Assembly (NCBI GenBank): GCA_035084275.1
Contig: CM068756.1
Coordinates: forward strand, 14,446,001 to 14,510,000
DNA: 64,000 nt
Direction: 5' to 3'
Source: Hydrolagus colliei
Taxonomy: Eukaryota
Shown here: positions 1 through 64,000 of the stretch, one piece after another
Layout: each line of letters opens with the position of its first letter
How positions within the stretch are numbered: the stretch's first letter is position 1
Program-made: the position numbers and the translations under genes
Notes under the pieces: model-generated
Databases searched by the model: none
Told to the model about the DNA's origin: nothing
The model's input: only the letters and a program-made list of their open reading frames with translations

Positions 1-462
1 CTATGGAGAAAGTAAAGTGGGTAACGTTTCTGGTCCATGATCCTTCGTTAGAAGCCTTCGTGATGAAGAGCCATGGACCTTAACAATTTACTCACTTTCC
101 TTTCTCCGTAAATGCTGCCTGATCTGCTGAGTGTTCCTTACAATCTCTGTAATTGTTTAAGATATCCAGCATCTGCAGTATTTTGCGTTTGATCACCAAT
201 GACTGCCTAATTTCATGTGTCTCTAGGACGGTATCAATTTATTATTACACTGTTCGTATTTTCAACTTATCTTCAACATTGTCCAGCCTCTTGTGAGCAG
301 AGTTTATGATCGATGATATGAATATTAAAATGATAACCAAGTAACAGATATGGAAATTATTACACTAAGATATTGTTTCATGTTGTTCCAGACACCTGGA
401 TATTTGGAGGAGATATCTTTATATCCACTGATTATTAGAGAATCCTCCAATATAACAAATTG

Positions 463-1894
463 TCATGTCCACAATCTAAACAGTCTGGTCCCGGTTAGCA
501 GCGAACAACATAAATTTGATTCCTGTTGATTGATAATTTTATGGGCTACGATACAAATACAATAATGTGAATCAAATCACAATATTATTTTGAAGCAAAG
601 AATGCCTCCTTACCTTTCAAGTTGTGAGATTTTAACATGGTCAACAATGAAGATGGTCAACACTATCACTACCAAGAAACAGGATATATACCGTGAAATC
701 ATCATATTCTCTGACATTCCACGATAACCTAGAAAACAAATATTGGAATGCAAAAGGATTTACATGGAAACTATTCAATAATTAGGCTTTATTGGGAAAA
801 TGCACACGTTCTTAACTATTTTCTATTGGAAGCTACAATGAGGTGGAGGAATATTATAAACTGTGCATTCAATTGATTGAAAACAGTAGAGAATAGCAGT
901 GAATACCAATGCACAGGCAGTTTATTAGTGCTGTTTTAGAGATGTGTTTATATATTATGTGGTAATAGTTCCCCTGAGACTGTGTGCTCAACTTCAAATG
1001 TACCAGAGAGAATGACTCTTCAGACCCAAGCTGTGGCCACTATCGTAATCAAAACTGATTCCATTGGACATCTACTATTAAACTGAATTTCTTTAAAACA
1101 TCTCACAAAAGAGTTTTATTTTAATTACGGTGATTTTTGTTCCAAAGGAATAAGTAACAAAAGGTTTGTTCAAAAAATTAATCAGAAAATTCAATGGATT
1201 GATTAACAAATATTATTTGTTTCATTTGTACGTATGTATTAGTCCAAAAGTTTGATTTCTGATTTCAAACCTAAATATAGGTGGGGAGAGGACTATTGCA
1301 GGACTATTGCAGTTTGGCATGTTACTAAATGCCACAAAAGTAATGAACTTATTTGAAGGGAAGATATTTAGAATTTAATGGATAAACAAGAAATACTCAG
1401 ATCTGAGATATTCTTCGATTCAAAGACTCTACATTTATAGTTGCTAGTTTTGTATATATTAAGTCTACAGCGGGAAGATTGGATGCCTACAAATGGTGGC
1501 GTAAATAAATGTAAATATATTTTCTAGTAGCAAGGTGTTAAACAACAAAAGACTGCAAAACAAGTAGGCATCCTACCTTCCAATGCTGTGTACACTTTAG
1601 GAACAGTGTAGACGGCAACCACTGGAGATTGGAGGGGGACGTTAGATGCCAGACAGGTATAAACAACACCGAACTATACAGGTTGTGTGTCTTCCATATA
1701 GCTAGAAACTTCATAAAGTCCATCTGTATTCTTCTCTTCAGTAAAATTTATCCCAGTTATAACTTCACTACCTTTATTCCAAGTGAGCGTTGCACCGTCG
1801 GGGTAAAACGCAGCCGTTTTACACACAAGAATCTGAGATGTTGATGAATCTCTTTCAGAATCTCTGGGGAATATCCGCAGGGGGGTCGGGGGGA
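463..1894 (-). pseudogene. Type-A (Arg-TM) V-C1 IgSF receptor pseudogene A1: C1 exon 1577-1894, TM exon 614-728, putative terminal exon 463-475; leader and V exon absent
   Basis: C1-set exon VPPTPLRIFP..LVCKTAAFYPDGATLTWNKG..YEVSSYMEDTQPV*FGVVYTCLAS with AG/GT phase-1 ends and an in-frame TAG at 1674-1676 where paralogue A2 has CAG. TM exon GYRGMSENMMISRYISCFLVVIVLTIFIVDHVKISQLER. Homology to the A2 V-C1 intron stops near 3040, before any V exon. Confidence 0.85.
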
Positions 1895-3733
1895 CTGTAG
1901 GACACACATTGGAGTAAAATCGCGTTACTTGTGATTACTTGGAATATAAAACTTTATTCCCATTATTGTTGTTGTCCGAACAAGTTGTCTGGATTGTAAC
2001 AGAAAGAGACTTATCCTGTTTGAGTTTTTTATTTTCAACAATGTTCAGGGTATCAAATGTCAAAAGATGCCTTGCAGGAGTTAAAGCCAGTATTTAGTAG
2101 ATTAATGGTTGAAAGAATCTAACTATGATGACAAGATGAGTAAACGTGGTTTATATTTGATATATGTGGGAAGGATGGGAAGTAATTTGATTGAGCTGTC
2201 AACGAAGGCTAAAAATGCCCAGAGCACGTACTTCTAGTGGAGGAGTAAAATTAGAAGGGTACACAACCCTAACGTTTTGTCTAAACCTGTTAGGTATAAA
2301 ATGAAACATTTTGTATTCATATATAATTCGGTAAAATTGTGGTATCCATTCCCATAAGTGGCTTGAGATGCCGATTCAAATGGGATATGAGGAAAGTGGC
2401 AGGTGAAAATCAATTAAAAGGTCTGCCACCATTCTCCAGCAGCAACTTGTAATTATAAAGTGCTCTAAACGCAGGATCGTGTCCTGCAGAAATCTAGAGA
2501 CTTCACCATAATTAGAAATAGAAGCAAAAGATCCCATTTCACACCAACATTGATTATGGTACACTCTGCTTTTTAATTTATTTGATAGATTTCCAAACAA
2601 TTTTCCATAATTGGAATAGGTAATTCAAAATAAGTTAATGGCTGAATGTGGGACATTGTTTTTGTGTAGATTGTTCAGGTTACCTGAAATTGTCTAACTG
2701 ATTTTAAACATTTGCCTTTCTTATAAATTAGTGAATTGTAAATGTCTGGACCATAGGTTCAAGTGACTTTGACTAATAATAGTAATAATGCTTGCATTAG
2801 ATATAGACCATTGAATGTTCAGATGATTTTCAAAGCATTTCAAAGGATTCACTGCAAAGTGTGATGATTTTGTAGGGCAATATAGCAGCCAACTTTGCAC
2901 ACAGCAATCTACCCACAAACACAAACACAAAGTGTACAACCAACTTGAACTGGGGATTCATTAGCCAGGATCCAGGGAGGAAAAATATGTCATCCCGTTT
3001 CAAATACCTGTACTTCCACATGACTTTTAATATCCACCTAAACAGCCAGAATGGACTTCGGTAATGGCTCATCCAAATGGGGCGAACCTCAAGACATAGA
3101 GCGCTGACCTAGCATTGCATTGGATTGTCAGTGCACACTGTGATCTTCATGTCTTGATGTGGGACAATCTCAATAAATGCGTTCAGGACAAAATACAATA
3201 TATAGGATTGGGTCTGAAACACTGACTGTACAGCGCCTTGGGATGTCCTTGTGACAAGTGGTATACAAGAGTAATTTTGTTGTTGTTATGTGCAGAGTTT
3301 TCAGTGAGAAGCATTTAGCACACGGCTGTAAATTTTAAGTATAAATAAATGTAGAATTTCCAGTAACAAAGTGTTTAACAATAAAAGACAGTAAGACAAG
3401 TAAGCAATCTGTCATCTGATCCTGTGTTGAAGTTACTAACTGTGGAGCTTAATAGTCAGGATATTAATGGTATTCTTTTATTTATTGGACATGTTCCAAT
3501 GTTCCTGAAGCTCTAACCACATACAAGAAGTTTCTCGCTTGCTTATATATGTTTGATTTAAACAATGATAAATACCAATTATTGACTTCAATATGTATTC
3601 CAGATTATAACTATCACTGAGACCTGTTGGTACAATGTATCATCTACTAAGGTAAATGTGGTAAAAACGGGGCAGCCAATTATACACAGCAGTTTCCCAC
3701 AAACAATCATGGATTGAGTGAGCAATTATATAT

Positions 3734-4268
3734 CCCTCCACAGGCTGCAGATCATCCAGAACTATGAGGCGCATATCCTCTACTGTTCCAAACTCTGTGA
3801 CCCCCATCTCCCCCATTCTATTGGCTATGCATCATGCGGATGATCCAATTCAAGATCCTAGTCCTCACATTTAAAGCCCTCCACAACCTCACCCACCCCA
3901 CCACCCTACATCCTTGACCTCGTATCTCCTTATCAACCTGCCCGTTTCATCTGCTCATCAGGCTCTGGCCAGCTCCACGTCCCCTCCCCACCCTCCCCAC
4001 CATTGGCAGGCGTGCCTTTAGCCACTCTGCCCCCAACCTCTGGAACTCCATCCTGCAGTCGCTCTGCCTCGTCCCCTCCCTGGCCTCCTTCAAGTCTCAC
4101 CTCAAGACTCTTCTCTTCGATGGACTCATCGGCAACTCCTAATCCCCCCCCTTCCCTCCCACCACCTGTTCTGAGCTCAGGTCTGAAGCAGTGACTGTCC
4201 AGAGCCATGGGATATCGCCCTGACAAGAAAGGTGCTATACAAGTGTAATTTTGTTGTTGTTGTTGTTA
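3734..4268 (+). mobile_element. L2 3' fragment
   Basis: L2 C-terminal pyrimidine-rich strand ending in a (gtt)n tail. Confidence 0.8.
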
Positions 4269-5381
4269 TCTACAGTATATATATATGTAGAAAGTTAAGT
4301 TTCAACCTTTTAGACCAGTTATTTTCCTATTTGCCATTCACACACAGCGTGAATAAATCTTACAGTTGATACACATTTTGTTGTTGTGACGTATATTGTT
4401 AGAACCATACAAAGATATAATTTCTTTTTCCAATAAAACAAAAACAGAAATCGCTGGGAACACTCAGCAGGTCAGGCAGCATTTATGGAGAAAGGAAAAG
4501 TAATTCAAAGTTTCAGATCCATGATCCTTCATCAGACCTGGGTCATGTTGGGAGGGAGAGGCTTTTAAGAACTAACTGAGAGGGAGAGGCAGGGCAAGGA
4601 AGACAACGAAGAAAATGTGGTAGAGGACAGGAGATGATGGGTTAAAGAGGTGTTATTGTTGTGAAATAAAAGGGGGGTTGGGCTTTTGCAACAAAATTGG
4701 AGAGAATAATAATGTTAATAATGTTTACAAAGGGTGGGTGAAATTCAAAAAGATCAGGCAGACAAGATGGTCACAGAAGAGTGTACATGTGGTGGGTAGG
4801 TGAGGTGACCTGTTATGGTCTGTTACGGCTTCTTTTTAAATTACTGTTAAGTATGTAGCTTGCAGTCTCAAACAGGACAAAATGTGGCTCCGCATTTGTC
4901 AGACACCAAACATGAAAGAGAAAGTAAGTGATGAATAACCATGTCGCCATAATCCAAGTTCAGTACTCGCTGAGCATCAAAATCAGTGGCACATATTTTG
5001 ATTCCACCTTTTGACCACTGGCTGTATTTGTTTTTCTTGCTGAACGGCTTTACCCTATCAGTCGTTGGATAAGTTTTGGGGCCGGCGCATTATAGCCCAC
5101 TTGCATTAAAATTTTAAACTCTTAACAAACAACATTGCACATCGATTAATTCGAATTTAATGATAAACCACAGAATCGGCCCTGGAATACTCTTAACCCC
5201 AAATGCCAGGAATGCATGCTGATATAAATAAGAGCATAACGATCCCGCTTAAGTTTTCAAGAAACTCAATTTAATTGAAACCCAGTAAACGCATACATAA
5301 GAACATTGATTAAAAACCTTCGAGACGAAAACAACATTCAGTTTCATTCCATCAAATGGAACGTTGCACTTTAACACTGAA

Positions 5382-5545
5382 TCATAGAATCATAGAATGT
5401 TATGGCACAGAAGGAGGCCATTCGGCCCTTCGAGTCTGTGCCGGCTCTTTGACCGAGCAAGTCACTTTCATTAACCCCAATCACCAGCTTTCTCCCCATA
5501 ACCCTGCAAACCCGTCTTCCCCAGATACCTATCTAGTTCTCTCTT
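5382..5545 (-). mobile_element. Older CR1 3'-end fragment
   Basis: catagaatcatagaat..ggaggccattcggccc. Confidence 0.7.
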
Positions 5546-6315
5546 AAAAGCTGAAGTAACAGATGAAAATATGCAGTTAAGGACATGGGCTTTACTGTTG
5601 GCCCAAAAAAGGCTTTACGGTGTGAAATTGTAACGTATACGTATATATATATGGTTGTGGATATTTGCGCGTATGTATGAAATTGCTACACCCATCCACC
5701 CCACATAGCATCAGTTGATGTGTTGCATGAACTGCCTATCAACAGGGACAATCATGTTCTTTGTTTAACCCAGTGCAGCAGTGACATAAGTAAAAATACA
5801 TGTAGCTTTATTTTAGCTAGCTTTTGCACGTACTTGCATAACGCCCATACAATAACCTTTCCATTGCGGTAGATGAATTACATTGAATTTTCTTAGGTAG
5901 CTGATAAGGTAATTTATATCGGTTTACTTCTAATTTGAGTCTCTGTACGTTATTGTCATCAGATGAGGTAATAAAATATACGTGAAACAAAACATTACCC
6001 TCAATGCAAACACTGAATTGGTGAATATTTACTTCCAGCTGTATGTAATGAAGAGGACTTGGTGTTAAACTTATTAGTTCCATGAGGCAGCTAGCCCGAA
6101 CTCAGGATAACTAACTTTTAAATGTAACAGATTGAGAATTGTTATTAGAATCGATCATATGCTCTGCATATAAATTTTGTGGGCAGTAAACTATATATTT
6201 ATTCTTGAAATTTGCTACATGGAGAATGGAATGAGGATAACCGGAATCAACTGAAGGGCTCAGTTTCGTCCAATCATTTAATCGATGACCAATCCTTAAA
6301 ATGTTTAGATTTTCC

Positions 6316-6336
6316 AGAGAGAGAGAGAGAGAGAGA
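6316..6336. repeat. (GA)n microsatellite
   Basis: About 10 GA units. Confidence 0.9.
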
Positions 6337-6526
6337 GCAACCTTACTGAACATTAAAGAATCATCATAATCTATATCTGAAGTCCAGCAGTAAGTACTTG
6401 GCTAAGCTGTATCTGAAACAAAGCGTAAAAATTCTACGTTATGGTTTCTGATTTATTTTATCTGATGCTATCGAAGAGAGAGATTCACCAAATCAAACTC
6501 GACACGTTGCATTCCATAAAATATTG

Positions 6527-6532
6527 TTTATT
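6527..6532 (-). terminator. Candidate AATAAA polyadenylation signal of B1
   Basis: About 340 nt downstream of the stop; found at the same relative position in B2 (34315-34320). Confidence 0.45.
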
Positions 6533-6870
6533 GAAAGTCGACAAAACCACTTTACAATGTTACAAACTATTATAAACTGGTTCTAGATTTGGATTGGTAT
6601 ATTTTGTTCCAGTGATATAACAGCTTCATTGCTTTTATAAACGATTAGAGTTGATAGCACAACGACATTATCAGATTAGTATTAAACAAATTAGAAGATG
6701 AAATTGGATCGACTTGATAAATGATGGGTAATACAAACAGAATCAAATCTTTCTGCACTGTCAAAGCGGTGATACAATAGCAGATCAGCATTGATATACA
6801 CACTGTCACTAGCTTTCATCAGAAGTGATCTGTGACTGATATGCAGTGGTAATTATCTATTATTGTTACA

Positions 6871-7035
6871 TCATACGGTTCCTGATTCCATGACAGTGAC
6901 AGCCTTGTATTTTCTGATATTTACCTCCGCATACTCTGAATTCTTGTCGCTGGGTTTAGCTTTTTTTGTTTGTTTGGAGCGAGTTAAATCCAGGTCTGCA
7001 TAGGTCAGCTTGTCAGCGGCGGCTCCTCGCTTGGT
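6871..7035 (-). CDS. B1 terminal exon with ITIMs LTYADL and SEYAEV
   Basis: TKRGAAADKLTYADLDLTRSKQTKKAKPSDKNSEYAEVNIRKYKAVTVMESGTV*; acceptor ttttgcag; paralogous exon at 34664-34828. Confidence 0.9.
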   Translation of the reverse strand, partial: TKRGAAADKLTYADLDLTRSKQTKKAKPSDKNSEYAEVNIRKYKAVTVMESGTV

Positions 7036-10000
7036 CTGCAAAACAACAACGTTTGAGATTGTGTTTTTGCTGGTTCCATATATAGATACCTCACTCCAAA
7101 AGCCGCTGAAACCTTGGTCCATGCCTTTGTCACCTCTCAGCTGGACTACTGCAATGCCCTCGTTGCCGGTTTCCCCGCCACCACAATCCACAAAATCCAG
7201 CTAATCCAAAACTCTGCCACCCGCATACTCACCCGCACCAAGCTTTGCTCCCCCATTAACCCAGTCCTTGCCAGACTTCACTGTCCCAGAGAGGATCAAC
7301 TTCAAGATCCTTACCCTTGTTTTCAAATCCCTCCACTCCTCTGCACCCCCCTACCTCTCTGATCTCCTTTCTCCCCAAACCAGCACCAGCTGCCTTCGCT
7401 CCACTGGATCTGGCCTCCTCCATGTCCCCGAATCCTCCGCTCCACCTCGGCGGCCGTGCCTTCAGCCACTATGCCCCAAGGCTCTGGAACTCTCTTCCTC
7501 ACTCCCTTCGCCTCACCCCCTTCTCTTCCCAGTTTCAGGTCACAGCTAAAGACCTTTCTCTTCGACTGCGCCTTTGTTCACCTTTCAACCCCTGCCCCTG
7601 GCTCGTTCCCGGAATCCATCACTGTGAAGCGCTCTGAGACGCCGTCCGGCGTGGAGGGCGCTATATAAATCTAAGTTGTTGTTATTGTTGTAGATGTAAA
7701 AAGAATGGTAAGGAAACTGGGCAGCCAGTGTTTATACTACACATGAGCTCCATCCTTACCTATTTTCTGCTATAATTTTTTAATCTCTTCTCCTCATGTG
7801 AGCAACAAGTTTTATGTTACATTATACCAAACCCATCACCCCATGGCCAATTGGTAAATATATTTCAAACTGCGATATCTCGATGTGGATTTAATGTCTG
7901 TAGATCTCAACGATGAGCTGACAGCTGCTTTAATGGTTTGTGATGATCAGTTAATGCTGATTAACTGATTGCTCTCTGGGAACTTGACATCTCAAAATGT
8001 CTGGGTCAGAATACATATGATCGTTGTTAACTTATTTGATGAATTGTTGATTCATATGTAAAGGTACAACCTTAGGAACTTTATAGCCCAGAAAGCCAAT
8101 CTGCACATCATACACGTACTGTCAACTTGAAATAATAATTTATTGAGTCCCATTTACCTGACGTTTCCACAATATTCTTTCAAATTCACCCATTTTACAT
8201 ATGCCCATTAACTTTAGATAAATAAATGATGCTGGTGAAATGCTGGAAGGCTGAACATGTTCAACAACCAAAGGCAGGTTCCAAATGAGGTAGAAGATTG
8301 GAGGAACAAACAAAATCATAACGCTCAAAGTCAAGCCTATTTAACAACCTACATGTTGTTTACCTGGGCATATACTGTGCTCTCATCCTGATGTTTAGGT
8401 CTTGGAGTTTTATTGGAATTTCTCAAATCCAATGTTACATAAGCCACATTGTCACCCACTGCTCCCTCCCCCACCTGTAAAACAAAGTATAGAGTTAAAT
8501 GATTGTTCAGTTGACTTCCTAGGTCTGTACTCTTTGACCATGGTATTGACTAAGTAGGGATTTTAGGGGAAACAATGGCTGTAAGTTAATCGAGTTCTAT
8601 CTAGATGCAGTGAAATTCGTAATTCTAACTGAGGTTTTGCCTTCCATTTCATTTCAATATGTTGCAGAACTGATTACCAGTAAGGTAAATTACTGTCAGC
8701 CAATTGTGTTTATGTAAGTAACAACTTAATGTAAAGGGAAATAAATAGGTGTGGAATTTTGGAGGAGTCATATTAAGGTTGTAAACTTTCAGTTCATAGA
8801 GCAAATAAATGTATTGTTGGAGGTGGGATGAGATTTATCTGGTGTCCTGGCAAATGATAATCATGATAAATTGGCGATAGACTTCATCATGGGACCATAT
8901 TGTGTGCAAGTTGGTTCGAGCAAATAGAGTTGCTGCAAAGACAATGTTACCACCCATGAAGCATTTTAAAAGGGTTGGAATTATAGGCTCCAAAATGATA
9001 ATTACTAAATTGGTCCATTAGTCACCCAATGATTTGGTGATAAACTTACCTGATCTTCATGATTGCCCGATTGAGTCAGGTTTCCCTTTGATCCTAAATA
9101 TGAATAAAATTTACTTCATTAAATATTTATTCCATTTCAATATTAACACTAAAATAATGTAACTTTTCTACATTTTAGGATGAAATGTAATGACATATAG
9201 AATTTTCATCTCACTCATACTTTCTGAAATCCGTAATACTATGTAACTCTTTCCCTTGAATATTTTAAATCTGAAACTTGGTGACTGTCATGTTATTTAA
9301 TCCACAAAATGCAATGTAGATAACCCCAGTACTTCAATTCAAATTTATCTCTATCAGATCAACCACTTTCCACTCTCTTCCAAATCTATCCAGTCACTCT
9401 TCCCATAATCTTTTTATATTTGTCTCATTCAATTGAAAGTTATCTTGTTAAAGCAATATGCAACAGCAACGACCAAACACTATTCCCTAAATCTTTTAGT
9501 TTTTCTTACGAAACTTGGTTGTTTCCTGCAGTCTGGGCCTTGGTATTTCTCCTGGTACTCTCAATAATAAAAACATATTTTCAATGTTACAATTTCAATA
9601 TAATGTGTGGCTGAATTCTGTTACTGATAAACATACACCTGGTGCCTGTCCCTGCAATTGTTTGATGCCATTCATCGCCACAGTTATATAATAATTCATT
9701 GTAGTTTAAGGTGATTGCAATATATTAAGTCAGATTTCAGATATTGGGTGTTGGAAAATGAGAAATTCTGGGATTCCAAAGTTCACCATGTAAAACTGTT
9801 GCGACAACTACAAGTAATTGGTATTGTATAACTGCAACATCACAGAACTCTACCTTCAAATTTGAAGTAACAAGGAAGTTGTTTTTTCTCTTGGCTAACC
9901 ATTGCTGCTTTCTAAGCTTTTGTATCAAAATATAATATTGACAATTAATTGCAATGATATCAGAATTTTCTTACCGTTTTTCTTCTTCAATCGGTATCGG

Positions 10001-13000
10001 TTCCCAATTATGATTAAAAGGATCAGAAATACACATCCACCCACTGCATATCCACCCAACTGTAAATTAGGGTTTTTATTTCCACTCCCTGGAGAAATAG
10101 TATACATTGAGGTGAAACTGTACATTGGATAGGGGAATGGTTTATAATTTCAGTAGAACAGAAATGTTATGCATATACTGTATATAGTTTGCATTGATGG
10201 TTTGTATTGATTTCAAGTAAGTTCTAAGCACAATAACTGGTTTAACTATCACGCCTAATCTTAATCTGTGTATTTATTGAAATAAGAATTAAAATTACAA
10301 GGAGACCATCACTGAAAACAGTTTGATATGTATATAGCATAGCACAGGTGTATCTATTGACAACATCTCTCAATGATTTTTATTATACCTCTTGATTTAG
10401 TACACAGGAAAGAGTAACACACAGAATATACCCCAAATGGAACATTGATTTTCAAAGAATCCTTACAAAATACAATCTATATATTGCAGAATAAGACAGA
10501 ATAAGACTATTGACATCAGATCACAGTGATAAAACCTGCTCACTTGTTAATAATAAAAAGATGGAACCTTATGGGATGGAAAGGCATGTGAAGTGTCCTG
10601 AGCTGAAACCGAGGTTTTCAGAATTATTTAGGATGCTACCACTTAGAATTAACAAAATGTTTGATGATACACATAAAATGTTTCACATTCAAATGATATA
10701 ATGTAGTTAATCACCATCATGTACAACCCCCTCATCACCATTCCCGACACATTTGTCTCCTGTAAACTCTGGCATCGCTTCCAATCCCTGCAGGTCTCCC
10801 GGGAGAGCAAGTCACATTCCATCCCTCAAGTCACAGGCATGAGCTGCCGAACATTGACTGTTCCTCAGGGCTCTAACCTCAGCCTCTGCCCTTCACTATC
10901 TCTGTTCTCCCACTTGGCGACATGAACCGTAGACATGTATTGCACGTCCACGTGTATAACGATGAAACCCAACTCTCCCATCTTACTCCACAGGCAACAT
11001 TCACCTTCGATCCAGTTAGTGTCAAACTTCAAGTCCCTATGAACTCTGGCTCAGAGATTGTTATTATTGAGCAGCTCAATAATAACAATCTCTGCATTTT
11101 CTATAGTGCCTCATATATTGAATGCAATGAGTAATATTATTATTATTATCTTGTTATCGTCATCTCAAAACACTTCAGATGATTCAATGAAAGGCGCTAC
11201 ACAAATGTAACTTTGTTGTTAATGTTATTTGTGAGTCAATGCAAAGAAGCATTACTATGAGATTTGAATTAACAACAGTTGGTTAATTAAAATTTGTTTA
11301 GAATCTTACCTGCGTCAGGTTGTGGGATAGTGTAGGTGGCAATAGCTGAAGTCTTGAGGGTGGCATGAGACACCAGACAGGTATAAACAGAAGTTTTCTG
11401 GACAGACTGTGTGTCTTCAATAGAGCTAGAGACCTTATAGAGTTCCCCCGATTTCTGCTTTTCACTGGTTACTGTCTCTTCCACCTTTATTCCTGATGTT
11501 CGTGTAATTTGAATCCCATCTTTATGCCACGTGAGGGTGAAATACTTTGGGTAAAACGCGGTAGTTTCACACACAAGAGCTACTTGCTCAGTTGAATTAG
11601 AGAAAATCCTGATTGGAGTTGGGGGAACTGTAGAACAGATAATAGAGGAAAATCGTATTAGTTTTGACGAATCGGCGGGACAAGCTTTATTTTGATTCAT
11701 TTATTTGCAAAATCCTGATTCCTGAGTGCAAATGGAGGTTTGTTTCGATACACATATTCCTCTCATCGCAGCAGAGCGTTCCTCCTGCTTTAATTAATTT
11801 GTGGTTTTATCATGAATACTCCTTCATATTGTTGTCTTAAATATTATACTAAGTGTAATGATTAGCAGGTGGAATTGATCACTGCAAACTATCAAACACA
11901 GGATATAGAGTATTCCTGATGGCTGTGCACACGATGATATTCTAGCTCAATTGGTAACTTACTCGTTTCTGAGTTAGAAGGGTTTGGGTTGAAGCTCCGT
12001 TTGCAGATTTGGAATTCATATAGTCTACGTTGAATCATCTGTTGCAATGCCATTCTGAGGATGCGAATTTAAACCTGGTTTAGTCCTGGCTGTTCTTTGG
12101 CTAAAACATTAATGATCTCATGGCCAAATTCAAATAGAGAATCGGCGGCCTGCCCAACAATGAATTTTTTTTTAAGTTGACTTCCACTCCATTCTCAATC
12201 TTGTGTTTAAATCCCTCCACTCTTCTGCACCTCCTATAACTCTCCGACCTGGTCTCTCCTCACTGCAGTCTACTGTGTCCAGCCTCCTGCTTGTCCCTTA
12301 ATCCTCCGCTCAACCATTTGTGGCTCTGCTTTTAGTCATTACTGGCAGAAACATTCGAACTACCAATCTTAACCCCTTCTCTTCACCCCCTCCTTTTCCA
12401 TCTTCAGGTCGTGCCTGAAGATCTTTCTCTTCTACCATGCTTACGGTTACCTTTCCCCTCCGCTTGGCTCGGCCTCGGGCTCCGCCATTCTGAAGCACTC
12501 TGACATGCTGCCTGGTGTGGTGGCCATGATATAAATGCAAATTGTTGTTGTTATAAAATTATTCGTGAAGTTGTAGTGAGTTACAATATTTTGTGTTTTA
12601 GTTGTGTACAGTTTGAAATTAAACACATGATTCTCACATAACATACTCTAAAAATTAACATGTAAAGGTTATTAATGCACAAAGAATATCATTATTCAAA
12701 TAGCATACACTGTATTTATTACAGTTAGTGTAATTTTCACATAGTTTTGCTCTTGATCCACACTCACCCTGCACAATTAATTGTGATCCGGGTCCTGTTC
12801 CAATTATTGATCCCTGGCGGGTCACTGTGCAGCGATAGACCCCAGAGTCCTGGAAACTCACATTCAGGAGCTGGAAGTAGCTGCTTCCTTTCTCTTTCAC
12901 ACCAAATATTTTCCTGCTATCCACAATTGTATCTAAATAGCCGTCCTCACCATCCTTTTTCCACTGCACCTCCACTCCTGAACTGTTTTGAGAGGATGAA

Positions 13001-13299
13001 AAGATACAGATGAAATTGGTATTGGTCCCTCCGATGATAGTTACATGTTTGGGGAGTTGAGTCACTTTCACTGAAGAATCGCCAGCAACTGTCAGAAAAT
13101 AAAGTCAAACAATGATTTCTCAGAAAGTATGCCATGGGAAAACCAAAGCAGTAAAACAGCAAAAAGTAGGTACATATGATACATGGCATGCGGAAACAAG
13201 CATGCACATATTTCATAGAAGAACTGAGTGATAGAATAGACATATACCTGTTGAAATAAAATTTAAGACGGACAGGTACAGAAAGACAAAACTCCCCAT
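6871..13299 (-). CDS. Inhibitory V-C1-TM-ITIM IgSF receptor B1 (SIRPalpha-like tail, NKp30-like VJ-type V), 374 aa; exons 13248-13299, 12768-13088, 11310-11627, 9975-10088, 9050-9093, 8364-8474, 6871-7035
   Basis: Seven exons with canonical GT/AG and consistent phases (52+321+318+114+44+111+165=1125 nt). Signal peptide MGSFVFLYLSVLNFISTVAG; V with C..W..DSGVYRC..GTGPGSQLIV; C1 with LVC..FYP..TW.KDG..YTCLVSH; uncharged TM; tail motifs VAYVTL, TVYAQ, LTYADL, SEYAEV. Confidence 0.9.
7085..7692 (+). mobile_element. L2 3' fragment in the last intron of B1
   Basis: HAFVTSQLDYCNALVAG, GGRAFSHYAPRLWNSLP; (gtt)n tail; absent from the B2 intron. Confidence 0.88.
8364..8474 (-). CDS. B1 cytoplasmic exon with ITIM VAYVTL and TVYAQ
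   Basis: VGEGAVGDNVAYVTLDLRNSNKTPRPKHQDESTVYAQ; phase 0/0; conserved in B2 at 35576-35686. Not in the ORF track. Confidence 0.85.
9975..10088 (-). CDS. B1 transmembrane exon (uncharged, GxxxG)
   Basis: GSGNKNPNLQLGGYAVGGCVFLILLIIIGNRYRLKKKN; AG/GT phase 1/1. Confidence 0.88.
11310..11627 (-). CDS. B1 C1-set Ig exon
   Basis: ORF 11287-11700 core VPPTPIRIF..ALVCETTAFYPKYFTLTWHKDG..VYTCLVSHATL; 318 nt, phase 1/1. Confidence 0.92.
12190..12552 (+). mobile_element. L2 3' fragment in the B1 V-C1 intron
   Basis: Similar to 7320-7690, with tail. Confidence 0.75.
12768..13088 (-). CDS. B1 V-set Ig exon (VJ-type, G strand in the same exon)
   Basis: ORF 12655-13071; acceptor at 13089-13090, donor at 12766-12767; Cys-Trp-DSGVYRC-GxG hallmarks. 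Confidence 0.92.
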
Positions 13300-13373
13300 G
13301 TCTGACTCGACTCTGATAAACTGTAACACGTGAATGTGGAGTATTTGATATAGACTAGGTAGCTGTGACACTG

Positions 13374-13416
13374 ACTTCCTGTTGATTTGGGTTTGTGAAA
13401 TGTGGTTGGTGTGGTT
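13374..13416 (-). promoter_or_regulatory. B1 proximal promoter: ETS site (ACAGGAAGT) plus two RUNX sites (AACCACA)
   Basis: acttcctgt at 13374-13382, tgtggtt at 13401-13407 and 13410-13416, about 75-120 bp upstream of the ATG. The ETS site recurs upstream of all four leaders. Confidence 0.5.
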
Positions 13417-13743
13417 GATACGATTTGAAATCCACTTCTACAGTAAAATTGAGAAAATAATAATTCTTCCCATTAATCGCAGAGGAAGGTTAAACAAATA
13501 TCTAAACATAAAAAGTAGCATTCAGCATCACCATTGAGTCAGTGGTGCTCTCTCAAACCGGAAATCTTGTTTTAAGCATCAAGCCCCTCTAAACACCAAA
13601 ATTATCATCCCCTGTTAACCTTACTGTTTGTATCCATCCAAAGACCTGGTCACTGAACTTTGCTCCCACCTGTTTCTTCATTAAGTCCTTGAAGTCCAGT
13701 TTCTTCCAAAACCCGAGACAGCACAGTCAAATTTATGATAATA

Positions 13744-13898
13744 TGGTTACCGCCCGATAGTCCGAAGGTTCGTTAGTCCGAAAGTTCATTAGTCCGAAGC
13801 TTCCCCTAACCCTAGCATTTGAACTAATGAACCTTCAGACTATTGCCCCAAATGTTCGGATTAACGAACCTTATTTTCAGATTATCGAGCGGTAACCA
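13744..13898. mobile_element. MITE with ~23-bp TIRs and tagtccgaa subrepeats
   Basis: tggttaccgcccgatagtccgaa ... ttcagattatcgagcggtaacca; extra ttcggact copies at 13943-13990. Confidence 0.7.
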
Positions 13899-14204
13899 CT
13901 GTATCCGTGCCGTGTATAGGAAATTTGTGTGTTCCTCCTATTGAACCTTCAGACTATTGAAACTTCGGACTGTCGAACCTTCGGACTATATAGTGCCCCC
14001 TGATAATACACCCAATCTGTGTTTCTCTCTCTCTCACTCTGCAACCTCGTCACTCCGCCTTTTTGTTTTCTATTGTATCCAAGTTCCTGGTCACTTAAAT
14101 TTGCTCCCATGTTTCACTCCTCTCGGTGATAGACAACATTCAGTTCAATTTCTGTCCACGGCAATAGAAAGCCTAATCACGGAAACCAAAGATACACTTT
14201 TTTT

Positions 14205-15420
14205 TCATAGAATTCATAGAATTGTACGGCACAAAAGGAGGCCATTCGGCCCATCTAGTCTGTGCCGGCTCTTTGAAAAGAGCGATTCAATCCCACTTCC
14301 CTGCCCGCTCCCCATAGCCTAATACACCTGTTCTCCCTAAATAAAGATCTAATTCCCTTTTAAAAGTTGTTTTCAGGTAATGCATTCCAGATTCGAACAA
14401 CTCGCTGAGTGAAAAAATTTCTCCTCAGCTCCCCTCTACTTCGCCTTGAAACTATTTAAAATCTGTGACCACGAGTCACAGATTCGCCCACGAGTGGAAA
14501 TAGTTTTTCTCTCTTTGCCCTGTCGAAACCCCTCATGATCTTATAAACCTCTATTAGGTCTCCCCTCAATCTTCTCTGCTCCAGAGAGAATAACCCTAGC
14601 CTATCTAGCCTCTCCTCATAGCTGAAGTCCCTCAATCCTGGCACCATCCTAGTAAATCTTCTTTGTACCCTTTCCAATGTCTTCAAATCCTTTCTGTAGT
14701 GTGGTAACCAGAATTGAACACAGTATTCCAGCTGAGGCCTCACCAAAGTCCTATAGAGGTTAGTCAGCACTTCCTGACTTTTGTACTCTATACACCTATT
14801 TATAAGCCTAGTATCCCATATGTCTTCTTAACAGCCTTGTCTACCTGTCCTGCCACCTTCAACGAGTCACTAACACAAATCCCCAGGTCTCTCTGTTCCT
14901 TCACACCATTTAAAATTGTACTATCTAGCCTATATTGCCTCCCTTCATTTCTGCTCCCAAAATGCATCACGTCACACTTCTCTGCATTAAACTTCATCTG
15001 CCATGTGTCTGCCCACTTTACCAATTTGTCTATATCCTCTTGCAGATGGCTACTATCCTCCTCACTATTTACTATTCTCCCTAACTTAGTGTCATCTGCA
15101 AACTTGGAAACTGTACTCCGTACACCCAAGTCCAGATCATTGATGTAGATTACAAACAGTAATGGTCTCAAAACTGATCCCTGTGGCACACCACTGCTCA
15201 TTTGCCTCCAGTCTGAAAAACAGCCGCTCACTACAACCCTCTGCTTTCTGTCTCGCAGCCAGTTGTGGATCCACGCTGCCACTGCCCCTTTTACGCCATG
15301 GGCCTTTAATTTCCTAATAAGTCTCTCATGTGGCACTTTGTCAAATGCCTTTTGAAAGTCCATGTAAACTTGATCAACTGGGCTACCATTATCCACCCAT
15401 TCCGTTACCTCATCAAAAAA
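14205..15420 (-). mobile_element. 5'-truncated CR1 LINE (RT C-terminal part, internal deletion, 3' ATTCTATG tail)
   Basis: ORFs 14800-15396 (DFQKAFDKVPH, VPQGSVL, FADDTKL) and 14456-14770; tail at about 14205-14225. Confidence 0.93.
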
Positions 15421-17859
15421 TTATATTAGATTTGTAAGGCAAGATTTGCAACAACTGTATTCGGGGCCCCCTTCTTTTTCTTATTTATCTTTTGGTGATA
15501 CTTTCCACAGGGAACCTATTAACTTTCATATTGATAGGAATGAAAGGCCGCTCTTCTTTTCAACTTCCACTGTTCCAAGGTCCACTGATGCTCTAAACAT
15601 TTTGGTGTCAAGACCTCGATGACCCCAGACTTCCTCTAATTTAATATGGATGGCGGAAGCTATGGTACGTCGATAAGATGTGAAAAGCGCTATATCAAAT
15701 GCAAGGATTATTATTATTATTATTATTATTCAGTTGCAGACATTGAATTGCATGATATTACTCAGGTCAAACAAGATGTTTGATACTTGCCATGGCAATG
15801 CTTCCTCAAATCCTTAGTAGAGAAGATGCACTCAGCCGCTTCTACCCCTGCCTACCTCTTCCACACACCCCGGACACTTAGAATCCCTTCATTCACATGA
15901 ATCCGTCTCACATTCCTCTCTCTCACCAATGCTATAACTCGAATAACCAACCACATACACCCTCAACCCCATCCTTACCTCCCTCTTTACCTCCAAGCTC
16001 TACCTGAAAGACGCAGCATGTCAAGGAGCCCGAAAATGGGCAGTTGACTTTGTGATGGTTTTCTGCTCCTAATAATAATCCTTGCATTTCTATTGTTGAT
16101 TAAATGAGTTCAAGTCCCAACTTGGTGTTTCAACTTTTAACAGAGCATTTGACACAAAGGCATGAGTTTTATCATTGGGCCAAGCTGATACACGTGACTT
16201 TGGCACGATTCAAGTAGTGGAAGCAGTTGACTATGAGGGAGCAATGACCACAGATGATTTACATTGAGTTTGGAAAACAACTCCAGCATGCTACCAAACT
16301 CTAGCATACAAATTTAGGTGGGCAAACTTCTGGGTTCAGAGGGCTGAACCAAGAGATATAAACTGGTAGGCTTTTTAATGACAAACCAGTGGAGGAAAAT
16401 GGATATCCTTAAAGAATTTTACAGTATAAAACACTGTAATATACCAAAATGGATCAAAAGGAAAATAAAAAGATAAAGAAGTAGGAAATTTATAATGAAT
16501 GTAGGGAGAAAGGAAAGGGTGGTGATTCGACTGAATTACAAGTTTATACAGAAAGTAGTTAAAAAGAGGGTCAAAAGAAAACTGGAAAGGAACAGAAAAA
16601 CTGAAAACCATAGAACCTCAAATTCTTCGAAAATTATAGCAGAGAAGGCATGAAACCTTAAGGGATTCAACTCAGGTTATATAAATGACAATGCAACAAA
16701 CATTAAATCAACTTGCTGAGTGAGAAAACTCTACTTCCTGGAATTTTTTTTTGCCAGAGAGAACATTAAATCATGAACACTCACCTCCAACATTCTCAGT
16801 TGGCAACACTCTCCTGTCTGAGAGAGAATCTTATCTGTTCGAGTCCCACATTTGAATATGGAACTCATACAGACAAATAAATAATAATAATCTTTGTATT
16901 TGATATGGCTCCATATTACTGTACATCCTTGTGACGTCTCAAGGCACTTCACAGAACACACTGTAATAAAAATGATATAATATACATATAATATACATAT
17001 AAAAATATACTACTGTGGGATGCAGAATTTTTGGAGATGCTGTCCTTCAGATCAGAAGCTGAACTACTTGTTCAGTTGGACGTTAAAGAACCCTGTTTTA
17101 AAACAGAAGGGAGTTTCTCCAAGATTCCTTCGGATTAGTTTCCCAATTTTATCGTTTATTTTATGGCTATTTGTGGGATAAGATTGTGCACTAAATCACA
17201 CAGTCACTGAAATTATAGTATATTATATGAAGTGCTTTTAGGCAACCTCCCAGGCTTGAAATAAGTTGGCATCAACATTGATTATGCTGTCAGCACATGA
17301 GGTGAGAAGGCACTGGTTTGAAGGAAGAGCCTCTGGCTTGTGAGCATTCAACTGGAGGAAGTTAGCACTCATCAAGAATGGGTGTCCGAACAGGCAGCCA
17401 ATCAGGACAGCAGTAATCCTGGAAACAAGGACTGAAGCAGAGATTAATTAGACAAATGCACTCTCCCCAAATTCCGGGAATGCATCCATACTTCAAGAAT
17501 TAGGTTGATAGATTTTTGGCAGGTCAGGGTATTGAGGGATATGGGGAGCAAGCAGGAAATTGGAATTTAAATAAATAGTTAAGGTACAGACCAGCCATGA
17601 TCTATTTAAATTAAATGATGGAACAGTCTCAAAGGGATGAATGGCCAACTACTATTCCTATGTTCCTATGAAGAGATTGACACATTCAGAAATCAATCAC
17701 TTTGCTCAAATATACTCTCAGAACATAAGAGTTCCTTGAAGGGAACCACCCTAATGGCTAATTGCAGACACTGTGGGGTCCTCATTGATGAGAATGGAGC
17801 ATGAGAGTATGCATCAGAAGTATACTCCCAAACTTTTATCCAGCTAACACTGCACTGTG

Positions 17860-18010
17860 GAGTCCTGTAGCTCAGTGGTTAGAGCACTTGCGTTACAAGC
17901 ATCAGTCCTGTGATCAAATCTAGGTAGGATACAACCTTGGGCAAGTTTCCTAAATCTACATGCCTGATAATAATCCCTCCCCCAAAAAAATCATAATAAT
18001 AAATTGGTCA
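17860..18010 (+). mobile_element. tRNA-derived SINE 5' part (paralogues at about 46935-47170 and 58375-58600; others at about 23183-23300)
   Basis: gtcctgtagctcagtggttagagcac..ccttgggcaagtttcc. Confidence 0.75.
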
Positions 18011-18146
18011 GTGGATTTGCTGAACCAAGGAACCCCTATTTCCACAATGGTTTCAATTATAAACTGTGCAGTTTTAGCTGTTTAAATTCAGTGCCCTGAT
18101 GCACACTCTGGTGTCTTTCGTTCTTACATCATAGGACTTAGAGCAG

Positions 18147-18255
18147 GGTTTCCCAACCCTGGGGTCACATTCCCATTTGGGATCGTGACTTGAAAAAATG
18201 GGGTCGCAACGCCATCTAGCTGTTGACAAAAAAAATTGGGTCATAAAGCCTCTGT
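18147..18255 (+). mobile_element. hAT/Charlie-like terminal fragment (similar ends at about 43135-43200 and 56676-56740)
   Basis: cagggtttcccaaccctggggtc.. resembles a Charlie-type TIR. Confidence 0.5.
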
Positions 18256-19325
18256 TGGCAAAAAAAAGTGAAAGATCAATGTATTAATAGTGAATAATCG
18301 TGCATCATATCCATCAAAGTCAACATCAACCGTATTCTAAATAACTTCAAATACTTATCAGTGTATTAACAGTAGCAGTTAAAGTTAACTAGCTGGCTAG
18401 CTATGTTGAATACGCTTACTATTTGCCAAATGGAACTCTCACGATCTCTTGCGCACATGCGCATCATTTCTATCATAATTGATGATGGTATACTTATGAT
18501 GAACAAATGTTCACCTTGTCCACACCACTTTGTGATCCTCAAAATGGTGCGGACAATATCAACATTTGGTAATCATAAAAGATAGAGAGTAACGAGGAGA
18601 GATAGGGGAGAGAAGGGATAGAGAGATCGTGATTGAGTGAATGTGTGTGAGCCTCCCTTAGTCACTGTGGAGACCAGAGACAGATACCAAATGATGCACT
18701 GTGCAATTTCCTCACAGAAAATTGCCCCTTCCCTCAGTGAGAATGTCCTTTGTGCCTTTCATCTCACTCTCCAACCTACCTCTGCAACCATAGGACCCAG
18801 GTATTCCATTTGCAGAGCTCCCCCTCTAGCCCATTGGTCTGAACATTATCATTTGCCCCTGCTGTCTGGAGCTTAATTTCCCAAGTCCCTCTCCTCTGTC
18901 AAGGTACATCAAGAACGATTGGACAGTGTTTAGAGTCACTTTTCCTTTCCCTATTTCTTCCCAAGGCTCCTGCTCAGATGCCCAGCTGGGAATGTTGAGC
19001 ATACGCTGTGAATTTCTTTGAGGCATCTTGGTGAAGTGAAGAGGCACTATGTCAAATGCAAGCATTATTGTTACTATATCCATTGCTCAGCAGCCAACAG
19101 TTTGGACATCCATGTCATAGATTATACTAAGTGTGGCCATTGCAGCTACACTTGCAACTAAACAACAACAACTTGCACTTATATACAAAACAAATGTTGT
19201 TGTTGTTATATTGGCATTGTCCATGTAGGGTAGTTTCTCAGAGGGCTTAACAATGGTGAAGCCTGACTCAGCTGGAGGGAGGGGAGAGTGGGGCTGTGGT
19301 GGGATGAGGGTTAGTAGTGGGAGGT

Positions 19326-19353
19326 GGTGGGGGTGGGGGGGGGGGGGGGGGGG
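19326..19353. repeat. Poly-G tract
   Basis: ggtgggggtggggggggggggggggggg. Confidence 0.85.
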
Positions 19354-21942
19354 CGAGACGGGCGAAAGCATGGTCGAAGAGGAAAACCAAAAGATCTAGT
19401 GTGAAATGTAGAATTTATTGATACCCTCACAACCACTTAACTTGCTGTTATGTTAGCATGAACAGTAGAACCAGAAGACAAAGCTTGTGATTGAAGGATC
19501 GAGAGGTTAAATTCAAGGCGAATCAATGGAAGCATTACTTGTGTGTGCTCGTAGTAAAGGAGTTGGTGGAAGCAGAAAGTGCAATTTGGCAGAAGTACTG
19601 TCTCTGGATACTGTATATAGTTTGAGACGCAACATGTCAAGGGATTTCTGGATTGGTGGAAGGCAAACTACATGTTCCTTGGTCTTCTTTCTTCAAGCAA
19701 ATTCTTATATTCTTATGTTCTGAATTTGTTTAATTTAATTTGTTAATGTCCTCCTAATGTGCTATACACATGTAATTTTGTTCTTGTCATTGTTGTTGAA
19801 GCTGTTTTTGTCACCAATATTACAGGTGCATTAAAATCTATATCTTGAAATGTATATCTTTACATCAAGATTGGATATATTTAATAGATTTCCATATGTC
19901 CTGGGTATTGCCTTCCCCTGGAGCATGGACAATCAATGGCTGACTAAGTTATCATATTGAACTTCATTTAACATTTTATTTACAACAGTTCAAATTAATC
20001 ATTGTAATAATAATCCTTGCATTTGAAACAGCACTGTTCATATCTTCTAGATGCCTCAAAGCGCTTCACTAAATATAATGTAAAGTGAATTGACAATGCA
20101 CTGGGTATGGGTGAACCACAGCAGCCAATTGCAGGCAGCAGTGTCCCGCTAACCATTGTTGATTGAAATGACCGATTTTATTATTGTTTAGGGAATATTA
20201 TTAGATGTGTAGAGTGATGAAATCAAAACTGTTATGTTTAATTATAATAATCAACATAATTGTAGATGAGTGACATTACAGATATCACCCAAAAATATAA
20301 TAAATCCTTTATTTTTTTGCAAATCCATAGGCGTCATCCTTACAAAACACCAATGGCTTTATCTTAACACAAAAACAATTCAATTTATGAGTCCACCCAA
20401 TCAAGTCTCATGCACTGCGGTAAAACAGACAATTGTTTTGTTTTTAAATGCTGAAAATTGTGAAGAGTTTAGGCTGGTCCAGTGACATAATGGAAACATA
20501 ATATAGATCGAAGAATAGATGCCTTCTGGATGATTTTGTGCAGAAGACTCTGTGGATTCTGCTCCATAGATTTATTAAAGCAATCCACATAATTGTTGGC
20601 AGCAGTCAGCGAAAGCAAAACATACAGTATTTCATTTCTACAATCGATGTACAAGTGGACTGGGTTATAAGCCCCAAAATAATTTTTAAAAACTATACTG
20701 GTTGCATTCGGTGTATTATATTAAATTAGTAATTTTCAGTTTCTTGGAAACAAATTGACCAAGCTGATACATAACAATTTGACCTGGGAAGAATGTCTGT
20801 GAAATTGTTAATATTTACCGGATGGAACACAAATAAGCGATGGATGATATTCCAGATATATTCCAACTCCGAAACAGCCTAAAACAAATCTACTGAAGTT
20901 TGTTTAATATAGTATTTCAGCCCAAATTTGTTTAATCTGCTGGTTCTTCCAGTGCTTGCATTTCCACAAGGATAATTCAATCGCTTGCGCTCGTTTCTTC
21001 CTTACTTCATCTGTAATTAAACAAGCTATAATTTAAAAACGACAATTAAATATATTCAAACAACACAATTTATATCTATATCGCGCCTTTCGCATTGGAA
21101 AGATGTCTGAAAACACTTGACACTATCAGGTGGGCACCCGAGCTGGAGACGGAAGCCCAAGTACCAAATAAGACTCAAACACAGAGCTGGCTGTGAACAC
21201 TCAGCAGGTCAGGCACTGCTATGGAGAAAGGAAAATGGGGAACGTTCCCGGTCCATGATCTTTGGTCAGAATCCTTTGCGATGAAGAATTTTTCCTTGGA
21301 CCCGAAAAATTGATCCATTTTCCGTTTTCCAGAGATGCTGCCTGACCTGCTGAGTATTCCAAGCGATCTCTGTTTCTGTTGCAGATTTCCAGCATCTGGA
21401 GTATCTTGTGTTTTATCACATGTGGCTGCCTGATTGCTTTTGTTTGTAAGAGATTACAGATTTATTGCAATTCGATATATTTTAAATTTATTTTTAAAAA
21501 CCAATATTCAGCCTCACGGATGCAGAGCTTATGAATGACGATGTTAATACATAATATGATAAGTAAGTACCAGATGCGGATATTATGACACAAATATATT
21601 GTTGAATATTTCCAGATACCTGAAGATTTTTCTGAGCTATTGATATATCCATTGATTATTATAGAATCCTCCAACACATCAAAACATAATTTCTACAATA
21701 TAAACTATATTTTTGTCCACAAATATACAGTCAGTTTGCTTTACAGTATATTCTGTGAAGCTCTTTGAAACGTATAGAAGACGTGTAACGCGCTTTATCA
21801 AATTCAAGGCTTATTATTATTATATTATCCCGGTTATCAGTGAACAAGACGAACTTGTTTCGTGTTCGTGGATAATTTGCTAAGACACAACTACAATTGT
21901 AAATTAAAAGACAATATTCTTTTAAAACAAAGAATTGCTTAC

Positions 21943-24900
21943 CTTTCAAGTGGGATGATTCTCGTATAGTCAACAATAATGATGGTCAACGCTAGCACTA
22001 CCACAAAACATAATATAAAGCGAATAATCACCATAAAGGGTACTCCAGGATTATCTAGAAAACAAATATCAAACTATAAAATGTTTATAGCAAAATTACC
22101 GAATAATTAAGCTTGATTAGGAAAATGCTCAGGTTTTTTTTTATTGGAAGCTAAAATAAGATTGACAAATACTGTGAACTGCGCATTCAATAAATTGAAA
22201 ATAACTGTGAAAGCCAATGCAATGGCATTTTACTTGTGATATTATCCAAAAACTGTTATATATTACGTGGTAGCAGTTCCCCTGAGATTATGTGCTCAAC
22301 TTGAAATGGCAGATGTTCCGACCCGAGCCCAGGAGAGGCAACCGCCTTCCGAAACAAAACTGATTCCATCGGTCATCATTTTTCCATCTCAAAAAACATT
22401 ACAACATCCCACAAACTTGTTTTATTTTAAATGCGGCGAGTGTTGTTATAAAGCAATAAGCAGCAAGAGATTTGCTCCAAAAAATCCTCAGAGAATGGAA
22501 TGGATTGATGAACGAATATCATGTGTGTATCATCTGTCAGTGTCAACGTATCATCACCAAACTCCATTTTCTGATTTCAAACCTAAATGTAGGTGAAACG
22601 CGCAAGGCTATCGCACTTTCTGCAGGTTACTAAACTCAAAAAGTTTAAAAGGAACTTTCTCTGAATTTTCTCTACAAGAACGGCTGAATGCGTTCGTGTT
22701 CCACGTAATGGGTTATAGTTTCAGCAACTGCGCGGTGCATCAGAACAGATATGCTTCAGCAGGTTTTGTTACTTATTTGTCTATTTTTAAATAGAGTCTT
22801 GACAGGTCTGCAGCAACCCAAGACATTGTTAATGAGAAACCAGTTAGCCAGCTGGTCAACAAGACTTAGAATTGCAGGACAGTCACTGGAGGAGAGGGGT
22901 TTAGAGAGAGCTTCACCAAATATTATTCTGATTAGGGTAAAAAGGTGAACCTCTCCAGGAAAACAAAACACATTCCATTCCAAACACAGAGAAATTAGCC
23001 ATGAACAGCATTATTGAGCAGAGACCAAGAGTTTGAGGTGATTGTTATTTTATAAATGGTTCTATGGGGTACTCGGCAAGAACTATTTATGAGTATAATC
23101 CTCATTGTACATAAAATGAAAGCATTTTCCAATAATAGTTTAGATCACAGCAATTAATTGTAGGATGTTTGCAAATGTGTGGAGTGCTGTAGCTCAGTGG
23201 TTAGAGCAATTGCCTCGCTAGCAGGAGAATCTGGGCCGAATTCCCGGAACGGGAAAAAGTTCAACAAGTTTCCTTAATTCACATGACCCTGTTCATCAAA
23301 CAGTAAGTAGGAACACGGTTGTTATTGGGTTGGAGGTTCGCTTTCCCCGAGGTAATGATATATTAAACAACAAAGTTATACATATATTAACAATAATTTT
23401 GCTAATCAGTCCATGATTATTTGTGGGACAACGCTAGTGAGATTTGCTCATAAAAGTATGTCGCTATATCAAATGCAAGGATCATTATTATTAAATTACC
23501 TGAGTTGGATTTGGAAACTGTGAATCTAGAGACCGCTGGAATTCGGAGGCTGTTGTGAGATACCGAACAGGAATAAACAACCCCGCTCTGTACAGGCTGC
23601 GTCTCTTCCAAATAGCTGGAAACTTTGTAAAGACCATTTGAATCCCTTTGTTTACTGGAAATTATCCCAGTTTTAACTTCATTGCCATCTTTACTCCAGG
23701 TGAGCATTATATCTTCAGGGTAAAACGCAGCCGTTTCACACACAAGAGTCAGAGACATTGTTGATTCTCCTTCAGAATCTCTGGAGAATATCTTCAGCGG
23801 GGTCGGGGGGACTGTAGGACAGACAATGGAGCAGAATCAGTTGCTTAATATGAGTTGGAAGATTACACTTTATTCCCATTTGAATTGTACATGTATTGTT
23901 TCCTTGCAACATTATCATAAATAAGGTCCTCCAATGTGCCACCTGCCAGTTATTGTTATCATAACAAGCAATCTGGAAGAACCTGATCCCTTCCAGGTCT
24001 GTTACTTGGAACAATTTGTGATGTATCAGATGATAAAGGATGCGGTCCTGCCACTATTTACCAGATTAATGGTTGGATGAAGGGATTTAACTATGACAAG
24101 AGGATGGGTAAACGTGATTTATATTGATAGATCTCAGCAGAATGGGAGGTAATTTGATTGAACTGTCAATGAATGGTAACATATGCAATGATACATGCTG
24201 CTAATAGAGGTATAAAAATAGAAGGCGGCATGATTCTGACATTTAGCAAAACGTATTGGTCCTGATATGAAAGATAAATATTTTTATAAATTGGAAAGTG
24301 GTGGCGAAATTGGATTAAAACTTATGCCAACATTCTCGAGCAACAAAAGCTGGAAATGTCACCATCGCTAGACGAATATGCAAACCTCCTGCTTAACACC
24401 AACATTCATTTGGTTCTGCTGTGTTTCTTTAAATTTCATAAGCTTTGAACCAACCTACCATAATTAGAGTATGTAACACAAAATCACTTCATGAATGTTG
24501 ACGGGATATTTTTGTGGGCAAATTGGTGCAAATTGTGCCACTGTTTATAAATATCTACCTTTTGTCTAAATCAGATATTTGATTCATAATAAGCAAGTAA
24601 TCGATAATAGAGCCTTTTGTATCGAGATGACATATTAAAGCGTTTCATCAGAGCACAACAGCAGCCAATTTTGCGAACAACAATGTGCTATAAACAGCCA
24701 TGAAGTGAACAACCAACGTTATGTGGGGATTCTTTGGCCAAGGTCGCGGGGAGGAAGAATCTCTTTTCGAATAGTTCCACATGATCTTTAGTATCCTGTG
24801 GAATTTTATGAATTGATGCAAGAACGAGGATAAATGTTTTATTTACGTAAAATATTTCCTTTGGGCTGTACTATCATAACTTCGAATGAGAATGGATAAT

Positions 24901-25767
24901 TAATCAATAATTTACCCATGACGGTTTCAAAATGCCGGAATGAACATTCTCTTTTAAGATTGTACTCACACTCACCATGTACAATTAAACGTGATCCAGT
25001 TCCATTTCCTAATCCTTTCCCCTGGCAGATCACTGCACAGTGATAGACTCCTGATTCTTGGGAAGTCACATTTAGGAGTTGGAATGATTTGAAACCAAAT
25101 ATTTTTCTGTTGTCGGGTCTTTTATGTAAGTATTTACTCTCTCCTCGCTTCCACCAGTGAAATGTTAGATCTGAACTGGGTTGGTTACCGGCAAACCTGC
25201 AGCTGAAGGTAACGTTATCACCTTGGAGTGCTGTCCGGTCTGAAGGATATTGAATCACTTTCATCGATGCATCACCAGCACCTGTGAGAAAATCATTTAA
25301 ATCTATCGTTGATAATTATACATTGAAGAAAGGTGACAAATTAACAATAGGAAAGGAGGGAAAGAAGATGGAATAAAGCAGGTTTTCACTCAGCGGTTTG
25401 TTCGAATCTGGAATGTATTGCCTGAAAACGTGGTGGAGGCCGATTCGATAACTGCATTTAAAAGAGAATTAGATCTTTATTTAGGGAGAACAGGTTTGCT
25501 GGGTTATGGGGAGAGAGCGGGGCAGTGGGATTGAGTTGCTCTTTTCAAAGAGCCGGCACAGACTAGATGGGCTGAATGGCCTCCTTTTGTGCCGTAAAAT
25601 TCTATGATTCTATGAAAGAGAAGGAGAAAGTTTACGCAATCATTGAAAATATTTTGAAACTCTTCATCAATATTGATTTTCTAATTAAAATGCGCTGCAG
25701 TAAAACACGTACCTGTGAAAATAATCTCCATTAGAGCAAGATAGTGGAACAAATCATTGGCCGCCAT
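21943..25767 (-). CDS. Putative activating V-C1-TM(Arg) IgSF receptor A2; exons 25713-25767, 24976-25281, 23500-23811, 21943-22054; C-terminus probably ends ..PLER* or in an unidentified short exon
   Basis: GCCATGG start, leader MAANDLFHYLALMEIIFT; V ..FSCRF..HWWK..ESGVYHCAVICQGKGLGNGTGSRLIV; C1 ..LVCETAAFYPEDIMLTWSKDG..VYSCSVSH; TM DNPGVPFMVIIRFILCFVVVLALTIIIVD. All junctions are GT/AG and in phase. Confidence 0.85.
23500..23811 (-). CDS. A2 C1-set exon
   Basis: ORF 23417-23758; 312 nt, phase 1/1. Confidence 0.9.
24976..25281 (-). CDS. A2 V-set exon
   Basis: ORF 24839-25264; 306 nt, phase 1/1. Confidence 0.9.
25383..25616 (+). mobile_element. CR1 3'-end fragment in the A2 leader-V intron
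   Basis: Nearly identical to 38225-38455; attctatg tail. Confidence 0.9.
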
Positions 25768-25860
25768 GGCGATCAGTTGTTCAGACTCGCCCTGAACCTC
25801 TTGCTGGTGTAACACAGGTTTGCTGGTTGTCTAATTTAACATTATTCACAGTGTCATGTG

Positions 25861-25879
25861 ACTTCCTGTGTCCGTGGTT
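25861..25879 (-). promoter_or_regulatory. A2 proximal promoter ETS site with RUNX-like site
   Basis: acttcctgt at 25861-25869 and cgtggtt at 25873-25879, about 95 bp upstream of the ATG. Confidence 0.4.
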
Positions 25880-26569
25880 CAGAGATGAGTTACATGTGAT
25901 TTGCAAAGAACAATATAGTTTTTAATTGCAACTGTAATCAAACCTCAAATTGGCAGCAAAGAGGAGAGTTAAATAAATCCATATTATCCTGTTTTAGTTT
26001 TCCGCGTTTTTGCATCAATTCTACCTTATCATAAGAACTTAATGACATCAGAAGTGGTAGCCAAAAAACAGACCAAGCTCCATTTGGTTCACCTTTCACC
26101 TTTATAGTGGTCACATGCACATACGTCACAAAATATTTATGCAGTATATCCCACAATGATCTTCCTAAAAGAAAACTTTCCAACCTGTTTTTGAAAGAAT
26201 CAATACTTCACGCTTCAACTGTCTTTCTAGGGAACCTGTTCCACAGCTTCAATGTTTGCTCTGTGAAACTGTTTGTATAGATTTATTCTGAATTTACAAA
26301 CCCCCACTTCAATTGCAAGCCTTGGCTCTGGTTTTATTATGTTGGACAAGTTGAAACAACCTGTCGAGTTCTATGTCATGGTGACCTGTAGTTCACTCGT
26401 TAGAGCACTTGGGTTGCAAATAAGAGACCTGGGTTCAATGGCCAGCATGGTGACATCTTGGGCAAATTTTCTTTGCCACACGGCTGATAATAATCTCTAA
26501 AAAAAAAATTGTCATTTCAATCCAGGACTGTTCACGTGGACAAATTGGTTTGGTGGATGAATATTATAA

Positions 26570-27200
26570 ACTGAAATGAATGCAAATGATTGAAAACAAC
26601 AGTTATCGTTAAAATCAATGGATGGACAGTCTATTAGTGATGTTGTAGAAATATAGTTATATATTACGTGAATGCATTTCCCCTGAGAATCTGTGCTCAA
26701 TTTCAAATGTACCAGAGAGAATGACTCTTCTGACCCGAGCCGTGTAGAGTTGGCCACCATTGTGATCAAACTGATTCCATTGGACATCTACAGCAACAAA
26801 ACAATTACACTTGTGTAGTGCCTTTTACATCAGGAGGATATCCCACGGTGTTGATCTACTATCATATCGAAAAGTCTATAAAATTTTTCATAAACTATTT
26901 TGATTTTAAGAGCAGCGATTGTTATTATAAAGGAGAAGAAACAGGAGATTTTCTCCAACAAGGTATGAGACAATGGAATGGATTGATGAATGAATAGTAT
27001 TTTATTCGTACACATGTATCAGTCAAAAAGTCCAATTACTGATTTCAAACTTAATTGCAGGTGGCGCGCGCAGGACTATTGCACTTTAGGCAGGTTACCA
27101 AATCACAAAACAACTTGAAGAATAGATAGGTAGAATGTAATAATAATATAAGAACATAGCCAGATTTCAGATATTCTTTGTTCCAAAGATTACAACAACA
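26570..27200. other. Orphan remnant of a type-A C1-TM intron (no exons)
   Basis: Alignable to 870-1430, 22180-22650 and 50260-50800. Confidence 0.7.
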
Positions 27201-28443
27201 ACAACTTTGATTGATATAGCGCCCTCCACGCCGAACGGTGTCTCAGAGTGCTTAGATATATATTTATAGTTGATTGTTCTATCTATATATAGCCCGACCT
27301 CAGCTCGTGTCTGAAATACGGACTGTTCAGCACTTAGGGTCGTCGTCCCAACATGTGAGGTACCATAGAAATGTAATTTTGTTGTTGCTATTTTCGTTAT
27401 ATGCGGAGTTTCCAGCGAAAAACATTTAGCTTACGACAGTAAATCGTTGTACAAGTGTAATTTTGTTGTTGTTTTTGGTTTGGCGCAAACTAATGTAGAT
27501 ACAATTTTGAGTAACATAGTGTTTCACAATAAAAGACAATATGACAAGTATACATTCTATCATAAAATCCTGTGTTGAATTTAGAAACTCTGTAGTTAGG
27601 AATGGAGGGTGTCCAGAGGCTAATGCCTGATTGCAGATAGGAATATACAACCACGTTGTATACAGAAATGCAAAATACTGCAGGTGTTGGATATCTGAAA
27701 CAAAAACAGAAATCGCTGGGGACACTCAGCTGATCAGGGAGCATCTATGGGGAAAGGAAAGTAAGTCAACATTTTAGGTTCATGACTCTTCCACACAACT
27801 GTCTGTGCATCGATCAGTTTGTCTCATATATTTACTGTAGTCTTGTAGCACTGATTAAAGCACTCGCCTTCAAAGCAAGAAACCTGTGTTCAATTCATGG
27901 CAGAGCAAAACACAGCAAATTTCCTTGCTCCACATGCCTGAACCTGGGACCATCTACCTGACGTGAATGGCAATCTCTATCAATGTAATTTTGTTGTTGT
28001 TGTTGAAAATAATTTCTCTACCCCCAAAAAATATATTGGTCACTACAATCGATGACTGTTTATGGGACACTACTGTATGCAATTAGCAGCTTCATTTCAG
28101 GTAATGCAGACAATGCACACACTGGAGATTGAACAGAATATAGCATTATGATCAGGAATGATGATTTGCCTTATTTGGAGTCCTACAGCTCAGTGGTTAG
28201 AGCACTCGGCTTATAAGCACGAAACCAAGCTCTGATTTCAGGCAGTGGGAAAATGTGAACAAGTTTTCTTACTACACATGTCTGATAATAATCCCTTTTT
28301 TTTTTGATAATTTGAATCCATGACTGTTTGCAGGACACACTGCTGTTCACAATCAGCTGCTGCATTTTGCTTATACATCTAAAGTCAATTCCCTTCAGAA
28401 TATATTCAGTGAAGCACTTTGAGATAGCTAGAAGACATGAAAG

Positions 28444-29300
28444 CAACAACAACAACATAATTACGCTTGTATAGCGCCTTTCCTGTCAGGAAGAAGTCCA
28501 AACGTGCTGGGCAGTTTTTGTTTCAGACACAAGCTGGGGTCAGGAATGGAGATGATGTAGGGAAAGGGAGATACTTGGGGTGACTGATGGGACCAATCAA
28601 ACCTATCTTGAGAAAGTACTTAAAGGAGGCGATGGATTGGGCCAGGTGGAGGGACTGCAGGATGACGTTTCAGAGGTTGGCTGGGGGGGGTGGGCAGAGT
28701 TGCTGAAGGTTCATCTGCCAATGGTGGTGTGGGTGGGTCGGAGGCCGTGGAGAATGCTGGAGGTTGCTGAGCAGGGACCGGGCAGGTTGGTAAGGGGTTA
28801 AGATGTCACACAATTAGGGTGAGGCGAGGCCATGGAGGGCTTAGGATGGACGACCAAGTTCTTGAATTGGATTCTCTGGGTGATGGGGAGCTAAGTTGGG
28901 TGAGGATGGGGAAGGTGAGGTAATCAAGCTTGGAGCAGTAGAGGACAGCGGCCACAAAGTTTTCGATTACTTGCAACCTATGGAGGGAGGAATTATAAAG
29001 GCTAACAAGCAGGGCATTGGCATAGTCAAACCAGGATGTGATGAAGGCACGAATGAGAGATTCAGCAGCCTGGGGGTGAGGTAGTGGCGGAGTCATGCAA
29101 TATTATGGTGGTGAGGGATCATGGCTTGGATGTGGGGAGGAAAGATAATTGAGAATCGAATAAGGTACCTAGGTTCCTGACTGGCTTGGTGAGGTTGAGT
29201 GTGGAACCATGGAGGTTGATGATGCTAGTGCCTAATCATGAAGGCACTGGTGCTAGCCAATCAGCAGGGCCTCGGTCTTGTTGACATTCAACTGTAGAAA
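28444..29300 (-). mobile_element. L2 3' fragment, inverted relative to the neighbouring L2
   Basis: ORF 28806-29096 RAFITSWFDYANALL; (aac)n tail at 28444. Confidence 0.8.
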
Positions 29301-30545
29301 GTTAGCTCTCATCCAGGACTTGATATACGCCAGGCAGCCTCATGCTCCTGCCTCTCATCGCACACCACCACCATTGCATCCCCCTCACCCTCCCTGTCAT
29401 CAGCTCCTATCACGACTCCCTTCCTACATTCCTTCTCCTCCGTCTCTCCTTCGTTCCTCTCATGCACTGTCACCCCAATGAAGCCCACCACCTGCTGCCT
29501 CGAGCCCCTTCCTACCAACTTACTGGCCGTCCAGCTCCCCCTCCCCTGCCCACTGCTGCCTGACATCATCAACCAGTCCCTCTCCACAGGATTAGTCCAT
29601 GCCCGCCTCAAAACTGCCGCCTTCACCCTACTCCTCAAAAAATCTTCCCTTGATCCCTCAAACCCTAGCCACTATCACCCTATTTCAAACCTGCCCTACC
29701 TTGCCAAAGCACTTGAATGCATTGTTGCCAACAAACTCCACACCCATCTCTCTTCCCACTCCCTTTTTGAACCCAGCCAATCCGGTTTACGCCCTGTCCT
29801 CAGTACAGAAACTGCACTTGTAAAAATCACAAACAACATCCTCTCTATCTGTAACCAGGGCTCCCTCTGCCTCCTTATCCTCATGGACCTGTCCGCTGGG
29901 TTCGACACAGTCAACCACACCATCCTCCTCCACCACCTGTCCTCCATCATCCATCTCAGTGGGACCGCACTCGCCTGGTTCGAGTCCCACCTGACAAACC
30001 GCCAGCAGTACATCTCAATAAACGGCTTCTCCTTCTGCTCTCATCCAGTTACCTGCAGGGTACCCCAGGGATCCATCCTTGGCCCCCTCCTCTTCCTTAT
30101 CTATATATTCCCTCTTGGGGACGTCATCCGCAGACATGGGGTACACTTCCAAATACCTCAAAGTGAGGTATTTCTCCACCTCACTTTGTGATTGCCCCAG
30201 TCCCCTGATGTTCTATCAGCCTGCCTGTCAGACATGAGGAGCTGAATGAGCACAAACTTCCTGCAGCTGAATATTGACAAGATGGAGGCCATACGGTTTG
30301 TCTCTCGTCAATGTCTTCAATCGCACGGCTCTCATCTCCTCCACCTTCCCGGTCTGCCCCTAAAACTCTCTGAACCTGTGCGCAACCTAGGAGTCAGGTT
30401 CGACCCCCAACTGCCTTCCTCCCCCATATCTGGTCCATCACCAGCACTGCTTTTTGCCACCTCCGACGGATCCCCCATCTCCGGCAATATCTCTGAGATG
30501 CCGTCTGGTGTGGAGGGCACTATATAAATCAAAATTGTTGTTGTT
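29300..30545 (+). mobile_element. L2-clade LINE fragment (RT)
   Basis: ORF 29478-30191: YHPISNLPYLAKALE, DLSAGFDTVNH, VPQGSILGPLLF; 3' tail gcactatataaat..(gtt)n. Confidence 0.9.
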
Positions 30546-30750
30546 GTTGATATTTTTGTTGATGTCTGACAAGCAGTCTGTCAGGGCAGTAGTGGTCCTG
30601 AAATCGAGGGTACGGGCAGAAAGATAGATTTGGGTGTCCTCCACATATATGTGGAAGTTCACTCCATGTTTACGGATGATATAACTAAGGGGGAATCATG
30701 CAGATTTTGCCCCCCTTAAAAAGGACACAGCCCTGCGGGATACCACAGGT
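30545..30750 (-). mobile_element. L2 RT fragment
   Basis: FHIYVEDTQIYLS (YADD-equivalent motif). Confidence 0.7.
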
Positions 30751-33700
30751 GAAAGTGCTCTAAAGCGTTGTGTCAAATTGAAGGATTATTATAATATTCA
30801 TCTTAATATTTGGATTAATAGCAACTTTATTTTCATTGTTGTAGTCATTGTTGGCTTAAAAGTCAGAATATTAATGGTATTCTTTCACCTATTGGAGACT
30901 CCATTGCAAATGTTCTGGAAACTCCAGTCATATAATGGAAGTTTCTTGGTTGGTCGAACAAGTTTGATTTATACATTGTGATAAATACCAGTTACTGATA
31001 TCAACTGAACTCCTGATTCTACTTGGGATATCCTTCCGACGTGAAAGGCGCTCAAAAAATGTAACTTTGTTGTTCTTGTTTCTGACTCAATTGGTACAAT
31101 TATGGCAATATATTCAGTGGATCAGTTGGGACCAATAACTACAATAGGGAAGCCAGTCTCTTGGGTAGAACAGATTCTTGATCGTAAAATTAGGAGACAA
31201 TATAAATATAGAAATATATAAATGTGGTCAAAACTTAGCAGTCAATTGCACACAGCAGTTTCCCCACAAACAATCATGGATTAAGTGAGCAATTATATAT
31301 ATCTATAGAAAGTTAAGTCTGAACCTTTTAGTCTAGTTATTTTCCTATGTGCCTGTCACAGAGTAACTATATATTACAGATACATTGCACTAATGTATTG
31401 TTAGAGCCATACAAAGGTATAATGTCTTTTATTTTAATGAAACAAACACCGAAATCGCTGGGAACACTCAACAAGTCAGGAGAAAGGAAAAGTGAGTCAT
31501 AATTTTGGTTCCGTGACACTTACTCAGAACTGGGTCATGTATGGAGGGAGAGGCATTTAAGCACTAACAGAGAGGGAGAGGTAGGGTAAACAAGACAAAG
31601 AAGAAATTGGGGTAGAGTGTAGTTAGATTAGAATATCAGCTATGATTTGATTCAATTGTGGGGCAGGTTCAAGGGGCCAAATGGCCTACGCCTGCTGCTA
31701 ATTCCTATTTTCACATGTTCCCATGAGATGATGGTTTAAATACGTGTTAATGTTGTGAAATCAAATTGGGGGATTGCACCAAAACTGTAGAGAGGATGTA
31801 TTAATAACATTAAAGGAAGAGGCGGCGAAATTGCAAAACAACAGGCAGACCAGATGGTCACAGAAGAGTGGGAGGGGCAAGCTGAACTGTTGTGGCCAGT
31901 GATGGAATTTTTTTTAATGACTGTTAGTATGCCGCTTGCAGCATCAAACAGGACAAAATGTTGGTCCACTTCCTCCATCGCTGGTACAAATGTGAAAGAC
32001 AAAGTGAGTGACGTGGGTGCCTGTCACACAGCAACTACATGAAGGTGCCTCGGGGATCCATATGAATCCTTCTCATTGTGTGTTTTCATGCAATGATTAT
32101 TTGTTCTGCTTTAATCGCAGTGAATCTTTTTCCTCAGCTGAGGTCCTTTATTCTCCTAGCTGAGGAGATAGTCTATTAGTTAGTGTCAGTGTATAACCAC
32201 ATAGCGATAATCCACTGAGCATTAAAATCAAAGAGACATATGCTGTTTCATTAATTGATGCCATCTTTTGACCACTGGATGTGCTTGTTTTTCTTGTCAA
32301 ATACTTCTGGTGCTGTTGCTCGTCCTGTGATTTGGAAATTGGCTTTCACCTGCCTTTAGATTTGGAGGATTCAATCTCCCCTTGGATTTTACTGAAGACA
32401 GTTCACAGTGGGAGAGGGATTTATCGAAAGCTGTATCAACAAGCGTCATCCTACTAATCAATGGGTACAATTAGGGGCCGACAATTATTATAATAATAAC
32501 AATAAAATAATCCTTGCATTTGATAGAGCGCTTTTCACGTCTTCTATATCATAGAATCATAGAATTTTACGGCACAAAAGGAGGCCATTTGGCCCATCTA
32601 GTCTGTGCCGGCGATGTCGCAAAGCCCTTCACAGAATATACTGTAAAGTGAATTGACTATATATTTGTGGGTGAAACACGGCAGGCAATTGTGACCAGTG
32701 GTATCCCACAAACAGTCGTGGATTGAAATGACCAATTATATATATTTTTGAGGGATTATTATTAGGCATGCGAAGTAAGGAAACTTGGCCAAGGTTTCTT
32801 CCTGAATTTCCTGGATTCGAACACAGGTCTCGCGTTTGTATGGTGAGCATTCCTACTAACAAGCTACAGGACTCCACTGGTACTAAAATATTAAACTGGA
32901 ATGAACAATGACGGACAACGATCAATGTACATTTAACTATCAACCGAGGAACGAAGCACTGAAATACTATTATCCTCAGATGCCAGGGGTTTAACAGCCC
33001 CATCAGTGGCAGCATGATTGAGGATATACAAAGATTTACAAAGGGGACATTGGATGGTGGAGAGTATTCACCATTTGTACCATTGAATTTGAGTCCCTGG
33101 ATATCAATCTTGAGACGTTGTATGAAACATACTCAACACATCAATTTGATAACATTTTAGGCAACTGTCCAGAGTGCACGTCCATCTAAACAACATTATG
33201 TTGATCCTGGTTAAGTCTTCAAGAAATTCAAGTTAATTTAATCCAGTAAAAAAATACATAAGCAAGTCGACTAAAACCTTTTAAGAAAAAAACAAACTTT
33301 GATTTGCTTCTATCAAATGGAACGTTGCATCATAACTTATAGAAACAGATGAAAAAAATGGAATAAGGCACATGGGCTTTTACAGACAAAGGGGTCTGTG
33401 GTATGAGTTTGCATCTGTTCAGTATATGTATATATAGATATCTATATTTACATAACAGATGTACACATGTACGTGCGAAATTGCTACACCAATTAACCCA
33501 CGCAACATCAGTTGACGTGTTGCAAAAACTGCCTGTGAATGGAGCCAATCATGTTCTATCTTTAACCCAGCACAGCAGAGACATGGGTAGAAAATAAATG
33601 TTGCTTCATTTTAGCTACTTTTACACATACTTGCAGAACGCCCACACAATAACGTTTCATTGTGATAGATGAATTCCATTGCATTGTCTTAGATAGTTGT

Positions 33701-34314
33701 GAAGGTAAATTATATCATTTTAGTTCTAATTTGATATTCTGTAAGTTATTGTCATCAGATGAAGTAACATAATTTAAGTGAAGCAAAGCATTACCCTCAC
33801 TGCACACACTGAACTGCTGAACATTTACTTCCAGCTAGATGTAATGCACATCTGGTATTCAACACTTCAGATTCAGCTTTGAGGAAGCTAGCCTGAACTC
33901 AGGATAATTAACGTTTATATCTAACAGATTAAGAATTGCTTTTACAATTGATGACATGCCATACATCCACAATATTGTGAGCAAAATACCATATATTTGT
34001 TGTAGAAATTGTTTACAGAGTCAATAGAGTCAAGATTGCCGGAGTCATCTAAAGAGACTGCTTCTTGGCCAATCATTGAATTGATGTCTAACCTTTAAAA
34101 TGTTTGGATTTCCCAGAAAGAGAGCGAAGCTTTACTAAACATTAAAGCATCATCATAATCTATGTCTGAAGCCCAGTAGTAAGTACTTGGCTAAGATATA
34201 TATGAAACAAAGTATAAGCATTCCATAGTATGCTTCTTGATTTATTTTATCCGATTCTATGGAAAATATAGATTGACTAAATCAAACCCAACACATTGCG
34301 TTCCATAACTGCTG

Positions 34315-34320
34315 TTTATT
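34315..34320 (-). terminator. Candidate AATAAA polyadenylation signal of B2
   Basis: Paralogous position to 6527-6532. Confidence 0.45.
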
Positions 34321-34663
34321 GAATGTTGACTAAACCGCTTCACAGTGTTACAAACTATTATGAACTGGTTCTAGTTTGTATTGGTATAATTTGTTCTAGT
34401 GATATAATAGGTTAATTGCTTTTCTAAATAATTATAGTTTGTAGCACAGAGACATTATCAGATTAGTATTAAACAATTCAGAAAATGAAACTGGATCGAC
34501 TTGATAAATGATAAGTTATGCAAATGGAATCAAGATTTGTGTCTTTCTGCACTGTCAAACCGGTGATACAATAACACACCAGCATTGATATACACACTGT
34601 CACTAGTCTTCATCAGAAGCAATCTGTGACTGATATACAGTAGTAATTGTCTATTATGTGACA

Positions 34664-37600
34664 TTATGCGGTTTCTGCCTCCATGGCAGTGACAGCTTTG
34701 TAGTTTCCGATATTTACCTCCGCATACTCTGAATTCTTGTCGTGGCGTTTAGCTTTTCCTGTTTTTTTGGAGCGAGGTAAATCCAGATCAGCGTAGGTCA
34801 GCTTGTCAGCTGCTGTTCCTTGCTTGGTCTGAAAACAACAATGTTTGGGATTGTCTTTTTGTTACTTACACAGCCAGGTGTACATAGAATGGAACTGGAA
34901 ACTGACCAGCCTGTGTTTATACTTCACATGAGCTCCTTCCTTAACTATTTCATTCTGTAACTCTCTAATCGCTTCTCTTCATGTATGCAACAATTTTATG
35001 TTACATTATTCCAAACCCTTCATCCAATTGATTAATACATTTCAAACTGCGATGTCTAGCTGCAGATACATGGGCTGTAGATCCCAACAATGAGCTGACA
35101 GTGGCTTCCATGGGTTGGTGAAAATCAATGAATGCTGAAGTTCCTGATTGCTCCAAGGGAAATTGACATTTGAAGATGTCTGAATGAGTTGTGATCCTCG
35201 TTATATTATTTTCTGAATTGTTGATTCATATACAAAGATACAATCTTAGAATTTTACAGGCCAGAGGGCCAGTTTGCCCATCGTACACGGGCTGTCAATT
35301 TGAAAGAATAATAGATATCGAGTCCCATTTACCTGCTTTCACCCAATGCTCCTTAAAGTTGATCCATTTTACATATCCCCATGATTTTTACATAAATAAA
35401 TTATATTGGTTAAATGCTTGAAGCCTGCAAAGTTTCCACAATTGAATTCAACATCAAAACGTGGTAGTATGTTCGGGAGTGGAAGGGGAGGCTGGGAACA
35501 AAATCGGAGACAAACTATCACAGTCAATGAATCCGATTGAACAAACTCGTTCAATATTTTCTACGTGGTCTTTACCTGGGCGTATACTGTCCTCTCTTCT
35601 TGATGTTTAGGTCTTGGAGTTTTATTGGAACTTCTCAAATTCAATGTTACATAAGCCACGTTGTCACCCGCTGCTCTCTCCCCCATCTATAAACAAAGTA
35701 TAGAGTAAAATGATTGTTCAGTTTACTTCCTCGATTTGTGCTCTTTAAACATGGTATTGAATAAGTAGGGATTTGAGGCGAAACAGTGGCTACTGTCAAT
35801 TTCAAACATACAAAAGTTAAATACATATAATGTTCATTGAGTAGATCGATTGCTCTCTGGAGGTAGTGAAATTTAGGTTTCTAATTGAGGTTTTGCTTAC
35901 CCAATCTTCAAGATTGCCCAATGGAGTCACGTTTTCTTTTGATCCTAAATATGAATACAATTTAGTTAATGAACTATTTACTAAATTTCAATGTTAACAC
36001 TAAAATAATGTAATTGTTCTATATTTTGGGATGGAATGTACAATCTCCATGTCACTCAGACATTTTGAAATTCTTAACATTCTGAATTCTTTCCCTTCAA
36101 AATTTTAACTCTAAATCTGGGCTACACCTGAACACTATTCCTTGAATTTTTTCATTTTTCTCTTGGGAAACTTGGTTGTTTCCTGCACTCTGGGCCTTGG
36201 TCTTTTGGCTACGACTAATAAAAACACGTTTTGGATATCACAATTTGAATGTAATTGAATTATACTACTTCAAAACACACACCTGGTGCTTGTCCCTGCA
36301 TGCGTTTGTCGCCATTCATCACTACAGCTACTTACAAATGCATATAATTCATCGTAGCTTAAGACGGTTGCAATGTATTAAGTCAGATTTAAGACATTGT
36401 GAGTTCAAAAATTAGAAATTCTGTGATACTAAAGTCCACCATCTGAAATTGTTACAGTAATAAATCTGTTGCAATAATTACACGTAATTGTTATTGCATA
36501 ACCACAGCATCACGGAACTCCACCTTCAAATGTTAAGTCACGAGCAACTCACATTTTCTCTTTAATAACCATTGGTGCATTCTTAGGTTTTATATCAACA
36601 TGTAATTTTCACAATTAATTACAATGAAATCGGAATTTTCTTACCGTTTTTCATTTTCATTTGGCATCGCTTCCCAATTATGATCAAAAGCACCAGAAAT
36701 GCGAACACACCCGCAGCACATCCACCCCATAGTGAATAAAGGGTTATATTTCCACTCCCTGGAGAAATAGTACACACTAAGGTGAGACTGCACATTGTGT
36801 AGGGGAAAGATTTATAGTTTCAATAGACAAGAAAAGTTATGCAGATCATTTATGAATTATATATCGTAATGATTTCATGTAAATTTTAAGACAGTAACCA
36901 GATTAACGATGATGACTAATCTTAATCTGTGTAATTATTAAGCAAGAATTAAGATTACTAGTAGACCTTCACTGAAAACAGTTTGATATTTATGTGGCAT
37001 AACACAGGTACAACTAATAACATCGGCATTCACTTATTTTTATTATTTCTGTTGATATTATGACATAGACGAGAGCGACACATAGAATATCAAAGCGGAA
37101 CATTGTTTATCAGAGGAACCCTCACAAATACAATATAGAAATTGTACAGTGAGATATCTGTACATAGTGGCGTCTGATTGCAGTGATGAAAGTTGGACAC
37201 TTGGTATTAATATTTGATGAAGAATTGTCTTGAAATGTCCCGAGGTTTTGAAAATGATGTGGGTTTTGGGTGCCACCATTTATCGGTTAGTTTTAAGAAA
37301 ATGCTTGAAGATTCAAATGGAAAAATGTAGTTAATCACCATCATGCACAACTCCCTTCTCATCATTTCAACAAATTTGCTTCCTATGAACCATGGCATCG
37401 CTTCCTATCCCTTCAGTCTCATGGGAGAGCAAGTCACATTCCATCCCTCAAGTCACAGTGCCGAACATTGGCTGTCCCTCAGGGCTCTATCCTCTACCTC
37501 TCCTCTTCACTATCTATATGCTCCCACATGGCAACATCATCCATAGACACGTAATGTGCATCCACATGTATAAAGATGTAGAGAAATGAAACCCAACTCT

Positions 37601-40600
37601 CCCAATAGACAAATTGGTAAAGTGGACAGACACATGGCAGATGAAGTTTAATGCAGAGAAGTGTGAGGTGATGCATTTTGGGAGAAGAAATGAAGGGAGG
37701 CAATATAGGCTAGATAGTACAATTTTAAATGGTGTGAAGGAACAGAGAGACCTGGGGATTTGTGTTAGTGACTCGTTGAAGGTGGCAGGACAGGTAGACA
37801 AGGCTGTTAAGAAGGCATATGGGATACTAGGCTTTATAAATAGGGGTATAGAGTACAAAAGTCAGGAAGTGCTGACTAACCTCTATAAAACTTTGGTGAG
37901 GCCTCAGCTGGAATACTGTGTTCAATTCTGGTCACCACACTACAGAAAGGATGTGAAGACTTTGGAAAGGGTACAAAGAAGATTTACTAGGATGGTGCCA
38001 GGATTGAGGGACTTCAGCTATGAGGAGAGGCTAGATAGGCTAGGGTTATTCTCTCTGGAGCAGAGAAGATTGAGGGGAGACCTAATAGAGGTTTATAAGA
38101 TCATGAGGAGTTTCGACAGGGCAAATAGAGAAAAACTATTTCCACTCGAGGGCGAATCTATGACTCGTGGTCACAGATTTAAAATAGTTTCAAGGCGAAG
38201 TAGAGGGGAGCTGAGGAGAAATTTTTTCACTCAGCGAGTTGTTCGAATCTGGAATGCATTGTCTGAAAAGGTGGTGGAGGCTGATTCGATAACAACTTTT
38301 AAAAGGGAATTAGATCTTTATTTAGGGAGAACAGGTCTATTAGGCTATGGGGAGTGGGCAGGGCAGTGGGATTGAATCGCTCTTTTCAAAGAGCCGGCAC
38401 AGACTAGATGGGCCGAATGGCCTCGTTTTGTGCCGTAAAATTCTATGAATCTATGAATCTATGAATCTTCCTCCACAAACTGAATCCAACTTCATCCCGA
38501 TAAGTGTCAAGCATCAGGTCCATCATGAGCTCTGACTTTCTTCACCTGAATAATAATAATCTTTGCATTTTTATATCGAATTCAATAATTAATGGTATTA
38601 TTATCTCATGATTGTCATCTTAATCGCTTCAGATGAATCACTCAAATGTTATTTTGTTGTTGGTGTTGTTTACAAATCAATGCAACTAAACATCCCTGTG
38701 AGATTTGAATTAACAATAGTTGACTTTTTAAAATTCGCTTAGAATCTTACTTGTGTTAGGTTTGGGGATGGTGTAGCTGGCAATAGCTGAATTCTTGAGG
38801 CTGATGTGAGACACCAGACAAGTATAAACAGATGCTGTCTGGACAGACTGTGTGTCTTCAATAGAGCTAGAGACCTTACAGAGTTCCCATGAGTTCTGCT
38901 CTTCTATGGTTACTGTCTCTTCCATCTTTATTCCTGATGTTGGTGTAATTTGGTTCTCATCTTTATACCATATGATGGTGAAATCCTTTGGGTAAAATGC
39001 GGTAGTTTCACACACAAGAATCCGATGCTTAGTTGAACTTCCAGATAAAACTCTCAGTGGAGTTGGAGGAACTGTAGAATATATAATGGGGGGAAATCGT
39101 ATTAAATTTCATCAATGAGCAGAACAGACTTTATTTTGATTAATTTCTTTGCAAGATCATGATTCCTCAGTGCAAATGGAGGTTCTCCAGATACACAAAT
39201 ATCCATCTCACAGCAGGAGAAGCATTCCTCTTGCTTCAACTACTTTGTGGTTTAACAATTAATGTTGATTCATAATCTTTGTCTTATAGTGGAGCTCCTG
39301 TAGCTCAGTGGTTAGAGCGCTCGCCTTACAAGTGTGAGACCTGTGTTCGAATCCAGGCAGGTCAGCGCAAAACCTTGGGCATGTTTCCTTACTCCACATG
39401 CCTAATAATAATCCCTCAAAAAAAAACACCCAAAAATAAAATTGGTCATTTCAATCCATGACTGTTTGTGGGATGCTGCTGTATGCAATTGGCTGCTGCG
39501 TTTCACTCACAAATATACAGTCAATTCACTTCACAGTATATTCTGTGAAGCGATTTGAGACTTCTAGAAGATGTGAAAAGCGCTAAATCAAATGCAAGGA
39601 TTATTATTATTATTATTACCAAGTGTAAGAATTAGCAGTTGGAATTCATTGGTGCAAACTCTCGGAACAGAGAAGATATAGGATTCTTGACAGGTGTATG
39701 CATACTATATAACAATAATAATAACCCTTGCATTTGATATAGCGCTTTCCACATCTTATCAACGTCCCAAAGCGCTTCACAGAATATACTGTGTTCTTCT
39801 GGCTCAATTGGCAGCATTCTTGCTTCTGAGTCAGAAGGATACGTGTTCAATCTCCGCGTTAGGACATGTAATTCACATAGATTATGTTCAAGCACCCAAT
39901 GCAATGCTGTTCTTAGGTTGATAAATTAAACCTGCTTTAGTTCTGCCAGTTTTGTTGAACATTAAAGATCTCATATGAATAAATTGGCGGCTGTGTTCGC
40001 TTAGAAAGTACTCAGTCTCATGACTTTATAACATCATGTGCAATGCTTTGGGAGGTGCTGTATCAAATTAATGGATTGTATGTTTTTAGTCCTGAGAGGA
40101 TTTGATCAGGTAAAGAGTGAAACAGTGAATTTCTAACATGAGACCGTATGTTAAAATCTTTACCATAAACTGTTGGAGGTTGAATTCTGGTTTTACTGAA
40201 ATTAAACAAAATAGTTTCTGAAGTAGAAGCCATAACACCCTCTCAAAGGAATTTTAAAGTCACGGTTCCTTTTTATTCTACATGGATCAATTCTATAACT
40301 TTTGTAGAATAAGAAATATTTCATCAATTTGTCATGAGTTGTATTACTTCATGTATCACTTGTACAGATTTTGAAATTAAAATGTTATTTCCACTTAATT
40401 TACTCTAATACCTTTATGTGAAATTTATTAATAAACAATGTAAATCACTATATAGAATTCACCGTATTATTACTTTCATTGTAATTACCAAATATATTCG
40501 CCCTTCATCCACACTCACCCTGCACAGTTAAGCTTGATCCAGGTCCTGTTCCAATTACTGATCCCTGAACCATCACTGTGCAGCGATAGACTCCAGAGTC

Positions 40601-41052
40601 CTGCAAACTCACGTTAAGGAGCTGGAAGAAGCCGCTTCCTTTGCCTTTCACACCAAATGTTTTCCTGCTGTCCGCCTGTGTTTCCAAGTAGCCGTGCTCA
40701 CCCTCTTTTTCCCACTGGAACTGCAGTACTGAACCGCCTTGATAGAAGGGTAACACACAGCTGAAAGAGACATTTGTCCCTCTGACTGCAGCCACACGTT
40801 CGGGGATTTGAATCACTTTGACAAATGAAGCGCAAGGAACTGTCAGAAGTTAAAGTCAAACACAGATATATTAGGTGATGTGCCGTGAAGAAAACCAAAT
40901 GTATAAAAGGGAAAAAAACGCAGGTTTATATGATAAAGGCACATGGACACAAGCTTGCACATGTATCATAGAATATATACGTTATAGCATAAACATATAC
41001 CTGTTGAAATAAAATATAAGGCACATGGATAGAGAAAGACAACACTCCCCAT
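34664..41052 (-). CDS. Inhibitory V-C1-TM-ITIM IgSF receptor B2, 375 aa; exons 41001-41052, 40519-40839, 38751-39071, 36645-36758, 35901-35944, 35576-35686, 34664-34828
   Basis: Same seven-exon phase pattern as B1 (1128 nt). TM LWGGCAAGVFAFLVLLIIIG; tail VAYVTL, TVYAQ, LTYADL, SEYAEV; no stop or frameshift found. Confidence 0.9.
37605..38466 (+). mobile_element. 5'-truncated CR1 LINE in the B2 C1-TM intron
   Basis: ORF 37614-38375 is the CR1 RT C-terminus; (ctatgaat)n tail; empty site visible at about 52787. Confidence 0.95.
38751..39071 (-). CDS. B2 C1-set exon
   Basis: ORF 38728-39015; 321 nt. Confidence 0.92.
39289..39617 (+). mobile_element. tRNA-derived SINE (DeuSINE/SacSINE-like) with L2-type tail
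   Basis: A box tagctcagtggttagagc, B box gttcgaatcc, central gggatgctgctgtatgcaattggctgc, tail aagcgcta..aaatgcaag(att)n. Confidence 0.85.
40519..40839 (-). CDS. B2 V-set exon
   Basis: ORF 40505-40816; 321 nt. Confidence 0.92.
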
Positions 41053-41126
41053 GTCTGACTCTGGCTCTGATCAGATGTAATACATAAACGTGGAGTGTTT
41101 GATATAGAGTACCTACTGTGACACTG

Positions 41127-41169
41127 ACTTCCTGTTTGTTTGGGTTGGTGAAACCTGGCTGGTGTGGTT
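41127..41169 (-). promoter_or_regulatory. B2 proximal promoter ETS+RUNX
   Basis: acttcctgt at 41127-41135, tgtggtt at 41163-41169. Confidence 0.5.
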
Positions 41170-41993
41170 GTTGCAACACGCTTGCAGTAAAAGTATGAAA
41201 ATAATAATTATTCATGGTAATAGAGAAACGTCGATCAAATACATCAACATAAAAACTAGAGTTCTAGAGTTCAGCTTCATTATTGAGTCAGTGGTGCTTT
41301 CTCAAACTGGAAATATTGTTTCATGCATTAATTCCGCTTGGCGTCTATAGTATCCGAACAACAACAACAACTTTGATTTATATAGCGCCCTCAACGCCGG
41401 ACAGCGTCTCAGAGCGCTTTACAAGGCAATCTGGTGGAATATTTCTGATGATAGTTCTCTCTGTCCCCTATTGATAGAAATTAAGCTTTTCCTCTAAAGC
41501 ACACACCGTCCCTCTAAACTACCAAATGATCGTCCCATTTTAACCTTACCCTTCTTATGCAAAATGCTGGCCACTCAACTTTGCTCACATCTGTTTCGCC
41601 ACCGAGTCTTAGAGTTCCAGTTTCTACCAAAACACGAGACAGCACAGTCAAAGTAACGATATTCTCAGTCTTTCTTTCAAGCTCCAATCACAATCTTTGT
41701 GTGTTCCCTCATATCCAAAGCCTTGATCACTCAACTTTGTTCCCACTTTTTATTCCACTCGGTGCCATAACCAGTAACGTTAAGTTTCTGCCCACACCAT
41801 AAAAAGCATAATCACATTACCCAATGATGTACTGCCTCTCTCTGTCTCTCTCTGTCTTTCTCTCTGCAACCACAATGCCTCTGCCGTCTTGTTCTCCTAG
41901 ATGTTGTGCTACTTTCAAAATTGTCCACTGTCGCTCCTTGACGACTTCTCTGTCCTCATCCCTCTGCTTGGCACTGCATGACCAGCTGCAGAG

Positions 41994-42404
41994 TAGAGTC
42001 CGGCGATATATCGATATATCGCTAAAATCTGATATAGTTTTCATATCGATACACCGATATAGGCATTTCAAAAACATCGATGTATCGAAAAATCAATATA
42101 TCGAGGTAAAAAATCGGAATACGCGCACACAGAACTACAAGACCCAGATTGCTGATCTCTATACACAATGCACAGACCGATGTGCAAAGCCGCCATGTTG
42201 TATTCATAGTCCTCGTATTCATAGCACCCAGAATGCGTGCGCACCCGGAACATGCGCTTACCCAAAATGCGAGCGCATTCTGAGTGCACGAGCCGCACGT
42301 GCATGCGCAGTACGAAAAAACCGAAAATATCGATATTTCGGTATATCTCGATATGAGCCCATCGATATATCTAAATCGGAAAATTTCCATATCGATGGAC
42401 CCTA
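41994..42404. mobile_element. hAT-type MITE with 8-bp TSD CTGCAGAG
   Basis: TSD at 41986-41993 and 42405-42412; TIR tagagtcc/ggacccta; internal atcgatat repeats. Confidence 0.85.
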
Positions 42405-43796
42405 CTGCAGAGTATCCAAGAACTGTAGTCTATGCCTTTTCCTCACTGCGTGCTCTCTCCCTTGATGGTACTATCCATAGACAAGTGATTAACTTTCGCA
42501 CTGATGTCAGCGAAAGGTTAATGTACATTTCAACTTCCACTGTTGATTCCAGGTATATTGGTGCTTTATCCATTTGTGTGTGAATGGCTAGATTTCCCCA
42601 GACTTACTCTAACGTAACATGGTAGACAGAAGCCATCCCTCTTGCCTTCTGCAAATATTTCCTTCAGCTTACATACCTTCACTTTCTTGCCAACTAAATA
42701 GAGAGAAACATAATTGCGCAGTATAGGAAGTTTCTATTATTTGAATAACTGGTTGCAGACATTGAATTGTATGATATTATTCAACTTAAACCAAATAATT
42801 GGTACTTTCCTTGGAGATGCTGGAATTCCTCAAATCGATAGATAAGTGAATGAACCTAGCTGCCTCTGCCCTTCCGTCTATTACCCCCTCCCTATGTCTT
42901 CCTCACACCCCAGCTCCTACACATACCTGCCTCCACACCTTTGACCTGTCACCCACTCCTCTCATCCTATAAGTTGTTTAACAAACCACCTACTATCTCA
43001 AACTCATCTCTACCCCTCACCTTACCTTCCAGCTCAACCTTCTTGCTACTTATGGACAATAAAATCCTCTCACTGGCAACGGGTACCATTCCCACCCTGA
43101 TATATATGGTCTTCATCTCACCTATCCTTTAAAGCAGCGGATCTCAACCAGGGGTACATGTACCCCAAGGCGTAAAAAAATACTTCCAGGGAGTACTGGT
43201 GGCAGTACATTGATTTGTTTAACTATCTTATTTAGCATTTTATAGCCCTCCAAATTGTATATTTAATTGTACTGCAAAGTGAACTGATCCATGTCCATCT
43301 ATCAATGCACACTCTACCTTATTAAACTAGTCTAGAATCTTGGCATCATGTTTGACCATGAATTATTCTTTCTAACCCACATCTGTGCAATGTCTTGCTC
43401 TGCTTTCCACAACTTCTACTATATCGCCCATTTGTGCTACTATCTCGTACAGTAGGCAGCCAAACCTCTATTAGATGGATTCATTACACCCAAGCTTGAC
43501 TATGAAAACACCTTACTTGTCGGCCTCCAGAACTTTTATCTCCATAGCTTGCAAAATAACCCATATATCTACTGGCTTTGTCCTTTCCAATGCTAGGCTC
43601 CAAGAACATATCTCCCCTACACTTGCCCAACTCCACTGGCTTCCCATCACACAGAGGATACTAATTCAGGTACTGACCTGCAAAGTCCTTCATGGCCTAG
43701 CACCTACATACCTCAGTGATACCCTATCACCCTATGAACCTGGCAATCCCTCCACTCAATAGGTTCCAGTCTATTTCATGTCCAGCACCTCACCCA

Positions 43797-44715
43797 ACAA
43801 CAACAACAACAAATTACATTTATAGAGCGCCTTTCACGTCGGGAGGACGTCCCAAGGCGCTGCACAGGAGGAGTGTGACCTGAGCTGGGAGTGGAGTGTT
43901 TGGGAAGGGGTGAAACATGAAGTGGAGGTCGAAAACTTCGGGGTGGAACAAAAGGCACAGTCGAAGAGGAAAGTCTTCAAACCGGCCTTGAAAGAGGAAA
44001 GGGAAGAAACGAGATGGAGGGATTGGGGGATGGTATTCCATAGGGTGGGAGCGGAGAAACTGAAGGCCCGGCCTCCGATGGTGGGGTGGTTTGGGCGGGG
44101 GGCTTGGAGCAGGCCAAGTCCTGTTGAACGGAGGGTCCGGGTGGGCTTGTAGGGGGAAAGTAGATTGATTAAATAGGGTGGGGCAAGGCCTTGAAGGTGA
44201 GGACGAGGATCTTGAACTCGATCCTCTGGAGAATGGGGAACCAGTGGAGACGGGCGATGGTGGGGGTTATATGGTCGCGGAGGTGGGTGCGGGATAATAC
44301 ACGGGCTGCAGAGTTGTGGATGACCCGCAGCCTGTGAATGGAGGAACTGGGGAGGCCGAGGAGGAGAGTGTTTCCATAGTCCAGCCTCGAGGTGATGTAC
44401 GCGTGCACGAGTGTTTCGGCAGCGCAGGGGTAAGATAGTTGCGGAGCCTGGCAATGTTGCGCAGGTGGAAAGAAGCGGTCCCGGTCTAGGCATGTATGTG
44501 GGGGAGGAAGTAGAGTTTTTGATCGAACATTTTGCCGAGGTTCCTGATTGGCTTTGTGAGGTGGAGAGTGCAGCCTTGGATGTTGAGGCTGGCAGCGCCC
44601 GATGTGCGGAGGCGCTGGCTTGAGCCGATCAGGAGGGCCTCGGTCTTACTCATGTTCAATTGTAGGAAGTTGTCCCTCATCCAGGACTCAATGTCGGACA
44701 GACATGCTGTCAAAA
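43797..44715 (-). mobile_element. L2 3' fragment
   Basis: HAYITSRLDYGNTLLLG, SWMRDNFLQLNMSKTE; (aac)n tail; absent in copy Y. Confidence 0.88.
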
Positions 44716-45869
44716 CATCAACATCATTGGTGGGTAGCTCTTCAGCCACTCTACCACCACACTGTGAAACTCCATCCCACTGTCCCTCCATCTCAACTCC
44801 ACTTTTGCTTCTATCAAGACCAATCTCAAGAACTCATCTGTGCCTGTATTATTGATCAATCTCCAAAGAATTATCGATTCTTTTCATGGCAGTTTTTCAT
44901 TTCTGTGTATAGTCGTGATGCTTCTTTTTCATATAAGTACAATGCAATGACAAACACAATGTATAGCACTGTACAAATAAAACATTTCTTCACAGATTCC
45001 TGGGAATTGCTTAGAATGAATCTGCCAACATGAAAAAAAACTGTAGTAAACAACAACAACAACTTTGATTTATATAGCACCCTTCACGCCAGAAGGCGTC
45101 TCAGAGCGCTTCACAAAAATGCAAGGACTATGATATTTTCCAATTAGGATACATACCATTTGGTTATCCTTAGATTGTGTGCATTGAAATAATGCTGTTT
45201 AATTAACTGATAACAAATGTATTTTTATATTTGTAATTGCTCAGTGATCATGATGGAATTCGTGGAAACATGTCCCTGTAGATAGTTCTCCAACTTATTA
45301 CAATTGGTTATAAGTTATGGCATTGAGTGGTACTGCAGAATACACTGCACTGTACTTATAACTTGGAAAGCTGTAAACTACACTATTGTTTCGATTGTTT
45401 ATGTGTTGCAGCTTAGTTTTGCTGAGATCAAAAATTGTGTGTGTACCCAATACATCTGCTGCACGATTTGTGGCCATACCTTCAAGCTGCTGCTGAGCCT
45501 CTGAGTCTTGTTGCCTAAATGTCTGTACCACAAAATCGTTTTTTTTAATGTCTTCAAATGATAGATGTATATTTTCCACTTTGGCTGTAAATTCATCTGT
45601 CTCTCTGACTGTGTTTCAAACTCACACAGGTTACTTTATGGCCACATACTGGTTTAATGTAGAATCTTTGGAGATGCCATCCTTCGTATGAGAAGCTAAA
45701 TGAAAGACCACCTTGTCAATTCAAGTAGAAATGGAAGAACCCACGGTACTATTCAACAATAAAAGGGAGTTTCTTCCAGTTTCCTTGGAATCAGTCCCCC
45801 AATTTGGTCATTTGCTTTATGGCTATTTTGGGTATGTTGCTGTGCACTAAAAAGATAGACATTAAACTT

Positions 45870-46387
45870 TAGCCCGTGTACTATCCCGCACCCGCCTCCG
45901 CGACCACATAACCCCCGCCCTCGCCCGTCTCCACTGGCTCCCCATCCTCCAGAGGATCGAGTTTAAGATCCTCATCCTCACCTACAAGGCCTTACACGGC
46001 CTTGCCCCATCCTACTTAACCGATCTACTCTCCCCCTACACGCCCACCCGGACCCTCCGTTCAACAGGACTTGGCCTGCTCCAAGCCCCCCGCCCGAACC
46101 GCTCCACCATCGGAGGCCGGGCCTTCAGTTTCTCCGCTCCCACCCTATAGAATGCAATCCCTCAATCCCTCCGTTTCATCTCTTCCGTTTTCTCTTTCAA
46201 GGCCGGTTTGAAGACTTTCCTCTTCGATCGTGCCTTTTGTTCCACCCCAAACTCTTTTACCTCTCCTTCGTGTTTCACCCCTTCCCAAACACTCCCCTCC
46301 CAGCTCGGGACACACGCCTCCTGTTCAGCGCCTTGGGACGTCCTCCCGACGTGAAAAGCGCTCTATAAATGTAAATTGTTGTTGTTG
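45870..46387 (+). mobile_element. Young L2 3' fragment of the same family as 43797-44715
   Basis: Near-identical reverse complement of 43800-44290; absent at the orthologous point (about 57830) in copy Y. Confidence 0.88.
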
Positions 46388-47256
46388 TATATTCTGTGAA
46401 GTATGTTGAGACAGCCACCCAAATATGAAAGATGTTTGCATTCACATTGATTATGCTGTCAGCACTGAGGTGAGAAGGTGAGATGTACGTAATGGAAGAG
46501 CCTCTGATTTTTAAACATGCGACGGTTGCACTCATCAGGACTTGATATACAAATAGGAACCAAGGACTTGTGAACAAGGTTTGAGGCGGAGACTGAAAAG
46601 TGGATATTATTTGCATACATGTGGAATTTAACCTTGTGTTGCCATTGAATTCACTCAGCATGAGCAGGTTATTATTGTGAAGGAAAAGACCAAGGTTAGA
46701 ACTCCAATGATCTGATTTTACAGACCCAATTACATTTGCAACTGATGTACCTGTGGGATGGACCAAGAGGAAACACAAACACATGGATTGCATGGAACTT
46801 GCCAAGCGGGAAGTTAAAAGGAATCTAGTCATGTTATTTGACAAATCACACAGGTGTAAAAACATAGCTAGGAGCAACAAACAAAACCAGCAGTGTGTTG
46901 TCCTATTTGCTGCACTACATAAGTACATTCAGAGTCCTGTATCTCTGTAGTTAGAGCACTTGCCTTACAATCACGAGTCCTGAGTTCAATTTCAGACAGG
47001 GCAAAACGTTGGGCAAATTTCCTTACTCCACATGCATAATAATAGTTCCTCAAAAAATAATAAATTGGTCATTTTAATCCATGACTGTTTGTGGGACACT
47101 GTTGTCCGCAATCGGCTGTTGCCATTCGCCCAATATATACAACAACAACAACAACAACAAAATTGCATTTCTAGAGTGCCTTTCACGGTGCGTGGACCTG
47201 TATCAGTTCACTTTGCAGTGCAATTTATGAAGCATTTTGAGACATCTGGAACAGTT

Positions 47257-47405
47257 ATAGAATCATAGAATCATAGAATTTTATGGCACAAAAGGAGGCC
47301 ATTCGGCCCATCTAGTCTGTGCCGGCTCTTTGAAAAGAGCGATTCAATCCCACTGCCCTGCCCGCTCCCCATAGCCTAATAGACCCGTTCTCCCTAAATA
47401 AAGAA
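47257..47405 (-). mobile_element. CR1 3'-end fragment
   Basis: (catagaat)n followed by the same 3' UTR as the other CR1 copies; absent in copy Y. Confidence 0.85.
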
Positions 47406-49843
47406 GTTAGTTAAAAGCACTACATCAAATGCAAGTATTATTATTATTATTGTCATTGTTACATTGCTTTGGTGAGACAACATCTTGAGTAATGTATAGC
47501 AATATAGCCACTGTGACATAACGGGGCTTCCCTGTTCCAAAGAGCAATGCAGAGCAAAACAATGAGGATGATTCCCTGCGTTAGAGGAATATGCTTTGAG
47601 AGGTGTTTAATTGTTTATGGGATTGAAAATCTAACCCCAGACCAACAGTTTAGGTCTGAACAAAACAGCAGAATTAGAGGACATAGGCTTTGAGTTGCAA
47701 GGGCAATATCAGGATCGATACCAGGTTTTTCTTTACAGCAAGTAAAATAAAAATACCTGGGATAGGTTGGGAGGAAGGTAAGTTGAGGCCACCTAATGTG
47801 ATACGCAGATTGAAGCTGTGATGGGCAGTTGGTGGGATGGCTGTTCAGAAAGGATGAGTGTCAGACAGGCAAAAGGGCGTTCCAGAATGTATACAACCTA
47901 AAGATGTATTGTATTTTTATGTTTTGCGTTAAACAGACACAAAATACACGCAGCAACAACACCACCTCGTGGAGTATCAGTGCCAACATGAAATATTGCG
48001 CCCACTTTTTACACCCATTTTGCTACAATACATTACTATACATACATTGATGAACAACGTTAATAACCCGTGCTCTATACAGCCGGAGACTTGTGATAGA
48101 TTTATCCTTTGAGATTTACTCATAAGCAGAACGATTGGGGTTTTAACTCTTATTTGTTTCATGTCGGGTATAATATCAGGAGATACACAAAATGCTCAAT
48201 GGCCACGTTTCAACCGTTTCACTGCATGTGACGAATTGCACCACATTTTATTGCCTCCCCCCCTCTGTTGTATTTAACATCCTCTCCTCCCAACATACCC
48301 CAGTTCTGACTAAAGGTCGTGGACAAGGTCAGCAGCAGAAGTGAAGCAAATGTATATTTTGGAGGGTTAGATGTTATGTTCTAGAGGTTCTGTCCAAACG
48401 TCCCCTCCCATTAATGAATCTGATCAGTTTTGACTCCGATAACAAGCTGACCTCCAACAATGCTTCACAAGTGTTTCGCCCCATTAAACATTTCTGTGCC
48501 ACCTGACTTCCTGCCTCAGAGGGTTTATCGAATTGACTGTGTTTTGAGAGTGTAATTCGTAAGTACATATAGTCATTATAGCTGACGTCAAACGTCAGAC
48601 TCAGACACACTACATTGGGATACAGTGGGCAGTGTGGGACTGCAGGGCTGGTGGAAGGCAAACCGTGTCTTCTTTTACTTAACACATTTTTTTATTCTTA
48701 AGTTGGACGTGTTTAATATATTTCCACATGTTCTCGCTATTGCTTTTCCCAAGAGTATTGACCATTAATTATTGACAAAAGATTCCCACAGACCTTGACT
48801 GAACATTTTATTTATTGCAATTCCAAATGATGAATCAAAGCTGTAATGTTCAAATGTAATGTACGGTACAATCAACTTCATTTGAGATTTTACCGTATGG
48901 TATTACAGATATCTCACAACAATAGAAATTATTAATAAAACACTAGAGTGGTGGGGGTGGGTAATGTAATATGTTTAATTGTAGGTTTCTTGGGGCCAAA
49001 CTGACCAAACTGGTGTGTAATGTTTTGACCTGGGTCTGGGAAGAAAGTCTGGGAAACCACCAACAGCAAAATTACGTTGGTTTTGCGCCTTTCATGTAGG
49101 AACCATGTCCCAAGATAACGGGATGTATAACTGCTGATATATAGCGAGTGAAACCAAAACAAGTTGGGTGATATTCAATTATATTGCGACTCCTGTGTGG
49201 TGTAAGTCAAATGCCTCAAATCCGTTTGATACAGTCCTGTAGACTGGTTCATAATTTATAATCTTCCGTTTGTTCCAGTCATTGCTTTTCCTCCAGCATA
49301 ATTCAATCTCCTGGGATCATTTCTTCCTCACTTCACCTGTAACCAAACAAGTGGTGTCAGTGTGAATATCACCAATCCTTTGATTCTATGGTTAAGTGTC
49401 CTGATTGCTGCTTTCTACCCAAAACAACATTGAAGTTTCAATCTGAAATCTTCACAATGAGACTGCAAACGGAATATATTTTAGTTTAATTGCAAACAGG
49501 GACTAAAGATACTCAGACAACATTGATATTGATATCCCGCCGATCACTTGGAGATGGAAGCCGAGCCATCACATATTGACTGTCTGATTTGATTTGTCTC
49601 TTACACGGTATTAATGTATTCTAACACAAAATATTTTCAACTTCTCTTGAAGAATGTCCAGTCTCATGCAAGTAGAGAGTGTGGATGACGACACAAACAT
49701 AAATATACAACATGAAAACAAAATAACAGATACGGAAGTTATTACACAAACATAGAGTTTAATGTTGTTCCAGACACCTGGAGGTTTAGAGGAAATATCT
49801 TTATATCCACTGATTATTAGAGAATCCTCCAATAAACAAATCG

Positions 49844-52800
49844 TCATGTCCACAATCTAAACATTCTGGACCCGATTACCGGTGGTTTCCTGTTCATTGA
49901 TAATTTTATGGGCTACGATATCAATACAATAATTGTGAATGAAACCACAATATTATGTTGAAACACAGAATGCCTCCTTACCTTTCAAGCTGTGAGATTT
50001 TAACATGGTCAACAATGAAGATGGTCAACACTATCACTACCAAGAAACAGAATATAAACCGTAACATCATCATGTTCTCCGACATTCCACCATAATATCC
50101 ATTCCTCCCAGAAGCTAGAAAACAAAAATCGGAATGTAGCATGTTTACTGGATAATCTACGGGATAATGAGGCTGTATTGGGAAAATGCACATTTTCTTA
50201 ATTAATTTCTATTTGAAGCTGCAATGAGGAGGACTAATATAATCAACTGTGAATTTAGGTGATTGAAAACAACTGAGAATTGTGGTGAAACATCAAGGCA
50301 CAGGCAGTTTATTAGTGATGTTATAGAGACACAGTTACACATTATGTAGTAACAGTTCCCCGAGACTATGTGCTGAGGTTCAACTGTTCTAGAGACAAAG
50401 ATTTTTCCGACCCGAGTCATGGATAGTTGGGCACCATCGTAATAAAAACTGGACATCTACCATCACATAGAAAAGGCTATAAAACACCTCATCAACTATT
50501 TTTATTTTAAGTGCAGCAATTATTGCTATAAAGGAGAAAAAGCAGATGATTTGCTCCAACAAGGTGTCAGAAAATTAAATGGATGGTCAGTGAATATAAT
50601 TAATGTTTTATTCGTGAACATGTAAAGTCGAAACGTCCAAATACTGATTTCTCACCTAATTGCAGGTGGAGCGTTCAGGCTATTGCACCTCAGGCAGGTT
50701 ACCAAATAACAAACGTATATTTTGAAAGAGAAATATTTAGAATGTAATACCAAACCCAAAACAATTCTCAGGTTTGAGATTTTCTTCGTTTCAAAGACTC
50801 AATACAGGGCCGTACGCAGGATTTTTTTTTGGGGGGTGCGAATTGCTAGTGATGGGACCAACAATGGCCGGGGGCTTGCGGGCTGCCCCCGAAGCCCCCT
50901 CGAGGTCTCCGACGTTTTACACAGTTCAAGGTCTTATTTAATCGGTTCAGAAGATCTAATATGAACGGTAAATGTTTCATGCCCTTGGTGTTTAAGAGCA
51001 TCATTATTTATTCAGTGTTTATATTTTCCCCGGTAGTCCGTGTCTAATTGGGAAGGTCGAATGTGTTCGTCGATAAAAGCAAACACGATTGTTGACTCGA
51101 TGATGTAAGGAATGCGAACGATAAAGTAAATTACAATCCAATTAACACAGTACAATGACGAATGCTTGATAAATGTATGCGTATAGAGAAAATGATCATA
51201 AACTACAGATTGACGGTACTTAATAAGTTGTTCTGCATTGTTATCCTAAGACTAAATTTCTTTCGGACTGTAATGAACAATAATGTAAGAGTAAAGTATG
51301 AATGATGTGCTCAGATATTCCAGCAAAGCAAATTTTATAAAAGACAAGAAAATATACAGAAACTGAAAATCAGTGTCAAACAGTTAATTCACACGTGTTA
51401 CAAGCCTGTTATCAGCATTATCCTGAAAATATCGTTGAACTGTGAGCAATAGTGTAGTTAGTTTTTATTTATTTATTTAGAATCAAAATTAAAGGCATCA
51501 AGCAATACTGATCTGACGAAAAAATACTTGAAAAAATAAGGGAGGGGAAATTAATTCTTTAATAGCGTTCCGTATTCGAGACGCCTCGGTCGCTTTGAAG
51601 CCAATACGTCAACCGCTCTACCAATATCGATTTTCATATTATAATGAATGTGCATTAACGCGAGGGCTGAAAGTCGCTCTTATACGGAGCAGAATGCTGG
51701 ACACTTAGGCAAACCTCGACCAGGAGATTAGGTGACTCGTGAGGTATATACCAGGCTTCTAAGAGACGCCCTGAACGTTTACTGGCGACAGCATCTGACA
51801 AATAGTGAGCTATATGGTACACTACCACACTGGTATCACAGACATTACCGCAGAGGCGTCTTAGGTTTAGCGGACATAGCTGGAGAAGCCGGGAGGAAAC
51901 TGTCCATAGTGCTACTATCCTATGGGAACCATGGCACGGTCACAGAACACGAGGTAGACCGACCCTAACCTACCTCGCTACATGAAATGCACGGATTATA
52001 TTATTATTCAAAGAGAGAAAGAGTGACTTTCAGAGGAGTCACGTTGAAGAGATTTGTGTAGGAAGAGCTGTTGCTTTGCAGACTCGACTGCACCTGTCCT
52101 TTATATCCCGCTGGTGTGAGGCAGCAGTTCTGGGGACCTCAACTCTAACAGGTGCAGGTTAACAATCCTTTAAGTTATAGCCAATTACGTGACACTGCCC
52201 ACAAACCCTGAAAAGAAATCTCAATTGTCAATCAGTCAGATATGCAACCTCGACCTTGGGAATGTCTTCAGATTCAGAGGCACTGAGTAGGAGGGAAAGA
52301 AAGTTCACACTAACAGTAACTCTGTTCTCCTGTATTACTATCATTTTTATGTTTCCATAAAATGTACAACAGTAGCAGTAAGTACCCTGATATAATGTCC
52401 AGGTTGTTGGTTGCAATTTGCTGCTCGCAAATTGTTCAGCTCATCTACAACAACAACGTAATTAGTTTTGTACAGCGCCTTCACATCAGGAGGTCGTCCA
52501 AAGTTCTGCCTTTCCCATCAATGATGATAATACTCTTTGTATTTGATGCAGCAGCTTGTCATTAATCCGTGACATCTCTTCACAGAATACACTGATTGTG
52601 CGTTTTATCGGCAAAAACGCGGCTACCAATTGCACACGAACACTCATGGATCCAGTGGCAACATTAATATGATTGTTATTGTGAAATATTTTGAAGGCAT
52701 TAATAACCCCGCAAAAGTGATCTGAGAATTCATTTAATGCGCATCCACATGTATAAAGATGTAGAGAAATGAAACCCAACGCTCCCATCTTCCTCCACAA

Positions 52801-55292
52801 ACTGAATCCAACTTCATCCCGATAAGTGTCAAGCTTCAGGTATTTCATGATCTCTGACTTCCTTCACCTGAATAATAATAATCTTTGCATTTTTATATCG
52901 AATTCAATGATTAATGGTATTATTATCTCATGATTGTCATGTTAATCGCTTCAGATGAATCACTCAAATGTAATTTTGTTGTTGGTGTTGTTTACGAATC
53001 AATGCAACTAAACATCCCTATGAGATTTGAATTAACAATAGTTGACTTTTTAAAAGTCACTTAGAATCTTACTTGTGTTAGGTAGTGGGATGGCGTAGCT
53101 TGCAATAGCTGAATTCTTCAGGCTGCTGTGAGACACCAGACAGGTATAAACAGATGCTATCTGGACAGACTGTGTGTCTTCAATAGAGCTAGAGACCTTA
53201 CAGAGTTCCCATGAGTTCTGCTCTTCTATGGTTACTGTCTCTTCCATCTTTATTCCTGATGTTGGTGTAATTTGGTTCTCATCTTTATACCATATGATGG
53301 TGAAATCCTTTGGGTAAAATGCGGTAGTTTCACACACAAGAATCCGATGCTTAGTTGAACTTCCAGATAAAACTCTCAGTGGAGTTGGAGGAACTGTAGA
53401 ATATATAATGGGGGGAAATCGTATTAAATTTCATCAATGAGCAGAACAGACTTTATTTTGATTAATTTCTTTGCAAGATCATGATTCCTGAGTGCAAAAG
53501 AAGGTTCTCTAGATACACAAATATCCCTCTCACAGCAGTAGAAGCATTCCTCTTGCTTCAACTACTTTGTGGTATAACAATTAATGTTGATTCATAATCT
53601 TTGTCTTACATAGTGGAGTTCCTGTAGCTCAGTGGTTAGAGCGCTCGCCTTACAAGCGTGAGACCTGTGTTCGAATCCAGGCAGATCAGGGCAAAACCTT
53701 GGGCATGTTTCCTTACTCCACATGCCTAATAATAATCCCTCCAAAAAAAAAACCAAAATAAAATCGGTCATTTCAATCCATGACTGTTTGTGGGATGCTG
53801 CTGTATGCAATTGGTTGCTGCGTTTCGCTCACAAATATACAGTCAATTCACTTTACAGTATATTGTGTGAAGTCATTTAAGACGTCTAGACGATGTGAAA
53901 AGCGCTAAATCAAATGCAAGGATTATTATTATTATTATTACCAAGTGTAAGAATTAGCAGTTAGAATTCATTTCTGCAAACTCTTGGAACAGAGAAGATA
54001 TAGGATTCTTGACAGATGTGTGCATACTGTGTTCTTCTGGCTCAATTGGCAGCATTCTTCCTTCTGAGTTAGAAGGATACGTGTTCAAACTCCGCGTTGG
54101 GACATGTAATTCACATAGACTATGTTAAAACACCCAATGCAATGCTGTTCTTAGGTTGATAAATTAAACCTGGTTTAGTTCTGCCAGTTATGTTGAACGT
54201 TAAAGATCTCATGTGAATAAATTGGCGGCTGTGTTCGCTTAGAAAGTACTCAGTCTCATGACTTAACAACATATCATGTGCAATGCTTTGGGAGGTGCTG
54301 TATCAAATGAATGGATTGTATGTTTTTAGTCCTGAGAGGATTTGATCAGGTAAAGAGTGAAACACTGAATTTCTAACATGAGTCCGTAAGTTAAAATCTT
54401 TACCACAAACTGTTGGAGGTTGAATTCTGGTTTTACTGAAATTAAACAAAATAGTTTCTGAAGTAGAAGCCATAACACCCTCTCAAAGGAATTTTAAAGT
54501 CACGGTTCCTTTTTATTCTACATGGATCAATTTTATAACTTTTGTAGAATAAGAAATATTTCATCAATTTGTCATGAGTTGTATTACTTCATGTATCACT
54601 TGTACAGATTTTGAAATTAAAATGTTATTTCCACTTAATTTACTCTAATACCTTTATGTGAAATTTATTAATAAACAATGTAAATCACTATATAGAATTC
54701 ACCGTATTATTACTTTCATTGTAATTACCAAATATATTCGCCCTTCATCCACACTCACCCTGCACAGTTAAGCTTGATCCAGGTCCTGTTCCAATTACTG
54801 ATCCCTGAACCATCACTGTGCAGCGATAGACTCCAGAGTCCTGCAAACTCACGTTAAGGAGCTGGAAGAAGCCGCTTCCTTTGCCTTTCACTCCAAATGT
54901 TTTCCTGCTGTCCGCCTGTGTTTCCAAGTAGCCGTCCTCACCCTCTTTTTCCCACTGGAACTGCAGTACTGAACCGCCTTGATAGAAGGGTAACACACAG
55001 CTGAAAGAGACATTTGTCCCTCTGACTGCAGCCACACGTTCGGGGATTTGAATCACTTTGACAAATGAAGCGCAAGGAACTGTCAGAAGTTAAAGTCAAA
55101 CACAGATATATTAGGTGATGTGCCGTGAAGAAAACCAAATGTATAAAAGGGAAAAAAACGCAGGTTTATATGATAAAGGCACATGGACACAAGCTTGCAC
55201 ATGTATCATAGAATATATACGTTATAGCATAAACATATACCTGTTGAAATAAAATATAAGGCACATGGATAGAGAAAGACAACACTCCCCAT
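49844..55292 (-). CDS. Chimeric receptor: B2-type leader-V-C1 (55241-55292, 54759-55079, 53073-53393) spliced to a type-A Arg TM exon (49982-50114) and a short tail (putative 49844-49856), about 276-279 aa
   Basis: The ectodomain exons are near-copies of B2. The only TM exon downstream of C1 is A-type (SGRNGYYGGMSENMMMLRFIFCFLVVIVLTIFIVD). The C1 donor and TM acceptor are both phase 1, so the join is in frame. No B-type TM/ITIM exons occur between 50114 and 53073. Confidence 0.78.
49982..50114 (-). CDS. Type-A transmembrane exon with Arg (A3)
   Basis: ORF 49978-50193 core; acceptor ttttgttttctag, donor AG/GTAAGG; near-identical to 61268-61400. Confidence 0.85.
51740..52000 (+). mobile_element. 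RTE-clade non-LTR retrotransposon C-terminal fragment
   Basis: YTRLLRDALNVYWRQHLTNSELYG, frameshift, then QRRLRFSGHSWRS..ILWEPWHGHRTRGRPTLTY. Confidence 0.6.
53073..53393 (-). CDS. Chimera C1-set exon
   Basis: ORF 53050-53337; 321 nt, phase 1/1. Confidence 0.92.
53613..53940 (+). mobile_element. tRNA-derived SINE, duplicated copy of 39289-39617
   Basis: Same position in copy Y. Confidence 0.85.
54759..55079 (-). CDS. Chimera V-set exon (2 nt different from the B2 V exon)
   Basis: ORF 54745-55056; differs from B2 only by H>D (GEHGY/GEDGY) and one synonymous change. Confidence 0.92.
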
Positions 55293-55367
55293 GTCTGACT
55301 CTGGCTCTGATCAGATGTAATACATAAACGTGGAGTGTTTGATATAGAGTAGGTAGCTGTGACACTG

Positions 55368-55410
55368 ACTTCCTGTTTGTTTGGGTTGGTGAAACCTGGC
55401 TGGTGTGGTT
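55368..55410 (-). promoter_or_regulatory. Chimera proximal promoter ETS+RUNX (copy of the B2 promoter)
   Basis: acttcctgt at 55368-55376, tgtggtt at 55404-55410. Confidence 0.5.
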
Positions 55411-55545
55411 GTTGCAACACGCTTGCAGTAAAATTATGAAAATAATAATTATTCATGGTAATAGAGAAACGTCAATCAAATATATCAACATAAACATTTC
55501 TCTGCCGTCATCCCTCTCCTTGGCACTGCATGACCAGCTGCAGAG

Positions 55546-55945
55546 TAGGGTCCGGTGATATGTCGATATATCGCTTAAACCTGATATAGTTTTCATATCG
55601 ATACGCCAATATAGGTATTTTGAAAAATATCGATATATCAAAAAATCGATATATCGAGGTAAAAAATCGGAATGCACGCACACTGCACTACCAGACCCAG
55701 AATGCTCATCTCTATACAGAATGCACAGACCGAGGTGCAAAGACGCCATATTGTATTCATAGTCATCGTATTCATAGCACCCAGAATGCGTGCGCACCCG
55801 GAACATGCGCTCACCCCGAATGCGCGCGCGAGCCGCACACACATGCACAGTACAAAACCCCCCAAAAATATAGATATTTTGGTATATCTCGATATGAGCC
55901 CATCGATATATCTAAATCGGAAAATTTCCATATCGACGGACCCTA
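55546..55945. mobile_element. hAT-type MITE, duplicated copy
   Basis: TSD CTGCAGAG at 55538-55545 and 55946-55953; TIR tagggtccg/cggacccta. Confidence 0.87.
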
Positions 55946-58900
55946 CTGCAGAGTATCCAAGAACTGTAGTCTGTGCCTTTTCCTCACTGGGTGCTCTCTC
56001 CCTTGATAGTACTATCCATAGACACGTGATTAACTTTCGCACTGATGTCAGCGAAAGGTTAATGTACTTTTCAACTTCCACTGTTGATTCCAGGTATATT
56101 GGTGCTTTATCCGTTTGTGCGTGAATGGCTAGATTTCCCCAGACTTACTCTAACGTAACATGGTAGACAGAAACCATCCCTCTTGCCTTCTGGAAATATT
56201 TCCTTCAGCTTACATACCTTCACTTTCTTGCCAACTAAATAGAGAGAAGCATAATTGCACGGTATAGGAAGTTTCTGTTATTTGAATAACTGGTTGCAGA
56301 CATTGAATTGTATGATATTATTCAGCTTAAACAAAATAATTGGTACTTTCCTTGGAGATGCTGGAATTGCTCAAATCGATAGATAAGTGAATGAACCTAG
56401 CTGCCCCTGCCCTTCCGTCTATTACCCCCTCCCTATGTCTTCCTCATACCCCAGCTCCTACACATACCTGCCTCCACACCTTTGACCTGTCACCCACTCC
56501 TCTCATCCTATAAGTTGTTTAACAAACCACCTACTATCTCAAATTCATCTCTACCCCTCACCTTACCTTCCAGCTCAACCTTCTTGCTACTTATGGACAA
56601 TAAAATTCTCTCACTGTCAACGGGTACCATTCCCACCCTGATATATATGGTCTTCATCTCACCTATCCTTTAAAGCAGCGGATCTCAACCAGGGGTACAT
56701 ATACCCCAAGGCGTAAAAAAAATACTTCCAGGGAGTACAAGTGGCAGTACATTGATTTGTTTAACTATCTTATTTAGCATTTGATAGCCCTCCAAATTGT
56801 ATATTTAATTGTACTGCAAATTGAACTGATCCATGTCCATCTATCAATGCACTCTCTACCTTATTAAACTAGTCTAGAATCTTGGCATCATGTTTGACCA
56901 TGAATTATTCTTTCTAACCCACATCTGTGCAATGTCTTGCTCTGCTTTCCACAACTTCTACTATATCGCCCATTTGTGCTACTATCTTGTACAGTAGGCA
57001 GCCAAAACTCTATTATATGGATTCATTACAACCAAGCTTGACTACGAAAACACCTTACTTGTCGGCCTCCCGAACTTTTGTCTCCAAAGCTTGCAAAATA
57101 ACCCATATATCTACTGGCTTTGTCATTTCCAATGCTAGGCTCCATGAACATATCTCCCCCACCACTTGCCCAAATGTATTTTTGTATTTGTAATTGCTCA
57201 GTGATAATGATGGAATTCGTGAAAATATTTCCCTGTAGATAGTTCTCCAACTTATTACAATTGGTCATAAGCTATGGCATTGAGTGGTACTGCAAAATAC
57301 ACTGTACTGTACTTATAACTTGGAAAGCTGTTAGCTATACTTTTGTTTCGATTGTTTAAGTGTTGCAGCTTAGTTTTGCTGAGATCAAAAATTGTTTGTG
57401 TACCCAATACCTCTGCTGCACGATTTGTGGCCATACCTTCAAGCTGCTGCTGAGCCTCTGACTCTTGTTGCCTAAAATGTCTGTACCACAAAATCGTTTT
57501 TTTTAATGTCTTCAAATGATAGGTGTATATTTTCCACTTTGGCTGTCAATTCATCTGGCTCTCTGACTGTGTTTCAAACTCACACAGGTTACTTAATGGC
57601 CACATAATGGTTTAATGTAGAATCTTTAGAGATGCCATCCTTCACATGAGAAGCTAAATGAAAGGCCACCCTGTCAATTCAAGTAGCAATTGAAGATCCC
57701 ACTGTACTATTCAACAACAAAAGAAAGTATCTTCCAGTTTTCTTGGAATCAGTCCCCCAATTTGATCATTTCCTTTATGGATATTTGGGGGATATTGCTG
57801 TGCACTGAAAACACAGTCAATAAACTTTAGAGTTTATTCTGTGAAGTATGTTGAGACAGCCTCCCAAATATGAAAGAAGTTTGCATTCACATTGATTATG
57901 CTGTCAGCACTGAGGTGAGAAGGTAAGATTTACTTAATGGATGAGCCTCTGATTTTTAAACATGCGACGGTTGCACTCATCAGGACTTGATATACAAATA
58001 GGAAACAAGGACTTGGAAACAAGGTTTGAGGCGGAGACTGATAAGTGGATATTATTTGCATACATGTGGAATTTAACCTTGTGTTGCCATTGAATTCACT
58101 CAGCATGAGCAGGTTATTATTGTGAAGGAAAAGACCAAGGTTAGAACTCCAATGATCTGATTTTACAGACCCAATTACATTTGCAATTGATGAACCTGTG
58201 GGATGGACCAAGAGGAAACACAAACACATGGATTGCATCGAACTTGCCAAGGTGGAAGTTAAAAGGAATCTAGTCATGTTATTTGACAAATCACACATGG
58301 TGTAAAAACATTGCTAGGAGCAATAAACAAGACCAGCAGGGTGTTGTCATATTTACTGCCATACAAAAGTACATTCAGAGACCTGCAGCTCTGTGGTTAG
58401 AGTACTTGCCTTAGAAAGACGAGTCCTGAGTTCAATTTGAGACAGGTCAAAACGTTGGGCAAATTTCCTTACTCCACATGCCTAATAATAGTTCCTCAAA
58501 AAATAATAAATCGGTCATTTTAATCCATGACTGTTTGTGAGACACTGTTGTGTGCAATTGGCTGTTGCCATTCGTCTAATATATATAACAACAACGACAA
58601 AATTGCATTTCTAGAGTGCCTTTCACGGTGGGTGGACCTGTATCAGTTCACTTTGCAGTACAATTGATGAAGCACTTTTAGACAACTGGAACATTTAGAA
58701 GACGTGAAAAGCACTCTATCAAATGCAAGTATTATTATTATTATTTACATTATTACACTGCTCTGGTGGGACAACATCTTGAGTAATGTATAGCAATATA
58801 GCCTCTGTGACATAACGGGGCTTCCCTGTTCCAAATGGGCAATGCAGAGGAAAACAATGAGGATGATTCCCTGCGTTAGAGGAATATGCTTGGAGAGGTG

Positions 58901-61267
58901 TTTAATTGTTTATGGGATTGAAAATCTAACCCCAGATCAACAGTTTAGGTCTGAACAAAACAGCAGAATTAGAGGACATAGGTTTTGAGTTGCAAGGGCA
59001 ATATCAGGATCGATACCCGGTTTTTCTTTACAGCAAGTAAAATAAAAATACCTGGGATAGGTTGGGAGGAAGGTAAGTTGAGACCACCTAATGTGATACA
59101 CAGATTGAGGCTGTGATGGGCAGTTGGTGGGATGGATGTTCAGAAAGGATGAGTGTCAGACAGGCAAAAGGGCGTTCCAGAATGTATACAAACTAAAGAT
59201 GTATTTTATTTTTATGTTTTGCGTTAAACAGACACAAAATACACGCAGCTACAACACCACCTCGTGGAGTATCAGTGCCAACATGAAATATTGCGCCCAC
59301 TTTTTACACCCATTTTGCTACAATACATTACTATACATTGATGAACAACGTTAATAACCCGTGCTCTATACAGCCGGAGACTCTTGTGATAAATTTATCC
59401 TTTGAGATTTACCCATAAGCAGAACGATTGGGGTTTTAACTCTTATTTGTTTCATGTCGGGTATAATATCAGTGGATACACAAAATGCTCAATGGCCACG
59501 TTTCACCCGTTTCACTGCATGTGACGAATTGCACCACATTTTATTGCCTCCCCCCCTCTGTTGATATTTAACATCCTCTCCTCCCAACATACCCCAGTTC
59601 TGACTAAAGGTCGTGGACAAGGTCAGCAGCAGAAGTGAAGCAAATGTATATTTTGGAGGGTTAGATGTTATGTTCTAGACGTTCTGTACAAACGTCCGAT
59701 TCCATTAATAAATCTGATCTGTTTTCACCCTGATAACAAGCTGACCTCCAACAATGCCTCACAAGTGTTTCGCCCCATTAAACATTTCTGTGCCATCTGA
59801 CTTCCTGCCTCAGAGGGTTTATCGAATTGACTTTGTTTTGAGAGTGTAATTCGTAAGTACATATAGTCATTATAGCTGACGTGAAACGTCAGACTCAGAC
59901 ACACTACATTGGGATACAGTGGGCAGTGTGGGACTGCAGGGCTGGTGGAAGGCAAACCGTGTCTTCTTTTACTTAACACATTTTTTTATTCTTAAGTTGG
60001 ACGTGTTTAATATATTTCCACATGTTCTCGCTATTGCTTTTCCCAAGAGCATTGACCATTAATTATTGACAAAGGTTTCCCACAGACCTTGACTGAACAT
60101 TTTATTTATTGCAATTCCAAATGATGAATCAAAGCTGTTATGTTCAAATGTAATGTACGGTACAATCAACTTCATTTGAGATTTTACCGTATGGTATTAC
60201 AGATATCTCACAACAATAGAAATTATTAATAAAACATTAGAGTGGTGGGGGTGGATAATGTAATTGTAGGTTTCTTGCGGCCAAACTGACCAAACTGGTG
60301 TGTAATGTTTTGACCTGGGTCTGGGAAGAAAGTCTGGGAAACCACCAACAGCAAAATTACGTTGGTTTTGCGCCTTTCATGTAGGACCCATGTCCCAAGA
60401 TAACGGGATGTATAACTGCTGATATATAGCGAGTGAAACCAAAACAAGTTGGGTGATATTTCAGTTATATTGCGACTCCTGTGTGGTGTAAGTCAAATGC
60501 CTCAAATCCGTTTGATACAGTCCTGTAGACTGGTTCATAATTTATAATCTTCCTTTTGTTCCAGCCATTGCTTTTCCTCCAGCATAATTCAATCTCCTGG
60601 GATCATTTCTTCCCCACTTCACCTGTAACCAAACAAGCGGTACCAGTGTGAATATCACCAATCCTTTGATTCTATGGTTAAGTGTCCTGATTGCTACTTT
60701 CGACCCAAAACAACATTGAAGTTTCAATCTGAAATGTTCACAACGAGACTGCAAACGGAATATATTTTAGTTTAATTGCAAACAGCGACTAAAGATACCC
60801 AGACAACATTGACATTGATATCCCGCCGATCACTTGGAGATGGAAGCCGAGCCATCACATATTGACTGTCTGATTTGATTTGTCTCTAACACGGTATTAA
60901 TGTATTCTAACACAAAATATTTTCAACTTATCTTGAAGAATGTCCAGTCTCATGTAAGTAGAGCGTGTGGATGACGACACAGACATTAATATACAATATG
61001 AAAACTAATTAACAGATACGGAAGTTATTACACAAACATATTGTTTAATGTTGTTCCAGACGCCTGGAAGTTTGGAGCAGATATCTTTATATCCACTGAT
61101 TATTAGAGAATCCTCCAATAAACAAATCGTCATGTCCACAATCTAAACAGTCTGGACCCGATTACCGGCGGTTTCCTGTTCATTGATAATTTTATGGGCT
61201 ACGATATCAATACAATAATTGTCAATGAAACCACAATATTAGTTTGAAACACAGAATGCCTCCTTAC

Positions 61268-61979
61268 CTTTCAAGCTGTGAGATTTTAACATGGTCAACA
61301 ATGAAGATGGTCAACACTATCACTACCAAGAAACAGAATATAAACCGTAAAATCATCATGTTCTCCGACATTCCACCATAATATCCATTCCTCCCAGAAG
61401 CTAGAAAACAAAAATCGGAATGTGACATGTTTACGGGAGAATCAACGGAATAATTGGGCTGCAGACTTTCTCAATTAATTTCTATTGGACCCATGAGACA
61501 GATATTCAGAGACTTGTGTTTGACAGTTCGCGAATCGAAAGAACTGAGCTTTCGATTCGATTCGCTCAGTTCTAATTGAGCAGAGTTCTAAGTATTTAAA
61601 TGTTATAAAAGACAATTGAACAGAGCGAGAGGGTAATTATGACAGGTTGGCATCCTACCATCCAATCCTGAGTTGGGTTTAGAAACCGTGTAACTGGCAA
61701 CCACTGGATTCCGAAGGGTGACATGAGATGCCAGACAGGTATAAACAACCTCTCTCTCTAAAGGCTGAGTCTCTTCTATAGAGCTGGAAATGTTGAAAAG
61801 TCCATTTGTATTCATTTCTTTCTTTGAATTGATCCCCGTTTTAACTTCATTGCCATCTTTCAGCCACGTGAGCGTTAAATCCCCCGGGAAAAAGTCAGTC
61901 ATTTCACACACAAGAGTCAGAGACTTTGAGGAATTTCCTTCAGGATCTCTGGGGAATATCTTCAGTGGAGTCGGGGGCA
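61268..61979 (-). CDS. Type-A receptor A4, 3' part: C1 exon 61659-61979 and Arg-TM exon 61268-61400; leader and V expected beyond the window
   Basis: C1 VPPTPLKIFP..TLVCEMTDFFPGDLTLTWLKDG..VYTCLASHVTL; TM ..MMILRFIFCFLVVIVLTIFIVD; both open and in phase. Confidence 0.82.
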
Positions 61980-62276
61980 CTGGAGGACAGAGAATAGAGC
62001 AGAATCATGTGATTTGTGATCCGTTGGAATATATAACTTTATGCTCATTTGAATTGTACAATAGCTGTTTCCTTCTTCACGAGCAGCGAAGAAATTGGAA
62101 TGAAAGCTCAGCCACCATTCTAGAGCAACAACAGGCCACATTATACACCGCCCTCATTCAGGATAGTGACCTTAATGCAGATTTAAATAGAGATTTTGCC
62201 ACACATAGAGAAAGACGCAACAAATTCCCATTCACATCAAAACTAATTTTCTTCCACTCTATTAATCTACATTTTG

Positions 62277-64000
62277 GAAAAATTGGCAGGTAAGACAACT
62301 AACGAGCAGTGGGCAGCGTTCAAAGAGGAGATAGTTCAAATACGGGAGGGGTAATAAGGAGGACAGGGGTAAAGGGAAGACGGGAGAAAAATGCAGAGGA
62401 AGTAATTTGTGCCTTAGAGTGCATGTATGTAAATGCACGAAGTTTGAGAAATAAAATTGGTGAGCTGCAGGCTCAGGTTGCTGCGAGGCGATATGATGTT
62501 ATAGCAGTAACAGAGACTTGGCTCCAGCATGGGCAGGAATGGGAGTTGAACATTCCTGGTTATAATGTATTCAGGAGGGATAGAGAAGGGAGAAAAGGGG
62601 GCGGGGTGGCAATTTTAGTTAAGGACTCAGTGACTGCCTTAGAAAGGAACGAGGTGGAAGAAGGACTAAAAACCGAATCTATCTGGTTAGAATTGAGGAA
62701 TAAAAAAGGTGCAGTTACACTGTTAGGGGTATACTATAGACCACCAAATAGTGGGGAGGAGATAGACAAGCAGATCTGCAAGCGTATCACGGAGAAATGC
62801 AGAGCTAATAGAGTAGTGATAATGGGTGACTTCAACTATCCCAACATAGACTGGCAGAATAGTAGAGTAAAGGGCAAGGAGGGAGAAGAATTCCTGAAGT
62901 GTGTGCAGGACAACTTTCTTGATCAGTATGTTTCCAGTCCAACGAGGAAAGAAGCATTGCTGGATCTAGTTTTGGGAAATGAGGTAGGGCAAGTTCAACA
63001 GGTTTCTGTAGGTGAGCATCTAGGGAATAGTGACCACAATATCGTTAGATTCAGAATAATTATGGAAAGGGATAAGGAACGATCACAGGTGAGGACACTC
63101 AACTGGAAAAGGGCTAATTTCAATGAGTTGAGGTGGGACCTAGCCAAGGTGGATTGGAAAGAAAAATTGGCAGGTAAGACAACTAACGAGCAGTGGGCAG
63201 CGTTCAAAGAGGAGATAGTTCAGGCACAGGTCAAAAGCATCCCCACAAAGGTGAAATGTAAGGCATCCAAACCTCCCTGGATGACTAAGGAAATCGGGGC
63301 CAAAATCAAACAAAAAAAAGAGGCTTATGATAAGTGTCAGGCTCAAAATTCAGAAGGGAACCAAGCAGAATATAGGAAGTGTAGGATAGAACTAAAAAAG
63401 GAAGTTAGAGGGGCAAAGAGACTGCATGAAAAACAATTAGCGAGTAAGATTAAGGGGAACCCTAAGGTTTTTTACCAACATATTAAGAGTAAAAGGTTGG
63501 TCAAGGAGAGGGTGGGGCCAATTAGGGACCTAGGAGGAAATCTCATTGTGGAGGCAGAGGGCATGGCTGATGTACTGAATGAGTACTTCGCCTCTGTCTT
63601 CACAAAAGAAAATGATACAGCCAATGCCATGGTATTAGAGGAGAGGGTAGGAGAAATGGATAGAATAATTATAACCAGAGAGGAAGTGCTAAAAAGGTTG
63701 ACGTCGCTCAAGGTGGATAAGTCACCTGGTCCGGATGGGATGCACCCTAGGTTACTAAGTGAGGCACGGGAGCAAATAGCAGGGACTCTGGCCACGATCT
63801 TTCAATCTTCCTTGGACACAGGGGTCGTGCCAGAGGACTGGAGGATAGCTAATGTTACTCCCTTGTATAAAAAGGGGCAGAAGGACAAGCCTGGTAACTA
63901 CAGACCAGTCAGTCTAACGTCGGTAGTGGGCAAACTTCTAGAGTCCATAATCAGGGACAAGGTAGATCTTCACTTAGAAAGATATAGGCTAATAAAGGAC
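62277..64000 (+). mobile_element. Young CR1 LINE; ORF2 (APE endonuclease into RT) open from ATG 62423 to the window end
   Basis: MYVNARSLRNK..DVIAVTETWL..GGGVAILVK..GVYYRPP..MGDFNYP..LDLVL..SDHN..KSPGPDGMHPR..DWRIANVTPLYKKG..PGNYRPVSLTS; no stop found in 526 codons. It lies in the A4 V-C1 intron, antisense to the gene. Confidence 0.95.

What the first reader, a model, noticed from the sequence alone, without database searches (positions are those of the whole stretch)
463..61979. Alternating activating/inhibitory array of non-rearranging VJ-C1 receptors
Seen: six minus-strand units alternate A1psi-B1-A2-B2-(A3 TM|B3 ecto)-A4. The block 'B 5' end + intergenic + A 3' end' recurs three times (15730~42750~56290; 20640-21000~49050-49340). 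Each V carries a J-like GxG G strand in one exon and is followed by a C1-set domain, the antigen-receptor chain layout without rearrangement. Established: single V+C1 membrane proteins (e.g. the chicken PRARP family) are discussed as relatives of the antigen-receptor precursor. Inference: an A+B pair is the duplicating unit of a birth-and-death immune receptor family that may be undescribed in this lineage.
Basis: partly seen in the sequence, partly recalled or inferred. Interest (0 to 1): 0.8.

Follow-up and report, generated by a model that had tools for sequence, protein, structure and literature searches.

The report
Paired activating/inhibitory VJ-C1 receptor gene array
This stretch of a chimaera-like genome is a tandem array of immune-type receptor genes, each with an antibody-like V domain and one constant-type domain, in "off-switch" and "on-switch" versions. 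One very recent duplication has fused the outside of an off-switch gene to the membrane anchor of an on-switch gene.

Summary
The minus strand carries exactly 4 V-type and 6 C1-set exons, and these assemble with canonical phase-1 splice sites into six units:
- A1ψ, a pseudogene.
- B1, 374 aa, with three ITIMs.
- A2, 262 aa, with Arg and Asp in the transmembrane segment and a 9-aa tail.
- B2, 375 aa, with ITIMs.
- An in-frame hybrid of the B3 leader, V and C1 exons with the A3 TM exon.
- A4, represented by C1 and TM exons only.

An old A+B duplication (65-80% DNA identity) was followed by a recent one (94-98%). The recent one has breakpoints in the two C1–TM introns, and that created the hybrid.

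The V exon is unsplit and has a GxG bulge in the G strand, but it lacks the C′–C″ hairpin. The second domain is a true C1-set domain.

Both ectodomain lineages, A and B, also occur in a cluster of at least 610 kb in Callorhinchus milii. The family, including the conserved R…(D/E)H activating TM segment, occurs in sharks and rays as well. Public annotations give it contradictory automatic names (SIRP-like, Igλ-like, NCR3-like, tapasin-related). I found no paper describing it.

It is best read as a chondrichthyan family of paired receptors evolving by birth-and-death. Its relation to NKp30 and its linkage to the MHC or its paralogous regions remain untested.

The parts
610..1894 (-). A1psi, an A-type pseudogene. 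TM exon at 610-728 (ORF intact, Arg kept). C1 exon at 1577-1894 with an in-frame TAG at 1674-1676. No V or leader exon.
   Evidence: The homology to A2 jumps from 1964 to 4276 and skips the region that holds the A2 V and leader exons.
6871..13299 (-). B1, an inhibitory-type gene of 7 exons and 374 aa. Leader 13248-13299, V 12768-13088, C1 11310-11627, TM 9975-10088, cytoplasmic exons 9050-9093, 8364-8474 and 6871-7035. ITIMs: VAYVTL, LTYADL, SEYAEV.
   Evidence: open frame, all splice sites AG/GT, Ig exons in phase 1. Pfam domains.
21939..25767 (-). A2, an activating-type gene of 4 exons and 262 aa. Leader 25713-25767, V 24976-25281, C1 23500-23811, TM plus stop 21939-22054. The TM segment is ...MVIIRFILCFVVVLALTIIIVDY with a 9-aa tail.
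   Evidence: AlphaFold model with pLDDT 87.
26552..27595 (-). Decayed A-type relic: TM-C1 intron sequence plus the 3' end of a C1 exon.
   Evidence: 26552-27189 matches 842-1426 and 50228-50797 at 70-79%; 27481-27595 matches 1497-1611. Weak C1 profile hit.
34664..41052 (-). B2, an inhibitory-type gene of 7 exons and 375 aa. Leader 41001-41052, V 40519-40839, C1 38751-39071, TM 36645-36758, cytoplasmic exons 35901-35944, 35576-35686 and 34664-34828.
37605..38464 (.). LINE fragment inserted in the C1-TM intron of B2 after the recent duplication.
   Evidence: B3 is contiguous across the insertion site: 52735-52787 matches 37552-37604 and 52787-52900 matches 38465-38578. The fragment is 94.5% identical to 14204-15033.
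37552..50216 (.). Copy 1 of the recent tandem duplication: B2 C1, V and leader exons, the intergenic region, and the A3 TM exon.
   Evidence: 94-98% identical to 52735-61489 in colinear blocks.
52735..61489 (.). Copy 2 of the recent tandem duplication: B3 C1, V and leader exons, the intergenic region, and the A4 TM exon.
49978..55292 (-). Hybrid gene B3::A3, 276 aa and in frame. Leader 55241-55292, V 54759-55079, C1 53073-53393, then the A-type TM exon 49978-50114 (...MMMLRFIFCFLVVIVLTIFIVDH...). The ectodomain differs from B2 at 5 residues.
   Evidence: The donor and acceptor are identical to those of B2 and A4. No B-type TM or cytoplasmic exon lies between 50115 and 53072.
61264..61979 (-). 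A4, an activating-type gene, 3' part only. C1 exon 61659-61979 (its donor lies 9 nt downstream of the A2 position) and TM exon 61264-61400. The V and leader exons are not in the window.
62303..64000 (+). LINE ORF2 (endonuclease part), open to the end of the window, upstream of the A4 C1 exon.
   Evidence: Pfam Exo_endo_phos, 3.7e-15.

Best explanation
The window is part of a multigene cluster of type I membrane receptors specific to cartilaginous fish. Each gene encodes a leader, one unsplit (non-rearranging) V-like exon that ends in a J-like GxG G strand, one C1-set exon, and a transmembrane exon.

B-type genes add three cytoplasmic exons with ITIMs. On ligand binding they would be tyrosine-phosphorylated and recruit SHP-type phosphatases, which dampens the cell. 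This is inferred.

A-type genes stop 9-11 residues after a transmembrane helix that carries a conserved Arg in its outer third and an Asp/Glu-His/Tyr at its inner end. They would signal through an ITAM-bearing adaptor chain bound by that charge, which activates the cell. This is inferred, and the adaptor is unknown.

The array grows and decays by tandem duplication. An old duplication copied an A+B pair. A recent duplication with breakpoints in the C1-TM introns of a B gene and an A gene produced an in-frame gene with a B ectodomain on an activating anchor. This is the classical way in which an activating partner of an inhibitory receptor arises. The duplication history is shown by the sequence. 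Expression and function are not shown.
For: Exons and domains:
- There are 4 V and 6 C1 exons.
- Pfam C1-set matches are above threshold, with E down to 1e-15.
- The gene models are complete and open, with canonical splice sites.
- The A2 model has pLDDT 87.4, two beta-sandwich domains and a TM helix. Its G strand is broken at G112-T113-G114.
- All of the top 50 Foldseek matches in the PDB are antibody light chains aligned over about 215 columns.

Signalling motifs:
- ITIMs VAYVTL, LTYADL and SEYAEV are present.
- The same tails occur in Callorhinchus and in sharks.
- The R-x16-(D/E)(H/Y) TM segment is conserved in Callorhinchus, Heterodontus, Scyliorhinus, Chiloscyllium, Carcharodon and Heptranchias.

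Duplication history:
- Self-alignments define the old and recent duplications.
- B2 and B3 differ at 11 of 694 coding bases, pN/pS is about 0.3, and introns are 95-97% identical.

Phylogeny:
- The A and B ectodomain clades each contain window genes and Callorhinchus genes, with support 96-98.
Against: - There is no transcript or protein evidence for any gene in the window. No identical or nearly identical protein is in the databases; the best match is 72% identical.
- Splicing of the hybrid is predicted, not observed.
- B2 and B3 carry a Cys at a Tyr that is invariant in the 11-sequence reference alignment of relatives (window sequences), which might impair folding.
- The ligand, the expressing cell type and the adaptor are all unknown.
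- A published survey (PMC4016189) placed the origin of the FcR gamma chain in bony fish. If that holds, the adaptor would have to be CD3zeta, DAP12 or something else.
Confidence: 0.75

Rival explanations
1. These are the holocephalan co-orthologues of NKp30 (NCR3). On this view the family is an expanded NKp30 family that kept or gained a C1 domain, with B7H6-like ligands, and is therefore already 'known' under that name.
For: [quoted passage not shown]
- Human NKp30 (sequence checked against PDB 3PV6) shares the ...C.V...G.G.G.G(T/S).L.V end of the domain and 24-27% identity.
- NKp30 also has an Arg in the outer part of its TM segment (own knowledge).
- NCR3 is multigene in elasmobranch MHC regions (PMC10751288, Sup File 1).
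Against: - Against the family V profile, human NKp30 scores 28 bits, below TCR-beta V and V-NAR at about 38 bits.
- NKp30 has one Ig domain with a full-length C-to-F region. This family has a C1 domain and a shortened V domain.
- The elasmobranch MHC-linked NCR3 genes could not be fetched for comparison.
Confidence: 0.2
2. These are SIRP-family orthologues, that is, CD47-type self-recognition receptors of myeloid cells.
For: - 'SIRP alpha/beta-like' is the commonest automatic name for members.
- SIRP alpha (2wng) is among the best non-antibody PDB sequence matches, at 66.6 bits.
- SIRPs are also paired receptors with an ITIM form and a charged-TM form, and they contain C1-set domains (PMC2785349).
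Against: - SIRPs have three domains (V-C1-C1); this family has a single C1 domain.
- In the C1 profile search of the PDB, Ig constant regions and UrIg2 rank higher and SIRP is not in the top 60. That ranking uses whole-chain scores, which favour chains with several C1 domains.
- The cytoplasmic tail has no significant match outside Callorhinchus.
- Activating SIRP beta uses a mid-membrane Lys (own knowledge), not an outer Arg plus an inner Asp.
Confidence: 0.1
3. Most of this part of the array is dead. The open frames are young duplicates not yet decayed, and the hybrid is a by-product without function.
For: - Of the seven A- or B-type gene pieces in the window (the six units plus the relic at 26552-27595), A1psi and the relic are clearly decayed, and A4 lacks V and leader exons within the window.
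- LINE insertions are frequent and recent.
- No transcript evidence is available.
Against: - B1 and B2 diverged long ago (non-coding identity 73-80%), yet both keep seven intact exons, splice sites and ITIMs.
- Coding sequence is more conserved than introns in the young pair, and pN/pS is about 0.3.
- The family and its motifs are conserved in both holocephalans and elasmobranchs.
Confidence: 0.1

Closest known systems
SIRP family (SIRP alpha/beta/gamma; PMC2785349)
   Same: N-terminal V domain with a J-like G strand encoded in one exon, followed by C1-set domain(s). Paired inhibitory (ITIM) and activating (charged TM, short tail) members in one cluster. Discussed as relatives of antigen-receptor precursors.
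   Different: SIRPs have two C1 domains and a full-length V domain with C'-C'' strands. Their activating members use a Lys. Significant sequence similarity is limited to the Ig domains.
NKp30 / NCR3
   Same: Non-rearranging VJ-type domain with a glycine-rich F-G region, and an Arg in the outer part of the TM segment. Multigene in some lower vertebrates.
   Different: NKp30 has no C1 domain. Similarity is weak: 24-27% identity, and 28 bits against the family profile. Orthology was not tested.
NITRs of bony fish (PMC2442602)
   Same: Large clusters of rapidly evolving receptors with a V domain carrying a J-like motif. Most members are inhibitory with ITIMs and a minority are activating with a charged TM segment. 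They are the likely functional analogue.
   Different: In NITRs the second domain, where present, is I-type rather than C1. They are known only from bony fish.
UrIg / UrIg2 of elasmobranchs (PMC12227049)
   Same: Non-rearranging VJ exon followed by C1-type domains in cartilaginous fish. UrIg2 (9dmx) is the best non-antibody PDB match of both the two-domain query and the C1 profile.
   Different: UrIg proteins have three to nine C1 domains and form disulfide-linked homodimers. UrIg is secreted; UrIg2 has a TM/cytoplasmic domain. Neither is reported as an ITIM/charged-TM pair. This family has one C1 domain and no membrane-proximal Cys in A-type stalks.
Ig light chains / TCR chains
   Same: Two-domain V-C1 layout with a GxG bulge. 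All top Foldseek matches are light chains. The only non-chondrichthyan whole V-C1 match among the 30 named hits sampled was a snake Ig lambda, at E = 1e-30.
   Different: There is no V/J split and no RSS; a heptamer is present but has no nonamer partner and is not conserved. The C'-C'' hairpin is missing and the F-G loop is tiny. These proteins have their own signalling tails.

Membership tests
Paired activating/inhibitory Ig-like receptors (as a kind) | Near-identical ectodomains joined to opposite signalling modules | tested here: met
   The B2 and B3::A3 ectodomains differ at 5 of 231 residues. One has an ITIM tail and the other an Arg-bearing TM segment.
Paired activating/inhibitory Ig-like receptors (as a kind) | Inhibitory members carry canonical ITIMs, (S/I/V/L)xYxx(I/V/L) | tested here: met
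   VAYVTL, LTYADL and SEYAEV in B1 and B2. Phosphatase binding was not tested.
Paired activating/inhibitory Ig-like receptors (as a kind) | Activating members have a charged TM residue and a short tail, and associate with an ITAM adaptor | tested here: inconclusive
   The conserved R-x16-(D/E)(H/Y) TM segment and tails of 9-11 aa are shown. Association with an adaptor cannot be tested here.
C1-set Ig domain | Match to the Pfam C1-set model above the gathering score, and the hallmarks ...C.....FYP...W... and Y.C.V.H | tested here: met
   31-58 bits against a cut-off of 21 for all six exons. The alignment shows these hallmark positions as invariant.
VJ-type (antigen-receptor-like) V domain | V and J encoded in one exon, with a GxG beta-bulge in strand G | tested here: met
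   A single ORF runs from acceptor to donor. Both Gly residues of the GxG are invariant in 15 sequences. In the model strand G is interrupted at residues 112-114.
VJ-type (antigen-receptor-like) V domain | Full V-set topology including the C' and C'' strands (CDR2) | tested here: not met
   The Trp-to-Cys distance is 39 residues (A) or 44 (B), against 53 in NKp30. No strand is predicted between C and D. Pfam scores the domain about equally as Ig_3, I-set and V-set.
Rearranging Ig/TCR genes | Separate V and J segments flanked by RSS (heptamer, 12/23 spacer, nonamer) | tested here: not met
   The exon is unsplit. The CACAGTG after the Cys codon has no nonamer partner (at most 6 of 9 matches) and is absent from the Callorhinchus orthologue.
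SIRP family | Three Ig domains, V-C1-C1 | tested here: not met
   Each gene has only one C1 exon, and there are no further Ig exons in the window.
SIRP family | Orthology or synteny with the SIRP locus; CD47 binding | not testable with these tools
   No eukaryotic genome browser was available. Flanks of the Callorhinchus cluster were not reached.
NKp30 (NCR3) | A single Ig domain followed by a stalk and a TM segment with Arg | tested here: not met
   A C1 exon is present in every unit. V-only products exist only as predicted isoforms in relatives.
NKp30 (NCR3) | Specific sequence relationship of the V domain | tested here: inconclusive
   28 bits against the family profile and 24-27% identity, no better than unrelated V domains.
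NKp30 (NCR3) | Location in MHC class III (AIF1-DDAH2 interval) | not testable with these tools
   The white-shark member P0060 lies on a 193.5-Mb record, whereas the published chr19 gene table ends at 115.6 Mb. It is therefore probably not the MHC chromosome, but the accession could not be mapped to a chromosome.
NITR | Second domain, when present, of I type; restricted to bony fish | tested here: not met
   The second domain is C1-set. Named family members are all from cartilaginous fish.
UrIg / UrIg2 | VJ followed by three or more C1 domains; disulfide-linked homodimer | tested here: not met
   There is one C1 exon and no Cys in A-type stalks.
   No PRARP sequence or primary paper could be obtained. 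It is only mentioned as a VJ gene in PMC10751288 and PMC11599192.

The most novel reading that the evidence does not exclude
This family, found across cartilaginous fish, is a surviving membrane-bound, non-rearranging VJ-C1 lineage that branches closer to Ig light chains and TCR chains than SIRP or NKp30 do. That would make it a relic of the receptor type from which antigen-receptor chains were built. At the same time it would serve as the so far unidentified NK- or myeloid-type paired receptor system of sharks and chimaeras.
Probability: 0.15. Interest if true: 0.85.

Novelty: new variant of a known kind. Interest (0 to 1): 0.58.

Why it matters
Single-exon VJ genes joined to C1 domains are being actively sought as clues to how antibodies and T-cell receptors began (PMC12227049, PMC10751288).

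In the literature I could search I found no description of polymorphic paired receptor families in cartilaginous fish comparable to KIR, LILR, SIRP or NITR.

This window shows such a family in action. It has inhibitory and activating members and a conserved activating anchor shared between holocephalans and elasmobranchs. It also contains a freshly made activating copy of an inhibitory receptor, created by intron-to-intron duplication.

The family is present in many public genomes under contradictory automatic names, so a proper description and nomenclature would be useful. The work also gives concrete genes for expression, ligand and adaptor studies.

Tried and rejected
- PDB sequence searches with the V exon alone and with a 15-sequence V profile gave only generic Ig matches and no specific relative.
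- Word-indexed protein searches restricted to the V domain or to the cytoplasmic tail returned only Callorhinchus relatives. SIRP alpha and other ITIM receptors were not significant.
- I walked the Callorhinchus scaffold MU249845.1 with nine gene look-ups, seven of which returned a locus. These showed family genes from 15.22 to 15.83 Mb but never reached a non-family flanking gene, so synteny stays open.
- The white-shark member P0060 has coordinates (103.77 Mb) that fall numerically inside the class III interval of the published chr19 table. Its record is 193.5 Mb long while that table ends at 115.6 Mb. I therefore reject this as evidence of MHC linkage.
- The read-through ORF GNLIIMILAFDIA... 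after A-type C1 exons looks conserved. It is explained by a dispersed repeat with a core of about 32 bp, not by an alternative exon.
- The RSS-like heptamer in B V exons is a codon by-product.
- No tandem repeats were found.
- The papers by Flajnik et al. 2012 and Ohta & Flajnik 2015, and the supplement of the elephant-shark genome paper, are not held. I could not check whether 'elephant shark NKp30' in those works refers to this cluster.
Full report
**What is in the window**

The window has no gaps and about 40% G+C. Stop-to-stop ORFs with Ig hallmarks lie only on the minus strand. Pfam assigns four of them to V-set/I-set/Ig_3. It assigns six to C1-set at 31-58 bits against a cut-off of 21.

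Profiles built from the family find exactly these ten exons and nothing else above noise in all six frames. The one exception is a weak C1 remnant near 27.5 kb.

**Gene models**

I used Callorhinchus proteins as guides and then read the splice sites directly. This gave open reading frames with AG/GT at every junction and phase-1 boundaries around all Ig and TM exons.

| Unit | Structure | Product and features |
|---|---|---|
| B1 (13299-6871) | leader, V, C1, TM, three cytoplasmic exons | 374 aa; uncharged TM; ITIMs VAYVTL, LTYADL, SEYAEV |
| B2 (41052-34664) | same seven exons | 375 aa; same motifs |
| A2 (25767-21939) | leader, V, C1, TM | 262 aa; ends 9 residues after the TM segment; TM segment carries Arg in its outer third and Asp at its inner end |
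| A4 | C1 (61979-61659) and TM (61400-61264) only | upstream region occupied by an open LINE ORF2 on the other strand (62303-64000) |
| A1psi | C1 with a TAG stop at 1676-1674, and an intact TM exon | no V or leader exon |
| B3::A3 | leader 55292-55241, V 55079-54759, C1 53393-53073, then the A-type TM exon 50114-49978 | reading frame preserved; 276-aa protein with a B ectodomain on an A anchor |

For B3::A3, the A-type TM exon is the next downstream exon after the C1 exon.

**Domains**

The V exon is unsplit. It runs through ...Y.C......G.G(T/S).L.V to the donor, and both glycines of the GxG are invariant in 15 family sequences.

An AlphaFold model of A2, built with a 30-sequence alignment, has mean pLDDT 87.4. 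In it strand G is interrupted exactly at G112-T113-G114, which is the bulge typical of antigen-receptor J regions.

The same model shows no C' or C'' strands. The Trp-to-second-Cys distance is only 39 residues in A and 44 in B, against 53 in human NKp30. The domain is therefore a shortened, I-set-like V domain with a J-type G strand. It is not a full antigen-receptor V domain.

The second domain is an ordinary C1-set domain. The family C1 profile matches Ig lambda, mu, epsilon and gamma constant domains and the shark UrIg2 protein best. Over both domains together, the 50 best structural matches in the PDB are all antibody light chains, with about 215 aligned columns and 22-27% identity. The TM-scores are only 0.33-0.45, and the PDB is heavily biased towards antibodies.

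There is no recombination signal. A CACAGTG directly after the Cys codon of the B V exons has no nonamer partner and is not conserved in Callorhinchus.

**History of the array**

Self-alignment shows two layers.

*Old layer (65-80% identity).* 1-13582 is colinear with 21219-41331, so [A 3' part ... B] was copied as a block. The B-to-A intergenic regions 13301-21025 and 41054-49351 form a colinear chain of weaker matches.

*Young layer (94-98% identity).* 37552-50216 corresponds to 52735-61489.
- The left breakpoint lies in the B C1-TM intron.
- The right breakpoint lies in the A TM-C1 intron. A3 keeps about 690 bp of intron homologous to A1 and A2, followed by unrelated filler up to 52734.
- A tandem duplication or unequal crossover between these two introns necessarily places a B leader-V-C1 block upstream of an A TM exon. 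This explains the hybrid.
- An 860-bp LINE piece (37605-38464) entered B2 afterwards, because B3 is contiguous across that point.
- B2 and B3 differ at 11 of 694 coding bases (5 synonymous, 5 non-synonymous, pN/pS about 0.3). Their V-C1 introns differ by 3-5%.
- The A3 and A4 TM exons differ at 1 of 137 bases.

A further decayed A fragment lies at 26552-27595. A pseudogene, a relic, a hybrid and frequent LINE insertions together are the signature of birth-and-death evolution.

**Relatives**

No database protein is identical to any window product. The best hits are Callorhinchus milii proteins at 70-72% identity for both A and B types. The window therefore probably comes from another holocephalan.

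In Callorhinchus the family occupies at least 15.22-15.83 Mb of scaffold MU249845.1.

Maximum-likelihood trees of V and C1 separately give two well-supported holocephalan clades. Clade A has support 98/98 (V) and 97/97 (C1). Clade B has 96/94 (V) and 98/97 (C1). Each clade contains window and Callorhinchus genes, so the two ectodomain lineages predate the split of the two species. Within B, the window genes and the Callorhinchus genes form separate groups.

Tail type does not follow ectodomain lineage. Callorhinchus has A ectodomains with ITIM tails (P0005-P0007) and with the activating anchor (P0003). Exon exchange of the kind caught in this window is therefore recurrent.

An exhaustive profile search found 145 cluster representatives at E below 1e-30. 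Thirty sampled names were all from cartilaginous fish (Callorhinchus, Heptranchias, Heterodontus, Mustelus, Cetorhinus, Carcharodon, Scyliorhinus, Chiloscyllium, Hemiscyllium, Mobula, Amblyraja, Narcine), apart from three weak outliers. Earlier hits added a sawfish member, Pristis. The outliers were a snake Ig lambda and frog and viper multi-Ig proteins.

Among the fetched sequences about 45 have ITIM tails. Seven have the TM pattern R-x16-(D/E)(H/Y), and six of those seven are from sharks. Both the inhibitory and the activating anchor thus occur in holocephalans and in elasmobranchs, so both predate their split.

**How it most likely works**

What the sequence shows:
- The proteins are type I membrane proteins with a V(J)-C1 ectodomain.
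- One form has ITIMs.
- The other has a charged TM segment and almost no tail.
- The newest activating gene has an ectodomain 98% identical to that of an inhibitory neighbour.

What is inferred from the established behaviour of paired receptors (KIR, LILR, SIRP, NITR; PMC3533184, PMC2442602):
- B forms recruit SHP phosphatases after ligand binding and raise the activation threshold of the cell.
- A forms pair through the TM Arg with an ITAM chain and activate the cell.
- Rapid duplication, exchange and loss are driven by changing ligands, possibly from pathogens.

The ligand, the cell type and the adaptor are unknown.

**Comparison with known families**

The family works like the SIRP or NITR families, but it fails their architectural definitions: it has one C1 domain rather than two, and C1 rather than I-type.

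It shares with NKp30 the VJ-type end of the domain and an outer TM Arg. However, human NKp30 scores lower against the family V profile (28 bits) than unrelated TCR-beta V or V-NAR domains (about 38 bits). NKp30 also has no C1 domain.

The supplementary gene tables of Verissimo et al. list five NCR3 genes between AIF1 and DDAH2 on white-shark chromosome 19, and three next to ddah2 in sawfish (PMC10751288). Whether those genes belong to this family is the key open question. I could not fetch them.

The one apparent hit, white-shark P0060 at 103.77 Mb, is on a 193.5-Mb record that is probably not chromosome 19.

**Novelty and verdict**

The public annotations call members of this family, variously:
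- SIRP alpha- or beta-like
- Ig lambda-like
- TCR beta-like
- tapasin-related
- MHC class II beta-like
- NCR3-like
- NCR3-ligand-like

. This spread shows there is no curated identity.

Seven full-text searches found no description of the family. Three possibly relevant sources are not held.

I rate it a new variant of a known kind: a paired-receptor family with a truncated VJ domain and a single C1 domain, found in both holocephalans and elasmobranchs. The window adds a clean, datable example of how an activating partner is made.

The caveats are the shortened V domain, the non-fixed link between ectodomain lineage and tail, and the unresolved relation to NKp30.

Noticed in passing
62303-64000 (+): A LINE ORF2 (endonuclease domain) is open for 566 codons to the end of the window. 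It is inserted upstream of the A4 C1 exon, so the A4 V and leader exons, if they exist, lie outside the window.
   Followed up: partly
37605-38464; 14204-15033; 14803-15420 (-); 29298-30188 (+): These are LINE and reverse-transcriptase fragments. The piece in the B2 intron is 94.5% identical (inverted) to the one at 14204-15033 and is younger than the B2/B3 duplication. This points to a recently active element.
   Followed up: partly
26552-27595 (-): A decayed A-type gene fragment (TM-C1 intron plus the 3' end of a C1 exon) lies between A2 and B2.
   Followed up: yes
23462-23493 and at least 10 other sites in the window; L001-L007: A dispersed repeat with a core of about 32 bp is present in many copies in the window and in every Callorhinchus locus fetched. 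It creates a misleadingly 'conserved' read-through ORF (GNLIIMILAFDIA...) after A-type C1 exons.
   Followed up: partly
12829, 40580, 54820 (B V exons); 25042 (A2): A perfect RSS-type heptamer CACAGTG (CACTGTG in A2) sits at the codons just after the second Cys, where Ig/TCR V segments end. It has no nonamer partner (at most 6 of 9 matches) and is not conserved in the Callorhinchus orthologue, so it is most likely a codon by-product.
   Followed up: yes
11289-11310, 38731-38750, 53053-53072 (just downstream of the B C1 donors): Reading through the B-type C1 donor gives a short ORF, (G/S)K(I/V)L..F followed by a stop, in B1, B2 and B3. The same ending occurs in the Callorhinchus model P0021. 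This could be a soluble isoform made by intron retention.
   Followed up: no
B2 and B3 C1 exons (about 38860 and 53180): B2 and B3 have Cys in place of the Tyr in the motif GLYKVSS (they read ELCKVSS). That Tyr is invariant in the 11-sequence reference alignment of relatives. The result is an unpaired Cys in the C1 domain of unknown consequence.
   Followed up: no
61401-61658: The TM-C1 intron of A4 is only 258 bp, against about 850 bp in A1psi and 1445 bp in A2. A4 has lost the intron segment that A3, A1 and A2 share.
   Followed up: partly
[quoted passage not shown]: The published table annotates five NCR3 genes between AIF1 and DDAH2 in the white-shark MHC, and three in sawfish. This is a multigene NKp30 family whose relation to the present family is untested.
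   Followed up: partly

Follow-up and report, generated by a model that had tools for sequence, protein, structure and literature searches.

In the window, a stretch of 64,000 nucleotides of the Hydrolagus colliei genome, immune receptor genes of the non-rearranging VJ-C1-TM kind form a cluster that lies entirely on the minus strand, as do all features below unless otherwise stated. Genes of two types alternate along it: A-type genes, whose transmembrane (TM) segment has an arginine and is followed by a very short tail, and B-type genes, which have an uncharged TM and an ITIM tail that can be aligned with that of SIRP-alpha. Every copy in the window, like the shark relatives, has a single C1 exon separating V from TM, and all Ig and TM exons of the family are in phase 1. 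One A-type copy, A3, is decayed: a stop interrupts its C1, and its V exon is missing. An A-type intron also survives as a relic at 26552-27189. ARAGORN found no tRNA genes in the window, tRNA-derived SINE-like repeats being visible nonetheless, and a scan with the NCBIfam models, which are prokaryotic only, gave no match.

The B-type gene B2 (34664-41052) is intact and has seven exons: leader 41052-41001, V 40839-40519, C1 39071-38751, an uncharged TM exon at 36758-36645, mid 35944-35901, cy1 35686-35576 and cy2 34828-34664. Its model of 375 aa contains three ITIMs (VAYVTL, LTYADL and SEYAEV), and by these motifs B2 is inhibitory. The A-type gene A1 is visible only in part (61276-61980), with C1 at 61980-61669 and its TM exon (TM-A) at 61408-61276; its leader and V were not found within the window, there being no V up to 64000.

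The gene of most concern here is a hybrid of these two types, and B2 sits 14 kb from the hybrid's copy of its ectodomain exons. As the earlier note had proposed, these exons are near-copies of those of B2. The leader (MGSVVFLYPCALYFIST, 55241-55292) is the same as B2 41052-41001 (0/52 nt different, 100% identity), and the V exon (54759-55079), which includes the J-like motif GTGPGSSLTV, differs from its counterpart at 40839-40519 by 2/321 nt (99.4%), one change being synonymous and the other giving Asp in the copy and His in B2. That change had been read as His to Asp in the copy, but the reverse direction, Asp to His in B2, is more likely, since the V of a further B-type gene, B1, carries Asp at the same residue. 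The C1-set exon (53073-53393) differs from B2 39071-38751 at 9/321 nt (97.2%), all of them within the last 88 nt and together changing four residues.

Downstream of C1 the resemblance to B2 ends, and here too the earlier reading held up. Peptides from the TM, mid and ITIM exons of B-type genes, used as tblastn queries, matched only B2 (36758-34664) and B1 (10092-6901), with none between 53073 and 41300, and the next TM exon, at 49982-50114, is of type A. It codes for ..SGRNGYYGGMSENMMMLRFIFCFLVVIVLTIFIVDHVKISQLE(R), is bounded by an acceptor ttttctag and a donor AG|gtaagg, and has an arginine within its helix (MLRFIFCFLVVIVLTIFIV, followed by DHVKISQLE); the helix is the most hydrophobic 19-mer, with Arg at its position 3. 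The exon differs from the A1 copy at 61408-61276 by 1/133 nt, compared with 3.7% in the flanks (P=0.04). The tail, of 10-15 residues, reads DHVKISQLER, optionally followed by CLEQH, and lacks a Tyr motif, the longer form depending on a candidate terminal mini-exon (..R CLEQH stop) at 49759-49777, whose acceptor is kept in 4/4 A-type copies and which may be the last exon of the hybrid; if it is unused, read-through gives ..LER and then TAA. The C1 to TM-A intron is 2958 bp and, as had been claimed, the splice is in frame, with C1 leaving and TM entering in phase 1. The four exons, which are all intact along with their eight splice sites, form one ORF of 276 aa (281 aa with the mini-exon), in which Pfam recognizes a V-set (30-123) and a C1-set (138-216) domain. 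The in-frame joining is not independent evidence for the gene, because phase 1 is uniform across the Ig and TM exons of the family. A protein search with the C1 end and TM-A (residues 205-276) gave no match, and no protein identical to the hybrid was found in the collections searched, which include none from this species.

The origin of this arrangement can be read from a tandem duplication. Copy X' (52733-61489) runs from the A1 TM-A exon through the intergenic region to a B-type promoter, leader, V, C1 and 340 bp of intron, and is collinear in six blocks, at 92-98% identity, with copy X (37552-50216), which has private transposon insertions, among them a LINE at 37605-38464 inside a B2 intron. 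The duplicated block thus starts inside the C1-TM intron of an A-type gene and ends inside that of B2, which leaves a hybrid gene at the join. Within the hybrid intron, the B-type part (52733-53072) is homologous to B2 38750-38465 and 37604-37552, and to B1 down to 10934, and its breakpoint is sharp (52731-52735). The A-type part (50115-50800) has homologues in A-type introns of Callorhinchus milii and, in the window, in the relic at 26552-27189 and the introns between C1 and TM of A2 and A3; this homology begins at 50800. Between them lies a filler of ~1.9 kb without a homologue (50801-52732, no strand assigned), which matched nothing in the window or in four loci of C. milii and H. perlo. 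Within this filler are an A-rich run close to 50830 and, on the plus strand at about 51730-51985, a frameshifted piece from the C-terminus of a LINE ORF2. Since the filler is unmatched, and the older A copies cannot be aligned with one another farther upstream than the position that corresponds to 50800, the A-side breakpoint is bracketed only, to 50800-52731. Neither an A-type C1 remnant nor a relic of B-type TM or ITIM exons, either of which would speak for a route by deletion, was found in the hybrid intron.

The two copies have not diverged evenly. Over a tract of 1000 bp (54414-55413) that covers the proximal promoter, leader and V, there are 5 mismatches between the hybrid and B2 (99.5% identity, introns counted), as against ~95-96% identity elsewhere (about 4.5% mismatch; binomial P=2e-14), which indicates a later gene conversion between them over ~1 kb. 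The claim that the promoter of B2 came along with its ectodomain proved true of the proximal part alone. The putative promoter, a proximal 5' flank at 55293-55494 that is shared in a three-way alignment with B2 (41053-41253) and B1, is contiguous with that of B2 for only 202 bp upstream of the hybrid ATG, includes a conserved ETS-like motif, AACAGGAAGT, and is conserved even against B1, the older paralogue. Beyond it, the hybrid lacks 691 bp that are found in B2 and partly in B1, after which homology returns.

The structure is real and well defined, and the mechanism is a textbook route to paired immune receptors. In outline, a tandem segmental duplication copied the block between the C1-TM introns of the A-type gene and B2. 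At the join, a B2-type leader, V and C1, together with their proximal promoter, came to lie 2958 bp upstream of one copy of the A-type TM exon, with B2, and A1 where it is visible, retained on either flank; conversion afterwards homogenised the proximal promoter, leader and V with B2. We infer that the B2-type promoter would drive the hybrid and that its C1 would be spliced to TM-A, giving a product of 276-281 aa with the ligand-binding face of B2, an Arg in its TM helix and no Tyr motif. Signalling by such an Arg-TM with a short tail would need a separate adaptor. By analogy with other Arg/Lys-TM receptors, the product would associate with an adaptor of the ITAM kind and send an activating signal in settings where B2 is inhibitory. 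On balance, we judge it somewhat probable that this duplication-born gene, a B2-type ectodomain joined to an A-type Arg-TM, is transcribed and spliced as an activating counterpart of B2. By sequence, the pair has three features of paired receptors: linked near-identical ectodomains, one member with ITIMs and another with a charged TM and a short tail. By analogy, the hybrid may also share the ligand of B2 and might counter pathogen decoys.

Several features count against expression, and they give some weight to a less probable but serious alternative, in which the duplication is real and the hybrid, not productively expressed, is an orphan exon set on the way to decay, comparable to FCGR2C, a pseudogene in most people. 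Birth-and-death turnover is evident in the cluster from A3, with its stop in C1 and missing V, and from the relic intron at 26552-27189, and non-functional products are thus common in it. In the hybrid itself, the 691 bp upstream of the proximal promoter have been lost, the intron is long, ~1.9 kb of it being foreign and containing the LINE fragment, and the canonical AATAAA of A2 and A3 is AATACA, a change shared with A1. The intactness of the ORF says little against decay, because conversion has recently reset most of the ectodomain and could hold the ORF open without selection; only ~220 nt of coding sequence lie outside recently homogenised tracts. At the membrane-proximal end of C1, there are 4 replacements in 30 codons, for a rough dN/dS of ~0.4 that, with 9 changes, is indistinguishable from neutral. 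Set against decay are the four intact exons with their eight intact splice sites, a TM exon that is better conserved than its flanks, and the conservation of the 202-bp proximal promoter even with B1.

The duplicated leader, V and C1 might instead serve another product, either a secreted V-C1, for which read-through past the C1 donor would give ..PNT SKILSDF and a stop within 8 codons, or an inhibitory V-C1-V-C1 isoform made by skipping TM-A and splicing C1 to the V of B2, which would also be in frame as the Ig exons are all in phase 1. The NCBI model P0011 of C. milii is of the latter kind, joining copy-1 L, V and C1 to the V, C1 and tail of the next gene, but it has no TM at all and resembles a mis-joined model; moreover, TM-A, which has a strong acceptor and is followed by polyadenylation-type signals, is 3 kb off, while the V of B2 is 12 kb away, and we regard such a use as unlikely. 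An artefact in which two haplotypes or collapsed paralogues were misjoined in tandem, to which recently duplicated immune gene clusters are prone, is very improbable given that the window is gap-free with no N, the copies are 3.5-7% divergent and have private transposon insertions and deletions, the join is one sharp breakpoint within unique sequence, the conversion tract implies that both copies are within one genome, and a similar arrangement is seen in C. milii.

The precedent that had been offered for the hybrid, human FCGR2C, fits in its topology, a collinear duplication with a hybrid at the join, FCGR2C combining parts of FCGR2B and FCGR2A where the repeats of the FCGR2/3 segmental duplication meet (PMC6786274). 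In both cases, the tandem duplication has an inhibitory and an activating gene as its bounds, and the 5' exons of the hybrid, for the ectodomain, come from the former and its 3' exons from the latter; both parents are kept, A1 of H. colliei as far as it is visible (PMC6786274 for FCGR2C). The two differ in scale, as the FCGR repeats are 82 kb at >98% identity and those of H. colliei 9-12 kb at 92-98%, and in what was acquired, as FCGR2C has ITAM-bearing cytoplasmic exons from FCGR2A whereas the H. colliei hybrid has an Arg-TM exon and a tail of 10-15 residues. That FCGR2C is a pseudogene in most people also urges caution regarding the H. colliei gene, and the region around FCGR2C varies in copy number.

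The effect of conversion has a parallel in Siglec-5/14 and Siglec-11/16, in which conversion keeps the N-terminal ligand-binding regions of an inhibitory and an activating neighbour near-identical while the remainder diverges (PMC5701461). The 1-kb promoter, leader and V tract of H. colliei is likewise 99.5% identical in a pair that has otherwise diverged, although Siglecs are another Ig family with sialic acid ligands, and their expression and pairing with DAP12 have been demonstrated, whereas expression and adaptor pairing of the hybrid are predictions.

In domain structure, the genes resemble SIRPs. SIRP-alpha (2wng) was the best V-C1 match among solved structures (E=5e-11), and it shares with the H. 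colliei genes a V with a J-like G-x-G-x-x-L-x-V strand (here GTGPGSSLTV), followed by a C1-set domain. In a provisional alignment, the B2 tail was collinear with that of human SIRP-alpha at 37% identity (E=3e-8), with four tyrosines alike in order and spacing; the second tail Tyr of B2 after splicing is in TVYAQT, which is not a canonical ITIM. SIRP-beta1 is similar to the hybrid in being an activating partner whose TM has a basic residue and whose tail is short. There are differences, in that the SIRP ectodomain is V-C1-C1 while this family has one C1, so that the three-domain organization is absent, and the basic residue is a Lys in SIRP-beta1 and, in the hybrid, an Arg near the outer end of the helix.

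At the level of the whole cluster, activating and inhibitory genes also alternate in tandem among KIR, LILR and teleost NITR genes, with pseudogene fragments and lineage-specific expansions. These clusters are similar to that of H. colliei in the exon shuffling enabled by uniform phase-1 exons, while KIR and LILR domains are C2/I-set, unlike the V and C1 of H. colliei.

If expressed, the hybrid is a newly made activating counterpart of an ITIM receptor, ~4-5% neutral divergence old, and a rare early snapshot, with parents, breakpoint and conversion tract still readable, of a process usually reconstructed long after the event; if it is not, it is an ordinary by-product of the birth-and-death turnover of an immune cluster. 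For comparative immunologists, the defined pair would make it possible to ask whether ectodomain twins share a ligand and, secondly, what adaptor recognizes the conserved R...(I/V)(I/V)DH transmembrane module. The host is a holocephalan, in keeping with the cartilaginous fish proposed in the earlier note, and no account of its VJ-C1 family turned up in the literature that could be searched, where nothing specific was found either on a SIRP or paired-receptor family of sharks or on adaptors. UrIg, the MHC-linked, non-rearranging VJ-C1 genes, was considered as the family and rejected, UrIg2 having one VJ and nine C domains rather than V-C1-TM.

Callorhinchus milii, at MU249845.1 (15.22-15.29 Mb), has its own arrangement of a B-type ectodomain before a TM-A, the TM-A exon being omitted from the NCBI model of this parallel. 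Tentatively, and with a good deal of doubt, it may be that a SIRP-like VJ-C1 system in cartilaginous fish repeatedly yields activating twins, independently in H. colliei and C. milii, each by duplicating a block from the TM-A exon through a B-type C1, with conversion keeping the ligand-binding V matched. If so, an arms race among paired receptors in the mammalian style would already be at work in the earliest-branching living jawed vertebrates. V-C1-Arg-TM is annotated as a gene type in five sharks (Scyliorhinus, Heterodontus, two species of Chiloscyllium, and Heptranchias), and the name given by NCBI to the shark relatives is [quoted passage not shown].

Mapping by tblastn, with exon peptides as queries, placed six gene units in the window, which contains no N and has a GC content uniformly of about 35-49%, and every receptor exon lies on its minus strand. 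The ectodomains of the two types represented share only 42-49% protein identity. The B-type genes, with an uncharged transmembrane (TM) segment and an ITIM tail, are B2 (leader at 41052, V at 40839-40519, C1 at 39071-38751 and four further exons) and B1 (leader at 13299, V at 13077-12769, C1 at 11628-11314, TM at 10092-9967 and tail exons to 6901). In full, the B2 model comprises seven exons and encodes 375 aa; its TM is uncharged, and its ITIMs are VAYVTL, LTYADL and SEYAEV. The A-type genes, with an Arg in the TM and a very short tail, are A1 (C1 at 61980-61669, TM at 61408-61276), A2 (V at 25264-24977, C1 at 23812-23501, TM at 22034-21942) and A3 (C1 at 1895-1599 with an in-frame stop, TM at 726-613). 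The V exon expected for A1 was not found up to the window end, in a segment (62000-64000) of strong composition skew (GC skew +0.27, AT skew +0.23), and a V exon sought upstream of A3 was not found. The A-type gene A3 (613-1895) is in decay; it lies next to the complete B1, on its downstream side, and despite the stop in C1 its TM exon is intact and has kept its Arg (RYISCF..). Between A2 and the 3' end of B2 lies a relic A-type C1-TM intron (26552-27189, homologous to 842-1426 and 50228-50797), with no Ig or TM exon detected adjoining it.

The sixth unit, the flagged gene, is the hybrid that the earlier note had described, a near-copy of the B2 ectodomain that runs in frame into a type A TM exon, and each part of that description was borne out. 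Its leader (55292-55241) does not differ from that of B2, its V exon (55079-54759) differs at 2 nt, and its C1 exon (53393-53073) at 9 nt, all in the last 88 nt, with four residues altered. From 53073 down to B2's own promoter, TM, mid and ITIM exons of the B type were sought and not found, and the next exon after C1 is the type A TM exon (50114-49982), with a canonical acceptor (tttgttttctag) and a canonical donor (AG|gtaagg). The exons of 52, 321, 321 and 133 nt stay in one open frame, and the predicted product, in which Pfam recognizes V-set and C1-set domains, has 276 aa with read-through of the donor (..SQLER, then TAA) or 281 aa if a small exon at 49777, behind a conserved acceptor, is used. 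Its most hydrophobic 19-mer is MLRFIFCFLVVIVLTIFIV, with the Arg at the third position, and its tail is without a tyrosine motif. One of the two V differences is synonymous and the other is GAC (Asp) against CAC (His) in B2; it had been read as a change in the copy, a direction that did not stand, since B1 has Asp at this position and the His of B2 is therefore probably derived. The TM exons of the hybrid (50097-50114) and of A1 (61391-61408) start with 18 extra in-frame nt (about SGRNGY), absent in A2, A3 and both TM-A exons of Callorhinchus milii.

The origin of the hybrid by duplication and joining was established by comparing the window with itself, in which 52787-61489 matched 38465-50216 in six collinear blocks of 92-98% identity, broken only by insertions and deletions of transposon size. 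Beyond a private 860-bp insertion in B2 (37605-38464), another 53 bp of homology to the flagged gene follow (52735-52787 = 37552-37604, 96%), and the B-side homology then ends sharply at 52731-52735, the same point at which homology to B1 (10934) ends. A-side homology extends up to 50800: the intron preceding the hybrid TM exon matches C1-TM introns in A3 and A2, the relic intron and the A-type introns of C. milii. These limits define a duplicated block with one end in the C1-TM intron of an A gene and the other in that of B2; its tandem duplication would have left the hybrid at the join of the copies, flanked upstream by A1 and downstream by B2. Duplication of a whole A-B pair, followed by a deletion from B intron to A intron, could have led to an identical arrangement; the join is fixed by the sequence, the path is not. 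Between the two limits, 50801-52732 (1.9 kb) had no homologue in any sequence searched and holds a frameshifted C-terminal LINE ORF2 fragment on the plus strand; no relic exon was found in the hybrid intron. In A1, the true twin, the intron is only 260 bp and has lost the matching part, 61489-61642 being unrelated to the hybrid, A2, A3 and C. milii introns, and the rearrangement at 61489-61668 happened in A1, not in the hybrid. The topology is that of human FCGR2C, as the earlier note had proposed: FCGR2C arose from a segmental duplication with FCGR2A and FCGR2B at its boundaries, and its first six exons are FCGR2B-like and its last two FCGR2A-like (PMC6786274). The mechanism is a textbook one; the new elements are the lineage, the receptor family and how fresh the event is.

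The twins were later homogenized. A tract at 55413-54414, which takes in the leader, intron 1 and V together with the proximal promoter on one side and 350 bp of intron 2 on the other, has 5 mismatches between the copy and B2 in 1000 positions (P = 2e-14), against about 4-7 per 100 outside it, and because the introns match as closely as the exons, the near-identity points firmly to gene conversion and not to purifying selection. This tract matches the conversion described for Siglec-11/16 (PMC5701461). C1 is likewise identical over its first 233 nt (P = 2e-5 at 4.5% divergence), through either a second short conversion tract or constraint, and the TM exons of the hybrid and A1 differ at 1 of 133 positions, with 3.7% in the flanks (P = 0.04). 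Only about 220 coding nt have thus been open to independent mutation since the duplication, which weakens any argument from the intact reading frame. The claim that B2's promoter had come along was upheld in part: the B2-like flank is continuous for 202 bp upstream of the ATG, and the next 691 bp of B2, of which B1 also has two blocks, are missing before homology resumes. The retained proximal promoter keeps a conserved ETS-like motif (AACAGGAAGT) common to B1.

The best database relatives were C. milii proteins, at no more than 63% identity, and exon DNA is about 80% identical to a C. milii locus, which points to a source species close to C. milii yet distinct from it, probably a second holocephalan. 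C. milii proteins listed by NCBI as 'tyrosine-protein phosphatase non-receptor type substrate 1-like' share 74-75% identity with the B2 tail, and SIRP-alpha was the top V-C1 match among solved structures. As a lead only, the B2 tail is collinear with that of human SIRP-alpha over all four tyrosines (E = 3e-8); LTYADLD and SEYA.V are common to the B-type tails (34664-36758 in B2, 6901-10092 in B1) and the human tail. The family is SIRP-like, yet lacks the three-domain organization, and it looks like an undescribed group of SIRP-like receptors in which only one C1 domain is present. UrIg was rejected as its identity. The conserved R...(I/V)(I/V)DH Arg-TM module occurs also in RefSeq models of Scyliorhinus, Heterodontus, two Chiloscyllium species and Heptranchias, from which the V-C1-Arg-TM architecture is evidently old and widespread in this receptor family; Heptranchias has a B-type pseudogene ahead of an A-type gene, so that both types are neighbours there too. 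One C. milii protein (P0005) has an ITIM tail on an A-like ectodomain, and ectodomain type and tail type are not rigidly coupled.

A parallel exists in C. milii. On MU249845.1 (15.22-15.29 Mb), two loci (L003, 1-12266, and L004, 19-12263) are 99.06% identical over a block made up of a TM-A exon, intergenic DNA and a B-type leader, V and C1 with about 800 bp of intron; the whole arrangement occupies L003 1-15607 and L004 19-15543. In L004, TM-B and the ITIM exons come next (protein P0010). What follows in L003 is one half of a TM-B exon, then an A-type C1 that is disrupted and, at 15497-15607 and in the correct phase, a TM-A exon that is intact. The NCBI model P0011 (489 aa, without a TM) omits this exon, joins the next gene and looks mis-joined. 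Because the copies within each species are closest to each other, B-type ectodomain exons upstream of TM-A look to have arisen independently in two holocephalans. The hybrid-forming event is thus biologically plausible and recurrent; working products do not follow from it.

If the hybrid works, the retained proximal promoter would drive its transcription, C1 would splice to TM-A over a 2958-bp intron, and the TM Arg would pair with an ITAM adaptor, its place near the outer end of the helix fitting the FcR-gamma-coupled class of receptors. With one residue changed in V and the four C1 replacements at the membrane-proximal end, the hybrid could plausibly bind B2's ligand; a role against pathogen decoys would be hypothetical. 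The main rival is that the hybrid is a silent by-product, for which the upstream deletion, an intron laden with transposon sequence, the adjoining pseudogene fragments and the precedent of FCGR2C, mostly a null gene, all argue. Less likely, the exons serve a secreted V-C1 protein or a long V-C1-V-C1 isoform into B2, which would be in frame and is disfavoured by the distances. A misassembly is unlikely in a gapless window in which transposon differences are private to each copy, the breakpoint is sharp and a conversion tract is present.

A SINE-like repeat, about 220 bp long and containing a tRNA-like stretch (..ggattcgaacacaggtctcacgc..gagctacagg..), is present in many copies in the window (53620-53841, 39296-39519, 46935-47141, 58382-58587 and others), some of them within the V-C1 introns of both the hybrid and B2; ARAGORN calls no tRNA gene. 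The insertion in B2's C1-TM intron, which lies 53 bp away from the breakpoint of the duplication and is absent from the copy, codes for the end of a LINE reverse transcriptase, and a copy in inverted orientation at 14204-15033 matches it at 94.5% identity; both are LINE 3' fragments (C-terminal reverse transcriptase) with shorter copies at 47263-47404, 25383-25616 and 5382-5553, and the element behind them was active recently.
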